Shown here: one piece after another, positions 1-64,000 of the stretch | Position numbering within the stretch: position 1 is the first letter of the stretch | Layout: the number at the start of each line of letters is the position of its first letter | IMG/VR virus record: IMGVR_UViG_3300035445_000156 | Span: 1 to 64,000 of that record | Reading direction: 5' to 3' (one strand) | Length of the DNA stretch: 64,000 nt | Source: an uncultured virus (IMG/VR IMGVR_UViG_3300035445_000156) | Lineage: Duplodnaviria > Heunggongvirae > Uroviricota > Caudoviricetes | Notes under the pieces: generated by a model | What the model saw: the letters and a program-made list of their open reading frames with translations, nothing else | Databases searched by the model: none | What the model was told of the DNA's origin: nothing | Translations under genes and position numbers: made by a program

Positions 1-59
1 GATCAGGTGAACTACTGAGCGAAATCGAAGGCGCCGCTCGCGCGGATAATGCTCGGGCG

Positions 60-737
60 ATGACACCCGAAGAGCTCGTCACCGGCGCCCTGCCGCTCGA
101 GCCGCTCCCGACGACCGACGCGCGCTCGGCCGCGCTGTCGCGGCTGAAGCTCTACGTCTCGCTGCTCCGGTTCCGCCGGACGGGCGACAAGGGCGGCGCC
201 CCGGTCGAGTTCCGCGTCCGGCCGGAGGACGTCCTGACCGAGTGGCCCGACAACAACCACGAGCTGCACCTGCCGAGCGTCGCCTTCCTGCCGGCGCCGG
301 GCGAGCTGCAGGCGCCCGCGCTCGGGCCGCCGCGCGAGCTCGAGGAGACGGTCGACGAGTTCGGCGAGGGCACCGTGCTCGTCTACGAGAGCGACTACGT
401 CGAGACCTTCACTGTCGAGGTGTGGGGGGCGAGCCGGGCGGAACGGCGCGCGCTCGTCGCCGGGCTCAAGGCGGCGCTCGTCGGCGAGGCGAGCCAGGCA
501 CTCGCGGTGGTCCTGCCCGACTACTACGGGCAGGTCGCGACCTTCCTCCTGCTCGGCGCGCAGAACTTCGACGACCCCGACGTCGCGCGCAACCGCAGGC
601 GCGCCGGCCTGAGCGTGCAGCTCACGGTTCCCGAGGTGCGGCTCGCGCGCTACCCGGTGCTCCGGCCCGCCGAGTCCGTGCTCGTCCTCGAGCCCTCCTA
701 CTGCGCGACCGTCGAGCGGCCGCCCGAGTGCGCCTAG
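60..737 (+). CDS. Putative tail completion/terminator-type structural protein
   Basis: 225-aa ORF with genome-typical codon bias just upstream of the sheath; the 'FTVEVWGASRAERRAL' segment resembles tail terminator proteins; mostly a positional call. Confidence 0.45.
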   Translation: MTPEELVTGALPLEPLPTTDARSAALSRLKLYVSLLRFRRTGDKGGAPVEFRVRPEDVLTEWPDNNHELHLPSVAFLPAPGELQAPALGPPRELEETVDEFGEGTVLVYESDYVETFTVEVWGASRAERRALVAGLKAALVGEASQALAVVLPDYYGQVATFLLLGAQNFDDPDVARNRRRAGLSVQLTVPEVRLARYPVLRPAESVLVLEPSYCATVERPPECA

Positions 738-895
738 AAGAGGACCCGCGCCTCGCGTCGGCGGAGCAGGCGCTCGCGCTCGGTCGGGGTCGACGGGTAC
801 CGGACGATCTCCCGCCCCGCCTTGCACCGGAAGGCTACCGCGCCGACCTCGCCCCTCGCCTTGCGGTTCTGTCGCCTCGTGAGTATTCGCTTCAT
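734..895 (-). CDS. Small basic hypothetical protein (53 aa, MKRILTRRQNRK...EARVLF)
   Basis: Translated by hand; ATG lies 7 nt after a CATCAT box; its TAG overlaps the stop of the convergent gene (CTAG); not in the ORF track. Confidence 0.55.
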   Translation of the reverse strand: MKRILTRRQNRKARGEVGAVAFRCKAGREIVRYPSTPTERERLLRRREARVLF

Positions 896-913
896 GACCC
901 GGATGATGCGCCG

Positions 914-935
914 GAGATAACACCGGTGTTATCTC
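914..935. repeat. 22-bp perfect palindrome GAGATAACACCGGTGTTATCTC, copy 1 (intergenic)
   Basis: Exact match, followed by GGACAAACC. Confidence 0.97.
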
Positions 936-962
936 AAGGACAAACCGAGCATCATCGCGCCC

Positions 963-1199
963 ATGGCCACGAAGAGAAACCCGGGCAAGTACGACTGCTA
1001 TGAGAACGCCGAGCCGGACGAGCCGCTGTTCGTGCTGCTCGCGTCGTCTCGCGTGTCGCTCCTTGCCATGTGCGCCGCGTTCCTCGGACTCCTCTGGCAC
1101 GCGCTGTTCAGGCGACCCTCCGACCCGGCCAAGGTGAGCGAGGCGGCGGACTGCGCGCGGGGGATGCGCGGGTGGCGCGCGACGTACCGCCCCGAGTGA
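963..1199 (+). CDS. Small conserved phage hypothetical protein
   Basis: N-terminus 'TKRNPGKYDCYENAEPDEPLFVLLA' resembles a common small phage protein family; CATCAT box 7 nt upstream. Confidence 0.7.
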   Translation: MATKRNPGKYDCYENAEPDEPLFVLLASSRVSLLAMCAAFLGLLWHALFRRPSDPAKVSEAADCARGMRGWRATYRPE

Positions 1200-1346
1200 C
1201 GAGGCGGAGCAGGGGGATGCGGCTCCGGTGCGCCGCGTGCGGGTGGCGCGGGCCCTGCGTATTCTGCGGCTTCTGCGCGCGGTGGTACTGCTCGCTCTGC
1301 GCGTGCTGACCGGCGTCCGGCGACCGCGCGGGATACCCTCCCGCGC

Positions 1347-3587
1347 ATGGGCGTAGGGTTCATCCGCAGGTACGGGTTCGACCCCGGAGTCGAGGAGCTC
1401 GCCAAGATCGAGGGCGTCGCGGTCATCGACCGCGAGCCGCCGCAGATCGTGACGGGGATCGGCACCGGGACGGTGTGCGTCGTGGGCGAGTTCGAGAACG
1501 GCCCCTTCGCGTTCGACGAGTCTCCCGGGGCGAGTCAGGGGCCGGTCGAGGTGTTCGGCTCGGGCGACGTGCTGAGCCGCTTCGGCGACCTCGGCTACGA
1601 GTACGCGGGCGTACCGAGCAACAACCCGTGCGCGCGCTCCCGGCTCGCGGACGGGGCGGTCGTCCCGGAGTACTGGAACGGCAACGGCGCTGTCGCGCTC
1701 GCGCGCAAGGCGTTCCGGCGCCTGCTGCTCGCGCGCGTCGACACGAGCGTCGGCGAGGTGACCTTCACGCGCCTGGCCTCGATCGTCGGCGGCGACGACT
1801 TCACGTTCGACCTGGAACCGGCTCAGGCGCTCGTCTTCGACGTCGGCGCCGGCAACGTGACGGCGACCTTCACGGCCGCGGCGGCGACGCTGAACAGCGC
1901 GGCCGGCACCTACCCGTCGACCTTCGCGGGCGGCGAGTCGATCACGTTCGCGCTCGACGGGACCGAGTACACGGCCGTCTTCCTCGCGGCCGACCAGACG
2001 CAGGCGCAGGTGATCGCCCGGATGAACCTCGCGGCCGGCTACGCCGCGTTCGTGGACGAGGGCGGCGCGGTCACGTCGATCAACGGCCGGATTCGGGGCA
2101 CGGACGGGAGCGTGCAGGTCGTCGCCGTGTCTGCGCTCATCGTCACGACGGCGACCGGCTTCGCGGCCGGCGCGGCGGTCCCCGGGACCGGCAACGTCGC
2201 GGATATTGACGCGGTGACCGTCGCGGAGGCGAACGCGATCGTCAACGCGGCCGACCCCGACACGTTCGTCGACCGCACCTCGTCGGGCAACGCGCGGATC
2301 TACACGGCGCAGCCCACGATCGTCCTCGACGCGACGACCGACGCGGACGCCTTCGGTTTCGCGGAGGGCGTGACCGCGGACGCGGAGGTCGGGACCGCCG
2401 GCTCCATCCCCGCCGGCACGCGCGTCTCGACGGGCGCGATCGACTTCGTGACGATGCGGGACCTCGCAGTCGCGGCCGACTCGTCGGGGCCCTACGCGGT
2501 CAAGGTCCGGCACGCGCTCGACGACGGGACGGGGCTCGGGGCGGGCGTCGCGACGGTGGACGTCGTCGGCGACTCGACCGGCGCGTTCCCGATCGCGCTC
2601 GGCGCCTTCTCCGTGACGAACCTCCTGCCGATCTCCGCGGCCCTGTCGGAGGCCGCGATCGACGCGCGGTACGTGCAGGCGGTCGGCAAGACGAAGAGCG
2701 TCCGCAACGTCGGCAAGGAGATCACGATCATCGCGAGCGCCCGGCAGAGCAACGTCGTCCGGAACGAGCTCCGGAGCAACGCGCTCGACGCCTCCGCGAA
2801 CGGCTGCTTCGGTCGGGTCGCGACGATCCGCCCGCCGCTCGGGACGACGACGCGCGCGCTCGCGCTCTCGACGACCTCGCAGCCGGGCGCGGTCGCGTAC
2901 CGGAGCGACCGCGTCGTCTACAACTTCCCGGGGGCCCGAGTCAACGTCCCGCGGATCGCGGCGCGCGGCCTCGACGGCGGCGCCGGCTTCACGGCGGACG
3001 GCAACCTCGACGTCGGCTCCGACGTGTGGTGCGCGTCCCTCATGAGCCAGCTCCCGCCGGAGGAGAACATCGGGCAGGCGACGTCCTTCCTGACCGGGAT
3101 CCTGGACATCGAGGCGGGCAACCCCGACGTGCAGGACCTGCAGATGGCCGACTACGTCGCGTTCAAGGCGGGCGGGATCTGCGCGCTCCGGATCGACGGC
3201 GGCGAGGCGTTCTTCCAGACCGAGGCGGCGGACGTGGACCCCGCGCTCTACCCCGCGCTCCGGACGATCAAGCGGCGGCGCATGTCGGACTTCATCCAGG
3301 ACAGCCTCGCGATCGCGGTCCTGCCGTTCGTGAAGAAGCTCGCGACCGTGCAGCGCCGCGCGCTCGTCGTGTCCGTCGTCGACACGTTCCTCCGGTCGCT
3401 CCTGTCGCCGGACAACCCGGACAACCAGCGCATCGCCGGCTACCGCGTGACGAACGCGAGCACGGCCGACGAGCTCAAGCGGGGGATCTTCCGGATCAAG
3501 ATCAAGGTGAAGCTCCTGCCGTCGCTCGACGTGATCGTCCTCGACACGACGATCGGCGAGACCGTAGAGTTCGAGGAGGCCGCGTGA
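1347..3587 (+). CDS. Contractile tail sheath protein
   Basis: 746 aa; N-terminal 'PGVEE...GTVCVVGEFENGP' and C-terminal 'RTIKRRRMSDFIQDSL...IAGYRV...IKVKLLPSLDVIVL' sheath-type motifs; followed by the tube gene. Confidence 0.92.
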   Translation: MGVGFIRRYGFDPGVEELAKIEGVAVIDREPPQIVTGIGTGTVCVVGEFENGPFAFDESPGASQGPVEVFGSGDVLSRFGDLGYEYAGVPSNNPCARSRLADGAVVPEYWNGNGAVALARKAFRRLLLARVDTSVGEVTFTRLASIVGGDDFTFDLEPAQALVFDVGAGNVTATFTAAAATLNSAAGTYPSTFAGGESITFALDGTEYTAVFLAADQTQAQVIARMNLAAGYAAFVDEGGAVTSINGRIRGTDGSVQVVAVSALIVTTATGFAAGAAVPGTGNVADIDAVTVAEANAIVNAADPDTFVDRTSSGNARIYTAQPTIVLDATTDADAFGFAEGVTADAEVGTAGSIPAGTRVSTGAIDFVTMRDLAVAADSSGPYAVKVRHALDDGTGLGAGVATVDVVGDSTGAFPIALGAFSVTNLLPISAALSEAAIDARYVQAVGKTKSVRNVGKEITIIASARQSNVVRNELRSNALDASANGCFGRVATIRPPLGTTTRALALSTTSQPGAVAYRSDRVVYNFPGARVNVPRIAARGLDGGAGFTADGNLDVGSDVWCASLMSQLPPEENIGQATSFLTGILDIEAGNPDVQDLQMADYVAFKAGGICALRIDGGEAFFQTEAADVDPALYPALRTIKRRRMSDFIQDSLAIAVLPFVKKLATVQRRALVVSVVDTFLRSLLSPDNPDNQRIAGYRVTNASTADELKRGIFRIKIKVKLLPSLDVIVLDTTIGETVEFEEAA

Positions 3588-3760
3588 TCCGACGAGAAGA
3601 GCAGCGGGAGATCCTGACGGGCGCACTGAGGACGCTCATGCGCGAGCATCGGATCGTCGGCTACGAGCTGAACGACGCCGGAGACGGCGGCTTCGAGGTC
3701 AGGCCGAAACTGCCGCCGGTCCCCGAGTTCGTCGCCCTCGACGGCTCCGCGCTCGCGTAA
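3584..3760 (+). CDS. 58-aa protein resembling the sheath C-terminus
   Basis: GTG overlaps the sheath stop (GTGA); GAGGAGG SD; similarity to the sheath end visible by eye. Confidence 0.55.
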   Translation: MIRREEQREILTGALRTLMREHRIVGYELNDAGDGGFEVRPKLPPVPEFVALDGSALA

Positions 3761-3801
3761 ATTCGCGACGGGCCGCGTGCGCGGCAGAAAGGCAAGAGAT
3801 C

Positions 3802-4245
3802 ATGGCGGCGGATCCCAGGCTCAAGGGTCAAGAGGTCGTCCTGCGGATCCTGCAGGACGGGGCGCTCGTCGACGAGCTGCAGGCGATCGGGAGCTTCAAC
3901 GACGAGGTGACGCTGGAGATCAAGGAGGACGGCTTCCTCGGCGAGCCGGTCAACCGGGTCGACCAGATCCTGAACGGCTTCAAGGGCGACCTGGAGTTCC
4001 AGGTCAACTCCTCCGGCTGGTTGACCTTCGTCGACAGCGTGGTCGCGAAGGCGAAGCGCGAGGCGTTCCCGACCTTCAACGTCGTCCGGACCGACCTGTT
4101 CGTCAACGGCCAGACGGCCGTGATCACCTACGCGGACGTCGCGTGGGGCGCGATCCCGACGACGATCGGCGGCCGCGCCGAGTACGCGAAGGTCAAGCTC
4201 TCCTTCGCCTGCTCCGACCGGACGACGCAGGTCAACGCGATCTGA
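3802..4245 (+). CDS. Tail tube protein
   Basis: 147-aa beta-rich ORF between sheath and chaperone/tape measure. Confidence 0.85.
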   Translation: MAADPRLKGQEVVLRILQDGALVDELQAIGSFNDEVTLEIKEDGFLGEPVNRVDQILNGFKGDLEFQVNSSGWLTFVDSVVAKAKREAFPTFNVVRTDLFVNGQTAVITYADVAWGAIPTTIGGRAEYAKVKLSFACSDRTTQVNAI

Positions 4246-4250
4246 CCGCG

Positions 4251-4272
4251 GAGATAACACCGGTGTTATCTC
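4251..4272. repeat. 22-bp palindrome, copy 2 (intergenic)
   Basis: Exact match. Confidence 0.97.
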
Positions 4273-4293
4273 CGGTCGCCTAAGCTCGGCCGC

Positions 4294-4394
4294 GAGGGAG
4301 CCCCTGCTCGGTTAAGTCCCCGGCGGTCCTGACGGGTCACCCTTCTCCCGGGACGCCGGGCTCTCCCCCGCCCGAGCGGGGACTCCCTCCTTTT
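4294..4394 (+). ncRNA. Candidate structured RNA or leader
   Basis: Arm 4294-4311 pairs with 4372-4389; inner stem present; TAAGCT box 7 nt upstream; ends in TTTT. Confidence 0.45.
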
Positions 4395-4410
4395 GAAGGG
4401 AGAGAGACAC

Positions 4411-5004
4411 ATGAGCCAGAAGAGGGACGGGGCGATCGCGGGTCTGACGGAGCAGCTCGTCGCGGCGCGCGAGGTCGGCAACGGCGAGCTCGCCGGGGCG
4501 CTGGAGGCAGCGATCGCGGAGCTCGCGCCGAAGGCGACCCCGAAGGCGACGTTCTTCCCGCTGCCGGACGCGGGCGAGGGGCTGCCGCCGTGGGCGAAGG
4601 TGCCAGCGGACACGGCGGAGCGCCCGTGGAAGTTCCCGCGCAACGTCCAGGTGATCGCGATCCGGTTCCCGGCGCGCCTCACGCGCGCGCCGGAGAAGGG
4701 CGACCGGACGTGCCTCCTGTGGGAGATCTCCGACGGCGAGGAGCGGGTGGCGCTCATGCGCGCGGTGAAGGACCCGAACCGCGCGCAGACCGAGCTCGCC
4801 AAGCAGATGATCCGGGCGGTCGACGAGCACCCGGCCGACTGGTCCGGGCTCTCCTCCCCGGGCAGCGTCGAGGTCTTCTGGCGGGAGATCGGCGCGAAGT
4901 GCCGGACGCTGATCGTCCACGTCTACAACCAGCTCCACCTCATGACGCAGGCGGAGACCGACGATTTTTTAGAAAACTGCGTCGCGGTCGTCTCGGCGGT
5001 CTGA
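4411..5004 (+). CDS. Tail assembly chaperone (gpG-like)
   Basis: Lies between tube and tape measure; SD AAGGGAG; slippery heptamer near the 3' end. Confidence 0.8.
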   Translation: MSQKRDGAIAGLTEQLVAAREVGNGELAGALEAAIAELAPKATPKATFFPLPDAGEGLPPWAKVPADTAERPWKFPRNVQVIAIRFPARLTRAPEKGDRTCLLWEISDGEERVALMRAVKDPNRAQTELAKQMIRAVDEHPADWSGLSSPGSVEVFWREIGAKCRTLIVHVYNQLHLMTQAETDDFLENCVAVVSAV

Positions 5005-5327
5005 GACGCGACGAGGAAGGCCGCCCGCTCGACCCGTGGGAGACGGCGGACCTGGTCGCGCCCGAGCCGGACAACGTCAAGCGCTACTCGCTCCGGCCGC
5101 CCTACTCGTCGGGCGTCATGCGCTTCTCGTTCGGGCTCGGGTTCGACTTCGCCGAGCACGACGAGCTCCGTGTCTGGCGGCGGGTCTACCTCGGGCGGTA
5201 CATGCGGTGCCAGCCGTCGGAGATCGAGCGGATGACCGTCCGGGAGGTCAACGACCACCTGCGGAAGCTCTCCGAGCTCATCCGGGCGGAGTCGCCGAGC
5301 ACCGGGGTGAGCGACGCGGTCGGGTGA
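4965..5327 (+). CDS. -1 frameshift extension of the chaperone (gpGT-like); slippery site T TTT TTA at 4965-4971
   Basis: XXXYYYZ heptamer in the correct phase; -1 frame open to 5327 ending 'CQPSEIERMTVREVNDHLRKLSELIRAE'. Confidence 0.8.
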   Translation, partial: FFRKLRRGRLGGLRRDEEGRPLDPWETADLVAPEPDNVKRYSLRPPYSSGVMRFSFGLGFDFAEHDELRVWRRVYLGRYMRCQPSEIERMTVREVNDHLRKLSELIRAESPSTGVSDAVG

Positions 5328-5339
5328 GAAGCTCACCGC

Positions 5340-7301
5340 ATGGCGGAGAAAGAAGTCAAGGTCAAGCTCGTCCTCGACACCGACGCGTCTTCGCTCCTGT
5401 CGAGGATCAAGGACGGCTTCCGGGACACCGCGAGGGCGTCCGACGACGCGAAGTCGTCCGTCGCCGACTTCGGCAAGCAGATGTTCGCGACGTTCGCGGC
5501 CGTCAACCTGAAGCCGGCGATCGACCAGATATTCCGCTTCGGGGAGGGGTTCGCGCAGGCAGCCGCGCACGAGCAGGACGCGACCCAGGCGATCGCGGGA
5601 CTCATCGCGGGAGTGCAGGGCATCCCGTGGGACGCCGCGGCCGACAAGTCCGGGGAGCTGGGCGACCGGATCGAGGACATCGCGGTCGGGACGCAGCAGC
5701 TCGTCTCCGACACCGAGGACGCCTTCCAGGTCATGACGGAGCTCATGGGCGCGAGCGACGCGGGCATCGCGCGGTCCATCGAGGGGGTGAACGAGCTCGG
5801 CACCGTCGCGAACGTCCTCGGCAAGCAGACCTCGGACCTCGCCCGCGAGTACGGCTTCATGTCCGAGGGCGTCCTCAAGGTCAAGGGGCAGCTCTTCCAG
5901 ATCCTCCAGCCGACCGGGATCTTCGGCAAGGACACGAAGAAGGCGGCCGAGTACTGGTCGAAGCTCACCGAGGAGAGCCGGATCCAGCTCCTGGCTCAGG
6001 GCCTCGGGCAGGTGTCGGAGCGGCTGGCGAAGGCGACCCCGACCGCGCACGACCTCGTGAACGAGATGACTGACCTCTGGGACATCGCGAAGCGGCGGAT
6101 CGGCGAGCCGTTCCTCGAGGCGGTCATGCCGGAGCTGTCGTCACTGGTCAAGGAGCTGGAGGGCGGGCGCGAGGGCGTCGAGCAGTTCGCGAAGACGATG
6201 GCGAAGGACGTCGGCCGCTGGGTGCGCGAGGCGGCCGACGAGGTGCGCGCCGGGATCGCCTATCTGCGCGAACACCACGAGGAGATCCGGAACGCGATCG
6301 TCTCCGCCTTCGATCACGCCCGGGCGGTCGTCGCCTGGATCCTCGCGCACAAGGCGGAGATCGCGGTCGCGTTCGGGGCGCGGGCCGNCGCGCCGCTGGT
6401 CGGCAAGGCGGTCGAGGGCGGCAAGGCGCTGATCGGCGCGGCGCAGGCCGGCGTCCCGGCGCTCGGCATCGCGGGCACGGGGGGCGGCGCGCTCGCGGGG
6501 GCGGCGACGATCGGCGCGTTCGCGGCCGCGGTCGCCGGCTTCGCCCTCGCGGTCGACCAGTGGCAGAAGCTCATGGCCGAGACGGGGGGAGGGAAGAGCG
6601 AGGCCGAGCAGGACCAGGCCGCGCGCAAGGCGTTCTTCGAGAAGATGATCGCCGCGCCCGAGGTCGGCCCGGAGACGGCGCAGTCGATCAAGGCGTTCGA
6701 GGAGGTCCGCCGGGCCTACGTCGAGACCGCGACCGAGCTCGGCGAGAACAGCCGCGCGGCCGGCGAGCTCGCGGACAAGGCGTGGGCGGCGCACCGGGCG
6801 ATCCGGCAGCAGGTCGAGCCGGTCGAGAAGGTCGCGGCCGTCTTCGCCGAGCTCGAGAAGACGGGCGGGACGGCGGGGCTCGACGTCTCGAAGCCGGTCG
6901 CGATGATCGACCAGGCGTTCAACGCGGCGATCCAGAGCAGCAACGCCGGCGCGCAGCAGTACATCGCCGACATCCTGGTCAAGTCGAAGAGCCTGCAGGG
7001 CGCGTTCCTGGCCGCCTCCGGCCTGACTGCGGAGGGCTTCGACACGCTCGCGGGGCTCGTCGGCGACAAGGCGAAGGACTTCGCCGAGCAGCTCAAGAAC
7101 GTCTCCGGGCTCGTCTCGGCGAAGGAGGCTGCAAAGCCGGCCGCGCCGCAGATCAACTTCTCCGGGGGTCAGACGTTCAACATCAAGCAGGACTTCCGGG
7201 ACCAGGACCCCGACCGCGTGGCGATCGTGTTCCGGCGGGACCTGCAGACGCAGGCGACTCGGCGCTACCAGGCGTCGACGGGGCTGCCGTTCGGGACCTG
7301 A
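5340..7301 (+). CDS. Tail tape measure protein
   Basis: 653-aa Ala-rich helical protein directly after the chaperone. Confidence 0.88.
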   Translation: MAEKEVKVKLVLDTDASSLLSRIKDGFRDTARASDDAKSSVADFGKQMFATFAAVNLKPAIDQIFRFGEGFAQAAAHEQDATQAIAGLIAGVQGIPWDAAADKSGELGDRIEDIAVGTQQLVSDTEDAFQVMTELMGASDAGIARSIEGVNELGTVANVLGKQTSDLAREYGFMSEGVLKVKGQLFQILQPTGIFGKDTKKAAEYWSKLTEESRIQLLAQGLGQVSERLAKATPTAHDLVNEMTDLWDIAKRRIGEPFLEAVMPELSSLVKELEGGREGVEQFAKTMAKDVGRWVREAADEVRAGIAYLREHHEEIRNAIVSAFDHARAVVAWILAHKAEIAVAFGARAXAPLVGKAVEGGKALIGAAQAGVPALGIAGTGGGALAGAATIGAFAAAVAGFALAVDQWQKLMAETGGGKSEAEQDQAARKAFFEKMIAAPEVGPETAQSIKAFEEVRRAYVETATELGENSRAAGELADKAWAAHRAIRQQVEPVEKVAAVFAELEKTGGTAGLDVSKPVAMIDQAFNAAIQSSNAGAQQYIADILVKSKSLQGAFLAASGLTAEGFDTLAGLVGDKAKDFAEQLKNVSGLVSAKEAAKPAAPQINFSGGQTFNIKQDFRDQDPDRVAIVFRRDLQTQATRRYQASTGLPFGT

Positions 7302-7481
7302 GGGAACACGAGCCGACGTACCCCGGAATCGCGAAACCGTCCGGGCTTGCCCCGCACCGCTTGCAGTACATGTAACCACCGATCATCACGAAGTCGTGCT
7401 CGAGGATCGCATTGAACATGCCCATATGACCGGATGATGCGAGTCGACGCGCTGTAGTCTTCGGCCCCGGAGGATCTCCCG

Positions 7482-8129
7482 ATGCCCGACATGCCGCCCG
7501 CCGCGCCTGCGGCCGCCCCCCTCTTCGATTGGGACTCGCTCGACGACGCGACGATGGCTGAGATCGTCGGCCTCGCGGAGACCGCGCTCGACGCGGGCGA
7601 GATCGTCCTGCCCGAGGTGCCCGAAGCGGAAGAGACGGCGGCCGACGAGGCCGCGGAGTCCCCCGAGGAGCAGGCGGCCGAGGAGGAGGCAGGGATCGAA
7701 CAGCACGACGCGGAGAGCCTCGCGGCGACCGCGGAGGCCGCCCCCGACGAGATCGACGAGATCGGCAAGCAGATCGAGGACCTCGTCGACGCGGCCGAGG
7801 AGGCCGAGGACGGAGACCCGAAGAAAGTCAAGAAGCTCCTCGCCGACATCCCGAAGCTCATGGAGCAGGCCGAGAAGGCAGCCAAGGAGGCGCGGGACGC
7901 GGCCGACGACGAGGACCAGGAGGGCGCCGCCGACGCGGCCGCCGACGCCGAGGAGGCGTGCGAGGCGGCGAAGGACCTGCTCAAGCAGGCGCAGGAGCTC
8001 GCGGGCGTCGAGTCGTCCCCGGAGGAGCAGGAACCCCCCTCGCCGCCCTCGCCGTCCCGTGCCGCTCCCGCCCAGACCGCGGCGAAGAGCGCGAACCCCA
8101 TGGTCGCGTGGGCGCGACAGCCCTACTAG
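7482..8129 (+). CDS. Highly acidic Ala/Glu/Asp-rich hypothetical protein
   Basis: 215 aa, GGAGG SD, strong codon bias. Confidence 0.8.
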   Translation: MPDMPPAAPAAAPLFDWDSLDDATMAEIVGLAETALDAGEIVLPEVPEAEETAADEAAESPEEQAAEEEAGIEQHDAESLAATAEAAPDEIDEIGKQIEDLVDAAEEAEDGDPKKVKKLLADIPKLMEQAEKAAKEARDAADDEDQEGAADAAADAEEACEAAKDLLKQAQELAGVESSPEEQEPPSPPSPSRAAPAQTAAKSANPMVAWARQPY

Positions 8130-8298
8130 GCGCGCCGCGTCGCTTCCTCGCCGAACTCTCGGACGAGCTCCTCTAATTTTCGACGCGCATCCTCACGACG
8201 TTCCGGATCCTTCGATCGTTCGAGGATCGTCCTGAAGATCTCCGCGGCGATGCTCGGGGTCATTGCTCATGGGTGGATGATGCGAAGATTGCTCCCCC

Positions 8299-8487
8299 AT
8301 GGCGATCCCGGAGAAGACGTCCGCCGGCCTGAAGAAGTGGGCGAAGTCCCGCAAGACGGCCACGATCGAGAAGGCCCTCGAGGGCAAGCCGGGCGTCGAG
8401 GACCCGAAGGCGCTCGCGGTCTGGGCCCGCAAGCAGGGACTCGGCGAGGCCGAGTTCAAGCGGCACCAGCGGGGCAAGAAGAAGTAA
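8299..8487 (+). CDS. Small Lys-rich basic protein
   Basis: 62 aa with strong codon bias. Confidence 0.7.
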   Translation: MAIPEKTSAGLKKWAKSRKTATIEKALEGKPGVEDPKALAVWARKQGLGEAEFKRHQRGKKK

Positions 8488-8491
8488 GGAG

Positions 8492-8932
8492 TCAGGCGCC
8501 GAGACTCTGATCGGTCACCGTCGCGCGTTGCCGGTCGTGGATCTTCTCCCACGGGCCGCCCGCGCTGTCCACGTAGCCGACCCAAGCGACCGGGTCCTCG
8601 CCCGCTTGCTCGTACGCGAGCAGCCTGTGGTGTCCGTCGACGACCACGAGCCCGTCCCTCCCCGGCTCCTTCACGGCGACGATCGGCTTCGTCGGCCGGC
8701 CGCGCGCGATGTCGGCGGCGAACGAGTCGACCCTGTCGGGCTCGCGTTGCGCCCGCCACCCCTCGCGCCGGCCCATGTCGAACTGCCCGATCGGCACCGA
8801 GACCGGGCCGGACCAGCGGGTCGCGAGGACCCAGCCGAGGAGCGCCGGGTCGAAGTCCTCGAGGAGCTGCGAGTAGACGCGGCCGGCGTCCGGGTTCGCC
8901 CGCATGCGCGCCGCCCTCGCCAGCTCGTCCAT
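8492..8932 (-). CDS. ParB/Srx-like domain protein
   Basis: 'KPIVAV...VVVDGHHRLLAY' motif; TACAGT box 7 nt before the ATG. Confidence 0.75.
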   Translation of the reverse strand: MDELARAARMRANPDAGRVYSQLLEDFDPALLGWVLATRWSGPVSVPIGQFDMGRREGWRAQREPDRVDSFAADIARGRPTKPIVAVKEPGRDGLVVVDGHHRLLAYEQAGEDPVAWVGYVDSAGGPWEKIHDRQRATVTDQSLGA

Positions 8933-8950
8933 GACCGGCACTGTAGCGGG

Positions 8951-8991
8951 GAGATAAACGCCGGTGTTATCTCGGCGCCCGGTGTTATCTC
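8951..8991. repeat. Degenerate palindrome copy plus a duplicated right half-site
   Basis: GAGATAAACGCCGGTGTTATCTC at 8951-8973, then CCGGTGTTATCTC again at 8979-8991. Confidence 0.9.
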
Positions 8992-9025
8992 GGCGCGCGT
9001 CCTGCGGGCGTGCTACTCCCCCGGG

Positions 9026-9607
9026 ATGAGCCCCCTCGCCGCGTACGTGTTCACCCTGGTCGTCTCGCTCGCCGCCGCCCCGTCCGTTGACCTGTCGGAC
9101 CGATCGGAGGTCGAGCGACTCCGGGCGACGTCGGAGGACGTCGCGGCGGTCGCGGCGGAGAAGGACGGCTACCCGTTCAGCGGCCCGGCCCGCGTCGAGG
9201 CGCTCGCGGTTGCCCTAGTCGTGCTCGCGAAGCACGAGAGCGACTTCTCCCGCCGGGTCGACACGTGCCGGCTCACGGGCGACCGGATGCCCTGGCACAG
9301 GCCGTGGGAGGGCTATTCGATCTCGCTCTGGCAGCTCCGCGCCGGTCGCGCGTGGGCGGGGCACACGCGCCGGCAGATCTGCACGGACCGGCGGCTCGCC
9401 GCCTCGCTCGCGGCGGACGTGCTCGCGCTCTACAAGAACAGCGGCTCGGTCGGCGGCCTNTTCCGCGGCTANGCGAGCGGCAACTCGGGCGTCGACTCGA
9501 AGGCCGCTCGCGTCAGGTGCGCCTCGTGGGAGAAGCACGCCCGCGCGGCGGGGATCACCGCGAGCTGCTGGAAGAGCGCTGACGTGTCATTCGTGCCGCG
9601 ACAGTGA
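9026..9607 (+). CDS. Lytic transglycosylase (lysozyme-like fold) with N-terminal signal sequence; possible secreted endolysin
   Basis: Hydrophobic N-terminus; catalytic-like 'HESDF' and 'SISLWQL' motifs. Confidence 0.7.
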   Translation: MSPLAAYVFTLVVSLAAAPSVDLSDRSEVERLRATSEDVAAVAAEKDGYPFSGPARVEALAVALVVLAKHESDFSRRVDTCRLTGDRMPWHRPWEGYSISLWQLRAGRAWAGHTRRQICTDRRLAASLAADVLALYKNSGSVGGXFRGXASGNSGVDSKAARVRCASWEKHARAAGITASCWKSADVSFVPRQ

Positions 9608-9679
9608 GCCCGCCGAAGACGAGCAGCGGCGGGAGGAAGAGCGCGAGCAGGTCGGCGATCACCCTGCGAGAATGCCGCG

Positions 9680-10888
9680 ATGGCGCCCCCCAGCACGCTC
9701 ACGATCGAGGAGCTCGACGGCGACCGGCGCCGGCTCGAGCTGGCCGGCCCGTCCCTTCCCTTCCGCGGCGCCGCGTGGCCCGTCGAGCAGCGCGTCGTGA
9801 CCGAGTGGTACCCCGGCAACTCGGAGGCGACGCAGCACGTGCTCGGGCCGATCGACCCGGAGACNTCCCTCACGGGCGTCTGGAACACGACGCGGCTCGT
9901 GCGGGTCCCGGCGAAGTTCTTCTCCTCGCCCGACGCGCCGGAGACGCTCGTGTCGAACGCCTTCACGCTGCACGAGGTCCTCGACGACTTCGCGCGGGCG
10001 GCGCGCCTNCTNCGNGTCACGTGGAGCGCGGACGCCGACCGGCGGGTNGTCNGNCTCGGCCGGATCACGAAGTACCGGCCGGAGTTCCAGCGGGCCGACG
10101 ACGTCGGCTGGTCGCTCGACCTCGCCTGGGTAGGGCGCGGGACCGACCAGAAGCGCGCCGTCTCGGTCAAGGACGAGAGCCTCCGGCCCTCGCTCGTCGC
10201 GCTCGCCTCCGCGATGAACGACGTCACGGCCGCGATCGAGACGGCCGCGATCAGGAGCGCGCGCCGGGTCGGCAACGCGGCGACCGCCTTCTCGCTCGGC
10301 GACCTCGAGCGACTCGCGGACGCCCCCTCCCGGCTGCTCGACCGGGTGAGCCGCGCGGCGACCCAGTTCTCGTTCACGGTCAACGGCCTGAAGGGGATCG
10401 CGGACAAGGCGACGAACCTCCCGCGCTCGCTCGCGACCCGGGCGTCGGCGACCGGGGCGAGCGTCCGGCTGTCGTTCGTGGGCGCCTCCGACGAGGCGGG
10501 GCGCGCCCCCTTCGAGGTCGGGGTCCCGCCGGGCGGGCGGGTCGCCTCGACGATGCGCGCGCGGAAGTACCAGGACGACGCGTTCCGGCAGGTCGACCGG
10601 GGGGCGGCCTCCGCCGCGCTCCTGGAGCACGTCTCGCGGGCGCGGGCGAGCGCGCTCGCGGACGTCTCGGGCGCGGACACGGCCGACCAGGAGCGGGCGT
10701 ATGCGGTGCACGCGGCGCGCGCGGGGGAGACATTCGCCTCGATCGCGCGGCGCTTCCTCGGCTCGGCGGACAGGGGGGGCGACGTCGCGAGGGCGAACGG
10801 CTTCCCGGCCTATCAGGTGTCGCCGCCGGTCGGCGCGAGCCTGCTCATCCCGCGATTGTCGAGCGTGTCGTCGCCGCGCGCCGTCTGA
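9680..10888 (+). CDS. Tail tube initiator/baseplate protein with C-terminal LysM-like domain
   Basis: C-terminal 'RAGETFASIARRFLGSADRGGDVARANG...LLIP'; position in the tail module. Confidence 0.75.
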   Translation: MAPPSTLTIEELDGDRRRLELAGPSLPFRGAAWPVEQRVVTEWYPGNSEATQHVLGPIDPEXSLTGVWNTTRLVRVPAKFFSSPDAPETLVSNAFTLHEVLDDFARAARXXXVTWSADADRRXVXLGRITKYRPEFQRADDVGWSLDLAWVGRGTDQKRAVSVKDESLRPSLVALASAMNDVTAAIETAAIRSARRVGNAATAFSLGDLERLADAPSRLLDRVSRAATQFSFTVNGLKGIADKATNLPRSLATRASATGASVRLSFVGASDEAGRAPFEVGVPPGGRVASTMRARKYQDDAFRQVDRGAASAALLEHVSRARASALADVSGADTADQERAYAVHAARAGETFASIARRFLGSADRGGDVARANGFPAYQVSPPVGASLLIPRLSSVSSPRAV

Positions 10889-11015
10889 CGATCTCGAACG
10901 CTTCCTCGACCGTGTCGGCGCACAGCTTGACGAAGCGCTCGACGGGAGGGCGAGCCGCGTCCTCCGTCACCCGCTGCGCGACCCAGTCGCGCGTGTCGAC
11001 GATGAACCAGCTCAT
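10845..11015 (-). CDS. Hypothetical protein (56 aa)
   Basis: ATGA overlap with the upstream minus-strand gene. Confidence 0.5.
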   Translation of the reverse strand: MSWFIVDTRDWVAQRVTEDAARPPVERFVKLCADTVEEAFEIVRRRAATTRSTIAG

Positions 11016-11329
11016 CGGGCGGATCCTCCGAGCATGCTCGGGTCTCGCCAGGCCGAGACCGTGAGGTCGCTCCTGACGGAGCCGGGAGATAACACCGGTG
11101 TTATCTCCGGAGGCAGGCAGTCGTTCCCGACACCGTGCGCGAGCATCCGGCGGACGTCGGCGCGCAGATCCTTCTTGCGCACGGGCACGTGGACCCCGTG
11201 GTCGCACCCGTTCGCGTCGATCGCGACGAAGAGGTAGTGCGCCCCGGAGCCCGTCTCGAAGACGCGGAACCGGCCGAGCGCGTTGCGGATCACCGCGACG
11301 TACTGTTTGACCTGCAATTCGGGTCTCAT
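11012..11329 (-). CDS. Hypothetical protein containing palindrome copy 3 in frame (EITPVLS)
   Basis: GGAGG SD; part of a minus-strand operon. Confidence 0.65.
   Translation of the reverse strand: MRPELQVKQYVAVIRNALGRFRVFETGSGAHYLFVAIDANGCDHGVHVPVRKKDLRADVRRMLAHGVGNDCLPPEITPVLSPGSVRSDLTVSAWRDPSMLGGSAR
11086..11107. repeat. 22-bp palindrome, copy 3 (intragenic)
   Basis: Exact match. Confidence 0.97.
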
Positions 11330-11333
11330 GCGG

Positions 11334-11705
11334 TCAGCTCCTCCCCATGGCATTTTCGTACGCGGCTTGTACTTCCGCCGATGTAGGCGCGGGACGTGGT
11401 GTTTCGTCTCGCGCAGGGCGCTTCTCCCGCCTTCTGGTCGGCTTCTCCGCCGGACCGAAGCGGACGATCTTCAGGCCGAGCAGTCGGTCGTCCAGGCACG
11501 CGAACGTGCGCGTCCCGGTCGCCACGCGCGCAGTGAAGGTCGGGTGCCCGAGGGCGCGGCATTCACCGACCGAGAGCAGGTCGCCCTCGTAGTCGACGGG
11601 ACCGGGGCAGTTCTCCGGCACGTATCGGATCTTGAGTCGGCTTCCGGTCGGGATGCTGCTGAGTACAGCCAGCATGGCTCCGTTCTGTTCTCGCGTGACT
11701 CTCAT
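11334..11705 (-). CDS. Hypothetical early protein
   Basis: GGAGG SD; downstream of a sigma70-type promoter. Confidence 0.7.
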   Translation of the reverse strand: MRVTREQNGAMLAVLSSIPTGSRLKIRYVPENCPGPVDYEGDLLSVGECRALGHPTFTARVATGTRTFACLDDRLLGLKIVRFGPAEKPTRRREKRPARDETPRPAPTSAEVQAAYENAMGRS

Positions 11706-11742
11706 GACGCCCTCCGTCTGTCGTTCCCCGCTTCCGAAAGTC

Positions 11743-11771
11743 ACTCTAGGACATGATGTCCTAGATGTCAA
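11743..11771 (-). promoter_or_regulatory. Sigma70-type promoter TTGACA-17-TAGAGT with operator TCTAGGACATCATGTCCTAGA
   Basis: Consensus -35, 17-nt spacer; palindrome at 11745-11765. Confidence 0.85.
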
Positions 11772-11833
11772 CAGGAATTGTGGAAAAGCCCGGGGCTCGG
11801 CCTACCGGGCTTCTCCCTCACGGTCGGACTCGC

Positions 11834-12889
11834 TCAATTGACCAGCATGTCTTCGAGGAGCTTCTTGCCGACGAGCTTCGAGTCGATGCCCGCCTCGACG
11901 GCCTGCGGCCCGGAGACGAGCGCCTCGGTCCCGTCCCGCATGACGAGGCAGATCTTCGTCTCGATCTCCTGCACGCGGTCGGCGCGGGAGCCGAAGAGGA
12001 GCGAGTCGAGCGCGTCGGAGTCGCCGCGTGTCTTCCTGGCCGAGCCGTCGCCGTTGCGGTCGACGAGGTAGGTCGCCGCGTTCCAGATGGTCGCCAGGTT
12101 GCCCGGTCGGTCGCCCTCGCGGTTCACCGGCAGCGCGGCCGCCCGCCGCGCCTCCTCGCGCGCGTTCTCCGCCCGCGTCTGCTTGCCCTTGCTGTCGCCC
12201 TCCCCGGCCTCGGGGAAGAGCGAGTCGAAGATCGCCCGGGCCTGCTCGCGGTTCAGGAAGGTGTTCCGGGCGCGCTCGTAGGCGTCCTTGACCTTCGTCC
12301 CGGCGGCGATCGCCTCGCCGATCCCCGCCGCGAGCGCGTTGACCTTCTGCTCGAGGCTCGCGGTGTGCCGGATCTGAGCCATCGCCCCGCCGTCGGTCCG
12401 GAGCGCGGCGCTCATCGTGTTCGCGCAGACGACGCGGATCGAGGTGAACCCGCAGGTCAGGCGGAGCGAGCCGTCGAAGGCGTCGACGAGCAGGAGCTGC
12501 GTCTTCAACCCGTTCGACACGCCGACCTCGAACGTCGCGAGCGTGCGGCTCCCCTCGCAGAGCGAGAAGGCACCCGTCGGTCGCGCGCCGGCCGCGCAGG
12601 CCGCCCGGACGAGCTCGCGCCACTCGTCGCACGCGGTCGCGCGGAACCGCCCGCCGACGATCCCGAGCACGCGGTCCGGGTGCGAGAGGTAGCCGCCGAC
12701 GATCGCCTCCGCGAACGGGACAGTCAGCCCGGAACTCGTCCTGAGAGTGTCGGCCGTGAGGCTGATCGGCCACGCGCCCGACGACTCGCCCCGGCCGATC
12801 ATCTCGCCCGCGTCGACCATCTGCCCGACCTCCTCCAACCCGTGCCAGCTCGATGCCTCAAGAACCCCTCGATCCCACTGATGCGCCAT
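11834..12889 (-). CDS. DUF932-family phage/plasmid protein
   Basis: 'WHGL', 'LLLVDAFDGS...TSIRVVCANTM...IRHT' motifs. Confidence 0.88.
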   Translation of the reverse strand: MAHQWDRGVLEASSWHGLEEVGQMVDAGEMIGRGESSGAWPISLTADTLRTSSGLTVPFAEAIVGGYLSHPDRVLGIVGGRFRATACDEWRELVRAACAAGARPTGAFSLCEGSRTLATFEVGVSNGLKTQLLLVDAFDGSLRLTCGFTSIRVVCANTMSAALRTDGGAMAQIRHTASLEQKVNALAAGIGEAIAAGTKVKDAYERARNTFLNREQARAIFDSLFPEAGEGDSKGKQTRAENAREEARRAAALPVNREGDRPGNLATIWNAATYLVDRNGDGSARKTRGDSDALDSLLFGSRADRVQEIETKICLVMRDGTEALVSGPQAVEAGIDSKLVGKKLLEDMLVN

Positions 12890-12930
12890 GGCGTCCTCCG
12901 TTTTCTCCGTTGTCCCCCGCTTCGAGAGTC

Positions 12931-12959
12931 AATCTAGGGCATGATGTCCTAGCAGTCAA
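12931..12959 (-). promoter_or_regulatory. Sigma70-type promoter TTGACT-17-TAGATT with operator CTAGGACATCATGCCCTAG
   Basis: Same architecture as 11743-11771. Confidence 0.85.
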
Positions 12960-13017
12960 CGAGAATTCGACGGGCGACGAAAATAATTTTCGGGGGTCGC
13001 TCCCGTAGCTTCCGGGC

Positions 13018-14724
13018 ATGCGCGAGGTCCCCCTGCAGAGCTACCGGCCGCGGGCGAAGGTCCGCCTGATCGTTCGCTTCGACGACTTCGGCGCGGGGGA
13101 CACGCCCGACCCGCCCGAGCGGCCGCCGCAGATCCGAACGAACAAGACGAAGAAGACGAGCGCCGCCGACCGGCTGGAGGTCTCCGAGCGGGACGGCGCG
13201 CTCGTCTTGCTCGCGAAGGGCGACTCAGCAGGCGACGGGGGCGCGCCGCAGGAGCGGACGAGCAGCGACGACGGCCGGACGCACGCGGTCGAGGTCGTCC
13301 CGTCGACGATGACGATCAGCCGCAACGGGATCCGGATCGCCGACACGATGACGGCGACCTTCCGCTACGCGGACCTGCCGCTCGACCCGCGGACGATTCG
13401 CGCCTGCGCGGTCGAGGCGTACGCCGGCTCCCTCCCCGACGAGGACGCGGACCGCGAGCGACTCGGGGGCGAGTACGTGCTGCTGCCCGACTCCTACGTC
13501 GACCGGCGGGGCAACCGGCGGACGAACCGCCGATTCGCCGGGTGGGTCGACCAGTGGGAGGAGGACCTCGGGGACGGCCGGAGCGAGCCGACGATCTCGG
13601 TCGAGTGCACGGACAACACGCGCCTGCTGATCGAGCAGGACGCCCCGGCGAAGCTCGCCGTCTCGCCCTCGACCCCGATCGACCGGGCGATCGCCGAGTA
13701 CCTCGCGAACTTCCCGCAGTTCGTCGGCCTGTCCGTGGAGTACCGGCCGCCCGGCTCCGACCCGCCGCTCCTGGAGAGCGCGCTCGGCAAGGCGGCGTTC
13801 AAGCCGAAGCTCGGGCCGACTCCCGGCGGGGGCGGCAAGCTCAATGTGTGGGACTACCTGACCGACGTCTGCGGCGCGCTCGGGCACGTCGTCCGCTTCG
13901 AGGACTCTACGGTCGTCGTCCAGCGCGCGCGCACGCTCTACGGCTCGTCGTTCTCCGGCCGACCCGACGACCCGTTCACGGGGCGGGTCCTGCCCGGCGG
14001 GCGCGAGCTGCTCCGGCGCCTGTTCGTCTTCGGCCGCAACGTGACGCGGCCGCGCCGCCGGCGGGAGTTCGCCCGCTACGCGCCGACGAACATCGAGTGT
14101 CGCTGCTACGTGCCGGAGCTCAAGAAGACGCTCGTCGTCCGGCACCCGCAGAAGGGGGACCGGCAGAAGCGCGTCAACCCCGGCAACGCGGCCGAGCAGG
14201 GGTGGAAGGTGATCACGGTCTCGGGGATCAGGGACGAGGCGACGCTCCGCTCGATCGCGCAGGGCGCCTACGAGGCGCTCGGCCGGAACGAGCTCGGCGT
14301 CGAGTTCGAGACGAAGGACCTCGCGAGCTACGGCGGCGACGCGGCGGACACCGACGCGCTCGACGTGCTCGCGGGCGACGCGCTCGACCTGGAGGTGGCC
14401 CGGTCGCCGGACCGGCTCGACACGGTCGGCGCGGTCGAGGAGCAGCTCGCGACGCGCCCGGCCGACTTCCTGCGCGACCTCGGCTTCCCGGCGGGCTTCG
14501 CCGACGCCCACGCGCGCGCGCTGTCGAGCGTCGCGCTGCAGGTCACCTACCGCGTGAAGACGGCCTCGATCGACTGGGACGTCCAAGAGGGGATCTCGCT
14601 CAAGTTCGGGTGCGTGAACTACGTCGAGGTCCGCGCCGACAGGCCGCTGCCCGCGGGCGAGGAGCCGAGCGCGACGCCGCCGGCCGGCGCGACGCCCGAG
14701 CGCGTGACGGTGCGCGAGTTCTAG
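13018..14724 (+). CDS. Baseplate hub/tail protein (gpD/gp27-like)
   Basis: 568 aa; 'RFAGWVD...ISVECTDNTRLLIEQ' pattern; lies upstream of the spike gene. Confidence 0.65.
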   Translation: MREVPLQSYRPRAKVRLIVRFDDFGAGDTPDPPERPPQIRTNKTKKTSAADRLEVSERDGALVLLAKGDSAGDGGAPQERTSSDDGRTHAVEVVPSTMTISRNGIRIADTMTATFRYADLPLDPRTIRACAVEAYAGSLPDEDADRERLGGEYVLLPDSYVDRRGNRRTNRRFAGWVDQWEEDLGDGRSEPTISVECTDNTRLLIEQDAPAKLAVSPSTPIDRAIAEYLANFPQFVGLSVEYRPPGSDPPLLESALGKAAFKPKLGPTPGGGGKLNVWDYLTDVCGALGHVVRFEDSTVVVQRARTLYGSSFSGRPDDPFTGRVLPGGRELLRRLFVFGRNVTRPRRRREFARYAPTNIECRCYVPELKKTLVVRHPQKGDRQKRVNPGNAAEQGWKVITVSGIRDEATLRSIAQGAYEALGRNELGVEFETKDLASYGGDAADTDALDVLAGDALDLEVARSPDRLDTVGAVEEQLATRPADFLRDLGFPAGFADAHARALSSVALQVTYRVKTASIDWDVQEGISLKFGCVNYVEVRADRPLPAGEEPSATPPAGATPERVTVREF

Positions 14725-16235
14725 GGACTCGCGGGGCTAGGCAGGGTCCACCCGTTCCTGCGCGCAGCGCGAGCGAGCACGCGCTGCGCGAGTATTCCCG
14801 GTTGTTCATTGCGGGGACCGTGGTGCTGAAGCACGCGCCCACCGCGGTCGAGTTCCACGGTGCTCTTCGTGTCCAGCACGCGAATCGAGAGGATGACGCT
14901 CCGTCCGCTCTCGACCGCCGGGGCGTAGCCCCCGACGCAGTGCTCCATCTCATCGCCTTCTCGCACGAGCTGCGCGGGGGTCGCCAGGTGACGCATGCAG
15001 CGCTGATAGAGCCGCCAGCCAGTCGGAAGCCCGGCGAGCACGCGATGGTCTTCCCGGGCTTTCGCCATCCACGTCTCGCCGCACCGCTCGGCGGCATGTT
15101 CGAAGGCCGCGTCCACTCCGGTCCGCGAGCCGCGCACGAGGTCGCAGTCCTGGATCTCGTCCACGCGATCCAGGTAGCGGACGATCGCTTCCGCGCCGGC
15201 AGGCCCGTGGATCCTCCGCTCGCGAGTGAGCACGTGCCAGTCTCCGCGATCGCGCACCGCACGGAGCCATCGTGCCGCGGGCCACGACCGGACAGTCGGC
15301 AGAGACTCGTGTTCGCACCACCACACGAGCACGCACTCCTGCGCGCCGGCGAGAGCCCACGCGTGCGCCTCGGCGCGTGTCAGGCGAGCATCGGGATCTA
15401 TCGACGACGCAATCGATACCGGGGTTTCGCCTCGCGTGAGACGCGCAGCAATCGGAAGCGGTACGTCTGGATAGCTCGGACAGAGCCATGCCCCGCGATC
15501 GCCGGGCCGCGCGGCCTCAACGAGCGTCGCCTGGCGTTTTCCGGCAGCCCATGCCGCGCGAATGCGGCCAGTGGTGTCCGCCGCGAGGTTGCGCTGCAGG
15601 CGTGCAACAGCGGCCCAGTCGAGGTCTCGGATCCGCAGCGGCTTATCCGTATGCTCATCCGGTAGTGCGGCAAGTGCAGCACGCTGCAGCTCGGGGCAGA
15701 ACTGTCCGAGGCGCCACAGTGCCCGCGTCGAGACGTTGCGGCGTCCGACGCTCGTCCGTCGCGCAGCCCTCGCGGCGCTGAGCAGGCGTCGGACCCTCTC
15801 GCGTGGCATCGGCCGGGCGCGCCCCTCACGATCTGTCAGCCGTAGACCCGATCGGACAAGCGCCGCCGGGATGTCTGCGGACCACGCTCGGGCCACGTGG
15901 TCGGGGTCGGGGTTGTAGCTCGATCCGACGACGCCGGGTCGATCCGCGGCGCGTGCCCAATACTCGAGGAATCTAACCATCTCGCCGTTGACCCACGCGC
16001 GCGGCGGCACGCGGTTCCAGCCGCAGGCGACGAGCCGTCCGTCGATGCCGCCGGCTACGTGCGGCGCGATGGCGCGGCAGATCCCGACGTATTGAGCCGC
16101 GCTCTTGATCTTGCGGTCGCGCGCCGGGCGGATCGCCCGCTCGTACGATCGACGCCCTTCGCTCGTGGTCACGTCAAAGCCATAGTCGGCGATGAGCCGG
16201 TCAACTCTCATGCGCGCGCTTCCTCGTACGAACAT
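14721..16235 (-). CDS. PcfJ-like domain protein
   Basis: C-terminal 'LVREGDEMEHCVGGY...STVEL...QHHGPRN'. Confidence 0.8.
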   Translation of the reverse strand: MFVRGSARMRVDRLIADYGFDVTTSEGRRSYERAIRPARDRKIKSAAQYVGICRAIAPHVAGGIDGRLVACGWNRVPPRAWVNGEMVRFLEYWARAADRPGVVGSSYNPDPDHVARAWSADIPAALVRSGLRLTDREGRARPMPRERVRRLLSAARAARRTSVGRRNVSTRALWRLGQFCPELQRAALAALPDEHTDKPLRIRDLDWAAVARLQRNLAADTTGRIRAAWAAGKRQATLVEAARPGDRGAWLCPSYPDVPLPIAARLTRGETPVSIASSIDPDARLTRAEAHAWALAGAQECVLVWWCEHESLPTVRSWPAARWLRAVRDRGDWHVLTRERRIHGPAGAEAIVRYLDRVDEIQDCDLVRGSRTGVDAAFEHAAERCGETWMAKAREDHRVLAGLPTGWRLYQRCMRHLATPAQLVREGDEMEHCVGGYAPAVESGRSVILSIRVLDTKSTVELDRGGRVLQHHGPRNEQPGILAQRVLARAARRNGWTLPSPASP

Positions 16236-16255
16236 GGGAACCTCCTAGGAACCAG

Positions 16256-16284
16256 AAGATAGGACATCATGTCCTAACATTCAA
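16256..16284 (-). promoter_or_regulatory. Sigma70-type promoter TTGAAT-17-TATCTT with operator TAGGACATGATGTCCTA
   Basis: Same architecture; palindrome at 16260-16276. Confidence 0.82.
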
Positions 16285-16295
16285 GGAAAATCGAC

Positions 16296-17294
16296 ATGAG
16301 ACGCCCGATGTCCGCGCCCGTCGACCTCCGCACGGTCGGCGACGGCTACTCGTACCCGGGGATCGACCCGCGCACGTGGATCAGCAGCGCGACGGTCGAC
16401 GAGGAGGAGCCGGTCGTCTTCGACGCGGAGCTCGGCCCGCTCGTCGGCGTGACGCTGCAGCCGACGAAGGAGCAGGTCCGGTGCCGCGTGGGGATGGGCG
16501 TCGCGGGCCGGGGCGAGGGCGAGTACTACCCGTTCGTCGCGGGCGACGAGGTGCTCGTCGCGGTCCCGCGCGGCGACCTCCGCGAGGGCGGCGTGATCCT
16601 CTGCCGGCTGTGCAACTCGATCGACGCGTTCCCGACGGGCAGCGTCGCCGGGCAGGACCCGGTGACGAACTCGTTCGGCTTCAGGAGGCAGAAGGCGCCG
16701 CACGCGCACGAGGTCGACGGGCCCTACCTCGTGCGGCAGTCGTCGACCGGCGCGCTCCTCTCCATGGACGGCGCCGGCGTCATGACGCTCCGGGGCGGCG
16801 ACGGGGGCGCGCTGCAGCTCTCGCCGGACGCCTTCGGGTTCCAGTCGGCCGACGCGCGCTTCGTCCTGCAGCTCGACGCGACGGGCGGCAGGTTCACGCT
16901 GAAGGTCGACGACTCGATCCTGACGCTCTCCTCGTCCGGCGCGAGCCCGGAGGTCTCGGCGCTCGCCGTGCCCGGCCTCTTCTCGGTCTCGACCGCGACG
17001 AACCCGGCGGCCGAGCACGTCCTGACGACGGAGGCGTTCTTCAACCTCCTGCAGGCGCTCGTGACCGCGATCGGCGCGGCGCTCCCGGGCCCGATCGCCG
17101 GCGCCGCGCTCGCCGCCGGGTGGGCGGCCATCGTGCAGGCCGCGCTGCTCGCCGCCCCCGCGCTCGCGCAGGTCCCGACGACCGCGCTCGCGATCGTCTC
17201 CGCGTTCGCCGCGCAGGCGCAGAAGCCGCCGGGCGTCCCCCTGCAGGGGCAGCTACGCCCCGGGGCGGGTTGTGCCGGATTTTTTGCCGGGTGA
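16296..17294 (+). CDS. Baseplate spike protein (gpV/gp5 OB-fold type)
   Basis: 'GEYYPFVAGDEVLVAVPRGD' OB-fold motif followed by beta-helix-like repeats. Confidence 0.8.
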   Translation: MRRPMSAPVDLRTVGDGYSYPGIDPRTWISSATVDEEEPVVFDAELGPLVGVTLQPTKEQVRCRVGMGVAGRGEGEYYPFVAGDEVLVAVPRGDLREGGVILCRLCNSIDAFPTGSVAGQDPVTNSFGFRRQKAPHAHEVDGPYLVRQSSTGALLSMDGAGVMTLRGGDGGALQLSPDAFGFQSADARFVLQLDATGGRFTLKVDDSILTLSSSGASPEVSALAVPGLFSVSTATNPAAEHVLTTEAFFNLLQALVTAIGAALPGPIAGAALAAGWAAIVQAALLAAPALAQVPTTALAIVSAFAAQAQKPPGVPLQGQLRPGAGCAGFFAG

Positions 17295-17423
17295 ACGGCG
17301 GCGCGTGACGGCGCGGTGATTCCTGCGGCAGCACTTCCCGCAGACGTCGCCGAGCATGACTTCGACAGGGTTCATCGCCGCGCCGCAATCGCCGCATGTC
17401 CGCCAGCCTTCCGGTAGCTTCAT
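17253..17423 (-). CDS. Small zinc-finger protein (56 aa)
   Basis: CGDC...CGKC; CATCAT box 6 nt before the ATG. Confidence 0.55.
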   Translation of the reverse strand: MKLPEGWRTCGDCGAAMNPVEVMLGDVCGKCCRRNHRAVTRRRSPGKKSGTTRPGA

Positions 17424-17457
17424 GGCCGGATGATGCCCCGGAAGAGAGGGTAAGAAG

Positions 17458-17751
17458 ATCGGATTCCCGCCTCCGCCCGACGCGCCGTCCCTCGCCGACC
17501 AGCAGTCGCTCTCACTGAGCGTCTCGCTCGCGCCGTCGCCGACGGGCCTCGAGATCTGCGGCTTCCAGATCCCGGGCTTCGAGTTCAACGTCACGTTCCG
17601 GCTCCCGGGCTTCCCGAGCTTCGACTTCCCGCCGCTCTTCTTCTTCGGGCTCGCGCTCAACTGCGACCTGAGCGACCCGATCTCGGCCGGGTTCGGCGGC
17701 GGCAGGTCGGGCACGTTCGGCCTCGAGGACGACGAGGAGTTCGGCGAGTAG
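17458..17751 (+). CDS. About 97-aa Pro/Phe/Gly-rich protein with no upstream ATG/GTG start (ATC start proposed)
   Basis: Strong coding codon bias; in-frame stop at 17431; GAGAGGG SD 7 nt before ATC; not in the ORF track. Confidence 0.6.
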   Translation: MGFPPPPDAPSLADQQSLSLSVSLAPSPTGLEICGFQIPGFEFNVTFRLPGFPSFDFPPLFFFGLALNCDLSDPISAGFGGGRSGTFGLEDDEEFGE

Positions 17752-17761
17752 GTTTGTCCCC

Positions 17762-17783
17762 GAGATAACACCGGTGTTATCTC
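17762..17783. repeat. 22-bp palindrome, copy 4 (intergenic)
   Basis: Exact match; GGTTTGTCCC on its left is the GGGACAAACC flank reversed. Confidence 0.97.
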
Positions 17784-17802
17784 CCGCGCTACTCTCCGGG
17801 GC

Positions 17803-18606
17803 GTGGCCGTTTCAATTCTCATCGACCAGGCGGGCAAGCCGGCGGGCGTCGCGGGGCAGTCGCGCGAGGACCTCGACACCGGCGTCGCCGTCACCCTGAC
17901 CGCGGTCGGCGGGCCCTTCCTCCGCTACCGGTGGTCGATAGTGAGCAAGCCGGTCGACGTCGTCGCCTCGACCCGCTCCGGCGCGACGCTCTCCGCCGCG
18001 ACGGCCGCGGTCACGCTCTGCTCGCCGATCGACCTCCGGGGGACGCACCTCGTCGAGCTGCTCGTCGACGCGGGCTTCGGGCTCGGCGGGCGCGCGGAGG
18101 ACCAGACGCGCCGGACCTTCTACGCGGGCGACCCCCTGCTCCCCCTCTCGGCCGACCCGACGCTGCTCCCCCGCCGGGTGCCCGCGTTCGGGGAGCGCGC
18201 GGAGCACAACGCGCCCGACGCGCTCGACCCGCTCGGCAACCCCGACGGCTGGGCGCGCGAGCTCGAGCGGTGGAAGTCCCTGATCCGCGGGGACCACGAG
18301 TGGGCGGCCGCGAAGGTGACGACGGCCGCCGGGCCGACCGCGGTCCTCGGCCGGCGGAAGAACGTCGCGAGCGTGACCTGGAACGTCGGCTCGAACGCCT
18401 ACGACGTCGTCTTCTCGCTGCCGCTCCCGGACGCCGGCTACTCGGCGCGCGTGACGCCGTTCGTCCCGCTGCTCACGCTCGCGGTCCCGCTCGTCGACAG
18501 CGCGAGCGTCACGGCGGCCGGCTTCTCGGTCCAGTTCCTCGACGCGACCGCGACGCCGGTCACAGCCGACTTCGGCTTCTCCGTGTCGCTCGGCGCCGAC
18601 CCGTAG
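17803..18606 (+). CDS. Virion structural/tail fibre-associated protein
   Basis: C-terminal 'NVASVTWN...YDVVFSLPLPDAGYS' fibre-type domain; baseplate context. Confidence 0.6.
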   Translation: MAVSILIDQAGKPAGVAGQSREDLDTGVAVTLTAVGGPFLRYRWSIVSKPVDVVASTRSGATLSAATAAVTLCSPIDLRGTHLVELLVDAGFGLGGRAEDQTRRTFYAGDPLLPLSADPTLLPRRVPAFGERAEHNAPDALDPLGNPDGWARELERWKSLIRGDHEWAAAKVTTAAGPTAVLGRRKNVASVTWNVGSNAYDVVFSLPLPDAGYSARVTPFVPLLTLAVPLVDSASVTAAGFSVQFLDATATPVTADFGFSVSLGADP

Positions 18607-18607
18607 C

Positions 18608-18714
18608 GACGAAAGTTTGTCTCTGGACCGCCGGTACCATCCAATATTTTCCAATACTTAGACCGGTATCATCGGATTGACGATACCGGCGATTTTCAGA
18701 TGAATCCGTTCGTC
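18608..18714 (-). ncRNA. Candidate rod-like hairpin sRNA
   Basis: Nested stems whose G-U pairs form only on the minus strand; 5' end 6 nt after CATCAT. Confidence 0.5.
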
Positions 18715-18731
18715 GGACGGATGATGCGCTT

Positions 18732-19583
18732 ATGAGCGGATGGGGTTCAGCGTCGTGGGGCGGGTCCGCGTGGGGCGACGGGGAGGTCGACGGCCTCGCG
18801 CTCCTCTCTGCGACCCCGATCCGCGAGAACGTCGTCCGGCTCGAGTTCAACGCGCCCGTGTTCTTCAACGGGCTGCTAAGCCCGAAGGACGGGAGCAACG
18901 CGGAGAAGTACGCCGTGTCGCCCGTCGCGGGCACGACCGGCGACGACGGCCTGCCCGCGCGCCCCGTGACCGCCGTGCTCATCGAGCGCGCCCTGTTCGA
19001 GCTGGCCGGCGGGCGCTTCCTCGACGTCTCGGTCGACCGCCCGTTCTCCCCCCGCCCCGCCCGCTACTCGGTCGCCGCCTCGCGCCTGTTCACCGCCGAC
19101 GGGCTGCCGCTGCTCGCCGGGGCCGGCATCGCGGAGTTCGACGGTCTGCGACGCGGCCTGCCCGCCCCGCTCGCCCCGCTCGTGCTCGGCCGGACGGACC
19201 TCGCCTCTCCCGTCCGCTCCGACCCCGCCGACCCGGACCTGGTCGCGCTCGCGGTCGACGAGTCGGGCGACTACGCGGCCGACGCCGGCCCGGAAGCGTT
19301 CCGGAAGCGCGTCACGCGGCGGATCATGTCGCGGCGCGACGGCTTCGCGTTCCTCGCCGGCTACGGGGTGGGGACGCCCGACCTCGTGAAGCGCCTCGCG
19401 CGGGACTCGACGCGCGCGAGGCTCGCCGCGGAGGCGGAGAACCAGGTGAAGCTCGAGCCGGAGACGAAAGACGCGCGAGCCCGCGTCGAGCAGGTCGCGC
19501 CGGGCGTCTTCCGGTTGCGGCTCGAGGTGCTCACGCGCTCGGGCGAGAGCGTCTCGGTGGTCGCGCCGCTCGTTTCGCTTTGA
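18732..19583 (+). CDS. Baseplate wedge protein (Ig-like N-terminus, gp25/gpW-like C-terminus)
   Basis: 'GDYAADAG...RKRVTRRIMSRRDGFAFLAGYGVG...QVKLEP' motif just before baseplate J. Confidence 0.72.
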   Translation: MSGWGSASWGGSAWGDGEVDGLALLSATPIRENVVRLEFNAPVFFNGLLSPKDGSNAEKYAVSPVAGTTGDDGLPARPVTAVLIERALFELAGGRFLDVSVDRPFSPRPARYSVAASRLFTADGLPLLAGAGIAEFDGLRRGLPAPLAPLVLGRTDLASPVRSDPADPDLVALAVDESGDYAADAGPEAFRKRVTRRIMSRRDGFAFLAGYGVGTPDLVKRLARDSTRARLAAEAENQVKLEPETKDARARVEQVAPGVFRLRLEVLTRSGESVSVVAPLVSL

Positions 19584-19866
19584 ATTTTGAGGGATCGCCG
19601 AACGGCGCACCCGGGAGATCGTCATAGGGGGCGGGTCCGGTTTTCTCTTTGGACACGCTTCGCGGAGTCTTCGGGCTCGCGAGCAGCCGTCGTCCGTGCC
19701 ACGTGCCGCGCGATTCCGCGAGCTTCTCGAACGACTCGAGGCAGGAGACGAGGTATTCGGCGAGGATGAAGTCTGGCGTGTTCGAGACGTTTTCGGCCGA
19801 ACATCGGTTGATCGCACTCGCGATCTCGCTGGCGAGTTCCTGCCGCTTCCGTTGATTTCTTTTCAT
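19531..19866 (-). CDS. Small conserved phage hypothetical protein
   Basis: 'INRCSAENVSNTPDFILAEYLVSCLESF' resembles a widespread phage family. Confidence 0.7.
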   Translation of the reverse strand: MKRNQRKRQELASEIASAINRCSAENVSNTPDFILAEYLVSCLESFEKLAESRGTWHGRRLLASPKTPRSVSKEKTGPAPYDDLPGAPFGDPSKFKAKRAARPPRRSRPSA

Positions 19867-20020
19867 CGCGCGTCCTTCGAGAAAGCGAGCGGGCGTCGCG
19901 CATCGGGCTTGTGACCGACTTCGGCCGGGTGTCCGGGCGAGCGTGTTAGCTCGAACGGAGACGAGTTCCTGCTCCCCCGGAGTCCTGTCGCGGCGCCCGC
20001 TCTGAGTCGATGATGCGCCC

Positions 20021-21124
20021 ATGGATCTCCCGACGAGGCTCGACTACCAGTCGATCGGCCGCCAGTACGTCGTCGCCCGCGCCAGGCGGATCGACCCCGC
20101 GCAGGTCGACACGGAAGGCAGCGACGTCAACCTCTACGTCGGCTCGACGAGCTTCCTCGCGCAGGAGGTGACCCGGCAGCTCGGCGCGCGCGTGGCCGCG
20201 CTCATGCTCGACGGGTCCGAAAACGAGGACCTCGACCGGTACGCCTGGGACAGGTACCAGCTCCTGCGCAAGGACGCGGCGGCCGCGGTCGTCCCCGTCC
20301 GCTACTTCCGGCCGGGCGTGACCGGCGGCTCCGGCTCGGTCCCGAAGGACGCGGTGCTCCTGTCGCTCGGGGGGATCCAGTACGTGACGACCGGCGCGGG
20401 CGACTTCGGCGCGTCGAGCACGTCGGCGACGGCGACCGCGCGCGCGGCGAAGGCGGGCAAGGCGTTCCAGGTCGGGAGGAACCAGGTCCGCCGGTTCCGC
20501 GACGCGCAGTTCGACCCGTCGGTCCAGGTGACGAACGACGTCCCCGCGGCGGGCGGCGAGGACCGGGAGGACGACGACACGTTCCGCGACCGGGTGCGCG
20601 CCTTCTGGCTCGCGGCGCGCCGGGCCACGGTCGGCGCGATCGAGTTCGGCGCGCTCACCGTGCCGGGGGTCGTGTCCGCGAGCGCGGTCGAGGCGCTCGA
20701 CGGGGGCGCGCGGCCCGCGCGGATCGTGAACCTCTACGTCGCCGACAGCTCCGGGGTGTCGAACGAGGCGCTCGGCGCGCGCGTCCGCGAGGCGCTCTTC
20801 GAGTTCCGGGCGGCGGGGATCTACGTGAACGTCTCGACCAGCATCCCGGCGATCGTGCCGGTGACGCTGCGCCTGCGCTTTCTCTCGTCCGCGCAGGGGA
20901 CGGCGGCGATCGCCGAGACGGTCCGCGCGGCCCTCTTCGAGTACGTGAACAGCTTGCCGGTGAACGCGACGCTGCGCCGGAGCGGCCTGTTCGCCGCGCT
21001 CGAGCGCTTCGCGTCGTCGGGGCTCGACGTCGACCAGGGGACGCTCGTCGAGCCCGCGGGCGACGTCGTCCCGCTGCCGGGGACGACGCTCCGGACGACG
21101 CTCGCGGACGTGACGTTCGTCTGA
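20021..21124 (+). CDS. Baseplate J-like protein
   Basis: 'GGEDREDDDTFRDRVR...ATVGAIEFGALTVPGVVSA' and 'RAAGIYVNV' motifs. Confidence 0.92.
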   Translation: MDLPTRLDYQSIGRQYVVARARRIDPAQVDTEGSDVNLYVGSTSFLAQEVTRQLGARVAALMLDGSENEDLDRYAWDRYQLLRKDAAAAVVPVRYFRPGVTGGSGSVPKDAVLLSLGGIQYVTTGAGDFGASSTSATATARAAKAGKAFQVGRNQVRRFRDAQFDPSVQVTNDVPAAGGEDREDDDTFRDRVRAFWLAARRATVGAIEFGALTVPGVVSASAVEALDGGARPARIVNLYVADSSGVSNEALGARVREALFEFRAAGIYVNVSTSIPAIVPVTLRLRFLSSAQGTAAIAETVRAALFEYVNSLPVNATLRRSGLFAALERFASSGLDVDQGTLVEPAGDVVPLPGTTLRTTLADVTFV

Positions 21125-21296
21125 CGAATCGGCGGGCCAGTTATCCCCGCGCGGGCGACTTTTCCCATCTGTTGACCTCGCGGTCTCAGGGCGAGAGGAG
21201 AGCTCGAGCACGGCCCTCGTGGTGTTGGTTCACCGCCTCGAAAGGACGTCTGCATTCGTCCTGCCGCTGCTTCGATTCGTCGGGGATGATGCGCGC

Positions 21297-22895
21297 ATGC
21301 CCGAGGCCCCGAAGACCGGACCGCTGACCCTCGCCGAGCTGCTCGCCCTGTGGGAGAGCACGGTCGACCGCTCCTACAGCGAGCCGTTCCTCCAGGCCGG
21401 GGACGGCGGCGGCCTGGAGGCGGTCACGCAGGGGCACGCGCAGCTCGCACGCGCCTCGCTCGCGGTCGACCGGACGACGCAGGCGATGTTCATCCTCCCG
21501 TGGTCCGGCCAGAGCGACGAGCCGGCCTCGGGCGAGCGGCTCTCCCGCGTCTCCCTGACGCTCGCCCGCGCCGCCTCGATCGAGGCGGCGCTCTTCTTCT
21601 CCCCCGGCCTCGTCGTCTTCGAGGAGGAGACGAATGACCACTCCTTCGACGGGCCGGTCACGGTCACGACCGGCCGGCGCTACCTGCTCGAGTCCCCCGC
21701 GCGCCTCGCGCCCGGGGAGTCGTCGGTCACCGTCTCCGCCCTCGCGCAACGACCGGGGCGCGGCTACGACAACCCGCTGCCGGGGACGATCCGGCACTTC
21801 TTCCAGCCCGGCGCCGGCTACGAGAACGACCTCGCCTCGGTTGTCCCGGGGGTCCGGTCGCACGCGCTGGTCGTCGCGCCGGCCGCGGACGTCGTCGTCC
21901 CGGAGCACGTCGGCTCCTACGTGCGCTTCACCGCGGGCGCGAACGCGGGCGACGTCCGGCGGGTCGTCGGCTACGCGCCGCCCGACCCGCTCGCCGCGCC
22001 GCCGAACGGGGGGACCGCGACGCTCGCGGCGACGGGCGTCTTCGCCCTCTCGCTCTCCGCCGGGACGTTCTCGGTCGGGGAGACGGCCGAGCAGTTCCCC
22101 TCCGGCGCGACGGGGCGGGTCCTCTTCGTCACCGCGACCCACGCCGCGGTCGACCGGCTCTCGGGGACATTCGTCGTCGGGCAGGCGGTCGTCGGGCAGG
22201 CGAGCGGCGCGACGTTCGTCCCCTCCGCGATCGAGCAGTCGCCCGACGCGGTCGCGGAGGCGGGCACGGCCGCGTGGCGCGTCCTGTCGTGGGAGGCCGA
22301 CCTGTCGCTCTCCGCGACGAACCCGGAGAGCCCGGCCGGCGGCCGGCTCGGGATGCTCGACGAGCTCGGCGCGGAGCGGGGCGTCCGGCGCGAGACGGGC
22401 GAGGGGGACGACGCCTACCGGCGCCGGGTCGCGACGCCCGCGGACACCGTCTCCCCAGGGGCAATCCTGCGCGCGGCGAACCGGCTCCTCGCGGACTCCG
22501 GCGCGGAGGCGTGCCTGCGCGAGGTCGGCACGGCGCGGTTCCGCGGGCTCTTCTACGACGGCGACCCGCTCTCGGCCGACCCGGACGTCGCGTTCGCCTA
22601 CGACCTCGACTTCGACGCGAGGCCGCGCGACTCGTTCAAGCTCGACCTCTCCTACGCGGAGTCTCGCGCCTTCTTCCTGCTCGGCGTGCCGGCGCTCGAC
22701 CTCGGGGAGTTCGGCTGCGCGTACGACGCCGGGCCGACGAACGCCTACGACTGCGCGCCGTGGCTCGCCTTCTACGACGGCTTCCCGCTCACCGCGGCCG
22801 TCCTCTACCGGGGGATCTGGCAGGCGGTCAACCGCGCGAAGGCCGCGGGCGTCGGCTTCGACCTCTACTTGGAGCGGTTCGGCTGCTCGTTCTGA
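21297..22895 (+). CDS. Baseplate wedge/tail protein (gpI-like, enlarged)
   Basis: 'LDELGAERGVRRETGEGDDAYRRRV' and 'VNRAKAAGVGF'; follows baseplate J. Confidence 0.72.
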   Translation: MPEAPKTGPLTLAELLALWESTVDRSYSEPFLQAGDGGGLEAVTQGHAQLARASLAVDRTTQAMFILPWSGQSDEPASGERLSRVSLTLARAASIEAALFFSPGLVVFEEETNDHSFDGPVTVTTGRRYLLESPARLAPGESSVTVSALAQRPGRGYDNPLPGTIRHFFQPGAGYENDLASVVPGVRSHALVVAPAADVVVPEHVGSYVRFTAGANAGDVRRVVGYAPPDPLAAPPNGGTATLAATGVFALSLSAGTFSVGETAEQFPSGATGRVLFVTATHAAVDRLSGTFVVGQAVVGQASGATFVPSAIEQSPDAVAEAGTAAWRVLSWEADLSLSATNPESPAGGRLGMLDELGAERGVRRETGEGDDAYRRRVATPADTVSPGAILRAANRLLADSGAEACLREVGTARFRGLFYDGDPLSADPDVAFAYDLDFDARPRDSFKLDLSYAESRAFFLLGVPALDLGEFGCAYDAGPTNAYDCAPWLAFYDGFPLTAAVLYRGIWQAVNRAKAAGVGFDLYLERFGCSF

Positions 22896-23215
22896 AGGCC
22901 GACTCTCACGGCCAAGTGCTCGAGTGCCGGGTCAGAGAAGTCGCCCGTGTCGCAGTCGACCGAGTGCTTGTCGCGCACGTCGAGCCGAGCGTCGGTCGAT
23001 TCGTCGACGCTCGGCGACTGTTCGCCTATGACTTCTGCCTCCGTGTGCACGCGGATGTGGACCCAATACTCGCCGTTGCTCGTGCGCGTGACTTCCGCCT
23101 CCCCGCCCGGAAACAGGATCCGGAAGGTCTCCGGTTCCGGCCTCCTCTTCGGGTCACCGTAGAGCCTGATCCCCTGGACCGTATCCCCCATCCTCTCGAT
23201 CGGCAGCGTTTTCAT
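22865..23215 (-). CDS. Hypothetical protein
   Basis: Fills the gap; CATGCT box 7 nt before the ATG. Confidence 0.65.
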   Translation of the reverse strand: MKTLPIERMGDTVQGIRLYGDPKRRPEPETFRILFPGGEAEVTRTSNGEYWVHIRVHTEAEVIGEQSPSVDESTDARLDVRDKHSVDCDTGDFSDPALEHLAVRVGLQNEQPNRSK

Positions 23216-23230
23216 ATCCGAGAGCATGCG

Positions 23231-23252
23231 GAGATAACACCGGTGTTATCTC
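23231..23252. repeat. 22-bp palindrome, copy 5 (intergenic)
   Basis: Exact match followed by CGGGACAAACC. Confidence 0.97.
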
Positions 23253-23458
23253 CGGGACAAACCAGGAGCGGGTGTCTCCAGTCGAGGCGATCGGATCCGA
23301 CAAGTCGACCGTGAGACGTGCTAGCGTGCCAGGGCGGCGGGCGGGCAATGGGATTCCAGATCAGAAGAGGGGAAGCAGGAGAGATCGTGGTCGATCCTCC
23401 GTTGCTCTTCTCCTTGAGGATCTGAGGAGATGTGCTTCGTTTTTTCGCTCGAAGCGCA

Positions 23459-23478
23459 GAGATAACCGGCGTTATCTC
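23459..23478. repeat. Degenerate palindrome GAGATAACCGGCGTTATCTC
   Basis: Both 8-bp outer arms intact, centre 2 bp shorter. Confidence 0.88.
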
Positions 23479-23505
23479 CCCCGACTCGACGCGCATGATC
23501 GCGCC

Positions 23506-25050
23506 ATGTCCGGAGCGGTCAGGGTCGAGGTCGGCAGCAGGATCGAGGTCTCACGGGAGGGTCTCCCCGAGAGGGCGGTCGGGCGGCTGAAGGACTCCTT
23601 CACGCACCCGAACCCGGACCGACAGCGGTGGCTCCGGCTCGGCAAGCGGGGCAAGCCGCCGCCGGAGCACATGCGCACGTGGCGCGAGGATCAGACGCTC
23701 ATCGCGAAAGAACGACCGCGCTCGCTCTCGCTCCCTCGCGGCGGGTGGGACCGCGTCGAGCAAGTCCTGAAAGGCGAGTTCGGGCTGTCGCTGTCGATCA
23801 AGGACCTCCGACATTCCTGTTCCGAGGACGACAGGCGGGTCGCCGACTACTTCGGGCGGCTGCGCCTGGCGGTCGAGCCGTTCGACTTCCAGGCGCGGAT
23901 GGTCGAGGCGGCGCTGGAGAGCGAGCAGGGGATCCTACGCGGGCCGACCGGGTGCGGCAAGACGGTCGTCGCGCAGGCGATCGCGCTCCGCCTCGCGCGG
24001 CCGACGTGCGTCCTCGTCCCGACCAAGAAGATCCTCGACGACTGGGTCGAGCGCATGCCGCGGGAGATCGGGGTCGCGCCGGGCGACGTCGGCGTGATCC
24101 AGGGGAGCAGACGTAGGATCAGGCCGATCACGGTCGCGCTCGTGCACAGCTACGCGGCGCGGGCGGAGGAGTACGCGGGCGCCTTCGACGCGCTGCTCTT
24201 CGACGAGGTGTGGCGCGCGGCGGCGGCGACGTTCTACCGGGCCGTCGACACGAGCCGCGCGCGCTACCGGGTCGGCTTCTCGGCGGATGAGCGTCGCAAG
24301 GACCGGAAGGAGTTCCTAATCTACGACGTGTTCGGCGAGCTGCTCGTCGACGTGCCGCGGAAGGACCTGATCGCTGCCGGGACGATCCTCGACACGGAGG
24401 TCCGGCTCGTCCCGACCGAGTTCGACGCGCCCTGGTACCGCGATCTCAGTCCCGAGAGGAGGCAGGACGGGCAGGTCTTCCAGCGGCTCGTGCAGGAGAT
24501 GTCGCGCGACGAGAGGCGGAACCGGCTGATCGTGGACCTCGCGCTGGAGGAGCTGCACGCCGGCTGCCAGGTCCTCGCGTTCGCGCACCGGGTCGAGCAC
24601 TGCGCGCTGCTGCGCGCGGACGTCAACGCGGTGAGGCCGTGCGGGGGCGTCGTCGTCGGCGACGGGCAGGGCTTCGAGGACGAGAGCGCGCGGACCCTCG
24701 CCGGCATGCGCGACGGGACCTGCCGCTTCGCCGCCGGCACGTACGGGTCGATCGGCGCGGGCGTGAACCTGCCCGCGGTCTCCCGCGGGATCGCGTGCAC
24801 GCCGATCCACACGAACCGGGGCTTCTTCGGGCAGGTCCGGGGCCGGCTCTGCCGGGTCGACCGCGCGGGCGGCGCGAAGGCGGACTCGGTGCTCTACGTG
24901 CCGTGGGACCGGCTGGTCCACGGGCTCGCGCCGCTCCGGGCCATGGTCCGGTGGAACAGGGCGGTCAACGTCCTCGACGCGGGCGCGTGGCGGCCGGGCC
25001 GAGACGTGCTGCGCGAGCTCGAGGCGGCGGAGAGAGAGGACGAGTCGTGA
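23506..25050 (+). CDS. Superfamily 2 (UvsW/XPB-like) helicase
   Basis: Walker A GPTGCGKT; Walker B variant LFDEVW; motif III GFSA; motif VI QVRGRLCR. Confidence 0.9.
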   Translation: MSGAVRVEVGSRIEVSREGLPERAVGRLKDSFTHPNPDRQRWLRLGKRGKPPPEHMRTWREDQTLIAKERPRSLSLPRGGWDRVEQVLKGEFGLSLSIKDLRHSCSEDDRRVADYFGRLRLAVEPFDFQARMVEAALESEQGILRGPTGCGKTVVAQAIALRLARPTCVLVPTKKILDDWVERMPREIGVAPGDVGVIQGSRRRIRPITVALVHSYAARAEEYAGAFDALLFDEVWRAAAATFYRAVDTSRARYRVGFSADERRKDRKEFLIYDVFGELLVDVPRKDLIAAGTILDTEVRLVPTEFDAPWYRDLSPERRQDGQVFQRLVQEMSRDERRNRLIVDLALEELHAGCQVLAFAHRVEHCALLRADVNAVRPCGGVVVGDGQGFEDESARTLAGMRDGTCRFAAGTYGSIGAGVNLPAVSRGIACTPIHTNRGFFGQVRGRLCRVDRAGGAKADSVLYVPWDRLVHGLAPLRAMVRWNRAVNVLDAGAWRPGRDVLRELEAAEREDES

Positions 25051-25562
25051 GGGTCCGCGAGGAGCCGGGAGATAACACCGGTGTTATCTCCGAGGCGTCG
25101 AGCGCGCTCGACGCCTTCGTGCGGGGTGCGCGGGTGTCCCGGAAGCGGCCCGCCAACGGCAGCGCTAAGGGGATGATCGACCGGGCGCGCGGGGAGCTCG
25201 ACGGGCTGGCGGAGGGCGGGTGGGAGCGCGCCCTCCCCCGGCACCTGGTCGCGCTCTACGCCCGGCTGCACGAGGAGGTCTACGGGGTCGCGCCGGCTGA
25301 CGTCGAGCAGCGCCGGGCGTTCCTCGCGGCGTGCTCTGCCGCGGGCAAGCTCCTGCGGGAGGAGTTCGGCGGCGAGGGCCGGGCGGCGATCGAGTTCATG
25401 CGCTGGGCGTGGCGCCGGGAGCGCGCCGGGGTGCGCCGCCGACACGCGCGCGGCGAGAGCTCCGACTGGCGCGTGACGTGGCAGCAGCAGTTCGTCTCCC
25501 GGCGGCTGCTCACGGACTACCGGGTGTGGCTGCGCCGGGAAGGGCAAGGAGGAGCGCTTTGA
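25047..25562 (+). CDS. Hypothetical protein with palindrome copy 6 in frame (GDNTGVISE)
   Basis: GTGA overlap with the helicase stop; GAGG SD. Confidence 0.7.
   Translation: MRVREEPGDNTGVISEASSALDAFVRGARVSRKRPANGSAKGMIDRARGELDGLAEGGWERALPRHLVALYARLHEEVYGVAPADVEQRRAFLAACSAAGKLLREEFGGEGRAAIEFMRWAWRRERAGVRRRHARGESSDWRVTWQQQFVSRRLLTDYRVWLRREGQGGAL
25069..25090. repeat. 22-bp palindrome, copy 6 (intragenic)
   Basis: Exact match. Confidence 0.97.
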
Positions 25563-25621
25563 CGAACCTTTTGATGTTCGAGGACCCGGAGGTCGCGGGT
25601 GCGCAGTAAGAAGAGGGCGCG

Positions 25622-25834
25622 GTGAGGCCGCTCGCGGACGGGCTCGTGATGGGCGACGGGGCCGGGCGGGTGCTCCGGGTGTTCGCGCCGCGGTGGTGGC
25701 AGGTCTGGCGCTGGGTCCGGTGGCTGCTGTTCGCGCCCGAAGCTCGGAGCGTCTGCGAGGTCGTGCTGCTCGACGAGCAGGGCGCCGCGCATCCTCTCCG
25801 GACGCGGTTCGTCGTGGACGCGGTGAGGAGGTAG
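25622..25834 (+). CDS. Hypothetical protein
   Basis: SD present; operon packing. Confidence 0.6.
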   Translation: MRPLADGLVMGDGAGRVLRVFAPRWWQVWRWVRWLLFAPEARSVCEVVLLDEQGAAHPLRTRFVVDAVRR

Positions 25835-26164
25835 GTGGTGCCGGAAGACGTCTTGACGTACGAAGATCTCTGCCGCGCGGTCGTGACGCTGAGAGAGAGC
25901 AACGTCCTGCCTCACGGCGGTCAATATCTCTGCCACATTCACCCTGTAACCTGGGCGTTCCTGCTCATCACGTACGACGTCAGACTCTCGTACTCGGATC
26001 GCTGTTTGGCTTTCGAGCGCGTTCGCTATGAGCAGCGGAGAAGCACTCGGGGCGCCGGATGGCGTTCCCCGTATGAGTGGATCTGTGAGCGGCTCGCCAT
26101 TGTCCCCGCGCCGGGAATCATCGAGGCGATGGGCGCCGACGTCGGCGTGATCGAATTGGGTTGA
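25835..26164 (+). CDS. Hypothetical protein (lower GC)
   Basis: GAGGAGG SD; fills the gap before dnaB. Confidence 0.6.
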   Translation: MVPEDVLTYEDLCRAVVTLRESNVLPHGGQYLCHIHPVTWAFLLITYDVRLSYSDRCLAFERVRYEQRRSTRGAGWRSPYEWICERLAIVPAPGIIEAMGADVGVIELG

Positions 26165-26167
26165 CTC

Positions 26168-27625
26168 ATGCGCCTGCGGAGCGAGGGACCGAGGGAGGAG
26201 CCGAAGCGGCCCTCGAAGAAGCTCCCCGAGACGACCGCGCGCGTCCCGCACGACCCGATCAACGAGCAGGCGCTGATCGCCGCGGCGATGGCGGACCCGG
26301 AGGTGCGCGCGAAGCTCGTGAAGGTCCTGCCTGCGGACGGCTTCTACGCGAAGGGGCACGCGGCCCTGTGGGCGGCGGTCGTCGAGCTCGAGCGGCGCAA
26401 GCTCGCCTGCGACCCGGCCGCGCTCAAGCAGGTCGCGCCCGACGTCGACCTCGCGTACGCGCGGACGCTCGCGGCATCGAGGCCGTCGAAGGCGAACCTC
26501 GCGTTCCACGTCGAGTGCTTCCTGTGGGACCGCGTGCGGGTCGAGGCCGTCAAGGGCCCGATCTCGGCGCTGCTCGACGCGCTGTCGGACCCCTCCTCCG
26601 ACCAGGAGAAGGTGCGCGCGCTCGGCGCGGCGGTCGGCCGGGCGTTCGCGGGGCGCGCCGGACTGCGCTACCTGCGGGACGGCGAGCAGGTCCAGGCAGA
26701 AGCGGAGCGGCGGGTGCGGCGGCGCATGGAGGGCATCGCCGTCTACCCGTACGGGATCGAGGGGCTCGACGCCTACGAGGACGGCCGGCCCCGGATGGTC
26801 CCGGCGATGGAGCCGGGGCAGGTGACGCTCGTGATGGGCCTGTCCGGCGCGGGCAAGACGACGGTCACGAACCAGATCGTCCTCGCGCAGGTCAGGCGCG
26901 AGCGCAAGGTGCTGCACGGCGCGTGGGAGCAGGACGCGGAGGCGAACCTGGAGTCGCTCGCGGCCTTCGACCTCGGGCTCGACCGCGAGCGACTGCGCAC
27001 CGGGAAGATCTCGCCCGCAGAGTTCGAGGCGCTCCGCGAGGCGATGGGCGAGATCCGTCAGTTCGTCCGCTTCTTCGACCTCCCGTTCGACCAGGAGCAC
27101 GGCGGCAAGCGGGTCCTGAACTCGACGAACCTCGACGTCGTGCACGCGCACGTCGAGGGCGCCGGCTGCGACGTGTGCGTCTTCGACCTCTGGAAGCGCT
27201 CGCTCACGGAGACGGACCCGAACGACGAGGAGCGGGCCCTGTGGCGGCAGCTCGCGATCGCGAAGGCGACGCGGACGCACCACGTCCTCGTGCACCACCT
27301 GCGCGGCAAGGACGTCGAGCAGCGGCAGGACAAGCGCCCGACGCGCGAGGCGATCAAGGGCAGCGGCGCGTGGGTCGACGTGCCGGACACGATCATCGGC
27401 GTGCACCGGCCGGCGCTCTGGAAGAACGTGCCGGACGACAAGCTCGAGCTGTTCGTCCTAAAGCAGCGCTACGGCAAGTGGCCCCTCGCGGTCGAGTTCG
27501 ACCACGACCCGGCGACCGGCATCATCTCGGGCGGCCGGACGATCGAGTACGAGCAGCCCGGCGATCGGGGACCCGTGGACTCGTTCCTGGACGAACCGAC
27601 GAAAAAGAGCGGGAGACGGAGATGA
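26168..27625 (+). CDS. dnaB: Replicative DnaB-like helicase
   Basis: 'PHDPINEQALIAA' N-terminus; GLSGAGKTT; 'DKRPT...IKGSG'; 'KQRYG'. Confidence 0.93.
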   Translation: MRLRSEGPREEPKRPSKKLPETTARVPHDPINEQALIAAAMADPEVRAKLVKVLPADGFYAKGHAALWAAVVELERRKLACDPAALKQVAPDVDLAYARTLAASRPSKANLAFHVECFLWDRVRVEAVKGPISALLDALSDPSSDQEKVRALGAAVGRAFAGRAGLRYLRDGEQVQAEAERRVRRRMEGIAVYPYGIEGLDAYEDGRPRMVPAMEPGQVTLVMGLSGAGKTTVTNQIVLAQVRRERKVLHGAWEQDAEANLESLAAFDLGLDRERLRTGKISPAEFEALREAMGEIRQFVRFFDLPFDQEHGGKRVLNSTNLDVVHAHVEGAGCDVCVFDLWKRSLTETDPNDEERALWRQLAIAKATRTHHVLVHHLRGKDVEQRQDKRPTREAIKGSGAWVDVPDTIIGVHRPALWKNVPDDKLELFVLKQRYGKWPLAVEFDHDPATGIISGGRTIEYEQPGDRGPVDSFLDEPTKKSGRRR

Positions 27626-27879
27626 AGCTGTCTGAGATCGTCGAGCGTGGTGCGAGATCGGAGTCGATCATCGGCGAGCAAGCGAGCCTGATCGAAGCGT
27701 CCGAGGCGGCACGCGAGCAATACGAATCCTTCGAGAAGAGATTCGACGATCTGCGCGAGGCGGTGCTCGCCATTGATTGGTCCGAGAAGGCGATCGAGGC
27801 GGATCGATTGCTCCTCGCGTTGAAGGCAGACGTGCTCGCGCTGCTCGACCGGCGGGCCGGTGTCGATCGCGGACGTTGA
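27622..27879 (+). CDS. Hypothetical coiled-coil protein
   Basis: ATGA overlap; GGAG SD. Confidence 0.6.
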   Translation: MKLSEIVERGARSESIIGEQASLIEASEAAREQYESFEKRFDDLREAVLAIDWSEKAIEADRLLLALKADVLALLDRRAGVDRGR

Positions 27880-28837
27880 CGTCCCGGGGGTGCTCTCCCG
27901 GCTCGGGATAGACGCGAGGCGCCGCCGCCGCGAGCTCTGGGCGCGCTGCCCGTTCCACGCCGATCGGACGCCCTCGTGGTCGATCCGGGACGACCCCGGC
28001 AGGCCGGACCGGCACGGGCTGTGGAAGTGCCTCGGGGCGTGCCCGGAGGGGCAGAACTCCGGCTCGGTCGTCTCGCTCGTGCTGCGGCTGCTCGGCCTGC
28101 GGACGCGCGAGGAGGCGTGGCGGTGGATCAAGACGGGGAGCGCGCGCGCTCGCGTCCGGCTCTCTGTCGAGGTCGAGGAGTCGCCTCCCCCGCGGGCCTT
28201 CGCCCTGCCCGACGGCGTGCGGGTCGCGCCCGTCGCCGAGTGGGTCAGGCCGGCGCGCGACTACCTCGCGTCCCGCGGCGTGCCGCCCGAGCAGGCCGAG
28301 CGCTGGGGGCTCGGCTACGCGGCGGACGGCCGGCTGCGCGGGCGGGTCGTCATCCCGATCCGCGACTCGTCGGGCGATCTCGTGAGCTACACGGCGCGCC
28401 TGTTCGCGGGCGCCGGGCGGAAGTTCCTCGAGCCGGACGAGCGGGAGGGCGCTGACAAGTCGGCGGTATTCGGCGAGGAGCGGTGGCCCGACGAGCGGGA
28501 TCTCGTCGTGCTGACTGAGGCAGCATTCGACGCGCTCGCGGTCGAGCGGGAGACGGGCCTGCCGTTCGGCGCGATCTACGGCTCGGAGATCCTGCCGGGG
28601 CACCTGGCGCGCCTGCGCGACTTCCGGCGGGTCGTCGTCGCCTCGGACCCGGACGCCGCGGGCGAGAAGTTCTGGCGCGCCGCCCGCGCGGCATTCTCCC
28701 GGTGGGCCGATGTATCGAGGGCGGATCTCCCGGAAGGANTTGACGCGGCCGAGCTCGNACGTCGTTCTCCGGGAGAGCTCGCGCGGCGAGTGGCGGCCGC
28801 ACTGCGAGACCCGGATCGGCGAGATCTGCCGGGATGA
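27860..28837 (+). CDS. dnaG: DNA primase (CHC2 zinc finger plus TOPRIM)
   Basis: CPFH...C..AC; 'LTEAAFDAL'; 'SDPDAAG'. Confidence 0.92.
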   Translation: MSIADVDVPGVLSRLGIDARRRRRELWARCPFHADRTPSWSIRDDPGRPDRHGLWKCLGACPEGQNSGSVVSLVLRLLGLRTREEAWRWIKTGSARARVRLSVEVEESPPPRAFALPDGVRVAPVAEWVRPARDYLASRGVPPEQAERWGLGYAADGRLRGRVVIPIRDSSGDLVSYTARLFAGAGRKFLEPDEREGADKSAVFGEERWPDERDLVVLTEAAFDALAVERETGLPFGAIYGSEILPGHLARLRDFRRVVVASDPDAAGEKFWRAARAAFSRWADVSRADLPEGXDAAELXRRSPGELARRVAAALRDPDRRDLPG

Positions 28838-29108
28838 CCCGACGCGCGGGCGAGCAGCGCTCCTCGAGGCGGTCGTCCGGCACCGGGGCAACGTCCGGCA
28901 GGTCGCCCGCGAGTTCCGCTACGACCAGAAGCACTTCTACGAGCTGATCTACCGGTTCGGGCTGGAGAGCGACGTCGCCAGGGCGCGGCGCGCTGGTAGG
29001 CTCATGCCCGGCTGGCTCGAGGCGACCCGGGCCGCGCTGCAGGAGGCGATCGATGGACCCCGAGCTGGAGACGGAGCTGAAGCAGGCGTACGCGGACAAG
29101 GGCGTTGA
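28710..29108 (+). CDS. Fis-type HTH protein (start uncertain)
   Basis: 'LLEAVVRHRGNVRQVAREFRYDQKHFYELIYRFGL'. Confidence 0.65.
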   Translation: MYRGRISRKXLTRPSSXVVLRESSRGEWRPHCETRIGEICRDDPTRGRAALLEAVVRHRGNVRQVAREFRYDQKHFYELIYRFGLESDVARARRAGRLMPGWLEATRAALQEAIDGPRAGDGAEAGVRGQGR

Positions 29109-29202
29109 TCAGATCCGCGCGGACCTGGAAGCGTCCAAGTTCGCCGGCATGATCGACGTCGAGCTCGTGGCGGCCTACGTCGCCGCGGTCGCGAACGGTT
29201 GA
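29053..29202 (+). CDS. Small acidic hypothetical protein (49 aa)
   Basis: AGGAGG SD and codon bias; translated by hand as MDPELETELKQAY... Confidence 0.6.
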   Translation: MDPELETELKQAYADKGVDQIRADLEASKFAGMIDVELVAAYVAAVANG

Positions 29203-29220
29203 CCCGCGCATCATCCGGGC

Positions 29221-29481
29221 ATGGCGCGAGTTTCCGAGACGAGTCAACCGACCGAGCGTCCGAGGGGCAGGGGCGGCTTCCGCTACACGGAGATGGGGCG
29301 GCTGATCCAGGACGACCCGGAGCGGGCGTCGAAGCGCCTGACCGAGCTGATCGCGCAGCACGGCAGCCAGGTCAAGGCGGCGAGAGCGCTCGGGGTGCCG
29401 CCCCGCACGATCGTCCGGTGGATCTCCAAGGTCGCCAGTCTCAATTTCCCGATCGGCGCCCCGTCGAAAAAAACATCTTGA
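29221..29481 (+). CDS. Small HTH DNA-binding protein (repressor candidate)
   Basis: 'HGSQVKAARALGVPPRTIVRWI'. Confidence 0.8.
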   Translation: MARVSETSQPTERPRGRGGFRYTEMGRLIQDDPERASKRLTELIAQHGSQVKAARALGVPPRTIVRWISKVASLNFPIGAPSKKTS

Positions 29482-29506
29482 CCTAACCGGCAAGATGTCT
29501 CAGTGT
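29478..29506 (+). promoter_or_regulatory. Probable promoter TTGACC-17-CAGTGT with degenerate operator (GGCAAGATGTCT)
   Basis: Same register as the other operator-promoters; upstream of uvrD. Confidence 0.5.
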
Positions 29507-29546
29507 CTCCCTGCCGGACGGACGAGCCGGCGAAACGGAGACGAGC

Positions 29547-31124
29547 ATGAGCAAAGAAGGTTCCCTGATCGATTCGTGGGCCTCGGACGAGGACGCGCCC
29601 GGAGCGGTCGAGGTCGAGAGCGCGATCTTGCCCCGGCCGAACGCGCAGCAGGTCGCGATCCTGCAGGACGCTGAGCGGCGCGAGGGCGACACGGTCGTCG
29701 TCGCGCGCGCGGGCACGGGCAAGACGACGACGGCATTCGCGTCCGTCGAGCGGTTCCGCGGGGCGCGCGACGTCGCCTACCTCGCGTTCAACGCCCGCAT
29801 GGCGGAGGAGGGCAAGCGCAAGCAGCCCGGCGGCGTCGACGTGCGCACCTGGCACTCCCTCGGCCGCGGCGCGCTGTTCAAGGCCGCCCGGCAGGGCCGA
29901 CTCGGCGACCCGGACGACCAGAAGACTCGCCGCCTGATCGCCGAGGCGTGGCCCTCGGAGGTCGAGGAGCGCTCCCCCCGCGTCGGCGCGCTCGCGCGGG
30001 CGTCGGGCTTCGCCAAGAACACGCTGGCCGCTCGACCGGAAGAGATCCGGCAGATCGCCGAGCGGTTCGACCTCGACGTGGGCGCGGGCAAGCCCGACGG
30101 CACGCCCGAGTGGTTCGAGCGCTACGAGCGCTACCTCTCGCGCTTCTGCGACGACGTGATCTCGCTGCTAGACGCGGGCGTGCGCGACTGGCAGCGGCGC
30201 GGCGCGTACGACTTCGACGACATGGTCTACTTGCCGGTCAAGCTCGGTTTGACGCCGAAGCAGTTCGACCGGGTGATCGCAGACGAGGTCCAGGACCTCA
30301 ACGCTGCTCAGCACGCGCTGCTCAAGATGGCGCGCCGTCGCGGCGGGCGGGTCATCGGCTACGGCGATGACCGGCAGGCGATCTACGGCTGGCGCGGCGC
30401 CTGCTCCGACGGGATGCGCGAGCTGCGCGCCGAGCTCGCGGCGGCGGACTTGCGGCTGCCGGTCACCTACCGGTGCGGCAAGGAGATCGTCAGGCTCGCT
30501 CGGACCGCGGTGCCCGACTACGAGGCGGCCCCGACGAACCCGGACGGGCGCGTGGAGCACCTGACGGCGGAGGTGATGCTCCGGGACGCGGCGCCGGGCG
30601 ACGCGATCCTCTCGCGCGTCAACGCGCCGCTCGTCTCGCACTGTCTGGCGCTGCTCAAGCAGGGCAAGCGCGCCAAGATCGTCGGCCGCAAGGTCGGCCA
30701 GGGACTGCTCGCCCTGCTGGAGAGGGCGCAGCGCGGCGGCGCGCGCGACGTGTCGGAGTTCGTGCGCTGGGTCGAGGACTGGCTCGCGGCGGAGGTCGCG
30801 CGGTTAGAGGCGTTCGACCCGCCGCGCGAGGCCGCGATCGAGGAGGCGGGAGACTCGGCCGCTTGCCTGCTCGCGCTCACCGAGGGCGCCTCGCTCGTCT
30901 CCGACGTGCGTGGGCGACTGCTCGACCTGTTCACCGAGGACCCGGAGGGCACGATCGTCCTGTCGTCGACCCACCGGGCGAAGGGGCTGGAGTGGCCGAC
31001 CGTCTGGATGCTCGAGGGCACCTATCGGCGCCACCAGAGCCGCGAGGAGGAGAACCTCTGGTACGTCGCGGTCACGCGGGCGATGAGCCGCCTCGTGCTC
31101 GTCTCCGATCGGAGGGCATCATGA
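29547..31124 (+). CDS. uvrD: UvrD/Rep superfamily 1 helicase
   Basis: ARAGTGKTT; DEVQD; GDDRQAIYGWRGA; STHRAKGLEW; YVAVTRA. Confidence 0.93.
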   Translation: MSKEGSLIDSWASDEDAPGAVEVESAILPRPNAQQVAILQDAERREGDTVVVARAGTGKTTTAFASVERFRGARDVAYLAFNARMAEEGKRKQPGGVDVRTWHSLGRGALFKAARQGRLGDPDDQKTRRLIAEAWPSEVEERSPRVGALARASGFAKNTLAARPEEIRQIAERFDLDVGAGKPDGTPEWFERYERYLSRFCDDVISLLDAGVRDWQRRGAYDFDDMVYLPVKLGLTPKQFDRVIADEVQDLNAAQHALLKMARRRGGRVIGYGDDRQAIYGWRGACSDGMRELRAELAAADLRLPVTYRCGKEIVRLARTAVPDYEAAPTNPDGRVEHLTAEVMLRDAAPGDAILSRVNAPLVSHCLALLKQGKRAKIVGRKVGQGLLALLERAQRGGARDVSEFVRWVEDWLAAEVARLEAFDPPREAAIEEAGDSAACLLALTEGASLVSDVRGRLLDLFTEDPEGTIVLSSTHRAKGLEWPTVWMLEGTYRRHQSREEENLWYVAVTRAMSRLVLVSDRRAS

Positions 31125-31816
31125 GGCGCGCGAAGTACGGGGCGCGCCTCGTCGCGGCGCTCGGCGACGTCAGGGCGAACGTCGAGGACGAGCGCGCGNG
31201 GCGGCGCTTCTACGCGGCGGCGCGCGACGATTACGGGCGGCTCGCCGCGAGCCTGACGCGGCGGTGGTCGCTGCCGGCCGCCGTCGAGGTCGAGGACGTC
31301 GTCTCCGAGATGTTCCTCGCGACGCCGCGGTTTGTCCGTGACTGGGATCCCGGGCGTGAGGGCGCGAGACCGCTCGTCGATTACGTGGTCTTCAACGTCG
31401 TCGACAAGGCGACGAAGTGGATCCACCGGCAGCGGCGAGCCGGCGACGGCAAGTCGAGGAGCCGGCACGACCTGTCGTTCTCGTCGATCGCGCGCGCGGA
31501 CGACCGGGCGATCGAGTCGAGTCCCGAGGATCGCCTCGTCACCGGAGAATTGGCGGGCGAGTTGCAGCAGGCGGAGGCGAGGCTCGAGGGGCGCGCCTTC
31601 TATCGGGCGCTCCGGGAACGGCTGAACGGGCCGGACATGCGACTGTTCGACCGGGCCATGGCCCGGTTGCTTGACCTGGACGAGGCGGCGGCGATCATGT
31701 ACTCGGAGGACCCCGCGGAGTGCCTGCGCATGCGGGCCGGCAGCGGGGACGACGTGCGACGCGCGATGGCGCGCGTCGTGAATTTCGCGTTGGAGACGGC
31801 GGAGGGAGACCTATGA
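31121..31816 (+). CDS. Phage-encoded sigma70-family factor
   Basis: Region-2-like 'EVEDVVSEMFLA...WDPGR...LVDYVVFNV...WIHRQR'. Confidence 0.65.
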   Translation: MRRAKYGARLVAALGDVRANVEDERAXRRFYAAARDDYGRLAASLTRRWSLPAAVEVEDVVSEMFLATPRFVRDWDPGREGARPLVDYVVFNVVDKATKWIHRQRRAGDGKSRSRHDLSFSSIARADDRAIESSPEDRLVTGELAGELQQAEARLEGRAFYRALRERLNGPDMRLFDRAMARLLDLDEAAAIMYSEDPAECLRMRAGSGDDVRRAMARVVNFALETAEGDL

Positions 31817-32973
31817 AGAGCGAAGAGAAACACCGTTGGGACCGGGTGAAGGAGGAGCTCGTGACGAGCTACCTCGCAAAATTTAAGCTGGACACGGGCG
31901 GGACCACCGGCGGGTTCGACCTCAAGACGAAGTGCGAGCGGCTGCAGGAGCACTTCCTCTCGCAGCCGGGCGAGCGGCTCACGTGCCAGATCAAGACGGG
32001 CGGCTGCGGCTTCCGCACCCCGGCGTCGATCCCCGAGTGCGCCTTCTGCGGCGACAAAGAGACCGACCCGACGATCGCTGCCGCGGCGCCCCCCGCGACG
32101 GCTGAGAAGTCGCTCGTCAAGACAGAGAAGAACAAGGTGAAGCCGAAGAAGAGTCAGCCGGAACCCGCGCAGGCAGCGGAGTCCCCGCCGGTCGACGCGG
32201 GCGCGGAGAGCGGGCTCGCGAAGCCCGAGCAGCGGGCGATCTCCGAGGCGGAGCGGGAGCTCGACGTGCGCGTGGCCCGAGTCAACGAGATCCGCAAGCG
32301 CGAGCTCGAGAACTACTGGGACCTAGGTCAGGAGCTGCTCGTCATCTACGACCGGAAGCTCTACGAGCAGCGGCGCGACCCCGCGACGGGCGCGCCGCTC
32401 TACAAGAGCTTCGGGCAGTTCCTCGCGCGCGAGTTCGGCTTCTCGGACGTGCACTGCTTCCGGATGATGGACGTCGCCCGGGAGTTCAGTCGCGAGCTCG
32501 CGATCGAGCTCGGGGTCAAGAAGGCGCACCTGCTGCACTCGGCGCGCGTCGCGATCGACGCGCCGGTCAAGACGGAGAAGCAGAAGGCGGCGGCGGCCGA
32601 GCAGTTCGCGAAGTTCGTCGAGCGCGCGAAGACCGAGTCCTTCACCGAGTTGGAGAAGGACCTGCTGCCGATCATTAAGGCCGCGCCGATGCTCGACCAC
32701 GGCCGTCGCGGGCACGGCGGCCGGCCGAAGGGTCAGTCCAAGCCGGAGGCGCCCGCGATCTCCGAGCGGGAACGCGTCACGTGCGCCTACGAGCTCGGCA
32801 AGCGGTCGATCCCNCTCTACGTGCACGGNCAGAAGGGCAAGCGCGCCAAGCGCTTCCAGGACGGCCCGCACGGGGCCGAGCAGCTCGTGAACGGCGTGCT
32901 CGTCGGCTACGAGGTCGTCTACGACGCGGAGGGCTTCCTCGCGATCGACGTGACCGTCCGCCGCGCGGGCTGA
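31813..32973 (+). CDS. Putative DNA-binding protein (Zn ribbon plus DUF3102-like helical domain)
   Basis: 'YWDLGQELL...LYKSFGQFLAREFGFS...FRMMDVAREF'. Confidence 0.6.
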   Translation: MKSEEKHRWDRVKEELVTSYLAKFKLDTGGTTGGFDLKTKCERLQEHFLSQPGERLTCQIKTGGCGFRTPASIPECAFCGDKETDPTIAAAAPPATAEKSLVKTEKNKVKPKKSQPEPAQAAESPPVDAGAESGLAKPEQRAISEAERELDVRVARVNEIRKRELENYWDLGQELLVIYDRKLYEQRRDPATGAPLYKSFGQFLAREFGFSDVHCFRMMDVAREFSRELAIELGVKKAHLLHSARVAIDAPVKTEKQKAAAAEQFAKFVERAKTESFTELEKDLLPIIKAAPMLDHGRRGHGGRPKGQSKPEAPAISERERVTCAYELGKRSIXLYVHXQKGKRAKRFQDGPHGAEQLVNGVLVGYEVVYDAEGFLAIDVTVRRAG

Positions 32974-32990
32974 ACCGCATACTCGCCGGG

Positions 32991-35336
32991 GTGATCCTCC
33001 GCTCCGCGAGACGACCCGCCTCGGCGCCGCCCGCGCCGGAGATCGTCAACGCCTACTGGGACAGGGACTCGCTCTTCGTCGTCGAGCGCCGCGGCTCGGC
33101 CGTCTCGACGCGCCGGGAGCGGGCGCGACACTGCTGCTTCCTCCGGCGCTCGGAGGTCGACGCCGGGCTCGAGCGGGAGCTGCGCGCGAGCCGGCACGTC
33201 GCAGGCGTGCGCGAGGAGGGGGCGCACCTGCGCGTCTCGTGGCGCGAGCGCTGGGCGTGCCTGCAGGCAAGCCGGACAGACGGGTTCTTCGCCGCGCGCG
33301 GGGTGACCGTCCTCGAGGCGGACGTCGACCCGGTGCGCCGGTGGATCACTGACGAGCAGGTCCAGGTCGCGAGGCCGCGCCGCTGCTACCTGGACATCGA
33401 GGCCGACAGCCGCGAGCGGGACCGGGAGCGCGCCCGGATGCTCGCCTGGTCGGTCGCGGTCGACGGCGGCGAGGTCGTCGCGAGCGCGGTCCTCGCGGAG
33501 GAGACCGACGCGGCCGAGCGGGTCCTCGTCGAGGCGCTCTGGCGCGCGCTCGACGCCTACGACCAGGTGTGCGCGTGGGCCGGCGACTTCTTCGACTTCC
33601 CGCACCTGTTCGGGCGCACGAAGCGGCGGCGGGTCCCGGTCGAGACGCGACGTTGGTTGTGGCTCGACCAGCTCAAGGTGTTCCAGAAGATGAACGTCAG
33701 CGCGAGCGAGAGCGGCGACGAGAAGCAGTCGCTCAAGCTCGGGAGCGTCGCGAGGAAGCTCGTCGGCGAGGACAAGCTCGAGGGCGACGGCTCGATGTCG
33801 TGGGAGCTCTGGCTCGCGGACCCCGAGCGGCTGCGGCGCTACTGCGCGAACGACGCGCGCCTGCTCGCACTGATCGAGGGCGCGACCGGCTACGTCGAGC
33901 TGCTCCTGAGTCTCTGCCAGTGCTCCTTCACGTTCCCGGACACGGGCGGCGTCCGGCCGACGCGGCAGGTCGAGGGCTTCCTCCTGCGCCTCGGCGCCGA
34001 GCGCGACCACCGCTTCCCGACGTTCCACTACGCGGAGGAGAGCGGCGAGGAGGAGCAGTTCAAGGGCGCGTACGTGATGGACCCGACGCGCACCGGGATC
34101 GTGCGGGACGTGCACGTGTGCGACTTCGCCCGCCTCTACCCGAACGTCATGCGCACGTTCAACCTCTCGCCCGAGACGGTGCGGGGGCGGGGAGATAACA
34201 CCGGTGTTATCTCCGAGGGCCACTGCCGCGTCCCCCTGACGAACGTGCTCGTCGCGAACGAGCCGCGCGGGATCCTGCCGATCGCGCTCGACGAGCTGCT
34301 CGCGCTCCGGAAAAAGTGGGACGACGTCAAGGCCGCCCTGCCGCCCGGCTCGCCCGAGTGGAAGGACGCGGACCGGCGGTCGACCGCGTACAAGAACTCG
34401 ATCAACGCCTTCTACGGCGTGACCGGCTCGCGCTTCTCGCGCTTCTACGTGCTCGACGTGGCCGAGTCGACCGCGCAGGGCGGCGTGTGGCTCATCCAGG
34501 AGACGATCGCCGCCGCGCGCGAGCGGGGACTGGAGATCTTCTACTGCGACACGGACAGCGGATTCGAGGGCAGCGGCGCGACGGACGAGGAGTTCCTCGC
34601 GTTCGTGCGGTGGTGCAACGCGGAGCTCTACCCGCGGCTCGTGCGCGAGCGGGGCGCGACGCGCAACCACATCGAGCTCGCCTACGAGAAGAAGTTCCGT
34701 CGGCTCGTGCTCGTCGCGAAGAAGCGCTACGCCGGCCGCTACGCGCACTTCAAGGGCAAGCAAGCGCGGGACGGCGCGAAGTTCGAGGTGAAGGGTCTCG
34801 AGTACAAGCGCGGCGACGCGGTCCGGCTCGCGCGCGAGCTGCAGATGCGCGCGATCGAGATGCTGCTGCGCGAGGAGTGCGAGGACCCTGCAGCGTACGA
34901 ACGCCTCGTCGAGTCGTTCAAGGAGCGGGTCCTGAAGGGCGATCTCTCGCTCGAGGACGTCTTCCTGTCGAAGCGCTTGACGAAGCCGCTCGGCGAGTAC
35001 GCGCGCAAGCGGAAGCAGGACGGCGAGTGGGCGAAGCAGAGCGTGCACGTCGAGGTCGCGCGCGTCCTGAAGGAGCGCGGCGAGCGCGTCGAGAAGGGCG
35101 CGAAGATCGACTTCGTGATGGTCGAGGGCCCGGCCGGAGAGCCGGCGGCGATCCCCGCGGCCGACTACGCGGGCGAGTGCGACCGCTACCACCTGTGGGA
35201 GCAGCTCGTCTACCCGCCGACGCTGCGCGTGCTCGAGGCCGCGTTCCCGTCGGGCCGGTGGGAACGGTGGGAGCGCCTCACCCGGCCGGTCGCGAGGAAC
35301 GGGCAAGTCCGCTTCGACTTCATGCTCGCGACTTGA
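32991..35336 (+). CDS. polB: Family B DNA polymerase with proofreading exonuclease
   Basis: ExoI DIE, ExoII FDF, ExoIII YCAND; motifs DFARLYPN, KNSINAFYG, YCDTDS, KKRY; start set at the GTG 7 nt after CATACT. Confidence 0.95.
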   Translation: MILRSARRPASAPPAPEIVNAYWDRDSLFVVERRGSAVSTRRERARHCCFLRRSEVDAGLERELRASRHVAGVREEGAHLRVSWRERWACLQASRTDGFFAARGVTVLEADVDPVRRWITDEQVQVARPRRCYLDIEADSRERDRERARMLAWSVAVDGGEVVASAVLAEETDAAERVLVEALWRALDAYDQVCAWAGDFFDFPHLFGRTKRRRVPVETRRWLWLDQLKVFQKMNVSASESGDEKQSLKLGSVARKLVGEDKLEGDGSMSWELWLADPERLRRYCANDARLLALIEGATGYVELLLSLCQCSFTFPDTGGVRPTRQVEGFLLRLGAERDHRFPTFHYAEESGEEEQFKGAYVMDPTRTGIVRDVHVCDFARLYPNVMRTFNLSPETVRGRGDNTGVISEGHCRVPLTNVLVANEPRGILPIALDELLALRKKWDDVKAALPPGSPEWKDADRRSTAYKNSINAFYGVTGSRFSRFYVLDVAESTAQGGVWLIQETIAAARERGLEIFYCDTDSGFEGSGATDEEFLAFVRWCNAELYPRLVRERGATRNHIELAYEKKFRRLVLVAKKRYAGRYAHFKGKQARDGAKFEVKGLEYKRGDAVRLARELQMRAIEMLLREECEDPAAYERLVESFKERVLKGDLSLEDVFLSKRLTKPLGEYARKRKQDGEWAKQSVHVEVARVLKERGERVEKGAKIDFVMVEGPAGEPAAIPAADYAGECDRYHLWEQLVYPPTLRVLEAAFPSGRWERWERLTRPVARNGQVRFDFMLAT
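34192..34213. repeat. 22-bp palindrome, copy 7 (in frame inside polB)
   Basis: Exact match; reads GDNTGVISE. Confidence 0.97.
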
Positions 35337-35490
35337 CCCGCGCATCATCCGCCGCGTGAGGACCAGGAGTCAGGCGAGGCCGATCGGGGTCGTGAAACCG
35401 GAGCTCGATCGCGGAGATGACGCGAAGTCGTCCTCGGAGTGCGCGCCGCGCGACGAGGAACCGACTCTCGGGCGCGAGACGGAGGAGGCG

Positions 35491-36000
35491 ATGTCAGGCG
35501 CCGAGAGCTTCGCGCGCGCCCCGTCGATGGGCGCGTTCGACCGCGTCGTCGAGCGCCTCTACCGGGTCGACGTCGAGCGCGTGTACGCGGAGCTGGAGGA
35601 CAGGCTGTCGCTCGGGCGCGCGTCGGAGGCGGAGCCCGCGATCCTCGTCAACGAGCTCGACCTAGCGTGCTCGCGCGCGCGCGACGCGCACCTGCTCTAC
35701 GTGAACGCGCGCGTCGCATTGGAGGGCTTCGAGATCGACGCGTCGATCCTCGAGAGCGACATGCGCGCGCAGGCGACTGCCGTCCTGCAGGCGGAGAAGT
35801 CGGCCGGACAGCGGAACAAGGCGATCACGGACGCGGACGTGGAGAGCCAGATGGGCAAGCAGTTCCCGGACCAGTACAGGGCGACGCGGATCAATAGGGA
35901 GAAGGCGAAGCGCGCGGTCGAGCACTTGAAGGCGTTCGCCGACCTGTGGGCGTCCCGGCAGCAGGCGCTCGACGCGATGGTCCGGACCGCGAGGCGGTAA
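35491..36000 (+). CDS. Helical protein, possible UvsY-like recombination mediator
   Basis: GGAGGAGG SD; 'AITDADVES' helical pattern; lies before SSB and RecA. Confidence 0.5.
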   Translation: MSGAESFARAPSMGAFDRVVERLYRVDVERVYAELEDRLSLGRASEAEPAILVNELDLACSRARDAHLLYVNARVALEGFEIDASILESDMRAQATAVLQAEKSAGQRNKAITDADVESQMGKQFPDQYRATRINREKAKRAVEHLKAFADLWASRQQALDAMVRTARR

Positions 36001-36045
36001 CTAACGACGAACAAGAAGAGCGAAAGAGCGAGAGGAGCAAAGACG

Positions 36046-37497
36046 ATGAGCGAGGAGATCGGGGTAGGGCTGGACGAGTTCCTGAAGCACAGCAACCGGG
36101 CGAACAATGCGGGCTGGCTCAAGTGGCGGGACAAGGGGTCGGCGAAGGTCTGGATCCACCCGCGGACGTGGAGCGGCGCGCCGCGGGACGAGGACGGGCG
36201 GCCGAAGGTCGCGATCTGGAACCACAAGTGGTTCCGGGTGATCGAGGTCGAGAAGGAGGGCGAGAAGGAGCTGCGGGTCGTGCAGTCCCGCTTCGTGTCG
36301 CACGAGCCGGAGAAGGTCCTGAAGAAGCAGTACTTCCGCGACGACGAGGGCGAGCGCGAGCACCCGCCGGTCCTCTGCCCGATGTCCTTCCTGACCGACT
36401 GGGTCTACCGGGCGATCGAGGCGGGCGCGCTCGACTGGACGACTCCCGTCTTCCACTTCGAGGGCGACGACCCCGACCAGGCGGTGACGCTGCACGCGGG
36501 CGGGATCGTCGGGATGTTCAACTCGCGCGACCTGACGAAGGAGCAGAAGCAGCAGCTCAAGAACGCGCGGATCTCGCCGAAGGATTCTTGGAAGGAGAAC
36601 CTGATGGCCCGCTGCCAGTACCTCTTCCTCGTCGTGGACGACGAGGAGCCGGACGCGGGGGTCCTCAAGGCGACCGAGGCCGACGCGATCGGCCAGGGCA
36701 TGCGGAAGGCGATCAAGGAGGAGATGATCCGCAAGGGGCGCGAGAAGGGCGACCCGACGCGCAGGCCGTACCCGTTCCAGTGGACCTACGACGAGAACGA
36801 GCCGAACCCGCAGCGGAAGTACAACGTGATCGCGCTGGAGGACGAGCCGCGGCGGGAGGTGCTCGAGCTGCTCCGCGAGGAGGCGCCGGACGTCGCGGCC
36901 GACTACCAGCCGGGCGACTGCGCCCTGCTCCGGGCGGAGATGGAGGCGCACCTCTGCGAGGGCGTGTCGATCCCGTTCGNCGAAATCTTCGCGGCGGCCG
37001 AGAAGGCCNGTCTCATGAAGCCGAAGGCGAGCGAGCCCAAGAAGGCGCAGAGCAAGGAAGAGGGGCCGGCGGCAGACGAGGAGAAGATCGGCTGCGACTA
37101 CTGCCTCAAGGAGCTCGGGAACGAGGACGTCTTCTGCGCCGGTTGCGGCACGACGTACGACGAGCAGACGTTCCAGGTCGACGGGCTCCCGTGCCTGTCC
37201 GAGAAGTGCGCGGGGAAGAAGCACCCGGTCTCGATCGTCCCGACGGAGAAGAACGCCAAGACGGCGGACGGCAGGTCGCGGTTCGTCTGCGAGAAGTGCG
37301 CGGCGATCCACGAGCTGCGACCGGGGGCGGAACCGCTCAAGGAGCGCTGGTCGGTCGTCGAAGTCAAGAAGGCGGAGCCCGCGAAGGACAAGCCCGCGCA
37401 AAAGGGTCGGCGGGCGGCGAGGGCGGCCGCGCCGACGGGCAAGCCGTTCCAGAGTTCTGACGCGGCGAAGGACGACTTCCCGCCCTCGTGGAAATGA
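36046..37497 (+). CDS. Putative ssDNA-binding protein (gp32-like) with C-terminal Zn ribbons
   Basis: Position between PolB and RecA; H...CP motif; acidic/aromatic tail DDFPPSWK. Confidence 0.6.
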   Translation: MSEEIGVGLDEFLKHSNRANNAGWLKWRDKGSAKVWIHPRTWSGAPRDEDGRPKVAIWNHKWFRVIEVEKEGEKELRVVQSRFVSHEPEKVLKKQYFRDDEGEREHPPVLCPMSFLTDWVYRAIEAGALDWTTPVFHFEGDDPDQAVTLHAGGIVGMFNSRDLTKEQKQQLKNARISPKDSWKENLMARCQYLFLVVDDEEPDAGVLKATEADAIGQGMRKAIKEEMIRKGREKGDPTRRPYPFQWTYDENEPNPQRKYNVIALEDEPRREVLELLREEAPDVAADYQPGDCALLRAEMEAHLCEGVSIPFXEIFAAAEKAXLMKPKASEPKKAQSKEEGPAADEEKIGCDYCLKELGNEDVFCAGCGTTYDEQTFQVDGLPCLSEKCAGKKHPVSIVPTEKNAKTADGRSRFVCEKCAAIHELRPGAEPLKERWSVVEVKKAEPAKDKPAQKGRRAARAAAPTGKPFQSSDAAKDDFPPSWK

Positions 37498-38702
37498 GGG
37501 GGCGGGCGATGCGGGTGGCGAGGACGCCGCTCGCCGAGCGCGCGGCCGAGGGGCGCGACCGGCTCTCCGCGATGGGGGCGGTCGCGTCTCGCTTCGAGGG
37601 CTGGCGGCCGGCGGGCGAGGTGCTGCTCAAGGCGCGGGGCGTGCCCACGATCTTCCCGTGGGTCGACCGGGTGACGCGCGTGCTCGGCTGGCCGACGGAC
37701 CGGCCCGGCCTGATCCACGGCCCGTCTAACCACGGGAAGACGGAATTTGTCTTGGGTCTCGGCGCGAGCTTCCTCGCGCGCGACCACTTCTTCGCGCTGG
37801 TCGACGCCGAGTACACGACGCCGATCGACTGGGTCGAGGAGCTGGTCGGGCCGGAGCTCGTCCGGCACCCGGGCTTCTGCGCGCTCCGGCCGCGGACCTA
37901 CGAGCAGACGGTCGACGCCGTGAGGCGCTGGGCCGAGACGATCGGCGAGGCGAAGGCGAGGGGCGAGGTCCCCCCGGACACGACCGGGCTCGTCGCGGTC
38001 GACTCGATCCGCAAGCTCGTCCCGAAGCGGCTCATGCAGACCCTGCTGAAGGAGGGCGCGGACGGCGAGGAGAAGTCCGGCGCGCGGAAGAAGCCGGGCG
38101 GGATCGACGGGATGGGCGGGCGAGCGGCGATGTACAAGGCCGCGCTCAACTCGCAGTGGATGGACGAGCTCGTCCCGCTCATGGCGCACACGGGGACGGC
38201 GATCGCGATCATCACGCGCGAGTACGAGAACGACGAGAGCGACTTCTTCTCGGAGGACTTCAAGCTGGCCGGCGGGAAGAGCCTCTTCTTCGACAGCTCG
38301 ATCGTGTCGCGCGTCCTGCTCGAGGGGCAGGTGTGGGAGGGGGAGGGGAAGGACAGGCGCACGCTCGGCGAGCGTCACCGGGTCGAGATCCGGAAGACGA
38401 AGGTCGGCGGCAAGGAGGAGAAGGTCCCGAAGGCGTGGTTCCACACGAGCAACGGCGCCGACTCTCCCGCCGGCTTCGATCGCGCCCGAGATCTCCTGGA
38501 CGTCGCGCTCGACCTCGGGGTAGTCGAGCTGCGCGGCTCCTATTACTCGCTCGCCGGCGAGCGAGTCGGGCAGGGCGCGGGCGCAGTACTGAAGAATCTC
38601 AGGACGGCGCGCCTGGCGTCGTCGCTCCGCGGGGCGGTCGACGACGCCATCCGGTCGGAGACCGCGGCGTACCGCGCGCCGAAGGACCCGAACGGTGTTT
38701 GA
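37494..38702 (+). CDS. recA: RecA/UvsX-like recombinase
   Basis: GPSNHGKT; VDAE; VAVDSI; 'AGGKSLFFDSS'; KTKVG. Confidence 0.9.
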   Translation: MRGRAMRVARTPLAERAAEGRDRLSAMGAVASRFEGWRPAGEVLLKARGVPTIFPWVDRVTRVLGWPTDRPGLIHGPSNHGKTEFVLGLGASFLARDHFFALVDAEYTTPIDWVEELVGPELVRHPGFCALRPRTYEQTVDAVRRWAETIGEAKARGEVPPDTTGLVAVDSIRKLVPKRLMQTLLKEGADGEEKSGARKKPGGIDGMGGRAAMYKAALNSQWMDELVPLMAHTGTAIAIITREYENDESDFFSEDFKLAGGKSLFFDSSIVSRVLLEGQVWEGEGKDRRTLGERHRVEIRKTKVGGKEEKVPKAWFHTSNGADSPAGFDRARDLLDVALDLGVVELRGSYYSLAGERVGQGAGAVLKNLRTARLASSLRGAVDDAIRSETAAYRAPKDPNGV

Positions 38703-38976
38703 GGACCTCGCCCGCAAGGCGCTAGCGCGCCGGGCGGCGGGCGTGGTCGCTGAGATCGCGCGCGTGACGGAGGAGACGACCGCGGAGCGGAAGGAGGTGC
38801 TCGCCGTCGCGCTGAGCACGTGCTGGTTCCCGCTGCTCGCCTTCTCTCGCTCCGAGGGGACGTGCGGCCGCTGCGCGTGGTGTTCCTCGCCGGAGGCGCC
38901 GCGCCGCCGCGAGCGGGTGGCGGAGGCCCTCGTCAGCCGGTACGAGCAGCTCCGGGCGGCATCATCCGGCTCGTGA
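38695..38976 (+). CDS. Hypothetical Cys-rich protein
   Basis: Overlapping operon packing; CGRCAWC. Confidence 0.55.
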   Translation: MFEDLARKALARRAAGVVAEIARVTEETTAERKEVLAVALSTCWFPLLAFSRSEGTCGRCAWCSSPEAPRRRERVAEALVSRYEQLRAASSGS

Positions 38977-39716
38977 GGATCGTCTTCGCGAGCGACTTCC
39001 ACCTCGACGCCTCGACGGCGGGGCTCGACCGGTTCGACGACGTGTCGTCCGCGATGCGCTCCACCGCGGACGAGGCGGTCCGGCTCGGGGCGGACATGTA
39101 CGTCTTCCTGGGCGATCTGTGCGACCCCGACTCGCCGACGTCGCACCGGTGCGCGGCGGAGCTAGCGGAGACCGCGTTCCGACTCGCCCGGGAGGGGGTC
39201 TCGTTCCGGGCGATCGCCGGCAACCACGACGTCATCGACGACGGGCACGGGACGAGCACGCTCTCCGCGATCGCGGGGGCCGCGCTCGGTTTGGCCTCGG
39301 ACGACCACGGGCCCGACGTGCGGGTCTACGAGCGCCCCTCGTCCGAGACGACGTGGCCGGAGTTCGGCGTCCTCTTCCTCTGGCTCCCGTACGTGTCGCG
39401 CGCGCTGCACTACGACCCGGGGGAGTTCGTCGCGGCGGTCCCGGTCCTCGGGAGCCCGCGCGCGGTCGTCGCCTGCGGGCACCTGACGGTGCCGGAGGCG
39501 GAGCGCGGGAGCGAGTCGGACGACTTCGCGCGCGGCCGCGACGTCATCTTCCCGGCCGCGGCGCTCCGGGAGCGGTTCGGTTCGCGGGTCATCATGGTCA
39601 ACGGGCACTACCACCGGATGCAGGAGGCGGGCGGCGTCCGGATCCCGGGGAGCCTCGTCCGGCTCCGCTTCGACGAGGAGCGCAACGCGCCCGGCTTCCT
39701 CGTGCTGGAGGTCTGA
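38973..39716 (+). CDS. sbcD: SbcD/Mre11/gp47 nuclease (phosphoesterase domain)
   Basis: SDFH, GDLCD, GNHD, GHL, GHYH and PGSL...FDE motifs. Confidence 0.9.
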   Translation: MRIVFASDFHLDASTAGLDRFDDVSSAMRSTADEAVRLGADMYVFLGDLCDPDSPTSHRCAAELAETAFRLAREGVSFRAIAGNHDVIDDGHGTSTLSAIAGAALGLASDDHGPDVRVYERPSSETTWPEFGVLFLWLPYVSRALHYDPGEFVAAVPVLGSPRAVVACGHLTVPEAERGSESDDFARGRDVIFPAAALRERFGSRVIMVNGHYHRMQEAGGVRIPGSLVRLRFDEERNAPGFLVLEV

Positions 39717-40093
39717 TGCGCGTCCGTGAATTGTCGGAGCAGCAGCGGGGCGAGTTGGCGAAGTTGTCGGAGCAGCACTACCGACTCGGTGAGGCCGGCC
39801 TGCGCTCGTTCTCCGGTGCTGACCAGGCCGACAGCGAGTATTGGTTCGGCCAGGCGCGCGTCTACGGCGCGGTGCTCTCCGGCGTCCCGCTCGAGGACGC
39901 GCTCGCGGGGGAGGACGCACGGTGGAGGGCCTACGCGGCGGAGCAGCAGGCGAAGGTGAGCGCGGCGCCGAAGATCAGGCGCGGGCCGAGCGAGGGCCAC
40001 TCTTCGATCGCTCACCGCTGGGTGAGCGCGGAGAAGTTCTCGGGCGCTTTCACGCACCTCCGGTTCATGATCCGGCGGATCTTGGAGTCCTGA
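39716..40093 (+). CDS. Hypothetical protein flanked by a 16-bp direct repeat
   Basis: TGATG coupling at both ends; repeat CTGATGCGCGTCCGTG. Confidence 0.7.
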   Translation: MRVRELSEQQRGELAKLSEQHYRLGEAGLRSFSGADQADSEYWFGQARVYGAVLSGVPLEDALAGEDARWRAYAAEQQAKVSAAPKIRRGPSEGHSSIAHRWVSAEKFSGAFTHLRFMIRRILES

Positions 40094-40491
40094 TGCGCGT
40101 CCGTGTCGAAAAGACCTTGACGCCGACGTTCTCGGAGAGGCGGGTCGACTCGCGTTCCCTCGTCACGGTCGACGCGGGGAGCCCGCTCTGGTACTCGCCC
40201 GGGACTCCGGCGATCGAGGCGGGAGCGATCTTTCGACTGATCCCGCCGCCCGCGTGTTCGGACGCGGAGGTAGAGGCGCTCGCGGCTCGGCTGAGGGAGG
40301 CCGGCGCGGCGCGAGTGAAGGTCGTCCGGCGGCGGCGCGAGACGGTCGTCGTCTCGCAGGAGAGGCGGGAGCGGACCCCGAAGGCGACCGCGCGCGAGGT
40401 CGTCATGCGGATGGCGGCGGAGATGCGGACCGCCGACCGATCGGCGCTCGTCTCGCGGCTTGAATCGCGACTGTCCGAGCAGGGGCTCTGA
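40093..40491 (+). CDS. Probable separate SbcD C-terminal (capping) domain
   Basis: Beta/alpha pattern 'AIFRLI...LREAGAARVKVV' plus terminal helices; context. Confidence 0.5.
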   Translation: MRVRVEKTLTPTFSERRVDSRSLVTVDAGSPLWYSPGTPAIEAGAIFRLIPPPACSDAEVEALAARLREAGAARVKVVRRRRETVVVSQERRERTPKATAREVVMRMAAEMRTADRSALVSRLESRLSEQGL

Positions 40492-40505
40492 CGCATGATC
40501 CGCGC

Positions 40506-40937
40506 ATGCGGTTTCCATTTTCTTTGAGGTGGTCCGTCAAGGACGGGAAGTCGGACCTCGACAACCGGATCCCGGACAAACCGGCGGGCAGGCGCGTCTT
40601 CGAGACGCGGACGAAGAACATCGACGGGTTCCCCCTGCAGCGGATCGTCGCGGGGTTCCGGGGACCTCCCGGCGTGCGGCTCGACATATCCGCGTTCGTC
40701 TTCGTGAGCGAGACGAACGACGACCCCGTCGGGTGGTTCGAGGGGGGCAGGCACGAGCAGGTCCGACCGGGGACGTTCGTCTACTTCGACGTGCCGACGC
40801 TCCTCGACTCGCCCGGCGCGGGGCAGCCGGGGTCGGCCGGGACGACGTGCGTGATGTTCGTCGTCACCTCGCGCGGCGACTACGACGGAGACTACGTGCT
40901 CGTCGCCGGCTCGGACGCGAGCAACCCGGCATTCTGA
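40506..40937 (+). CDS. Hypothetical protein
   Basis: CATGAT box 6 nt upstream; codon bias. Confidence 0.7.
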   Translation: MRFPFSLRWSVKDGKSDLDNRIPDKPAGRRVFETRTKNIDGFPLQRIVAGFRGPPGVRLDISAFVFVSETNDDPVGWFEGGRHEQVRPGTFVYFDVPTLLDSPGAGQPGSAGTTCVMFVVTSRGDYDGDYVLVAGSDASNPAF

Positions 40938-40941
40938 GCGC

Positions 40942-42882
40942 GTGCGAGTCGCCCGGATCACGCTGCGCAACTGGCTCACGTTCCGCGGGACGCACTCGGT
41001 CGACCTCGGCCCGGGGGTCTACGGGGTCGTCGCGCGGCTCGAGGCGGACGCGGGCCGGAGCAACTGGCTCGGCAAGTCGTCCTTCCTCGCCGCGACCCGG
41101 TTTGCGCTCTACGGCTCGTTCAAGCACCTCGGGTGCGAGCGGGAGGGCGACTGGATCTCGCGCGGGGAGGCGGAGGGCGGCGTCCGGGTCGAGCTCGACG
41201 ACGGGACGGTCGTGGACCGCAGGCGGGGCAGGGGCGCGACGGAGCTGTCGTGCCGGGTCGCGGGCGTGACGAGCAAGGGCGACCGGGCGGCGGAGCTGCT
41301 CGTCCGGCACGTCGGCCTCGGGGAGGACGACTTCTGCACGGTCGCCTACTTCGAGCAGAAGCGGCTCGCGCGGCTCGTCTCGCAGGCGATGCGCCCCGGC
41401 GAGCGGCAGGAGATCGTCTCGGAGTGGCTCGCGCTCGGCCCGCTGCGGCTCGCGGCGGAGCGGGAGGGCAAGGCGCTCGCGGCGCTCCGGGCGCGGGAGG
41501 AGAAGCTCGTCGCCTCGCGGGAGACGCTCGCGCGGTTCGCCGGGGGACATGGGCCTACGGAGGAGGAAGTCGCGCGGGCGAGGGGGGAGGCGGCGGCCGC
41601 GGGGAAGCGGGTCGAGTCCCTCGCGGCGGCGCACGTCGACGCGCTTCGGCGAGAGGCCGAAGCGGAGGCGGCGGCGGAGGACGACAGGACGCGCGCGTAC
41701 CTGCGGGAGGAGANCGCGCGGCGGGAGAAGGAGGACGCGGCGGGGGAACTGCGGGTCATCGCGGGGGTGCTGCCGGTCGTGCGGGAGCGGGCGCGCGAGG
41801 CGGCCGGCGCGGCGAAGCTCGCCGCGGCCGAGACGACGACGCGGCGGCGGGTCGCGAGCGGGAAGTTCGACGGGATGTGCCCGATCGCCACGCNCGCGTG
41901 CCCGGCGGTGGTGCAGATCAACGCGGACCGCGACGCGAACGCGGCGGCGCTCGCGGCCGCGGAGAAGCGGGAGAAGGCGGCGGCGAGGGAGGACGAGCGC
42001 TCCTCGCGCGAGCTGCGGGAGGTCGAGGCGAGGGACAGGGAGGCGCGGGAGCGCGCGACCCGGCTCGCGTCGATGCGGGAGCGGCTCGCCTCGATGGACG
42101 AGGCGGCGGCCCGAAGAGATAACACCGGTGTTATCTCCGAGGCGTCGAGCGCGATCTCCGAGCGACTGAGCGAGGCGCGGCGCGCGGACCGCGAGGTGGC
42201 GGCGCGGGCGGGCGAGCTGGCGCGGGAGAGGGAGGCGGCGCTGCGGGTCGAGCGGGAGCTCGCGGGGATCGACGCGGAGCTCGCGCGGGTCCGGGCGGAG
42301 GCGGCGACGAGCCGGGAGGCGCTGGCGGTCCTCGGGCGGCACGGGGCGCAGCGGCGGCTCGCGCGCGACGCGCTCGGGCGGGTACAGGAGCGGGCGAACG
42401 AGCGGCTCGCGCGGGCGGAGATCGGCCTCTCCCTNTCGTTCGAGTGGGGCCGGGAGACGGCGCAGCCCGCGGCCGAGTGCGACGCGTGCGGCCTCCCGTT
42501 CCCCGCGAGCGCCAAGGTGAAGGAGTGCGCGTGCGGTGCCGAGCGCGGCAGGCGGGTCGAGGACGGCCTGTGGGTCCGGTTATCGGACCGGTCAGGCGCG
42601 GCGGAGGACCTCGCCGGCTTCGAGCTCGGGGTCGCGGCGGGCGAGTGGCTCCGGGAGGAGCGGGGCGCGGCGTGGGGGACGCTCTTCGCGGACGAGCCGT
42701 TCGGCGCGCTCGACGCGAGCCACCGGCGGGCGCTCGCGGGGAGTCTCGGCCGGCTGCTCTCGCGCGAGCACGGGGGCTACGAGCAGGCGCTCGTCGTCGC
42801 GCACCACCCGGGACTGATGGACGGGCTCCCCGGGCTCGTGCGCATCGTGAGCGACGGGCGGAGCAGCCGGTTTGAAGCTTGA
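40942..42882 (+). CDS. sbcC: SbcC/Rad50/gp46 SMC-like ATPase
   Basis: SNWLGKSS; coiled coils; central 'CPI' hook-like motif; RSGA signature; FADEPFGALD; H-loop. Confidence 0.9.
   Translation: MRVARITLRNWLTFRGTHSVDLGPGVYGVVARLEADAGRSNWLGKSSFLAATRFALYGSFKHLGCEREGDWISRGEAEGGVRVELDDGTVVDRRRGRGATELSCRVAGVTSKGDRAAELLVRHVGLGEDDFCTVAYFEQKRLARLVSQAMRPGERQEIVSEWLALGPLRLAAEREGKALAALRAREEKLVASRETLARFAGGHGPTEEEVARARGEAAAAGKRVESLAAAHVDALRREAEAEAAAEDDRTRAYLREEXARREKEDAAGELRVIAGVLPVVRERAREAAGAAKLAAAETTTRRRVASGKFDGMCPIATXACPAVVQINADRDANAAALAAAEKREKAAAREDERSSRELREVEARDREARERATRLASMRERLASMDEAAARRDNTGVISEASSAISERLSEARRADREVAARAGELAREREAALRVERELAGIDAELARVRAEAATSREALAVLGRHGAQRRLARDALGRVQERANERLARAEIGLSXSFEWGRETAQPAAECDACGLPFPASAKVKECACGAERGRRVEDGLWVRLSDRSGAAEDLAGFELGVAAGEWLREERGAAWGTLFADEPFGALDASHRRALAGSLGRLLSREHGGYEQALVVAHHPGLMDGLPGLVRIVSDGRSSRFEA
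42116..42137. repeat. 22-bp palindrome, copy 8 (in frame in the sbcC coiled coil)
   Basis: Exact match; reads RDNTGVISE. Confidence 0.97.
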
Positions 42883-42907
42883 CAGATAAGACAAGATGTC
42901 TTATCAA
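42879..42907 (+). promoter_or_regulatory. Promoter TTGACA-17-TATCAA with operator variant GATAAGACAAGATGTCTTATC
   Basis: Palindrome at 42885-42905 in the same register as the others. Confidence 0.75.
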
Positions 42908-42913
42908 TGACTC

Positions 42914-43405
42914 ATGAAGAAGGTCTCACTCAAGGACGCGCGCGCTTCTCTCCTCTCGGTCCTCGCCCGCCGTGCGGAGGAGCAGGCGCGCTGGTCGCAC
43001 CCCTTCCGCCGCGTGTCGTGGAGGACGATCGAGGCGGGGCTCTTCGTCGTTCGGGCGCGGGAGAGGCGGCTCGCCGCGAGGCGGGTGACGGGCGCGGCGC
43101 CGGCCTGGATGCTCGACCTGGCGTTGGCGGCGGGTCTCGGACGCGGGGTATCTCGCCCGATGCTCCGCGGGGCGCGGGGGCGACTGCGGCGGCTCCTCTC
43201 GGTCGCGCGTCACCTGCACGAGTGGGGCGGCGGGCTCCGGTTCGGGGAGCTGCTCGCCCTGACGGGCATGGGAGAGCGGGAGCTGCACGGGACGCTCGCG
43301 TGGGCGAGCCGGCAGGGCGTGCTCGTCGACTGCGGCGAGAGCGGCTGGTTCTTCGGCCCGTGGCGCGAGGAGTCGGTCGAGATCGAGCGCCTCGCGCGCG
43401 CATGA
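42914..43405 (+). CDS. Hypothetical Arg-rich protein, possible wHTH C-terminus
   Basis: ORF directly after the promoter. Confidence 0.6.
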   Translation: MKKVSLKDARASLLSVLARRAEEQARWSHPFRRVSWRTIEAGLFVVRARERRLAARRVTGAAPAWMLDLALAAGLGRGVSRPMLRGARGRLRRLLSVARHLHEWGGGLRFGELLALTGMGERELHGTLAWASRQGVLVDCGESGWFFGPWREESVEIERLARA

Positions 43406-43638
43406 TCCCCCGCGTGAACCACGAACTGAGACTCGTGTGGCGGGATCGCGAGGACACGCGTCGCGTCTACGAGTGCGCGGGGTGCGGTCGCCGCCTGCGA
43501 GTCGTCGCGCCCGTCGTTTTCCCGGACTACGAGGCGCGGTACGAGAAGCTCCTGGGCGAGGCGGCGGCGGAGCCGTGTCCCGGCAGGGCCCCGCCGGTAG
43601 GCACGGACGACGGGGCCGCCTGCGACCGGGCGGCGTGA
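43402..43638 (+). CDS. Small Zn-ribbon protein
   Basis: YECAGCG; overlapping stop/start codons. Confidence 0.55.
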   Translation: MIPRVNHELRLVWRDREDTRRVYECAGCGRRLRVVAPVVFPDYEARYEKLLGEAAAEPCPGRAPPVGTDDGAACDRAA

Positions 43639-44159
43639 GGGTCCGCCCCCCGCGGCTCGTGCTCGGGCTCGACGTCGCGCTGCGCACGTTCGGCTGGGCG
43701 CTCGCGCGCGTTGCCGGGTCGGGGATCGAGCCGGTCGCGATGGGGCTGATCGCGACCGAGGCGGGCGATGGGGCGAGGAGCGCGGACAACTTCCGGTGCG
43801 CGGGCGAGCTCGCCGTCGCGCTGGCCGGCGTGCTCCGCCGGTCGGCGGAGCCCGTGTCGCTCGTCTGCGCGGAGGCGATGAGCTACCCGCCCGGCGCGGT
43901 GGCGGCCGCGCAGATCTCGATCGCGTGGGGCGTCGTCGCGGCGGTGACCTACGGGGTCGAGGTCCGGGAGGCGAGCCCGCAGCGGATCAAGCGGGCGGTG
44001 GCCGGCGCGGCGGACGCGAGCAAGCGGGACGTGCAGGACGCGCTCGACGTTCGGTTCGGCCCGGACCGGATGCGCGAGCACCTCGCGCACCTGAAGCGCG
44101 GTTCGTGGGAGCACCCGTGCGACGCGCTCGCGGCGATCGTCGCGCTTGCGCCCGCATGA
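43635..44159 (+). CDS. ruvC: RuvC-like Holliday junction resolvase
   Basis: VLGLD...FGWA; CAE; 'PQRIKRAVAG...ASKRDV'; 'DALAAI'. Confidence 0.9.
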   Translation: MRVRPPRLVLGLDVALRTFGWALARVAGSGIEPVAMGLIATEAGDGARSADNFRCAGELAVALAGVLRRSAEPVSLVCAEAMSYPPGAVAAAQISIAWGVVAAVTYGVEVREASPQRIKRAVAGAADASKRDVQDALDVRFGPDRMREHLAHLKRGSWEHPCDALAAIVALAPA

Positions 44160-44169
44160 TCTCCGTGCC

Positions 44170-44391
44170 ATGAGACGGCGCGTGAGGGCAGAGAAGAGGG
44201 AGCTCCGAGCGCCGCCGCACAAGCCGGTCGTGTGGCTCGTGAGGCGGCGGGACAGCGGGCGCGGGGCGCACGTCGTCGCGCAGACGGCCTACTTCGCGCT
44301 GCAGCAGGGCGCGGTCGTCCTGAAGGACTCGGCCGCCGCCCCGTGCCTCGACCTCGACCGGATGACGGCGACCGTGTGCGACGCGGCGTGA
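44170..44391 (+). CDS. Hypothetical protein
   Basis: Gap-filling ORF. Confidence 0.5.
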   Translation: MRRRVRAEKRELRAPPHKPVVWLVRRRDSGRGAHVVAQTAYFALQQGAVVLKDSAAAPCLDLDRMTATVCDAA

Positions 44392-44406
44392 CAACATCGC
44401 GCCCCG

Positions 44407-45003
44407 ATGCGGAAGGGAAAACCGGAGGCGAAGGGGAGCGGGGCGGGGCGGACGGAGAGGACGGCGGACGGGCTGCGCGGGAGCGCGCCGAGGGTCCTGC
44501 CGCTCTCGACGGTGCGCAAGAACCCGTGGAACCCGAACGGGATCACGGCGGCCGAGCGCGAGCGGATCAAGCACGGCTTCGAGGTGGACGGCTGGATCGT
44601 CTCGCAGGCGCTGCTCGTGTGGGGCCTCGACGAGAAGGGCGCCCGGCGCAACCTGATCATCGACGGGGAGCAGCGGCACACCGTCGCGCTCGAGCTCGGG
44701 ATGGAGCGCGGGCCGATGGTCTTCCTCGACGGGATCACGGAGGCGCAGGCGAGGGCGTTCACGATCAAGCTGCTCGCGCGCCGGTCGGGCGGCGAGTCGG
44801 CCTTCGACGTCTCGAAGCTCGCGGCGACGATCCCGGCGATCCGGGCAGAGAGCGCGGGGGTCGACGTCGCCCTCGACCTCGGGCTCGACGCGGCGTTCTT
44901 CCGGCGCGTGACCGAGCCGCCGGTCCGGGAGGAGTCGCGCGGCAAGACGCGCGTCGCGGTGACGATCGAGTGCCCCCACTGCCACCAGCACTTCACGCGA
45001 TGA
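44407..45003 (+). CDS. ParB-like N-terminal domain protein 1 (C-terminal CPHC)
   Basis: KNPWNPN; IIDGEQR. Confidence 0.85.
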   Translation: MRKGKPEAKGSGAGRTERTADGLRGSAPRVLPLSTVRKNPWNPNGITAAERERIKHGFEVDGWIVSQALLVWGLDEKGARRNLIIDGEQRHTVALELGMERGPMVFLDGITEAQARAFTIKLLARRSGGESAFDVSKLAATIPAIRAESAGVDVALDLGLDAAFFRRVTEPPVREESRGKTRVAVTIECPHCHQHFTR

Positions 45004-45644
45004 GGCGCGCGGAGAAGAGACGACGAGATAACACCGGTGTTATCTCCGGGACAAACCGACTCGTCGGCACGGTGCCGGAGATCGTCCCGATCGCCGGCCT
45101 GAGCAAGAACCCGTGGAACCCGACCGCGATCACGGGGGAGGAGCGCGACAGGATCCGACACGGGTTCAAGACGGACGGGTGGCTCGTCGCGCAGGCGCTG
45201 CTCGTGTGGCGCGCGGACGAGCGGGGGCGGGTCAGGAACGTCATCATTGACGGGGAGCAGCGCTTCACCGTCGCGGACGAGTTGGGGATGACCGAGGGGC
45301 CCGTCTCGTTCCTCGACGGGATCACGGAGGCCGCGGCGCGTCGACTCACAGTGAAGCTCAACGCGAGGCGAGCGGGCGGCGGTTCGTTCGATCCCGCGAA
45401 GTTCGCGGCGAACGTCGTTTCGATCGGGGAGGTCGATCTCGGGGACGTCTCACACGCGCTCGACTTGGGACTCGACGATCGGGCGTTCGCCCGACTCACC
45501 GGCGCGGCGGAACGCGCGCCGGACCAGACCGAGCGCGCGCGGGTCGGGTTCGTCGTCCTCGTCGACTGCGACGACGAGACCCATCAGCTCGCTATTATCG
45601 AGGACCTGATGTCGAGGGGATACCGGTGCCGCGCGTTGACCTGA
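45000..45644 (+). CDS. ParB-like N-terminal domain protein 2 (paralog; contains palindrome copy 9)
   Basis: KNPWNPT; IIDGEQR; C-terminal 'VLVDCDDETHQ...GYRCR'. Confidence 0.85.
   Translation: MRRAEKRRRDNTGVISGTNRLVGTVPEIVPIAGLSKNPWNPTAITGEERDRIRHGFKTDGWLVAQALLVWRADERGRVRNVIIDGEQRFTVADELGMTEGPVSFLDGITEAAARRLTVKLNARRAGGGSFDPAKFAANVVSIGEVDLGDVSHALDLGLDDRAFARLTGAAERAPDQTERARVGFVVLVDCDDETHQLAIIEDLMSRGYRCRALT
45025..45046. repeat. 22-bp palindrome, copy 9 (in frame in parB-like gene 2)
   Basis: Exact match followed by CGGGACAAACC. Confidence 0.97.
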
Positions 45645-46816
45645 CGCTGGAGAACCCGGTCGAGCGGACGGCGCGAGTCGTCCAGCTCGAGGGGATGTTC
45701 GACGTGCCGGCGACTGAGCGCTCGCGGGTGTCGTTCTCGTTCGACGCGCCGTTCGACGAGCGACCGTGGAGTGTCGGGCTGATCGTCGGGCCGAGCGGCG
45801 CGGGCAAGACGAGCGTCGCTCGGCACCTGTTCGGCGACTGTCTCGTCTCCGGCTACGACTGGCACGAGACGAGGAGCATCGTCGATTCGTTTGAAGGGGG
45901 CATCCGCGACACGACCGCGGCGCTCTCGTCGGTCGGCTTCTCCAGCCCTCCCAATTGGCTGCGGCCGTTCCGGCTGCTCTCGTGCGGCGAGCAGTTCCGC
46001 GCGATGATGGCCCGCGCGCTCGTCGATCCGCGCCCTCGGATCTGCGTCGACGAGTTCACGAGTGTGGTCGACCGGACCGTCGCGCAGGTCGGCAGTCACG
46101 CGATCGCGAAGTCTGTCCGGAAGCGGGCCAAGCAGCTCGTCGCCGTGACGTGCCACTACGACGTCGAGGAGTGGCTGCAACCCGACTGGGTGATCGAGCC
46201 TCACCTGGGACGGTTTGCATGGAGGTCTCTTCGGCGACGACCGGACCTCGAGCTCGAGGTCGTTCGAGCCGAGTATTCGGCGTGGCGCTGGTTCGCTCCG
46301 TTTCACTATCTGAGCGCGGAGCTGCACAGGGCGGCGCGGTGCTTCGTCGGTCTTATCGCCGATCGACCGGTTGCGTTCGCGGCCTTCTTGCCGTTTCCTC
46401 ACCCCAAGTGCAGAGATATACGACATATCAGTCGTCTGGTCGTACACCCTGACTACCAGGGATTGGGTCTCGGAATTTTGATGGCTTCTTTGACGGCTGG
46501 TATCTGCAAGGCGCGCGGATTTCGAGTGATGATTGTAACTTCTCACCCTTCGCTGATCGCCGCGATGGCGAGATCGCCCGAGTGGGAGTTAACTCGACGT
46601 TCGAGCTTCTCCGCCCGACAAGGCAGAACGACGACGGTGCCCTGTTTAGTAAAGGACATAAGACGAACGGCGACCTTCTTGTTCGTGGGTTCAAGTGTCG
46701 ATTCCCGTCTTTGGGAATCAGAACCGCAGCAGACAGCCGGGCATCCCGCGCAGGGGGACGGGCGCGACGGGCGCGGCGCCGTCGAGACACCACGCGAAGA
46801 GCGTCCTGCCCCGTGA
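45626..46816 (+). CDS. ABC-type ATPase fused to a GNAT acetyltransferase
   Basis: GPSGAGKT; LSCGEQFR; VDEFTSVVDR; 'ISRLVVHPDYQGLGLG'. Confidence 0.9.
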   Translation: MPRVDLTLENPVERTARVVQLEGMFDVPATERSRVSFSFDAPFDERPWSVGLIVGPSGAGKTSVARHLFGDCLVSGYDWHETRSIVDSFEGGIRDTTAALSSVGFSSPPNWLRPFRLLSCGEQFRAMMARALVDPRPRICVDEFTSVVDRTVAQVGSHAIAKSVRKRAKQLVAVTCHYDVEEWLQPDWVIEPHLGRFAWRSLRRRPDLELEVVRAEYSAWRWFAPFHYLSAELHRAARCFVGLIADRPVAFAAFLPFPHPKCRDIRHISRLVVHPDYQGLGLGILMASLTAGICKARGFRVMIVTSHPSLIAAMARSPEWELTRRSSFSARQGRTTTVPCLVKDIRRTATFLFVGSSVDSRLWESEPQQTAGHPAQGDGRDGRGAVETPREERPAP

Positions 46817-47107
46817 CTCCGCGGCGGACATGAGGGCGCGCAGCTCGTCGACCGAGACGCACGCGGCGTCCGCGTCGTCGAGCGTCGCCGGTCGACAGCC
46901 GAGGAGGTCGACCCGACTCGTCACGTGACCGGCGACGTCGTCGCCCGCGAGTTCGCCCAGCCACGGCTCGACCTCGTCTCGGCCCCTCGCCTGCTGCACG
47001 TGCAGCTCGCCGCGGTGGGTTGTCGCCCAGGTGCGCAGTTCGACCGTCTTCAGGCCGTGGCCGATGAGCGGCGCCCACGGCCACCGCACGGAGAGGGCTC
47101 GTTTCAC
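46718..47107 (-). CDS. ASCH domain protein
   Basis: 'ALSVRWPWAPLIGHGLKTVELRTWATTHRGEL'. Confidence 0.85.
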   Translation of the reverse strand: MKRALSVRWPWAPLIGHGLKTVELRTWATTHRGELHVQQARGRDEVEPWLGELAGDDVAGHVTSRVDLLGCRPATLDDADAACVSVDELRALMSAAESRGRTLFAWCLDGAAPVAPVPLRGMPGCLLRF

Positions 47108-47559
47108 TGAGTCGCTCTCCACGCCGCCCGGGAGCGGCGCCACGCCGGGAACGCGAGCTTCGCCCACGCGGCCCGCGCGAGGGTCGCGAAGAGGGCGGTC
47201 GCGGCGGGCCAGCCCCACGAGTCGGCCGCGACCAGCACGATCAGCGCGGGCCACGCCCACGTGACCAACTGCTCGCGCCAGGCGAGCGCGTCGATCAGCG
47301 CCTGTTTGCGCGGCGGGTACGGAGGAGCGGCGTGCCGCTCGCGGTGTCGTCCCTCGATGCTCGCCTTTTCCCGGGCCGTCTCCGCCTGGTAGAGGCGGAG
47401 CAGTCCGGTGACCGCGGCGATGGCGCCGGAGCGCAGATCGTGCACCGCGGGCAGGGCGCAGGCGATGAGCAGGGCCGTCTCCAGGGCGAGGGTCGCCGCA
47501 CGCTCATAGCGCCACGTCTCGCCGGAGATCCGAGCGTGAATCAGGTCGACCGAGGTCAC
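47104..47559 (-). CDS. Hypothetical membrane protein
   Basis: Hydrophobic segments; GTGA overlaps. Confidence 0.6.
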   Translation of the reverse strand: MTSVDLIHARISGETWRYERAATLALETALLIACALPAVHDLRSGAIAAVTGLLRLYQAETAREKASIEGRHRERHAAPPYPPRKQALIDALAWREQLVTWAWPALIVLVAADSWGWPAATALFATLARAAWAKLAFPAWRRSRAAWRATQ

Positions 47560-47936
47560 GACGCCCTCGGCCGCGTGTCGATCGCGCCGCCGGCGATCCG
47601 CGGATCGCCGGGAGAGACGACGCCGAACCGGTCGTCCCACACGTGGCCGGGATACAGGGAATGATCCGGGCCGGACACGACCGCGGTCCACCGCCCGGCG
47701 TCAGCTTCGACCCATCGCAGATCGTCCGAGAGGACCAGGACGTGTTTTGACGAGTAGTCCGTCTGCACGACGCGCCCCTCGCGCGCCGCGCGGAGGTAGT
47801 CGTCGGCGCGCGAGCAGCCGCCGGGGTAGTGGTGGAAGTCGGCCGAGTGCTTCGGGTCCACCTTGCCCGCCGCGAGACAGGCGGGGCAGCAAGCATCGAC
47901 GAGGTACAGATTTTTCGTGTTCATGAGTCTTCGCAT
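47556..47936 (-). CDS. Hypothetical early protein
   Basis: Directly after a minus-strand promoter. Confidence 0.6.
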   Translation of the reverse strand: MRRLMNTKNLYLVDACCPACLAAGKVDPKHSADFHHYPGGCSRADDYLRAAREGRVVQTDYSSKHVLVLSDDLRWVEADAGRWTAVVSGPDHSLYPGHVWDDRFGVVSPGDPRIAGGAIDTRPRAS

Positions 47937-47942
47937 GGGAGA

Positions 47943-47971
47943 GATATAGGTCAACATGTCTCACATGTCAA
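47943..47971 (-). promoter_or_regulatory. Promoter TTGACA-17-TATATC with degenerate operator TGAGACATGTTGACCTA
   Basis: Same register as the others. Confidence 0.65.
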
Positions 47972-48423
47972 GGATAAAGATCCGCGTCGCGCGCGCGATC
48001 GACCGGGTCGCCGCCCGGTTCTACGAGGGGCCGACCCCGCCCGCCCGCCTCGCCGAGCAGGCGCGCCTGTTCCTTCTCTCCCGCCCCGACGCGACCTCCC
48101 TCGACTGGGAACTCTTCGCCAGCGAGCTCGCGGCCTCCGCCTACCGGGACGGCTTCACGCGCGGGGTCGAGGCGCTGCTCCGCAGGCGGGAGCCCGAGTC
48201 CTTCCCGCTCGACGACGCGGCGGACCGGGAGCGGCACGAGTGGGCGCTGCAGGAGCAGTCCGAGGCGATGGCGCGCCACCTGGACGGCGACGGGGAGGGC
48301 GACCCGCTCGCGGGGGTGCCGCCGCACGAGCGGGCGGCCGCGTTCGACGAGATCGGCCGGGCCCTCGGCGGCTACCGGGTCGTCCTGGTCGCCTCGGACG
48401 CGGAGGCATCATCGCGGCCATGA
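47965..48423 (+). CDS. Hypothetical protein
   Basis: Codon bias. Confidence 0.65.
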   Translation: MSRIKIRVARAIDRVAARFYEGPTPPARLAEQARLFLLSRPDATSLDWELFASELAASAYRDGFTRGVEALLRRREPESFPLDDAADRERHEWALQEQSEAMARHLDGDGEGDPLAGVPPHERAAAFDEIGRALGGYRVVLVASDAEASSRP

Positions 48424-48734
48424 GGGAGCAGGTGTCGATCAGGGTGAAGGCGGTCAACGCGATCGTGGCGGTCGTGGACTTCGCGGCCTCCTCGGCTGCA
48501 GCGTATGAGGGGGAGAGCGCGCAGAAGGACGCCGTGATCCGGCAGCTCACCGAGCAGCTCGCGCGCGTCGAGGCGGAGAAGAAGGCAGTTGAGGACCGGA
48601 TACGGGAAGAGATGGCCGCGCCGATACGGGACCGCGTTGTCGCTCTCCTGTCGACGCGTGACCGGCTAGCAGACGACCGCGCGGTCTCGTTGCTCGATGG
48701 TGAGCTGAACGACCTGCGCGAGCTCTTGCGGTGA
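48420..48734 (+). CDS. Hypothetical coiled-coil protein
   Basis: CATCAT box 7 nt upstream. Confidence 0.6.
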   Translation: MREQVSIRVKAVNAIVAVVDFAASSAAAYEGESAQKDAVIRQLTEQLARVEAEKKAVEDRIREEMAAPIRDRVVALLSTRDRLADDRAVSLLDGELNDLRELLR

Positions 48735-48934
48735 TGTGGGTCGAGTGGTCCCCGCCCGGCTCATCCGTGACGGGGCGCTACGAGTCGCCGGAGTTCGAGG
48801 ACGGGCGCCGGCTGCCGCAGGCCGTCGAGGCGCGGTGCGAGGCGTGCGGCGAGCAGTGGCGGGGGACCTGCGAGAGCGGGCGCGTGCGGGAGAAGATCGC
48901 GAGGTTCGCGACGCTTCACCGGCACGGGACCTAG
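48731..48934 (+). CDS. Small Zn-binding hypothetical protein
   Basis: CEACG...HRH. Confidence 0.55.
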   Translation: MMWVEWSPPGSSVTGRYESPEFEDGRRLPQAVEARCEACGEQWRGTCESGRVREKIARFATLHRHGT

Positions 48935-49779
48935 GCGGCCTCCGCGTTTCGCACGACGAACTCGTGCAACTCGGTCCCGGAGCAGCCGCGGTACTCGGCG
49001 AGCCACTTCGCCGACCGCTCGGGCGTGAGCTTCATCTGGGCGGCGAGCGCGGCCCACGAGCGCTCGACCGTCTCCCGGCTCGCGTACAGCCATGAGCGGT
49101 CGTCGTCGTAGCAGTGCCAGTGCTTTACGTAGACGACCTCGCCGGTCGCGAGCACGTAGCGGTGCACGGTCGTCTCCTTCCCGATCTCGCCGACGAGCTC
49201 GGCCGGGGACGCGCCCTTCAGCACGTCGTACGAGAACGAGTCGGCGCACGAGAGACCCACGAGCAGCGCCTCGATCCGCTCCGCCTCGGCCTGCTCGGCG
49301 CGCTTCGCGTCCTCGGCTCTCCGGGCCCGCTCCGCGCGCCTCTCGCGCTCGGCGAGCTCGTCCGCCTCGACCCGCGCGATCTCGTCCGCGGCGGCGAGGC
49401 GGCAGTAGAGGGTCAGCGACCAGCCCCGGTCGTCGGACAGGCCGAAGCTCAGGCCGTCCTCGGAGATCCACGTCCGTCGCTGCGCGACGACGGTCACGAC
49501 CTTCTCGGCGTGCTCGCCCGCGCGCTTGCCGAGGCGGAACGACCGGCCCACCTCGGAGTCGAGGTCGGGCTTGGACGGTCCGCAGTCGCGGGTGAGGACG
49601 ACCGGCGCCTCCTCCCTGCTCGGCTCTTTCCACGACTTCTTCTCGGGGGCCGGCGACGGCTTCGCCGGGCACGCGACGTGCCGGCTGCCCTTGCCCTTCT
49701 CCCACTCGATGCTCGCTCCGGAGGCGAACCCTCCGCCGCACCTCTCGCACTTGCCCGCGTACTTCGCAACGATCCGCAT
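48931..49779 (-). CDS. Hypothetical early protein with N-terminal Zn ribbon
   Basis: 'AKYAGKCERCG...HVAC'; AAGGGAG SD; own promoter. Confidence 0.75.
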   Translation of the reverse strand: MRIVAKYAGKCERCGGGFASGASIEWEKGKGSRHVACPAKPSPAPEKKSWKEPSREEAPVVLTRDCGPSKPDLDSEVGRSFRLGKRAGEHAEKVVTVVAQRRTWISEDGLSFGLSDDRGWSLTLYCRLAAADEIARVEADELAERERRAERARRAEDAKRAEQAEAERIEALLVGLSCADSFSYDVLKGASPAELVGEIGKETTVHRYVLATGEVVYVKHWHCYDDDRSWLYASRETVERSWAALAAQMKLTPERSAKWLAEYRGCSGTELHEFVVRNAEAA

Positions 49780-49801
49780 GTCTCTCTCCCTTCCGACGAA
49801 C

Positions 49802-49830
49802 AGACTAGGACATGATGTCCTAGCCGTCAA
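49802..49830 (-). promoter_or_regulatory. Promoter TTGACG-17-TAGTCT with operator CTAGGACATCATGTCCTAG
   Basis: Palindrome at 49805-49823. Confidence 0.85.
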
Positions 49831-49847
49831 GGGAAATTCGACCGGTC

Positions 49848-49869
49848 GAGATAACACCGGTGTTATCTC
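49848..49869. repeat. 22-bp palindrome, copy 10 (intergenic)
   Basis: Exact match followed by GGACAAACC. Confidence 0.97.
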
Positions 49870-49896
49870 CCCGGACAAACCGGCATCCTCCGCGCG

Positions 49897-51852
49897 ATGG
49901 GCGACTACATCGACGAGGCGTTCGGGCCGGGCGGGCACCTGTCGCGGGCGCTGCCCGGCTACGAGCCGCGGAGGGGGCAGGTCGACCTCGCGCGCGCCGT
50001 CGACCGGGCGATCCGCGACTCCACCGTCCTGCTCGGCGAGGCCGGTACGGGCGTCGGCAAGTCCTTCGCCTACGCGGTGCCGGCGGTCTGGCACGCGGTC
50101 CACGAGGGCCGGCGCGTGCTCGTCGTGACGGCGAACCTGAACCTGCAGGACCAGCTCGCGGGCAAGGACCTCCCGCTCCTCCGTGCCTGCCTCCCGTGGC
50201 CGTTCGACTTCGCGGTGATGAAGGGGCGGGCGAACTACCTGTGCCTCGACCGGCACGCGGACTCGCTCTCCGAGTCCGTCTTCGGCTCGCTCTTCGGGCG
50301 GCGAGAGGAGGTCGAGCAGTGGGACCGCGTCAACTCGTGGGCCGCGGAGACGACGGGCGGCGACGTGGCGGAGCTGCCGTTCGAGCCGCTGCCGAGCCTG
50401 CGCCAGCGCTTCACGGTCGGCGCGGAGGACTGCCTCGGGCGGGCGTGCCCGAGGCACGGCGACTGCTTCGCGAACAGGGCGAAGGTCAGGGCCGAGTCGG
50501 CGCACGTGGTCGTCGCGAACTACCACCTGCTCTTCGCGCACCTGCAGGTCGTCCGGGGGAGCGGCGGCGAGGCGGCGGTGCTGCCGCCGTTCGACGCGAT
50601 GGTCCTCGACGAGGCGAACAGGGCGGCGGACATCGCGCGCGACTTCTTCGGCGCGCGCGTCACGGCGGGCGCGTGCCGGTGGGCGGCGCGCCTGCTCGCC
50701 GGCAAGGAGGGCGACCTCGACCCGGAGCTCAAGGAGCGGATCTCGGGGGAGGCGGACCGGTTCTTCGAGGCACTCGGGGACCACGCCGCGTCGCCGGCCT
50801 ACCGGTCCCGACTCCGACGCGCAGACTCAGTGCGGGACTGGGGTCGCTTGGTAGGGCTCATGCAGCGGGCCTCTTCCGTCTACCTGTCGGCGGCGGGGAC
50901 CGAGGAGCCGAAGCGCAAGGAGCAGCTCAGGAAGTGCGCGAGCCGGTGCGAGGGGATCGTCTCGGCGGTGACGGCCGCCATGTCGGACCCGGCGGGGGAC
51001 GACGACCGCGTCTACTTCGTCGACCGGCAGGGCGACCGGGTCGCGCTCGCGAGCAAGGCGATCGACGTCTCCGGCCGGCTGCGCGCCGAGCTCTTCGAGG
51101 CGGAGTCGGTCGGGTCGGTCACGTGCACGAGCGCGACCTTGCGCGTCGGCGCCTCCTTCGAGTTCTTCTCCGGCGAGGTCGGGGTCGCGGAGTCGCACGA
51201 CGTCGAGGAGCTCGTCGCCGAGAGCCCGTTCGACTTCCGCGAGCAGTGCCTGCTCGTCGTCCCGCGCGACGCGCCGGACCCGAAGCTCGACGTCCAGCAC
51301 CGCGAGGCCGCGCGCCTGTTCGTCGAGGCGTGCCGGCAGGCGGGCGGCAGGACGCTCGGGCTGTTCACGAGCTACCGGAGCTTGACGGTCGCGCACGAGC
51401 TCGCGTCGGCGAGGCTCCCCTACCGGGTGATGCGGCAGGGCGAGGCGCCGCGGCACGAGCTCGTCCGGCGTTTCCGGGAGGACAAGACGAGCGTGCTGCT
51501 CGGGGCGGAGTCGTTCTGGTCGGGCGTCGACGTGCCGGGCGAGGCGCTCTCGTGCGTCGTGATGGACCGGCTGCCGTTCCCGAACCCGTCCGACCCGGTG
51601 ATGGACGCGCTCGCGGAGCGGGACGACGACTCGTTCCGGAACCAGTCGCTGCCGCGCGCGACGACCATGTTCCGGCAGGGGTTCGGCCGGCTGATCCGGG
51701 CGTCGACCGACCGGGGCGCCGTCGTGTGCCTGGACTCCCGTCTCCTGGACAAACCGTACGGCAAGCTCTTCCTGAAGTGCCTGCCGGCGGGCGTGCGGAT
51801 GTCGCGCGACCTCGCCGACGTCGGCCGCTTCCTCGCATCATCTGCGACATGA
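49897..51852 (+). CDS. dinG: DinG/YoaA-family Fe-S helicase
   Basis: EAGTGVGKS; KGRANYLC; Cys cluster; LDEA; LFTSY; FWSGVDVPG; QGFGRLIR. Confidence 0.93.
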   Translation: MGDYIDEAFGPGGHLSRALPGYEPRRGQVDLARAVDRAIRDSTVLLGEAGTGVGKSFAYAVPAVWHAVHEGRRVLVVTANLNLQDQLAGKDLPLLRACLPWPFDFAVMKGRANYLCLDRHADSLSESVFGSLFGRREEVEQWDRVNSWAAETTGGDVAELPFEPLPSLRQRFTVGAEDCLGRACPRHGDCFANRAKVRAESAHVVVANYHLLFAHLQVVRGSGGEAAVLPPFDAMVLDEANRAADIARDFFGARVTAGACRWAARLLAGKEGDLDPELKERISGEADRFFEALGDHAASPAYRSRLRRADSVRDWGRLVGLMQRASSVYLSAAGTEEPKRKEQLRKCASRCEGIVSAVTAAMSDPAGDDDRVYFVDRQGDRVALASKAIDVSGRLRAELFEAESVGSVTCTSATLRVGASFEFFSGEVGVAESHDVEELVAESPFDFREQCLLVVPRDAPDPKLDVQHREAARLFVEACRQAGGRTLGLFTSYRSLTVAHELASARLPYRVMRQGEAPRHELVRRFREDKTSVLLGAESFWSGVDVPGEALSCVVMDRLPFPNPSDPVMDALAERDDDSFRNQSLPRATTMFRQGFGRLIRASTDRGAVVCLDSRLLDKPYGKLFLKCLPAGVRMSRDLADVGRFLASSAT

Positions 51853-52451
51853 CCGAACCGTTCCGTGTCATCTCGGCCGACCCGCCTTGGCCGTTCAGGG
51901 ACAAACTCCCGGGATCGGGCAGGGGCGCCGGGAAGCACTACAACCTGCTCTCGCTCGAAGGGATCAAGGACTTCCCCCTGCCGTCGATTGCGGACGACGC
52001 GGTCCTCTTCCTCTGGCGGGTCGCGTCGATGTCGGAGGAGGCGCACGCGGTCGAGCGCGCGTGGGGATTCACGCACAAGACGGAGATCGTGTGGGAGAAG
52101 CAGAGCGTCTGCTCGAAGTGCAAGGGGGGCGGAGAACGCTTCAACCCGACGAGACCCTGTGAGCAGTGCGGCGGAGGCGGGCGCAACCGCTGGTTCGGCA
52201 TGGGGCGGATCACGCGCGCGGCGCACGAGGTCTGCCTCGTCGCGACTCGCGGCCGGCCGAAGGTGCTCGACCGCTCGGTCCGGAGTCTCTTCTCGGCGGT
52301 CGTCCCCGGTGGCCGCCACAGCGCGAAGCCGCCCGAGTTCTACGCGATGGTCGAGCGGCTATTCGCGGGGCCCTACTGCGAGCTCTTCGCGGTCGAGCGG
52401 CGACCGGGCTGGCACCAGGAGGGCTTCCAGCTCGGGGAGGAGATCCGGTGA
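51849..52451 (+). CDS. MT-A70-family adenine methyltransferase with inserted Zn finger
   Basis: ADPPW; LFLW; WGF; HSAKP; ELFA. Confidence 0.9.
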   Translation: MTEPFRVISADPPWPFRDKLPGSGRGAGKHYNLLSLEGIKDFPLPSIADDAVLFLWRVASMSEEAHAVERAWGFTHKTEIVWEKQSVCSKCKGGGERFNPTRPCEQCGGGGRNRWFGMGRITRAAHEVCLVATRGRPKVLDRSVRSLFSAVVPGGRHSAKPPEFYAMVERLFAGPYCELFAVERRPGWHQEGFQLGEEIR

Positions 52452-53032
52452 GCGACGACTCGAACGTCCTGTCTCGTCCCCCTCCCGCGCTCGTCGAGCG
52501 AGTCGTCGACGACTTCGAGGCGATCCGGATCCTCGCGCTCCGGCTGGAACGGCGAGAGCAGAGCGACCTCGTGCGGTTCGACGTCGGTCAGGCCGACGGT
52601 TCGTCGTGGCGGGTCAAGGTCGAGTGCGTCGATCGGGACCGTCGAGGAGTTCGATACCCGGAGTTGCCTCCTCCCGGCGTCCTCGTCGAGTTCCGCGTCG
52701 ACGGGCGAGGGACGTCTGAGGTCGCGCTCGAGGTCATGAGCGACGTCGGCGCGCTCGAGCTGGCCGGTCACTCGATCGCGGACCCTCCCCTACGGCCGAG
52801 CTGGGCGTCGAATGAACCCTTCGTCGCGAAAGAGTCGACGGTCGCCGGGTGCACCGGTCGCATCCGGCAACGCATCGCCAGGGCGCTGCAGTCTCGGGTG
52901 CGGGACAACGCCGCCCGGCTCAAGGCGGACGGCTTCGACTTCTCGGCGGATGGTTGGGATCTAGTCACACGTTTCGTCTGGCCGGGCCCGTCTCCCTCGG
53001 AGGCATCGGTCCGGGGGTACTTTCCCGGGTGA
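52448..53032 (+). CDS. Hypothetical protein
   Basis: GGAGG SD; overlapping codons. Confidence 0.6.
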   Translation: MSDDSNVLSRPPPALVERVVDDFEAIRILALRLERREQSDLVRFDVGQADGSSWRVKVECVDRDRRGVRYPELPPPGVLVEFRVDGRGTSEVALEVMSDVGALELAGHSIADPPLRPSWASNEPFVAKESTVAGCTGRIRQRIARALQSRVRDNAARLKADGFDFSADGWDLVTRFVWPGPSPSEASVRGYFPG

Positions 53033-53271
53033 TGCGAAAGAAGAAGGATAGGCCGGAGGAGGTGCCCCGGCTGCTCGTCGTGACGGTCCCGCTCGCGCGG
53101 GGGTCGGACGAGGCGACGGCGGCGCGCTTCGCCGGGATGGTCGGCGCGGTGCTCGACGACTTCTTCGAGTCGATGCGACGCGAGGGCGTGGCGCACCCGG
53201 CGGTCGGGAGCAACGTCGCGGTCGAGCGGGGGACCGGTCGGAGCGACCTCGACGTCCGGGCCCTGCACTGA
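53032..53271 (+). CDS. Hypothetical protein
   Basis: TGATG coupling. Confidence 0.55.
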   Translation: MRKKKDRPEEVPRLLVVTVPLARGSDEATAARFAGMVGAVLDDFFESMRREGVAHPAVGSNVAVERGTGRSDLDVRALH

Positions 53272-53292
53272 GCCCCGCATCATCGTCCTCTG

Positions 53293-53763
53293 ATGCGCGT
53301 GCGAGAGCGGGTCAGGGGTCCGAAGGCCAGGGTCTTGGGCGCCCGCGCGCTCTCGGAGGAGGTCATACGGGAAGGCGACGGTCGGCGGAGACTCAGGGTC
53401 TCCCGACCCGAGATGCGTGCCGACTGCGAGCCGGGCGGGCGGTTCGCCGCGCGGCCGTGCCCGTTCGTCTCGTGCCGGCACCACCTGATGCTCGAGGCGG
53501 ACGGGGCGAGCATCAGGTTCAACTTCGAGTCGCTCGAGGAGATGGACGACACGTGCCTGCTCGACGCAGTCGACCGAGCGCGGGAGCGCGCGGACGACTC
53601 GCCGCTCTTCGACCGCGCGACCGGCGGGCTCAAGGTGCAGCACGTCTCGCGGCTGATGAACCTCGCGCCGGAGCGGGTGCGCGAGATCGAGGCGGCGGGG
53701 CTCGACCTGCTCAAGCAGGCGGCGGCGAGACTCCGCCGGAGCGACGAGTTCGAGGGGGACTAG
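53293..53763 (+). CDS. Sigma70 region-4-like HTH protein, myxobacterial Cys/His type
   Basis: 'RPCPFVSCRHHL...TCLLD...MNLAPERVREIEAAGL'. Confidence 0.8.
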   Translation: MRVRERVRGPKARVLGARALSEEVIREGDGRRRLRVSRPEMRADCEPGGRFAARPCPFVSCRHHLMLEADGASIRFNFESLEEMDDTCLLDAVDRARERADDSPLFDRATGGLKVQHVSRLMNLAPERVREIEAAGLDLLKQAAARLRRSDEFEGD

Positions 53764-53818
53764 ACTGGGGCGGGTGAGAGGGAGACGAGTCGGCCGGCCG
53801 CCGGTCGAGGGCGAGGCG

Positions 53819-54364
53819 ATGCGACCGCCGCCGCCGAAGACGAGCCCGGAGACCATGCGGGCGAGGCGGGACCTCGTGACGCGCCTGCGCGCCTTCGGCC
53901 TGACGCTGCCGATGGTGCGCGAGTCGATCCGGGACCAGACGACGCCGGCCCCGGGCGACACGGAGGTCGAGGCCGCGAAGAAGCTCCTGCTCGCGGAGCA
54001 GATCGGCGCGCCGCTCTCGGACGCGCAGGTCGCGTACGCGTGGGACGTGGCCGAAAAGGAGGCGCTCGAGCGGTTCGAGCAGGACCGGGCGAGCGCGCGC
54101 GCCTTCCAGGCGGAGCGGCTCTCGCGGGACCTCGTCGCGCTCCGGCAGCACGCCCGGGGCGCGAAGGGGACGGCGCCCTACCGGGAGGTGGCCAAGCACG
54201 AGGAGCTGCTCGGGCGCGTCTACGGCACGTTCGCCCCCGAGCGCGTCGCAGTCGACGTGGACGCGACGGTGCGCCGGTCGCTCCTGATGGTCGTGATGGG
54301 CATGTCCCCGGAGGAGCAGGACCAGCTCGTCGAGGAGGAGCGAGCGCGCGAGCTCGACTCGTAG
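53819..54364 (+). CDS. Helical protein, possible terminase small subunit
   Basis: HTH-like N-terminus and 'LLGRVYGTFAPERVAVDV' C-terminus; weak call. Confidence 0.35.
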   Translation: MRPPPPKTSPETMRARRDLVTRLRAFGLTLPMVRESIRDQTTPAPGDTEVEAAKKLLLAEQIGAPLSDAQVAYAWDVAEKEALERFEQDRASARAFQAERLSRDLVALRQHARGAKGTAPYREVAKHEELLGRVYGTFAPERVAVDVDATVRRSLLMVVMGMSPEEQDQLVEEERARELDS

Positions 54365-54377
54365 CGGGCATCATCCG

Positions 54378-54399
54378 GAGATAACACCGGTGTTATCTC
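54378..54399. repeat. 22-bp palindrome, copy 11 (intergenic)
   Basis: Exact match followed by CGGGACAAACC. Confidence 0.97.
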
Positions 54400-54424
54400 C
54401 GGGACAAACCAGAGGGAGAAGGAC

Positions 54425-54682
54425 ATGAGCGACAAGAACGGTTGGGCGTCCATCCGCGCGGTCGAGATCACGGTCGAGCCGGGCGACGGGGTGGACATGG
54501 CGAAGACGGTCGCCGCGGCGCTCTCGTCGCTCGGCTGGGGACCGAGCGAGCAGGAGTTCAACCTGACGGCGACCGTCGACCTGCAGGGGTCCACCGACCC
54601 GCAGCCGGTCGCCGGGCCGACCGGACCGCCGCCGCTCCGGGACGAGCGGCCGTCTCGCCCGGGGATCGCGAGGGCGGAGTGA
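54425..54682 (+). CDS. Hypothetical protein
   Basis: SD present; codon bias. Confidence 0.65.
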   Translation: MSDKNGWASIRAVEITVEPGDGVDMAKTVAAALSSLGWGPSEQEFNLTATVDLQGSTDPQPVAGPTGPPPLRDERPSRPGIARAE

Positions 54683-55314
54683 ACGAGGTCGCCCGAGCCC
54701 TGCTCGTCGCCGTGCTCGCGCTCGCGTATCTCCTGACGCGGGAGCGGCGCGCGCACCTCTCCTTCGTCGCGGCCCTGTGCGCCTTCAGCGTGACGGACGC
54801 GATCCGGAGCCTCGTCTCGGCGTCGCTCGCGACCGAGGCGGCGCTCTACCTCGCGTGGCCGGCGACCGTCGCCTTCCTCGCGGGCCTGGTCCGGCCGCGC
54901 TCCGCGCGCTGGTTCGTGTGCGTGGTCGTCGCGCACGCGGCGCTCACGTCCGCGGCCGCCTCGTGCTCGGCCGACTACGGGGCGCGGCGGGCCGTCTACG
55001 CCTGCGCGCACTCGCTCGCGGCCCTCTCGTTCGCCCCGCTCGTCGTCGACCTCCTGAGGCGGCGTCGGGCGCCGACGGAGACGGAGTCCGCCTCGCTCTA
55101 CCTGGCGGGCGGGGAGCTCGCGTGGGTCGTGCCTGTAGTCTTCGTCCCGGCGGGACACTGGGCGTGGGCGTCCGGTCTCCAGTCGACGGTCCTCTACCTC
55201 TTGCTCGCGGGGGCTCACGTCCGATGGATCTGGCGCGCTCGGTCTTCCTCTCGCTCGGCTCGGTCGCCGGGTGCCTCGGGGCGGTCGCCGGTCTCCTCGC
55301 TCTCGCGCGCGTGA
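54679..55314 (+). CDS. Multi-pass membrane protein
   Basis: Several hydrophobic helices. Confidence 0.6.
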   Translation: MNEVARALLVAVLALAYLLTRERRAHLSFVAALCAFSVTDAIRSLVSASLATEAALYLAWPATVAFLAGLVRPRSARWFVCVVVAHAALTSAAASCSADYGARRAVYACAHSLAALSFAPLVVDLLRRRRAPTETESASLYLAGGELAWVVPVVFVPAGHWAWASGLQSTVLYLLLAGAHVRWIWRARSSSRSARSPGASGRSPVSSLSRA

Positions 55315-55466
55315 GGGCGATAGAGCCGCGGCTGGCGGTCGTCGAGGAGCGCGCCGAGCTGCTCGAGCCGCTCGGGCACCTGGCGACGGTCCTCGCGCCG
55401 CCGCGCTTCGACCCGGACGAGCCGCCGAAGAGCGTCAGGGTCGCGCCGGCATCATCGGGGGAGTGA
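55224..55466 (+). CDS. Small single-TM protein
   Basis: N-terminal hydrophobic helix followed by a coiled coil. Confidence 0.5.
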   Translation: MDLARSVFLSLGSVAGCLGAVAGLLALARVRAIEPRLAVVEERAELLEPLGHLATVLAPPRFDPDEPPKSVRVAPASSGE

Positions 55467-55683
55467 AAGTTCTGGCGGGGCGCGTCCCCCGGAGGGCATC
55501 CGGCCCGGATACCGGGGCGGGTTTCTCGATATCCGCAATCCGCAATCCGCGCGCAAGGCGACGAAAGGGGCCGAGTTCCCGGCATCGGGGCCGGGCCGGC
55601 TCGCTCGCGCCTCTCCCCCTCGCGTGAAAGACATTGCGCGCGGGGACCGGAGCCGCCGAGAGTCTCGGAGAAGGGAGCGGGCG

Positions 55684-56157
55684 ATGGGTTTCACGGTAGG
55701 GATCGTCAAGCCGCGCGCGACGCGGCACCTCGGGAGAATCCTCGAGGTGCTGACGCGCGGCGGATTCGTCATCGACGAGGTGCGGGTGCTGGAGTTGACG
55801 GACGAGGAAGCGCGCGAGTTCTACGCGGAGCACGCGGGGAAGCCGTTCTTCGACGAGCACGTCGCGTTCATGACGAGCGAGCCCGTCGTTTTCCTCGTGC
55901 TCTCGATGCCAGCGCTCGACAACTCAGGCGAGCTGTCCGTCAAGACGCTGCGGAAGTTGCTCGGGGACACGGACCCGAAGAAGGCGGCCCCGTTCACGAT
56001 CAGGTGCCGGTTCGGCAGCAACGAGCTCCCGGACAACGCGATGCACGGCTCCTCGGACCCGGACGCGGCGGTCCGGGAATTCAAGTTGTTCCGTCGCTTC
56101 TGCGAATCGCGCGGTGACCGTTCTCTAGGAGTCCTCCGAGACGGGGAATCCGGGTGA
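55684..56157 (+). CDS. ndk: Nucleoside diphosphate kinase
   Basis: IVKP; FYAEHAGKPFF; G.TDP...TIR; NAMHGS. Confidence 0.95.
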   Translation: MGFTVGIVKPRATRHLGRILEVLTRGGFVIDEVRVLELTDEEAREFYAEHAGKPFFDEHVAFMTSEPVVFLVLSMPALDNSGELSVKTLRKLLGDTDPKKAAPFTIRCRFGSNELPDNAMHGSSDPDAAVREFKLFRRFCESRGDRSLGVLRDGESG

Positions 56158-56828
56158 TCCTCGGGGACGCGGAGATCCGGCGGGCGCTCGACGCGGGCGA
56201 GATCGCGGTCGATCCCATGGCGCCGTGGGCGCTCGGGACGAACTCGATCGACCTCCACCTGGCGCCGTCGCTGCGCGTCTACGCCGACGTCGTGCTCCGG
56301 ACCGACCGGGACTGCCCGACGCGCGAGGTCCCGATCCCGCCCGGCGTCGGCGTGTGCCTGAGCCCGGGCGAGCTCTACCTCGCCTCGACCGTCGAGCGCA
56401 CGAGGAGCGGGCCCTACCTGCCGGTCATCGACGGGACGAGCGGCGCGGGCCGGCTCGGGATCAGCGTGCACCAGACGGCGGGGATCGGCGATGTCGGCTT
56501 CGAGGGGCACTGGACTCTCGAGCTCGCGGTCGTGCGACCGGTGCGCGTGTTCGGGGGAGAGCCGATCGCGCAGCTCCGGTTCTTCGAGGTCGCGGGTCGC
56601 GTGCTCGTGCCGTACGGGGAGAAGGAGACGGCGAGCTACGCGGACGCGAGGGAGAGCGGGCCGGTCCCGCGCGGCTCGCGGATGTGGCGCAAGAGGCGGT
56701 GGACGGGTGCCCCGAAGTGCGACTCGTGCGGCGGGACGAGCTTCCGTCAGTCGGACACGAGCGACCCGGGGTCGCCCGGTGCGTCGGGTGCGGGACGGTT
56801 CGGTGCGTGTGGAAGGGAGAAGATGTGA
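56154..56828 (+). CDS. dcd: dCTP deaminase
   Basis: NSIDLHL; GTSGAGRLGISVHQTAG.GDVGFEGHWTLEL. Confidence 0.93.
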   Translation: MILGDAEIRRALDAGEIAVDPMAPWALGTNSIDLHLAPSLRVYADVVLRTDRDCPTREVPIPPGVGVCLSPGELYLASTVERTRSGPYLPVIDGTSGAGRLGISVHQTAGIGDVGFEGHWTLELAVVRPVRVFGGEPIAQLRFFEVAGRVLVPYGEKETASYADARESGPVPRGSRMWRKRRWTGAPKCDSCGGTSFRQSDTSDPGSPGASGAGRFGACGREKM

Positions 56829-57646
56829 ACAAGGAAGAAGCGAACACAGCCTACGGACGCGCGGGAGAGGTGAGCAGGGTTGAGCTGCTCGATCACGGGT
56901 ACGTCGAGCTCGTCGAGACATGGGGGAGCGACGAGCGGATCGTCGAGGCGGCGCGGATGTCGACGGGGAAGAGGTTCCTCGGTTGGGGCGAACGCTGCCG
57001 ATCTTGCGGTTACCCGAAAGAGTGCGGCGACCATGAGGTGGGTTGCGCGGCGGATCCCGGACTCGCCGCGTCGTGGGTGCCCGGAGACGAACGGCTCCTC
57101 CGATTCCTGTGGGAGAACAAGCACGCGACCCCGTTCGAGATGGCGGGCGCGACGATCGAAGTGCAGGCGCCGATCATGGTGTTCCGCGAGTGGCACCGAC
57201 ACCGCACGCAGAGCTACAACGAGATGAGCGCGCGGTACGCGCCGTTGCCGGCTGTCGACTACCTGCCGACGGTCGAACGGGTCCTGATGGTCGACCCGAA
57301 AAATCATCAGGCGCAGGCGCTCGCGGGCAGTGAGAAGATCACGATGGAGTCGGCGCTGGAGTGGCTCGCTGAACTCGCCGACCTCTACGAGCACTGCGAG
57401 CGCGTTTATCAGAGCGGGCTGCGCCGCGGCGTGCCGAAGGAGCTTGCGCGACTCGCTGTGACGGTCGGGCGCTATTCGCGCATGCGCGCGAGCGGCAACC
57501 TGCGGAACTGGCTCGGCTTTCTGTCGCTCCGCATGCCGTCGAACGCCCAATTGGAGATCCGCTCGTACGCGACGGCCGCGCATGACCGCTTTTTCGTGCC
57601 CGCGTTCCCCCGGACGCTCGCGCTCTTCGACGAGAGGCGGGCGTGA
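56825..57646 (+). CDS. thyX: FAD-dependent thymidylate synthase
   Basis: HATPFE; REWHRHR...SYNEMSARY; LR...AQLEIR. Confidence 0.95.
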   Translation: MNKEEANTAYGRAGEVSRVELLDHGYVELVETWGSDERIVEAARMSTGKRFLGWGERCRSCGYPKECGDHEVGCAADPGLAASWVPGDERLLRFLWENKHATPFEMAGATIEVQAPIMVFREWHRHRTQSYNEMSARYAPLPAVDYLPTVERVLMVDPKNHQAQALAGSEKITMESALEWLAELADLYEHCERVYQSGLRRGVPKELARLAVTVGRYSRMRASGNLRNWLGFLSLRMPSNAQLEIRSYATAAHDRFFVPAFPRTLALFDERRA

Positions 57647-57972
57647 GCGGGCAGAAGAAGGACGGCGGCAAGGAACGCTGGGACCTGCTGCCGCACGACG
57701 CGCTCCGGGAGGTCGCGCGGGTGATGTCCTCGGTCCTCGTCGAGAACGGCGGCAAGTACGAGCCGCGCAATTGGGAGAAGGGGATCGCGGCGAGTCGCCT
57801 CTACGCGGCGGCCATGCAGCACCTGACCTCGTGGTGGACGGGTGAGGACCTCGACCCGGAGACCGGTCTGCACCACCTCGCGCACGCTGCGTGCTGCGTC
57901 CTGTTCATGCTGGCGCTGGCCAGGCGCAGTCACAAGCACGACGACCGACCGATGAGCGAGCGGCTCCCCTGA
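57643..57972 (+). CDS. dATP/dGTP diphosphohydrolase (DUF5664-type)
   Basis: KDGGKERWDLLP...KY..RNWEKG...DPETGLHHLAHAACC. Confidence 0.88.
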   Translation: MSGQKKDGGKERWDLLPHDALREVARVMSSVLVENGGKYEPRNWEKGIAASRLYAAAMQHLTSWWTGEDLDPETGLHHLAHAACCVLFMLALARRSHKHDDRPMSERLP

Positions 57973-57986
57973 TACCGTCGCCGCCC

Positions 57987-58952
57987 ATGGCGACGCGGAT
58001 CCTGGTCAACTCTGTCCTCCTAGGCACCTCTCAGCTCTGGCCCGGCTCGACCTTCGACACGGTGAAGGACGCGACGGACATCGCGGACATCACCGCGGCC
58101 GGCGGGCTCCTCTGGGACGGCGCCGACCCGATCGTCGCCGCCTACGCGGTCCTCGCCCGGGCGGTCAGGCAGCGGGCGGGCGACCTGTCGGCGGCCGAGA
58201 GCCTGATGCAGAGCGGCGTGCAGGACTCGCAGAGCGCGAGCATCGCGTCGGTCGCGGGGAGCATCCCGACGGCCACGTCGTCGGTCGCGCAGGCGGTCGC
58301 GAGCGCGACGACCGGCCTGACGGTCGACTCCGCCGTGACCGGGGCGACTGTCGACTCCGCGTCGCTCGTCGCGCACGAGACGCTCTTCAGCGTCGAGGCC
58401 GCCGCGGTCGCCCTCGGGACGATCGCGGAGAGCGCGGCGACTGCCAACCCGACCGCGCAGCCGGGGCACCCGCGCGTGCTCGACGTCGTGTTCGCGGCGG
58501 GCTGGGAGGGCGGCGACGTCACGGTGACGGGTGTCAAGCCGGACGGGTCGGCCCAGACGGAGACCTTCACGAGCCCCGGAATAGGCGGCGGGACGGTGAG
58601 CGGCACGAAGCCGTTCGCGCTGATCGACGACCCCGGCGGCATCACGAACTCGGCGACCGGCGGCGCCGCGGACCTGGCGACCGTGCAGACGGCGGCCGGG
58701 ATCGGCGTCGCGACCGTGCCGTTCCTCGCGCTCGTCAAGCTCTCCGTCGACGGGGCGGACGAGGCGGCGACTTCGGTGAGCCTCGCGAACGGCTACTTCG
58801 TGCCGACGACCTCGCCCGACGGCACGAAGACGTACGAGGTCTGGTACACGGCCGGCCACGCGCACGCGGTCACCGACGCGGGCCACGCGCACGCGGTCAC
58901 CGACGCGGGCCACGCGCACGCCGGGGTCGCGCACTCTCACGCGCTCGTCTGA
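57987..58952 (+). CDS. Virion structural/fibre-like protein with HxH repeats
   Basis: Ala/Thr/Gly-rich; C-terminal GHAHAVTDA repeats. Confidence 0.6.
   Translation: MATRILVNSVLLGTSQLWPGSTFDTVKDATDIADITAAGGLLWDGADPIVAAYAVLARAVRQRAGDLSAAESLMQSGVQDSQSASIASVAGSIPTATSSVAQAVASATTGLTVDSAVTGATVDSASLVAHETLFSVEAAAVALGTIAESAATANPTAQPGHPRVLDVVFAAGWEGGDVTVTGVKPDGSAQTETFTSPGIGGGTVSGTKPFALIDDPGGITNSATGGAADLATVQTAAGIGVATVPFLALVKLSVDGADEAATSVSLANGYFVPTTSPDGTKTYEVWYTAGHAHAVTDAGHAHAVTDAGHAHAGVAHSHALV
58854..58921 (+). repeat. 27-bp coding tandem repeat, about 2.5 copies
   Basis: GGCCACGCGCACGCGGTCACCGACGCG. Confidence 0.9.
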
Positions 58953-58974
58953 CGCTGGTACCCTCGCGCCGGAC

Positions 58975-60141
58975 ATGTTCGGCGACATCTATGCTCTCCC
59001 CCTCACGTCCGCGGGGACGATCCCGAACGCGGCCCCCAACATCTCGGAGCCGGCCGAGGACCGCCGGTTCAGGACGCTGCCCGATCAGGCGGGGCCGAGG
59101 TCCCTGGTAGCGTGGGTCGACGGGACCGGGACCCTGACCGCGGAGATCTGGATCTACACCGGCCGCGGGTGGCTCGCGGTCGACTCGATCGACGTCGCGG
59201 CCGGGGTGCTGTCGGGCGAGCTCCCGGTCCCGAACGACGCGGTCCTCTTCGCGCGGATCGTCGCGTCGACCGCGTCGGGGACCCTGTTCCTCGGGAGCCG
59301 CCTGACGACCCCGAGTGCCGTCTCGACGCTCCCCCTGCCGGGGGGCGCGGCGACCGAGGCGAAGCAGAACGTCGGGAACGTCAGCCTCGCGAGCCTCGAC
59401 AGCAAGTCGCCCGCGTTGGTCGCCGGCAGGGTCCCGGTCGACGGGTCGGGCGTGACGCAGCCCGTGTCGGCGGCTTCTCTTCCCCTGCCGGCCGGCGCTT
59501 CGACGTCGGCGTTGCAGACGACCGGGAACACCTTCCTCGGGAGCATTGCGTCGAATTTTCCAGAAATTCAGGACGGCCTGTTGCCTGCCGTGGTGACGCA
59601 GGGGACGGCCGCGGCCGTGGCGGGCGCGTGGCCTGTGATCCCGACCGACGGGTCCGGCGGTCACATCACGCCCGCGGGAGACGTGGCGAGCCGGGCCCCG
59701 TTCGCCCGCGTGACCGACGGGACGAACACAACGGCGGTGAAGGCGGCGAGCACGGCGCCGGTCGCGACCGATCCTGCGGCAGTCGTCGCGCTGTCGCCGA
59801 ACACGCCGCAGCTCCCGGCGACGCTCGGGCCGAAGGCGCCGGCGAGCTCGTTCTCGACCGTTCCTTTTGTTGGTAGTGCGCTCACGACGCCTGCCGCATT
59901 CAGCGTGACGACCTCTGCTCAGCTCGGCTCCAACTCGTTTCCCGACGGCTTCACACTGCAAGCGCCGAGCACGAACACCGCCTCGATCTACCTGGCCGGT
60001 GCAAGCGCGGCGACCGTCGGCAAGGGCATCGAGCTCGCGCCGGGAGATGCGGTCACCCTGCAGCTCTCGAACACGAACGCGGTCTGGGCGGTTGCTGCTT
60101 CGGGCACGCAGGCGCTCATGGCCTCGGGAGTTACGTCATGA
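58975..60141 (+). CDS. Virion structural/fibre-like protein
   Basis: 'LPLPGGAATEAKQ' and 'LPLPAGASTSALQ' repeats; 'VDGSGVTQPVS'. Confidence 0.65.
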   Translation: MFGDIYALPLTSAGTIPNAAPNISEPAEDRRFRTLPDQAGPRSLVAWVDGTGTLTAEIWIYTGRGWLAVDSIDVAAGVLSGELPVPNDAVLFARIVASTASGTLFLGSRLTTPSAVSTLPLPGGAATEAKQNVGNVSLASLDSKSPALVAGRVPVDGSGVTQPVSAASLPLPAGASTSALQTTGNTFLGSIASNFPEIQDGLLPAVVTQGTAAAVAGAWPVIPTDGSGGHITPAGDVASRAPFARVTDGTNTTAVKAASTAPVATDPAAVVALSPNTPQLPATLGPKAPASSFSTVPFVGSALTTPAAFSVTTSAQLGSNSFPDGFTLQAPSTNTASIYLAGASAATVGKGIELAPGDAVTLQLSNTNAVWAVAASGTQALMASGVTS

Positions 60142-60563
60142 GCGGGGTGACACTGAAGAAGTCCCCGTCCCGGATCAAGAACGCCGCGACGTTCGGGGCC
60201 GGTAACCTGACAACCGGCACGACCACGCGGTACCTGCCGTACGGCTACGTGTCTGGAAACGCTCCAACAACGCCGCAGGACGTAAAGCTCGTCGCTCCCG
60301 AAGTGATCGACACGATCGGCGTCCACATAAATAGCGCAGGCGCTGATGCGACCGACTCAGTGACATTCACGCTCCGCAAGAACGGTGCGCCCACAGCTCT
60401 CGCGCTCGTGATCAGTCCCCTGAACGGCACTGTCGACGCGTCTACGACGGGCGCACCGGTGACCTTTGCGCCGGGCGATACCTGGGGTATGCAGAACGAC
60501 AAGAGCGGCACCCTCACAACCGCGCCGATGGACGTCTACGTCACGATAGGGAGAACGACATGA
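60138..60563 (+). CDS. Beta-rich structural protein
   Basis: ATGA overlap; Thr/Gly-rich. Confidence 0.6.
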   Translation: MSGVTLKKSPSRIKNAATFGAGNLTTGTTTRYLPYGYVSGNAPTTPQDVKLVAPEVIDTIGVHINSAGADATDSVTFTLRKNGAPTALALVISPLNGTVDASTTGAPVTFAPGDTWGMQNDKSGTLTTAPMDVYVTIGRTT

Positions 60564-60952
60564 GTCTGAGCGTCGAACAATTCCAACACAGTGCTCTTAC
60601 CGAGGACGCGTCGGCCATCAGCCCGACCGCGTGGACCGACGTGCTCGTCGTCGAGGTCGACAGCTTCGGTGACACGAGGCTCGACATCGTCGGCACGCCG
60701 ATCTTGGGGTGCACGATCGGCGGCGGCTACAGGTTGTTGATCGACGGTGGCGGATTCTCGAGCGAGATCCTCGTCGATGAGATCTCGCTCGAGCTCCTCT
60801 CCCGCAAGGCGTACCGCACCCAGGCGGTCGTCGTGCTGCCGGGCAGCGACGAGGTGACCTACACGGTGAAGCTGCAGGCACGAGCGACCATTCTCGGAAG
60901 CGTCACGCCGCGCGCGGGCTCCGTGCTGCGCGTCCTCGAAGTTTCCAACTAG
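60560..60952 (+). CDS. Beta-rich structural protein
   Basis: ATGA overlap; 'YTVKLQAR...LRVLEV' fibre-type C-terminus. Confidence 0.6.
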   Translation: MSLSVEQFQHSALTEDASAISPTAWTDVLVVEVDSFGDTRLDIVGTPILGCTIGGGYRLLIDGGGFSSEILVDEISLELLSRKAYRTQAVVVLPGSDEVTYTVKLQARATILGSVTPRAGSVLRVLEVSN

Positions 60953-61012
60953 CTCTTCGTCTTCGAGTTCGCCGGATAATCCCGGACGTCGACCCGCATC
61001 ATCGCGGGCGAC

Positions 61013-61660
61013 ATGGCGAGCGAGAACCGAGATCGACGACAGGCCGAGGTCGCGAGGTGGGCGGCCGAGTGCTTCGGGCGAGAGCAGGCGACGTCCCTGC
61101 CGCAGCGGGGGATTCGTCTCCTCGAGGAGGCGGTCGAGCTCGCGCAGGCGGCGGGCTGCGAACGGGCGATGGCGCTCGCGTTGGTCGACTATGTGTTCTC
61201 GCGGCCCGTCGGGGAGCTCGGCCGCGAGATCGGCGGGGTGAGCACGACGTTGCTCGCGCTCGCCGAGGCCGCCGGGACGAGCGCGGACGAAGAGGAGGCG
61301 CGCGAGGTCGCTCGCGTCCTGGCCGCGCCCCGGGAGCACTTCGCGGCCCGCAACGCCGCGAAGAACGCGGCCGGCTTCCTGGCGGCCGGGGGAGATAACA
61401 TCTCCCGGGACGCGAGGGACGGCGAAGCGAGAGACCTGACTTTCTGCGCGAACGCGGTCGAGAGCGTCGCGGGTGAGCTGGAGTCGCAGGCGCGGGAGAT
61501 CGACCGGGTACCCCACCTCTACGCCCGCGAGGCGGCAGCGGCGCTGAAGATACAGGCGGGGTTGCTACGGGCGCTCGTGCCGTCGATCCGCGAAGTGAAC
61601 GCCGAGATCGAGGACTTCTTCGCTCGTTGGGGGCGCTCGATCGCATCATCGGGCGCATGA
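61013..61660 (+). CDS. MazG-like all-alpha NTP pyrophosphohydrolase with C-terminal extension
   Basis: 'RLLEEAVELAQA...REIGGV' acidic motif pattern. Confidence 0.6.
   Translation: MASENRDRRQAEVARWAAECFGREQATSLPQRGIRLLEEAVELAQAAGCERAMALALVDYVFSRPVGELGREIGGVSTTLLALAEAAGTSADEEEAREVARVLAAPREHFAARNAAKNAAGFLAAGGDNISRDARDGEARDLTFCANAVESVAGELESQAREIDRVPHLYAREAAAALKIQAGLLRALVPSIREVNAEIEDFFARWGRSIASSGA
61391..61405. repeat. Internally deleted palindrome remnant GGAGATAACATCTCC
   Basis: Left arm plus right end with 9 bp missing, so the frame is preserved. Confidence 0.7.
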
Positions 61661-62118
61661 GCGAGGACGGAACTACGGCGGAGGCGGGCGAGGACCTCGT
61701 TCTGCAGCTCGCGCAGGACGCAAAGCGGGCGCAGAAGAGGCGCGAGACTCCGGGGTTCAAGGCGGACATGGCGCTCCGCGTCGGCGACCGGGACGCACTC
61801 CGGCTCGCGGACATGGCGCTCCTGCGCGACCTGCTCGACGACTCGGAGATCACTGCCGGCGAGGGGGGCGCGTTCGACGAGATGCTCCGCGAGCTCCGGC
61901 GGGGGCGGTTCCCGCTCTCCAAGCGGCAGCGGGCATGGGCGGAGCGGGTGGCGAGGCGGGTCGGCGTGACCGTCGGCGACCCGGCCAAGAGGAACGAGCG
62001 GGTGCCGAGGGGCGCGGACGTCGAGCCGCCGCCGGTCCTCTCGGCGGGCAGCGTGCGGGGCGCGCTGGAGGCCCGGGAGCGGGCGAGGCGGCGGGCGGCG
62101 GAGAAGGCGAGGGCGTGA
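61657..62118 (+). CDS. Hypothetical protein
   Basis: CATCAT box 7 nt upstream. Confidence 0.65.
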   Translation: MSEDGTTAEAGEDLVLQLAQDAKRAQKRRETPGFKADMALRVGDRDALRLADMALLRDLLDDSEITAGEGGAFDEMLRELRRGRFPLSKRQRAWAERVARRVGVTVGDPAKRNERVPRGADVEPPPVLSAGSVRGALEARERARRRAAEKARA

Positions 62119-62795
62119 TGGAGCGAGAAAGCCAGAAGAAGTTCACGTACGTCGACCTGGTCGACCGGGCGCGCGTGATGATCCTGATGCTCGTCGACGC
62201 GGCGGCGTTCGGCGAGTTGGTCGAGGCCGACCTGGTCGGGGACGCGGTGAGGGACGCGATCGCCGAGCTGCGAGACGCGGGCGAGATCGAGCAGGCGTCG
62301 GGGCCGAGCGACCGGCAGGCGGGCTACGGTTTCGGGCAGCACCGCGCGACGCGCGCTCGGTGGGCGCGCAGGTTGGCCGAGTACGCGCTGGAGTTCGAGG
62401 AGAGCTCGCCGGGGCCGGACGTCGACGCGCTCGCGGAGCGATTCGACGAGTTGCTGGGCGGGCGACCGGTCGCCGGGGGTGAGCGGCACCCGTGCACTCG
62501 GCGCGACCGAGACGGGCCGCCTCTACCGCCGACGACCCGCGACAGCGCGCCCGCCGACATCGACCGCGAGCTCGCCGATGAACTCTCGTTGCTCGTGCGC
62601 GACTGCTTCTCCCCCGTCAAGGGATGGGATTCGCGGCGCGTGTCGATCCGCGAGAGGGCGATCCACATCTACCGGCGCTTTCGGGCTCTCGGCCGACTCC
62701 CTCCCGAGGCGGTCGCGCTGCTCGACTTCGTGCACGCGGAGTTGTTGAAGGAGGCCGTCCCGCCCCGCGGCGGGCAGCCGGTCCCGCACGCGTGA
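62118..62795 (+). CDS. Hypothetical protein
   Basis: TGATG coupling. Confidence 0.6.
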   Translation: MERESQKKFTYVDLVDRARVMILMLVDAAAFGELVEADLVGDAVRDAIAELRDAGEIEQASGPSDRQAGYGFGQHRATRARWARRLAEYALEFEESSPGPDVDALAERFDELLGGRPVAGGERHPCTRRDRDGPPLPPTTRDSAPADIDRELADELSLLVRDCFSPVKGWDSRRVSIRERAIHIYRRFRALGRLPPEAVALLDFVHAELLKEAVPPRGGQPVPHA

Positions 62796-63013
62796 GGGTC
62801 CGCCCCTTCGCCGCGCGCTGCTTCCGGCTCGATCACGTCCAGGCGATCGTCCGGCTGCCGTGCTCGGGCTGCGGCGTGGGGACTGAGGTGCTCGTGCACC
62901 TGGCGGACTGCCGGGACGACGACGAGCGGGAGGCGAGGCTGGAGGGGGCATTCGAGAACCCGAGGTGCGCCGCGTGCGCCGGGAGAGGAGCGTTCCGTGA
63001 GGGTCAGGTCTGA
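62792..63013 (+). CDS. Small Zn-finger protein
   Basis: CSGC...CAAC. Confidence 0.5.
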   Translation: MRVRPFAARCFRLDHVQAIVRLPCSGCGVGTEVLVHLADCRDDDEREARLEGAFENPRCAACAGRGAFREGQV

Positions 63014-63596
63014 GGTCAGGCGGGCGGCGGCCGTGCCGGTCGTCCCTCCGTCGGAGGTGACGGGGGCGCGGGCCGACCGACTGCTGGAGGTCGCGGGGGT
63101 CAGGGACGAGCACCTCGTCCTGCTCGTGGACGGCGGGGAGGCGCTCGCGGGCGCGTTCCTCCGGGCGCATCGCCTCCGGATCGACCGGCGCCGGAGGAGT
63201 CCCCCGAACACGGGCCCGGGGCTGCACGTCATCGAGACCTCCGAGGGGCCGCGCGCCGCCGTGTGGCGGATGTTCGACGAGGCGTGGCCCCCCGGGGCGA
63301 TGGAGGGGCGCGTGCTCGGCGACCCGCCCGAGCGGTTCCCGGCGGTCGTCTCTGGCGGCTTCGACCGGGTGGTCGTCTGCGCCGGTCACCTCGACCCGGA
63401 GCGGGCCGCGAGGCGGGTCCTCTGCTGCTACTTCCTGCTCGGGCCGGGCGGCCGGCTCGTCGCGTCGCTCGACCGGGTCGCGCTCGACGCGGATGGCGGC
63501 CGGCTCGCGCGCTGGGTCGACATGCAGGGCGGCGAGTACCACGCGCCGGACGGGACGCTCGACTCGCCCGCCCGGGTCGTCGCGGTCGACCGGTGA
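62997..63596 (+). CDS. Hypothetical protein
   Basis: GAGGAG SD; codon bias. Confidence 0.6.
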   Translation: MRVRSEVRRAAAVPVVPPSEVTGARADRLLEVAGVRDEHLVLLVDGGEALAGAFLRAHRLRIDRRRRSPPNTGPGLHVIETSEGPRAAVWRMFDEAWPPGAMEGRVLGDPPERFPAVVSGGFDRVVVCAGHLDPERAARRVLCCYFLLGPGGRLVASLDRVALDADGGRLARWVDMQGGEYHAPDGTLDSPARVVAVDR

Positions 63597-63821
63597 TACC
63601 GGGACAGGACGTGCGGCCCCGGGGGTCGTCGAGTACGACGTCCCGGATCGGGACACGGGCGAGCCGACGACGATCCGCTTCATGGCGTGCTTCCCCCTCC
63701 CTGCCGTCGAGGTCGCGGCCGCTCGCCCCGACCTGTTCGTCGCGTTCGTCCGTCGCGCGCTGCACGTCGGCGGGGTCAGGGTCTTCGACCCGCACGCGTG
63801 CGAGCCGGCATCATCCGGGGC

Positions 63822-64000
63822 ATGAGCGAGGGTGAATCGCGGTTCGTGCGGCTGATCCGGGAGATCCGGGAGACGGACTCGGTCGAGGGCGCGGCGCGGG
63901 AGATCGCGTCGCTGTCGGGGCCGGAGGCGGCCCGACTGACCTGCGACCTGTGCGCGCTGCTGGCCCCGTACCTGGTCGGCAGACTGCACGCGGAGATCGT
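63822..64000 (+). CDS. Hypothetical protein, truncated by the window end
   Basis: ATG 7 nt after CATCAT; open to the end of the window. Confidence 0.55.
   Translation, partial: MSEGESRFVRLIREIRETDSVEGAAREIASLSGPEAARLTCDLCALLAPYLVGRLHAEI

Follow-up and report, generated by a model that had tools for sequence, protein, structure and literature searches.

Dispersed, lineage-specific palindromes in an uncultured myovirus and its relatives: putative docking sites for a two-fold-symmetric DNA-binding factor

Results

A perfect 22-bp palindrome recurs throughout the genome

The window, that is, the whole stretch of DNA analysed, comprises the first 64 kb of a virus record of 91,281 bp. It contains 11 exact matches to a 22-bp perfect palindrome (starts at 914, 4251, 11086, 17762, 23231, 25069, 34192, 42116, 45025, 49848 and 54378), all of them where the original prediction had placed them; copies with one to three mismatches were not found in the window, and 100 dinucleotide-preserving shuffles rendered no match (0/100). 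Three degenerate copies that had also been proposed (8951, 23459 and 61391) proved to be real relics that retain the outer arms, and 8-bp outer arms are counted among the signs of sequence constraint. The full record carries 16 copies, with further ones beyond the window at 65367, 68252, 73453 and 82995; 15 of the 16 are unique, in 88,394 bp, because the end of the record repeats its first 2,887 bp (terminal repeat). The palindrome has a G+C content of 45%, against 67-76% for the genome (2-kb windows). Gene calls come from our own codon-bias script, so that the gene starts below are approximate.

914-946: exact palindrome with extension (AA-GGACAAACC), between divergent leaderless starts at 895 (minus) and 963 (plus); within the terminal repeat and seen again at 89308
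4251-4272: exact palindrome, no extension, 5 nt past the stop of gene 3802-4245
8492-8941, minus strand: third ParB-like gene (DGHHR-type), candidate binder or nuclease
8951-8991: relic, a 23-bp copy at 8951-8973 (one substitution, one insertion) and a lone right half-site at 8982-8991, 18 bp further; immediately upstream of ParB-like gene 8492-8941 (minus) and of gene 9026-9607 (plus)
11086-11107: exact palindrome, after gene 9680-10888 or in a weak minus-strand ORF (11012-11329) reading EITPVLS
17751-17783: exact palindrome, extension inverted and on the left side (GGTTTGTCCCC); on the right side, a -10-like hexamer (TACTCT) and a leaderless GTG (17803)
23231-23263: exact palindrome with CGGGACAAACC, 3 nt from the start of gene 22865-23227 (minus)
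23459-23478: 20-bp relic that retains both 8-bp outer arms, its centre being shorter by 2 bp; a CATGAT -10 follows 13 nt downstream, with the leaderless start of a helicase gene at 23506
25069-25106: exact palindrome, in the poorly modelled N-terminal tail of core gene 25047-25562, reading GDNTGVIS
31813-32973, plus strand: core protein with a zinc ribbon, a lysine-rich linker and, by eye, a helix-turn-helix-like segment; candidate binder
34192-34213, plus strand: exact palindrome inside the family-B DNA polymerase gene, just past motif A, reading GDNTGVIS
42116-42153, plus strand: exact palindrome inside the SbcC-like gene, reading DNTGVISEASSA
44407-45644, plus strand: two tandem paralogous ParB-like genes (44407-45003 and 45072-45644) with a ParB/Noc/KorB-type CTPase N-domain; candidate binders
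45025-45057: exact palindrome with CGGGACAAACC, between the two tandem ParB-like genes
49848-49881: exact palindrome with CCC-GGACAAACC, then a CATCCT -10 and a leaderless XPD-type helicase gene start at 49897
54378-54410: exact palindrome with CGGGACAAACC; CATCAT hexamer 3 nt upstream, Shine-Dalgarno sequence and ATG (54425) downstream
61391-61412: collapsed relic, outer arms GAGAT/ATCTC flanking AAC, then CCGGGAC; 61391-61405 also retains the start of the flanking motif

An assembly artefact is ruled out by bridging contigs from two runs (the copy at 49848 is spanned by a contig of the source run and by one of the independent run X4) and by the presence of the identical 22-mer in contigs of a diverged relative. 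Run X2 yielded contigs that start within two of the copies (49848 and 54378), and at the remaining copies the short-word contigs end, as a repeat would predict.

Flanks, promoters and reading frames

Four features of the system were absent from the original prediction: its family-wide occurrence, its translation in frame, the one-sided extension and the mosaic breakpoints. The extension is found at 10 of the 15 copies, and a close relative, here called R, lacks it; at the site equivalent to 914, R has the same palindrome with neither the extension nor the minus-strand gene. The position of the copy at 17751-17783 is conserved in R, which also has an exact palindrome at the junction of the relic at 8951 (contig L067), and the relic at 23459-23478 is orthologous in position to helicase-upstream copies in genomes G002 and G003.

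The proposed proximity of most intergenic copies to a -10 box (2-15 bp) could be upheld for three exact copies and one relic (five gene starts), where a -10-like hexamer occurs at 15 nt or less; upwards of 25 promoters of similar type are without a palindrome. In the adjacent cases the palindrome lies 0-15 nt upstream or 3-11 nt downstream of the -10, a variable distance that fits an operator and not an activator of fixed geometry.

About seven of the 15 copies are located within predicted ORFs and read in frame, in at least six genes, using only two stop-free frames (EITPVLS or DNTGVIS). The palindrome in the polymerase gene substitutes for an equal-length loop of its orthologues. The 16-nt right flank of the copy at 25069 is native to gene 25047-25562, and palindrome and flank together (25069-25106) recur identically at 42116-42153.

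Placement and spacing

In seven genomes, 95 of 127 copies lie outside gene interiors, against ca. 15% expected, and the other 32 (25%) lie deep inside called genes, where 84-86% would be expected. The density is one site per 3-10 kb, and the spacing is more even than that of random picks of gene junctions in six of the seven genomes (p <0.0001 to 0.012). Many copies in G001, G002 and G010 begin 0-9 nt past a stop codon and 10-40 nt ahead of the next start, and promoters and palindromes alternate in the replication region of G002; copies also occur between divergent promoters, in regions that contain no transcript end. The same orthologues have upstream copies in spite of differing palindromes, the helicase in four genomes and four other junctions in at least three.

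Conservation, mosaic junctions and the palindromes of relatives

The identical 22-mer is present in six metagenome contigs of a relative at 78-86% identity. Three orthologous copies are unchanged in R, while the aligned sequence around them is 67-94% identical (mostly 78-90%); at 80% identity, all 66 bases would stay unchanged by chance with a probability of 4e-7. In all seven comparisons with close relatives (six contigs and one protein) homology breaks exactly at a copy, and breaks away from copies also occur (L066 487-749, L071 327-541). Close relatives differ in whether they have the palindrome (L068, L069). In the source run, one contig connects 45063 with 49842, on opposite strands and across two copies; a palindromic repeat may equally well produce such a join in the assembly graph.

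Dispersed palindromes are shared by the family: no fewer than 19 of 48 TerL-related phage loci and six of seven further whole relatives have a dispersed exact palindrome of their own, with 30, 26, 17, 17, 14 and 8 copies in the whole records. The sequence differs between lineages. The palindrome families, detected by a word-frequency count with no symmetry requirement, are perfect through the centre in all lineages but one, a symmetry expected for a dimer reading duplex DNA and not for an RNA loop. Lineage L058/L045/L044 has a fixed one-base asymmetry in its site, with the same orientation in nine of 10 copies. One relative, G004, is devoid of any dispersed palindrome.

Candidate binding proteins

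A profile of the ParB-like proteins matched Noc in the PDB at 1.3e-13, and Spo0J and ParB at 1e-9 to 1e-11; fold comparison gave Z scores of 10-11.7 and rmsd values of 1.9-3.5 A over 92-124 residues. These phage proteins are short (149-198 amino acids) and the confident match is restricted to the N-domain; past residue 102 only KorB and pNOB8 ParB align, up to residues 136-143, with a pLDDT of 45-80. As to the suggestion that they bind the palindrome, the CTPase N-domain is present in all three and each gene lies here beside a copy or relic, but synteny is lacking in five of the seven genomes: a ParB-like gene adjoins a copy or relic in G000 (3/3 genes) and G001, and is 1.4-3 kb from the nearest copy in G002, G003, G010, G011 and G013. 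It is plausible that ParB-fold proteins are the binders. The putative recognition helix of the 31813-type protein varies between genomes. G004 retains both a ParB-like gene and a 31813-type protein.

Pfam and PHROGs scans of ca. 100 ORFs of the record rendered no ParA family member and no integrase, repressor or other partition ATPase. The encoded proteins include a UvsX-like recombinase, SbcCD-like and RuvC-like nucleases and ParB-like (DGHHR) nuclease-type proteins, and by its gene content the phage is a lytic myovirus equipped with a replication apparatus of its own.

Discussion

The lineage-specific palindromes, the even spacing and the invariance of the 22-mer in flanks diverged by ca. 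20% are still best read, as originally proposed, in terms of a dimeric factor that would recognise duplex DNA, although they do not support a choice among partition, compaction, packaging and transcriptional roadblocking. We give close to an even chance, though somewhat less, to the sites serving to dock a DNA-binding factor, two-fold-symmetric and specific to the lineage, that would organise or regulate the whole genome in a KorB/Noc-like manner, the sites doubling as recombination hotspots. The gene-edge placement, the recurrent junctions and the ParB-fold proteins beside copies or relics also count in favour of docking sites. Against them count the invariance of all 22 bp including the centre, which exceeds the needs of most operators, the copies within ORFs here and in the other genomes, the one-sided extension, the one-base asymmetry of one lineage, which a pure two-fold reading does not predict, the distance between ParB-like genes and copies in five genomes, and the retention of both candidate genes in G004. 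The repeat itself, its conservation, placement and spacing, its occurrence across the family and the mosaic junctions are observations; that a protein would bind the sites, which one this may be and what its effect would be are inferences.

Known sites of the ParB family are contiguous perfect palindromes of 13-16 bp. The phage has short contiguous palindromes in several identical copies, 15 of them unique and exact, and itself encodes proteins with the CTPase N-domain. As with KorB at OB of RK2 and Noc at NBS, a mobile genome is dotted at intervals of a few kb with identical contiguous palindromes, some of which closely precede promoters while others are remote from any, and a ParB-fold protein is encoded by the element; in contrast, the phage site measures 22 bp, the ParB-like proteins are short and gene and site are syntenic in only two of seven genomes. 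KorA/IncC-like partners were not found in the phage. Silencing at a distance by KorB is attributed to its action as a CTP-dependent sliding clamp (PMC11790492).

Cluster O mycobacteriophages are reported to have 17-bp dyad-symmetric repeats at more than 30 invariant sites per genome, inter- and intragenic, with recombination between repeats explaining indels between relatives, and a dimeric regulator was suggested by the authors (PMC4351075). The present sites are likewise invariant inverted repeats in tens of copies, inter- and intragenic, with no assigned function; the resemblance is in kind only, since the sequences are unrelated, and the Cluster O site is described with a 3-bp variable centre and one sequence cluster-wide, whereas the phage sites have a perfect centre, a lineage-specific sequence and even spacing. 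The stoperators of Cluster A, many repressor sites distributed genome-wide, including transcribed regions, and acting as roadblocks, are described as asymmetric, oriented with transcription and bound by a monomeric immunity repressor in temperate phages (PMC9283540, PMC6550527). The present site is instead a perfect palindrome, and our scans showed no repressor or integrase.

The promoter-early stem-loops (PeSLs) of T4-type phages, which have been shown to mediate modular shuffling, resemble the phage palindromes in being repeated intergenic stem-loop elements by promoters (here, a -10-like hexamer close to a few of the copies), in variable position, at junctions of gene gain, loss or replacement (PMC2839356, PMC4122927). 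It is conceivable, if rather unlikely, that the palindrome folds, in the transcript or in single-stranded DNA, into a stem-loop by which transcription from upstream is attenuated or ended; the promoter or ribosome site of the gene that follows would lie behind it, gene conversion would keep the cassettes identical, and these would mediate modular shuffling. The copies directly past stop codons, their alternation with promoters in G002, the distance to the -10, which varies as it does in published PeSLs (PMC2839356), the predicted RNA hairpins (-7.5 to -15 kcal/mol) and the breaks at copies in seven of seven comparisons, the same kind of indel and replacement junction, agree with it. As an intrinsic terminator, however, the palindrome is rejected: the stem has 45% G+C and no T-run follows any of the 15 copies, whose right flanks start with CGG, CGA, CCC, CCG or AAG. 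Moreover, a separate GC-rich hairpin lies directly behind the palindrome at G002:8684 (canonical, with a T-run) and behind the copy at 25069 (25091-25120, with no clear T-run), so that the palindrome is unlikely to be the terminator there. Copies in divergent regions, the invariance of the whole sequence and the symmetric centre in nearly all families also speak against the stem-loop, the even spacing is not predicted by it, and in the asymmetric lineage the sense strand carries a C-A mismatch (the antisense would have G-U) in nine of 10 copies. PeSLs are described, besides, as composite sigma-70 promoters whose stem-loops are not one invariant sequence and cluster in hyperplastic regions (PMC2839356, PMC4122927), whereas the phage has a single exact palindrome, placed at even intervals throughout core modules and missing from most promoters.

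The in-frame copies, the transfer of a native flank into SbcC, the extension at sites where R lacks it and the variable presence in close relatives would also be expected of a selfish repeat, spread by copy-and-paste or gene conversion, tolerated where it breaks no gene and serving no phage function. We regard this as unlikely in view of the even spacing, neither clustered nor random, the gene-edge bias, the junctions conserved across deeply diverged genomes with different palindromes and the replacement, not insertion, in polB. A mobile palindrome of the REP/REPIN type is discarded, as family scans found no RAYT, other transposase or shared nuclease gene adjoining the copies, and the accessory genes beside copies show no mutual similarity. 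Mosaic junctions would follow directly if a site-specific nick or break at the palindromes initiated recombination-dependent replication or resolved concatemers; the recombinase and nucleases encoded, the even spacing, the co-converted flanking extension and the ambiguous contig joining 45063 to 49842 are in line with such entry sites for a phage nuclease or recombination machine. Nevertheless, no nuclease is linked to the site and we know of no such system for palindromes of this kind, so that we consider it improbable. Least of all would we expect a plasmid-type partition centromere (parS or sopC-like) of a phage-plasmid: ParB-fold proteins are present and the sites are palindromic, but these are dispersed instead of clustered, the gene content points to a lytic phage, and with no ParA, other partition ATPase, integrase or repressor seen in the scans of ca. 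100 ORFs the partition role once envisaged is unsupported.

Under the docking-site reading, the palindrome would be a cis-acting double-stranded DNA site for one two-fold-symmetric, sequence-specific factor, most likely phage-encoded. Each lineage has changed all its sites together, which suggests that specificity co-evolves with the factor. The bound factor may act as a global operator or roadblock, or the site may load a spreading or sliding protein, as for KorB at OB and Noc at NBS; since the sites are evenly spaced at the edges of transcription units, it would reach the whole chromosome. As a side effect, the sites, as the longest identical tracts common to diverged relatives, could be hotspots at which recombination starts or ends. 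Such recombination would copy them with their flanks to new places and turn them into junctions of gene exchange; the transfer from 25069 to 42116 and the seven mosaic junctions suit a recombination-driven element equally well.

Copies and relics of the palindrome

A sequence search found the 22-mer GAGATAACACCGGTGTTATCTC exactly at all eleven window positions for which the original prediction had claimed it. Copies with one to three mismatches were absent from the window, and none of 100 shuffled sequences gave a match. Relics, that is, degenerate copies, were exposed when the 10-base arm was used as query, which rendered 28 matches vs 0.78 expected:

8951, a 23-bp copy altered by a single substitution and a single insertion; a solitary right arm lies beyond it at 8982-8991
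23459, a 20-bp copy with both 8-bp outer arms kept
61391, a collapsed copy

The full record of 91,281 bp, which begins with the window, contains 16 copies (15 unique ones in 88,394 bp), the four unique ones outside the window being at record positions 65367, 68252, 73453 and 82995. The first 2,887 bp reappear at the end of the record as an exact direct terminal repeat (window 1-2887 equals record 88395-91281), whose length exceeds what a k-mer overlap would give, so that it may be a true terminal redundancy. The G+C content of the site is 45%, versus 67-76% in the surrounding DNA. The copy at 49848 is bridged by contigs of the source run and of one independent run, and the contigs of other runs that were examined start or stop inside copies, as is typical of short-word assemblies at repeats. 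A joint of opposite strands between 45063 and 49842, present in a source-run contig, may equally reflect how a palindromic repeat is assembled. The exact palindrome was found neither in viral_contigs nor in 185,579 species genomes. A few N or masked bases in the window (around 32.9 kb and at 36981-37008) show as X in translations.

Other repeats are present in these phages. A second family, of about 55 nt, is arranged around the 19-bp palindrome CTAGGACATGATGTCCTAG (CATGAT in both directions), and each of its three copies is located where a minus-strand or divergent gene starts; the distance between one of them and the main palindrome's copy at 49848 is 10 nt:

11725-11779, ~55-nt repeat
12913-12967, ~55-nt repeat
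49784-49838, ~55-nt repeat

A related locus (L063 4139-4560, from the genome G013) carries six copies of a ~36-nt repeat, 72-77 nt apart with ~37-41 nt between copies, a geometry that would suit a small CRISPR-like array or an iteron set.

Gene content, relatives and host

Pfam and PHROGs scans of about 100 ORFs revealed a myovirus set (tail sheath, baseplate J, major head protein and large terminase), the phage's own genes for replication and recombination (family-B polymerase, DnaB-like and other helicases, primase, UvsX-like recombinase, SbcCD-like and RuvC-like nucleases), nucleotide-metabolism genes and three ParB-like proteins. The same ORFs gave no match to an integrase, a repressor, ParA or a phage RNA polymerase. 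No Rfam family reached its gathering score and no tRNA was found. The nucleotide-metabolism cluster (window 55624-57972) comprises NDK, a dCTP-deaminase-like gene and a dATP/dGTP diphosphohydrolase N-domain (E 7e-30), and a deoxyribosyltransferase-like DUF7768 gene lies apart from it at record 75792-76190. Modified bases may be present in the phage DNA; nothing resembling PurZ was recognised among its genes. Beyond the window, the minus-strand gene at record 67014-68072 encodes an ethylene-receptor-like N-terminal domain plus a STAS domain, and looks like a host-derived accessory gene.

No close cultured relative was matched by megablast of 20 kb or by a polB-based locus search. The closest cultured homologues of the family-B polymerase (32991-35336) are in haloarchaeal tailed viruses, with 23-27% identity over 54-58% of the protein (tblastn); an archaeal-virus reading was dropped, the proteins being arginine-rich and the replication genes of bacterial type. 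Homologues of the terminase are metagenomic proteins, many on ~90-kb contigs, and a TerL scan of genomes gave five MAG contigs whose phylum labels are discordant, so no host was inferred.

Dispersed palindromes across the phage family

A terminase-profile scan recovered 48 related viral loci (33-46% identity), at least 19 of which have an exact dispersed palindrome of their own. Representatives of the trait, together with one genome lacking it, are:

L043, CCGCAAACCGGTTTGCGG, 18 copies in 17.8 kb
L020, a 30-bp palindrome
L018, a 22-bp palindrome
G001, 30 copies (whole record)
G002, 26 copies (whole record)
G003, 17 copies (whole record)
G010, 17 copies (whole record)
G011, 14 copies (whole record)
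G013, 8 copies (whole record)
G004, 97% complete, no dispersed palindrome

Symmetry was not a search criterion, the families having been derived from the most frequent 11-mers, and in every family except the L058/L045/L044 lineage these build palindromes that are perfect, centre included. That lineage has a fixed one-base asymmetry, in the same orientation in nine of the ten L058 copies; in the main L058 orientation a C-A mismatch would be expected in the sense-strand RNA. The palindrome-free G004 (L092-L096, ~26.5-38 kb) has about six copies of a non-palindromic motif, GGTTTCGGTTTATGG ... CGACAACGAGG, just 5' of gene starts, which is probably a promoter class.

Constraint, placement and spacing

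The identical 22-mer is present in six metagenome contigs of a close relative, here called R, whose aligned segments are mostly 78-86% identical to this genome (range 67-94%). At the orthologous positions 914, 17762 and 49848 all 66 bases are unchanged in R, for which the chance is 4e-7 at 80% identity.

Genes were called with our own codon-bias caller, so that starts are approximate. Across seven genomes, 32 of 127 copies lie more than 25 nt deep in called genes, versus 84-86% expected. Many copies start 0-9 nt past a stop codon and end 10-40 nt ahead of the next start, and others occupy divergent regions (914, 23231 and 49848 here, two places in G002 and one in G003). A site is found upstream of the helicase gene in four genomes, and at each of the junctions ahead of the orthologues of 9680, 13018, 17803 and 31813 in three genomes, the palindromes differing between these genomes. 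Compared with random picks of an equal number of gene junctions, the spacing is more even (coefficient of variation 0.36-0.57); p ranges from <0.0001 to 0.012 in six of the genomes and is 0.09 for G013. Copies deep within long genes, of which there are three, do not significantly fill what would be the largest gaps, as 48 of 455 possible three-copy removals perform equally well.

One frame of the palindrome has a stop codon and the other two read EITPVLS or DNTGVIS. Copies within genes are the following:

terminase gene, in frame, within a hypervariable loop
polB, in frame, swapping for an equal-length loop after motif A
SbcC-like gene, in frame
core gene 25047-25562, in frame, in a poorly modelled N-terminal tail
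gene 68093-68653, in frame
gene 73377-73709, in frame
weak ORF 11012-11329, perhaps in frame

The SbcC copy shares with that at 25069 the palindrome and 16 more bases, which at 25069 encode native residues, so the site was copied along with its flank.

Extension and mosaic junctions

Ten of the 15 copies carry a one-sided extension, GGACAAACC (once GGACAAGCC), 2-3 nt off one arm, nine times on the right and once inverted on the left. Away from copies, the extension 9-mer has only three exact matches genome-wide (plus strand, two; minus strand, one). It is lacking in all six R contigs, relative to which the extension at 914 and 49848 is a 12-13-nt insertion between palindrome and -10 element. 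The extension shows that information is exchanged among copies within a lineage. In relation to the idea of a third half-site, 6 of 10 bases of the extension are like those of the left arm, as counted by eye.

Homology between this genome and R stops or jumps exactly at the palindrome in each of the six contigs. The differences are:

734-895 (minus strand) and 48931-49779 (minus strand), genes absent from R
17762 copy, ~310 extra nt on its left in R
baseplate J gene, followed in R by a palindrome and ~440 nt, neither of which is found here
terminase gene, palindrome downstream of it with ~1.3 kb of other DNA in R, inside it here
8.0-9.0 kb, a segment that includes a ParB-like gene; R has in its place 411 nt containing an exact copy

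At a seventh junction, a protein 93% identical to that of 68093-68653 shows no relation to it up to the peptide that the palindrome encodes and is almost identical from there on. The association of breaks with copies is strong but not exclusive, because breaks occur also away from copies (L066 487-749 and L071 327-541).

Promoters, a sigma-like factor and hairpins

The form GCATCATCC(N4-5)ATG/GTG is shared by more than 25 gene starts, with a -10-like hexamer 6-8 nt 5' of the start codon, for example:

window: 895 (minus strand), 963, 29221, 35356, 38973, 48420, 51849 and 63822
rest of the record: 66564, 68093 and 75514

A -10-like hexamer so near the start codon points to leaderless transcripts. 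Kindred motifs, GCGGCATAAGG in G002, GGCAT[AT]A in G001 and GGCATGAT in G003, are kept family-wide despite a G+C content of 53-71%. The core protein 31121-31816 (plus strand) matches sigma-70 region 2, with Pfam E values of 4e-3 to 5e-9 across four orthologues (two orthologues lie above the curated cut-off), and all nine of its hits among PDB profiles, each of them weak, are sigma factors; the phage family seems to bring its own sigma-like factor. A promoter of the T7 or N4 phage RNA polymerase type was dropped, as the scans revealed no polymerase of this kind and the phage encodes a sigma-like factor.

A palindrome or relic lies at most 15 nt upstream of the -10 element at only five leaderless starts, namely 895 (minus strand), 963, 17803, 49897 and 23506. 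In G002, a palindrome is 6-14 nt upstream of 7 of 23 promoter motifs, and in G001 one is near 10 of 38, upstream in six cases and downstream in four. With so few starts and motifs having one nearby, the palindrome is not a part of the promoter, yet it is often located where a bound protein would meet RNA polymerase. GC-rich hairpins follow the palindrome directly at G002:8684, where there is a T-run, and at window 25091-25120, with no clear T-run; none of the 15 copies of this genome has a T-run of its own.

Candidate binding proteins

Three sets of proteins encoded by these phages were considered as candidate binders, and all are leads only:

8492-8941, minus strand, ParB-like
44407-45003, plus strand, ParB-like
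45072-45644, plus strand, ParB-like
31813-32973, plus strand, zinc ribbon and HTH-like segment
68093-68653, gene with an in-frame copy

The N-terminal ~100 residues of the ParB-like proteins match ParB, Noc and KorB (profile E 1e-13, fold Z 10-11.7); the part past this domain is short and modelled at low confidence. Homologues occur in eight of ten further records searched, the palindrome-free G004 included, and a ParB-like gene adjoins a copy only here and in G001. According to a recent survey (PMC12704722), such ParB folds are common in phages and often joined to methyltransferases. In the genomes analysed here, two members of the subfamily adjoin methyltransferase genes. A ParB-fold protein is a candidate for the binder, albeit a rather doubtful one. 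Two of the ParB-like genes are a tandem duplication (window 44478-44799 and 45065-45386, 71-75% nucleotide identity, 587-nt period) with a palindrome at the joint.

The 31813 protein is core in all eight genomes and has an HTH whose first-helix positions differ between genomes, as judged by eye on the alignment; a palindrome lies just upstream of its orthologue in three genomes, and no PDB relative was found. The HTH protein at 29221-29481 counts among the candidates as well. The 68093-68653 family has no member in the palindrome-free G004, but none in the palindrome-bearing G003 either; its profile matches only sigma region 4 chains (E 0.9-1.7), and no Pfam family or informative Atlas neighbour was found for it. 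The core gene 25047-25562 was rejected as binder, there being no fold match at E <= 0.001. Among the accessory genes adjoining copies, neither mutual similarity nor a nuclease family was found.

Possible role of the sites

Our preferred reading, held tentatively and at slightly below an even chance, is that a symmetric factor reads the duplex at sites that are evenly spaced and placed at boundaries. More of the observations are accounted for in this way than by the rival readings: the invariance of the site, its central symmetry, the lineage-wide change of sequence, the conservation of junctions, the evenness of spacing and the fact that distances to promoters vary. Stem-loop cassettes are a less probable but possible alternative, since many copies lie close behind stop codons. 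The alternative that the palindrome is a selfish element is weakened, since both spacing and the conservation of junctions speak against it. The sites might also be entry points for a nuclease, a reading of low probability. The recombination behaviour can be ascribed to the sites being the longest shared identical tracts, an argument already made for PeSLs (PMC2839356, PMC4122927) and Cluster O repeats (PMC4351075).

A more specific form of the preferred reading, unlikely when taken as a whole, is that the sites are even, genome-wide loading sites for a phage-encoded symmetric clamp or coat, co-tuned by lineage, that would cover or silence the chromosome, the sites doubling as module-exchange linkers. 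The protein, possibly one of the ParB-CTPase-fold proteins of the phage, would spread from the sites over the entire chromosome or silence it; protein and sites would be re-tuned together, lineage by lineage, and the sites would be built-in linkers for module exchange, even within genes, where they would be translated. The reading refers to these uncultured myoviruses of ~90 kb as a family.

Features of this kind have precedents in the Cluster O repeats, PeSLs, stoperators and KorB sites. In full-text searches on Cluster O and, in general terms, on phage repeats, we found no description of a lineage-specific palindrome that is kept throughout a deep family of uncultured phages and combines even spacing, in-frame embedding and breakpoint behaviour.

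To our knowledge, dispersed exact palindromes have been noted in a few phage groups, with no function assigned. Three results narrow what such sites can be: within one deep phage family, placement is kept while the palindrome changes between lineages, spacing is significantly even, and the copies are points of difference between relatives, close relatives differing there by whole genes or protein segments. These results set up the direct question of which protein reads the 22-bp duplex, and provide material for comparing how the specificity of a protein shifts together with that of all its sites. If the binder were a ParB-fold clamp, long-range control of the KorB type would reach lytic phages.
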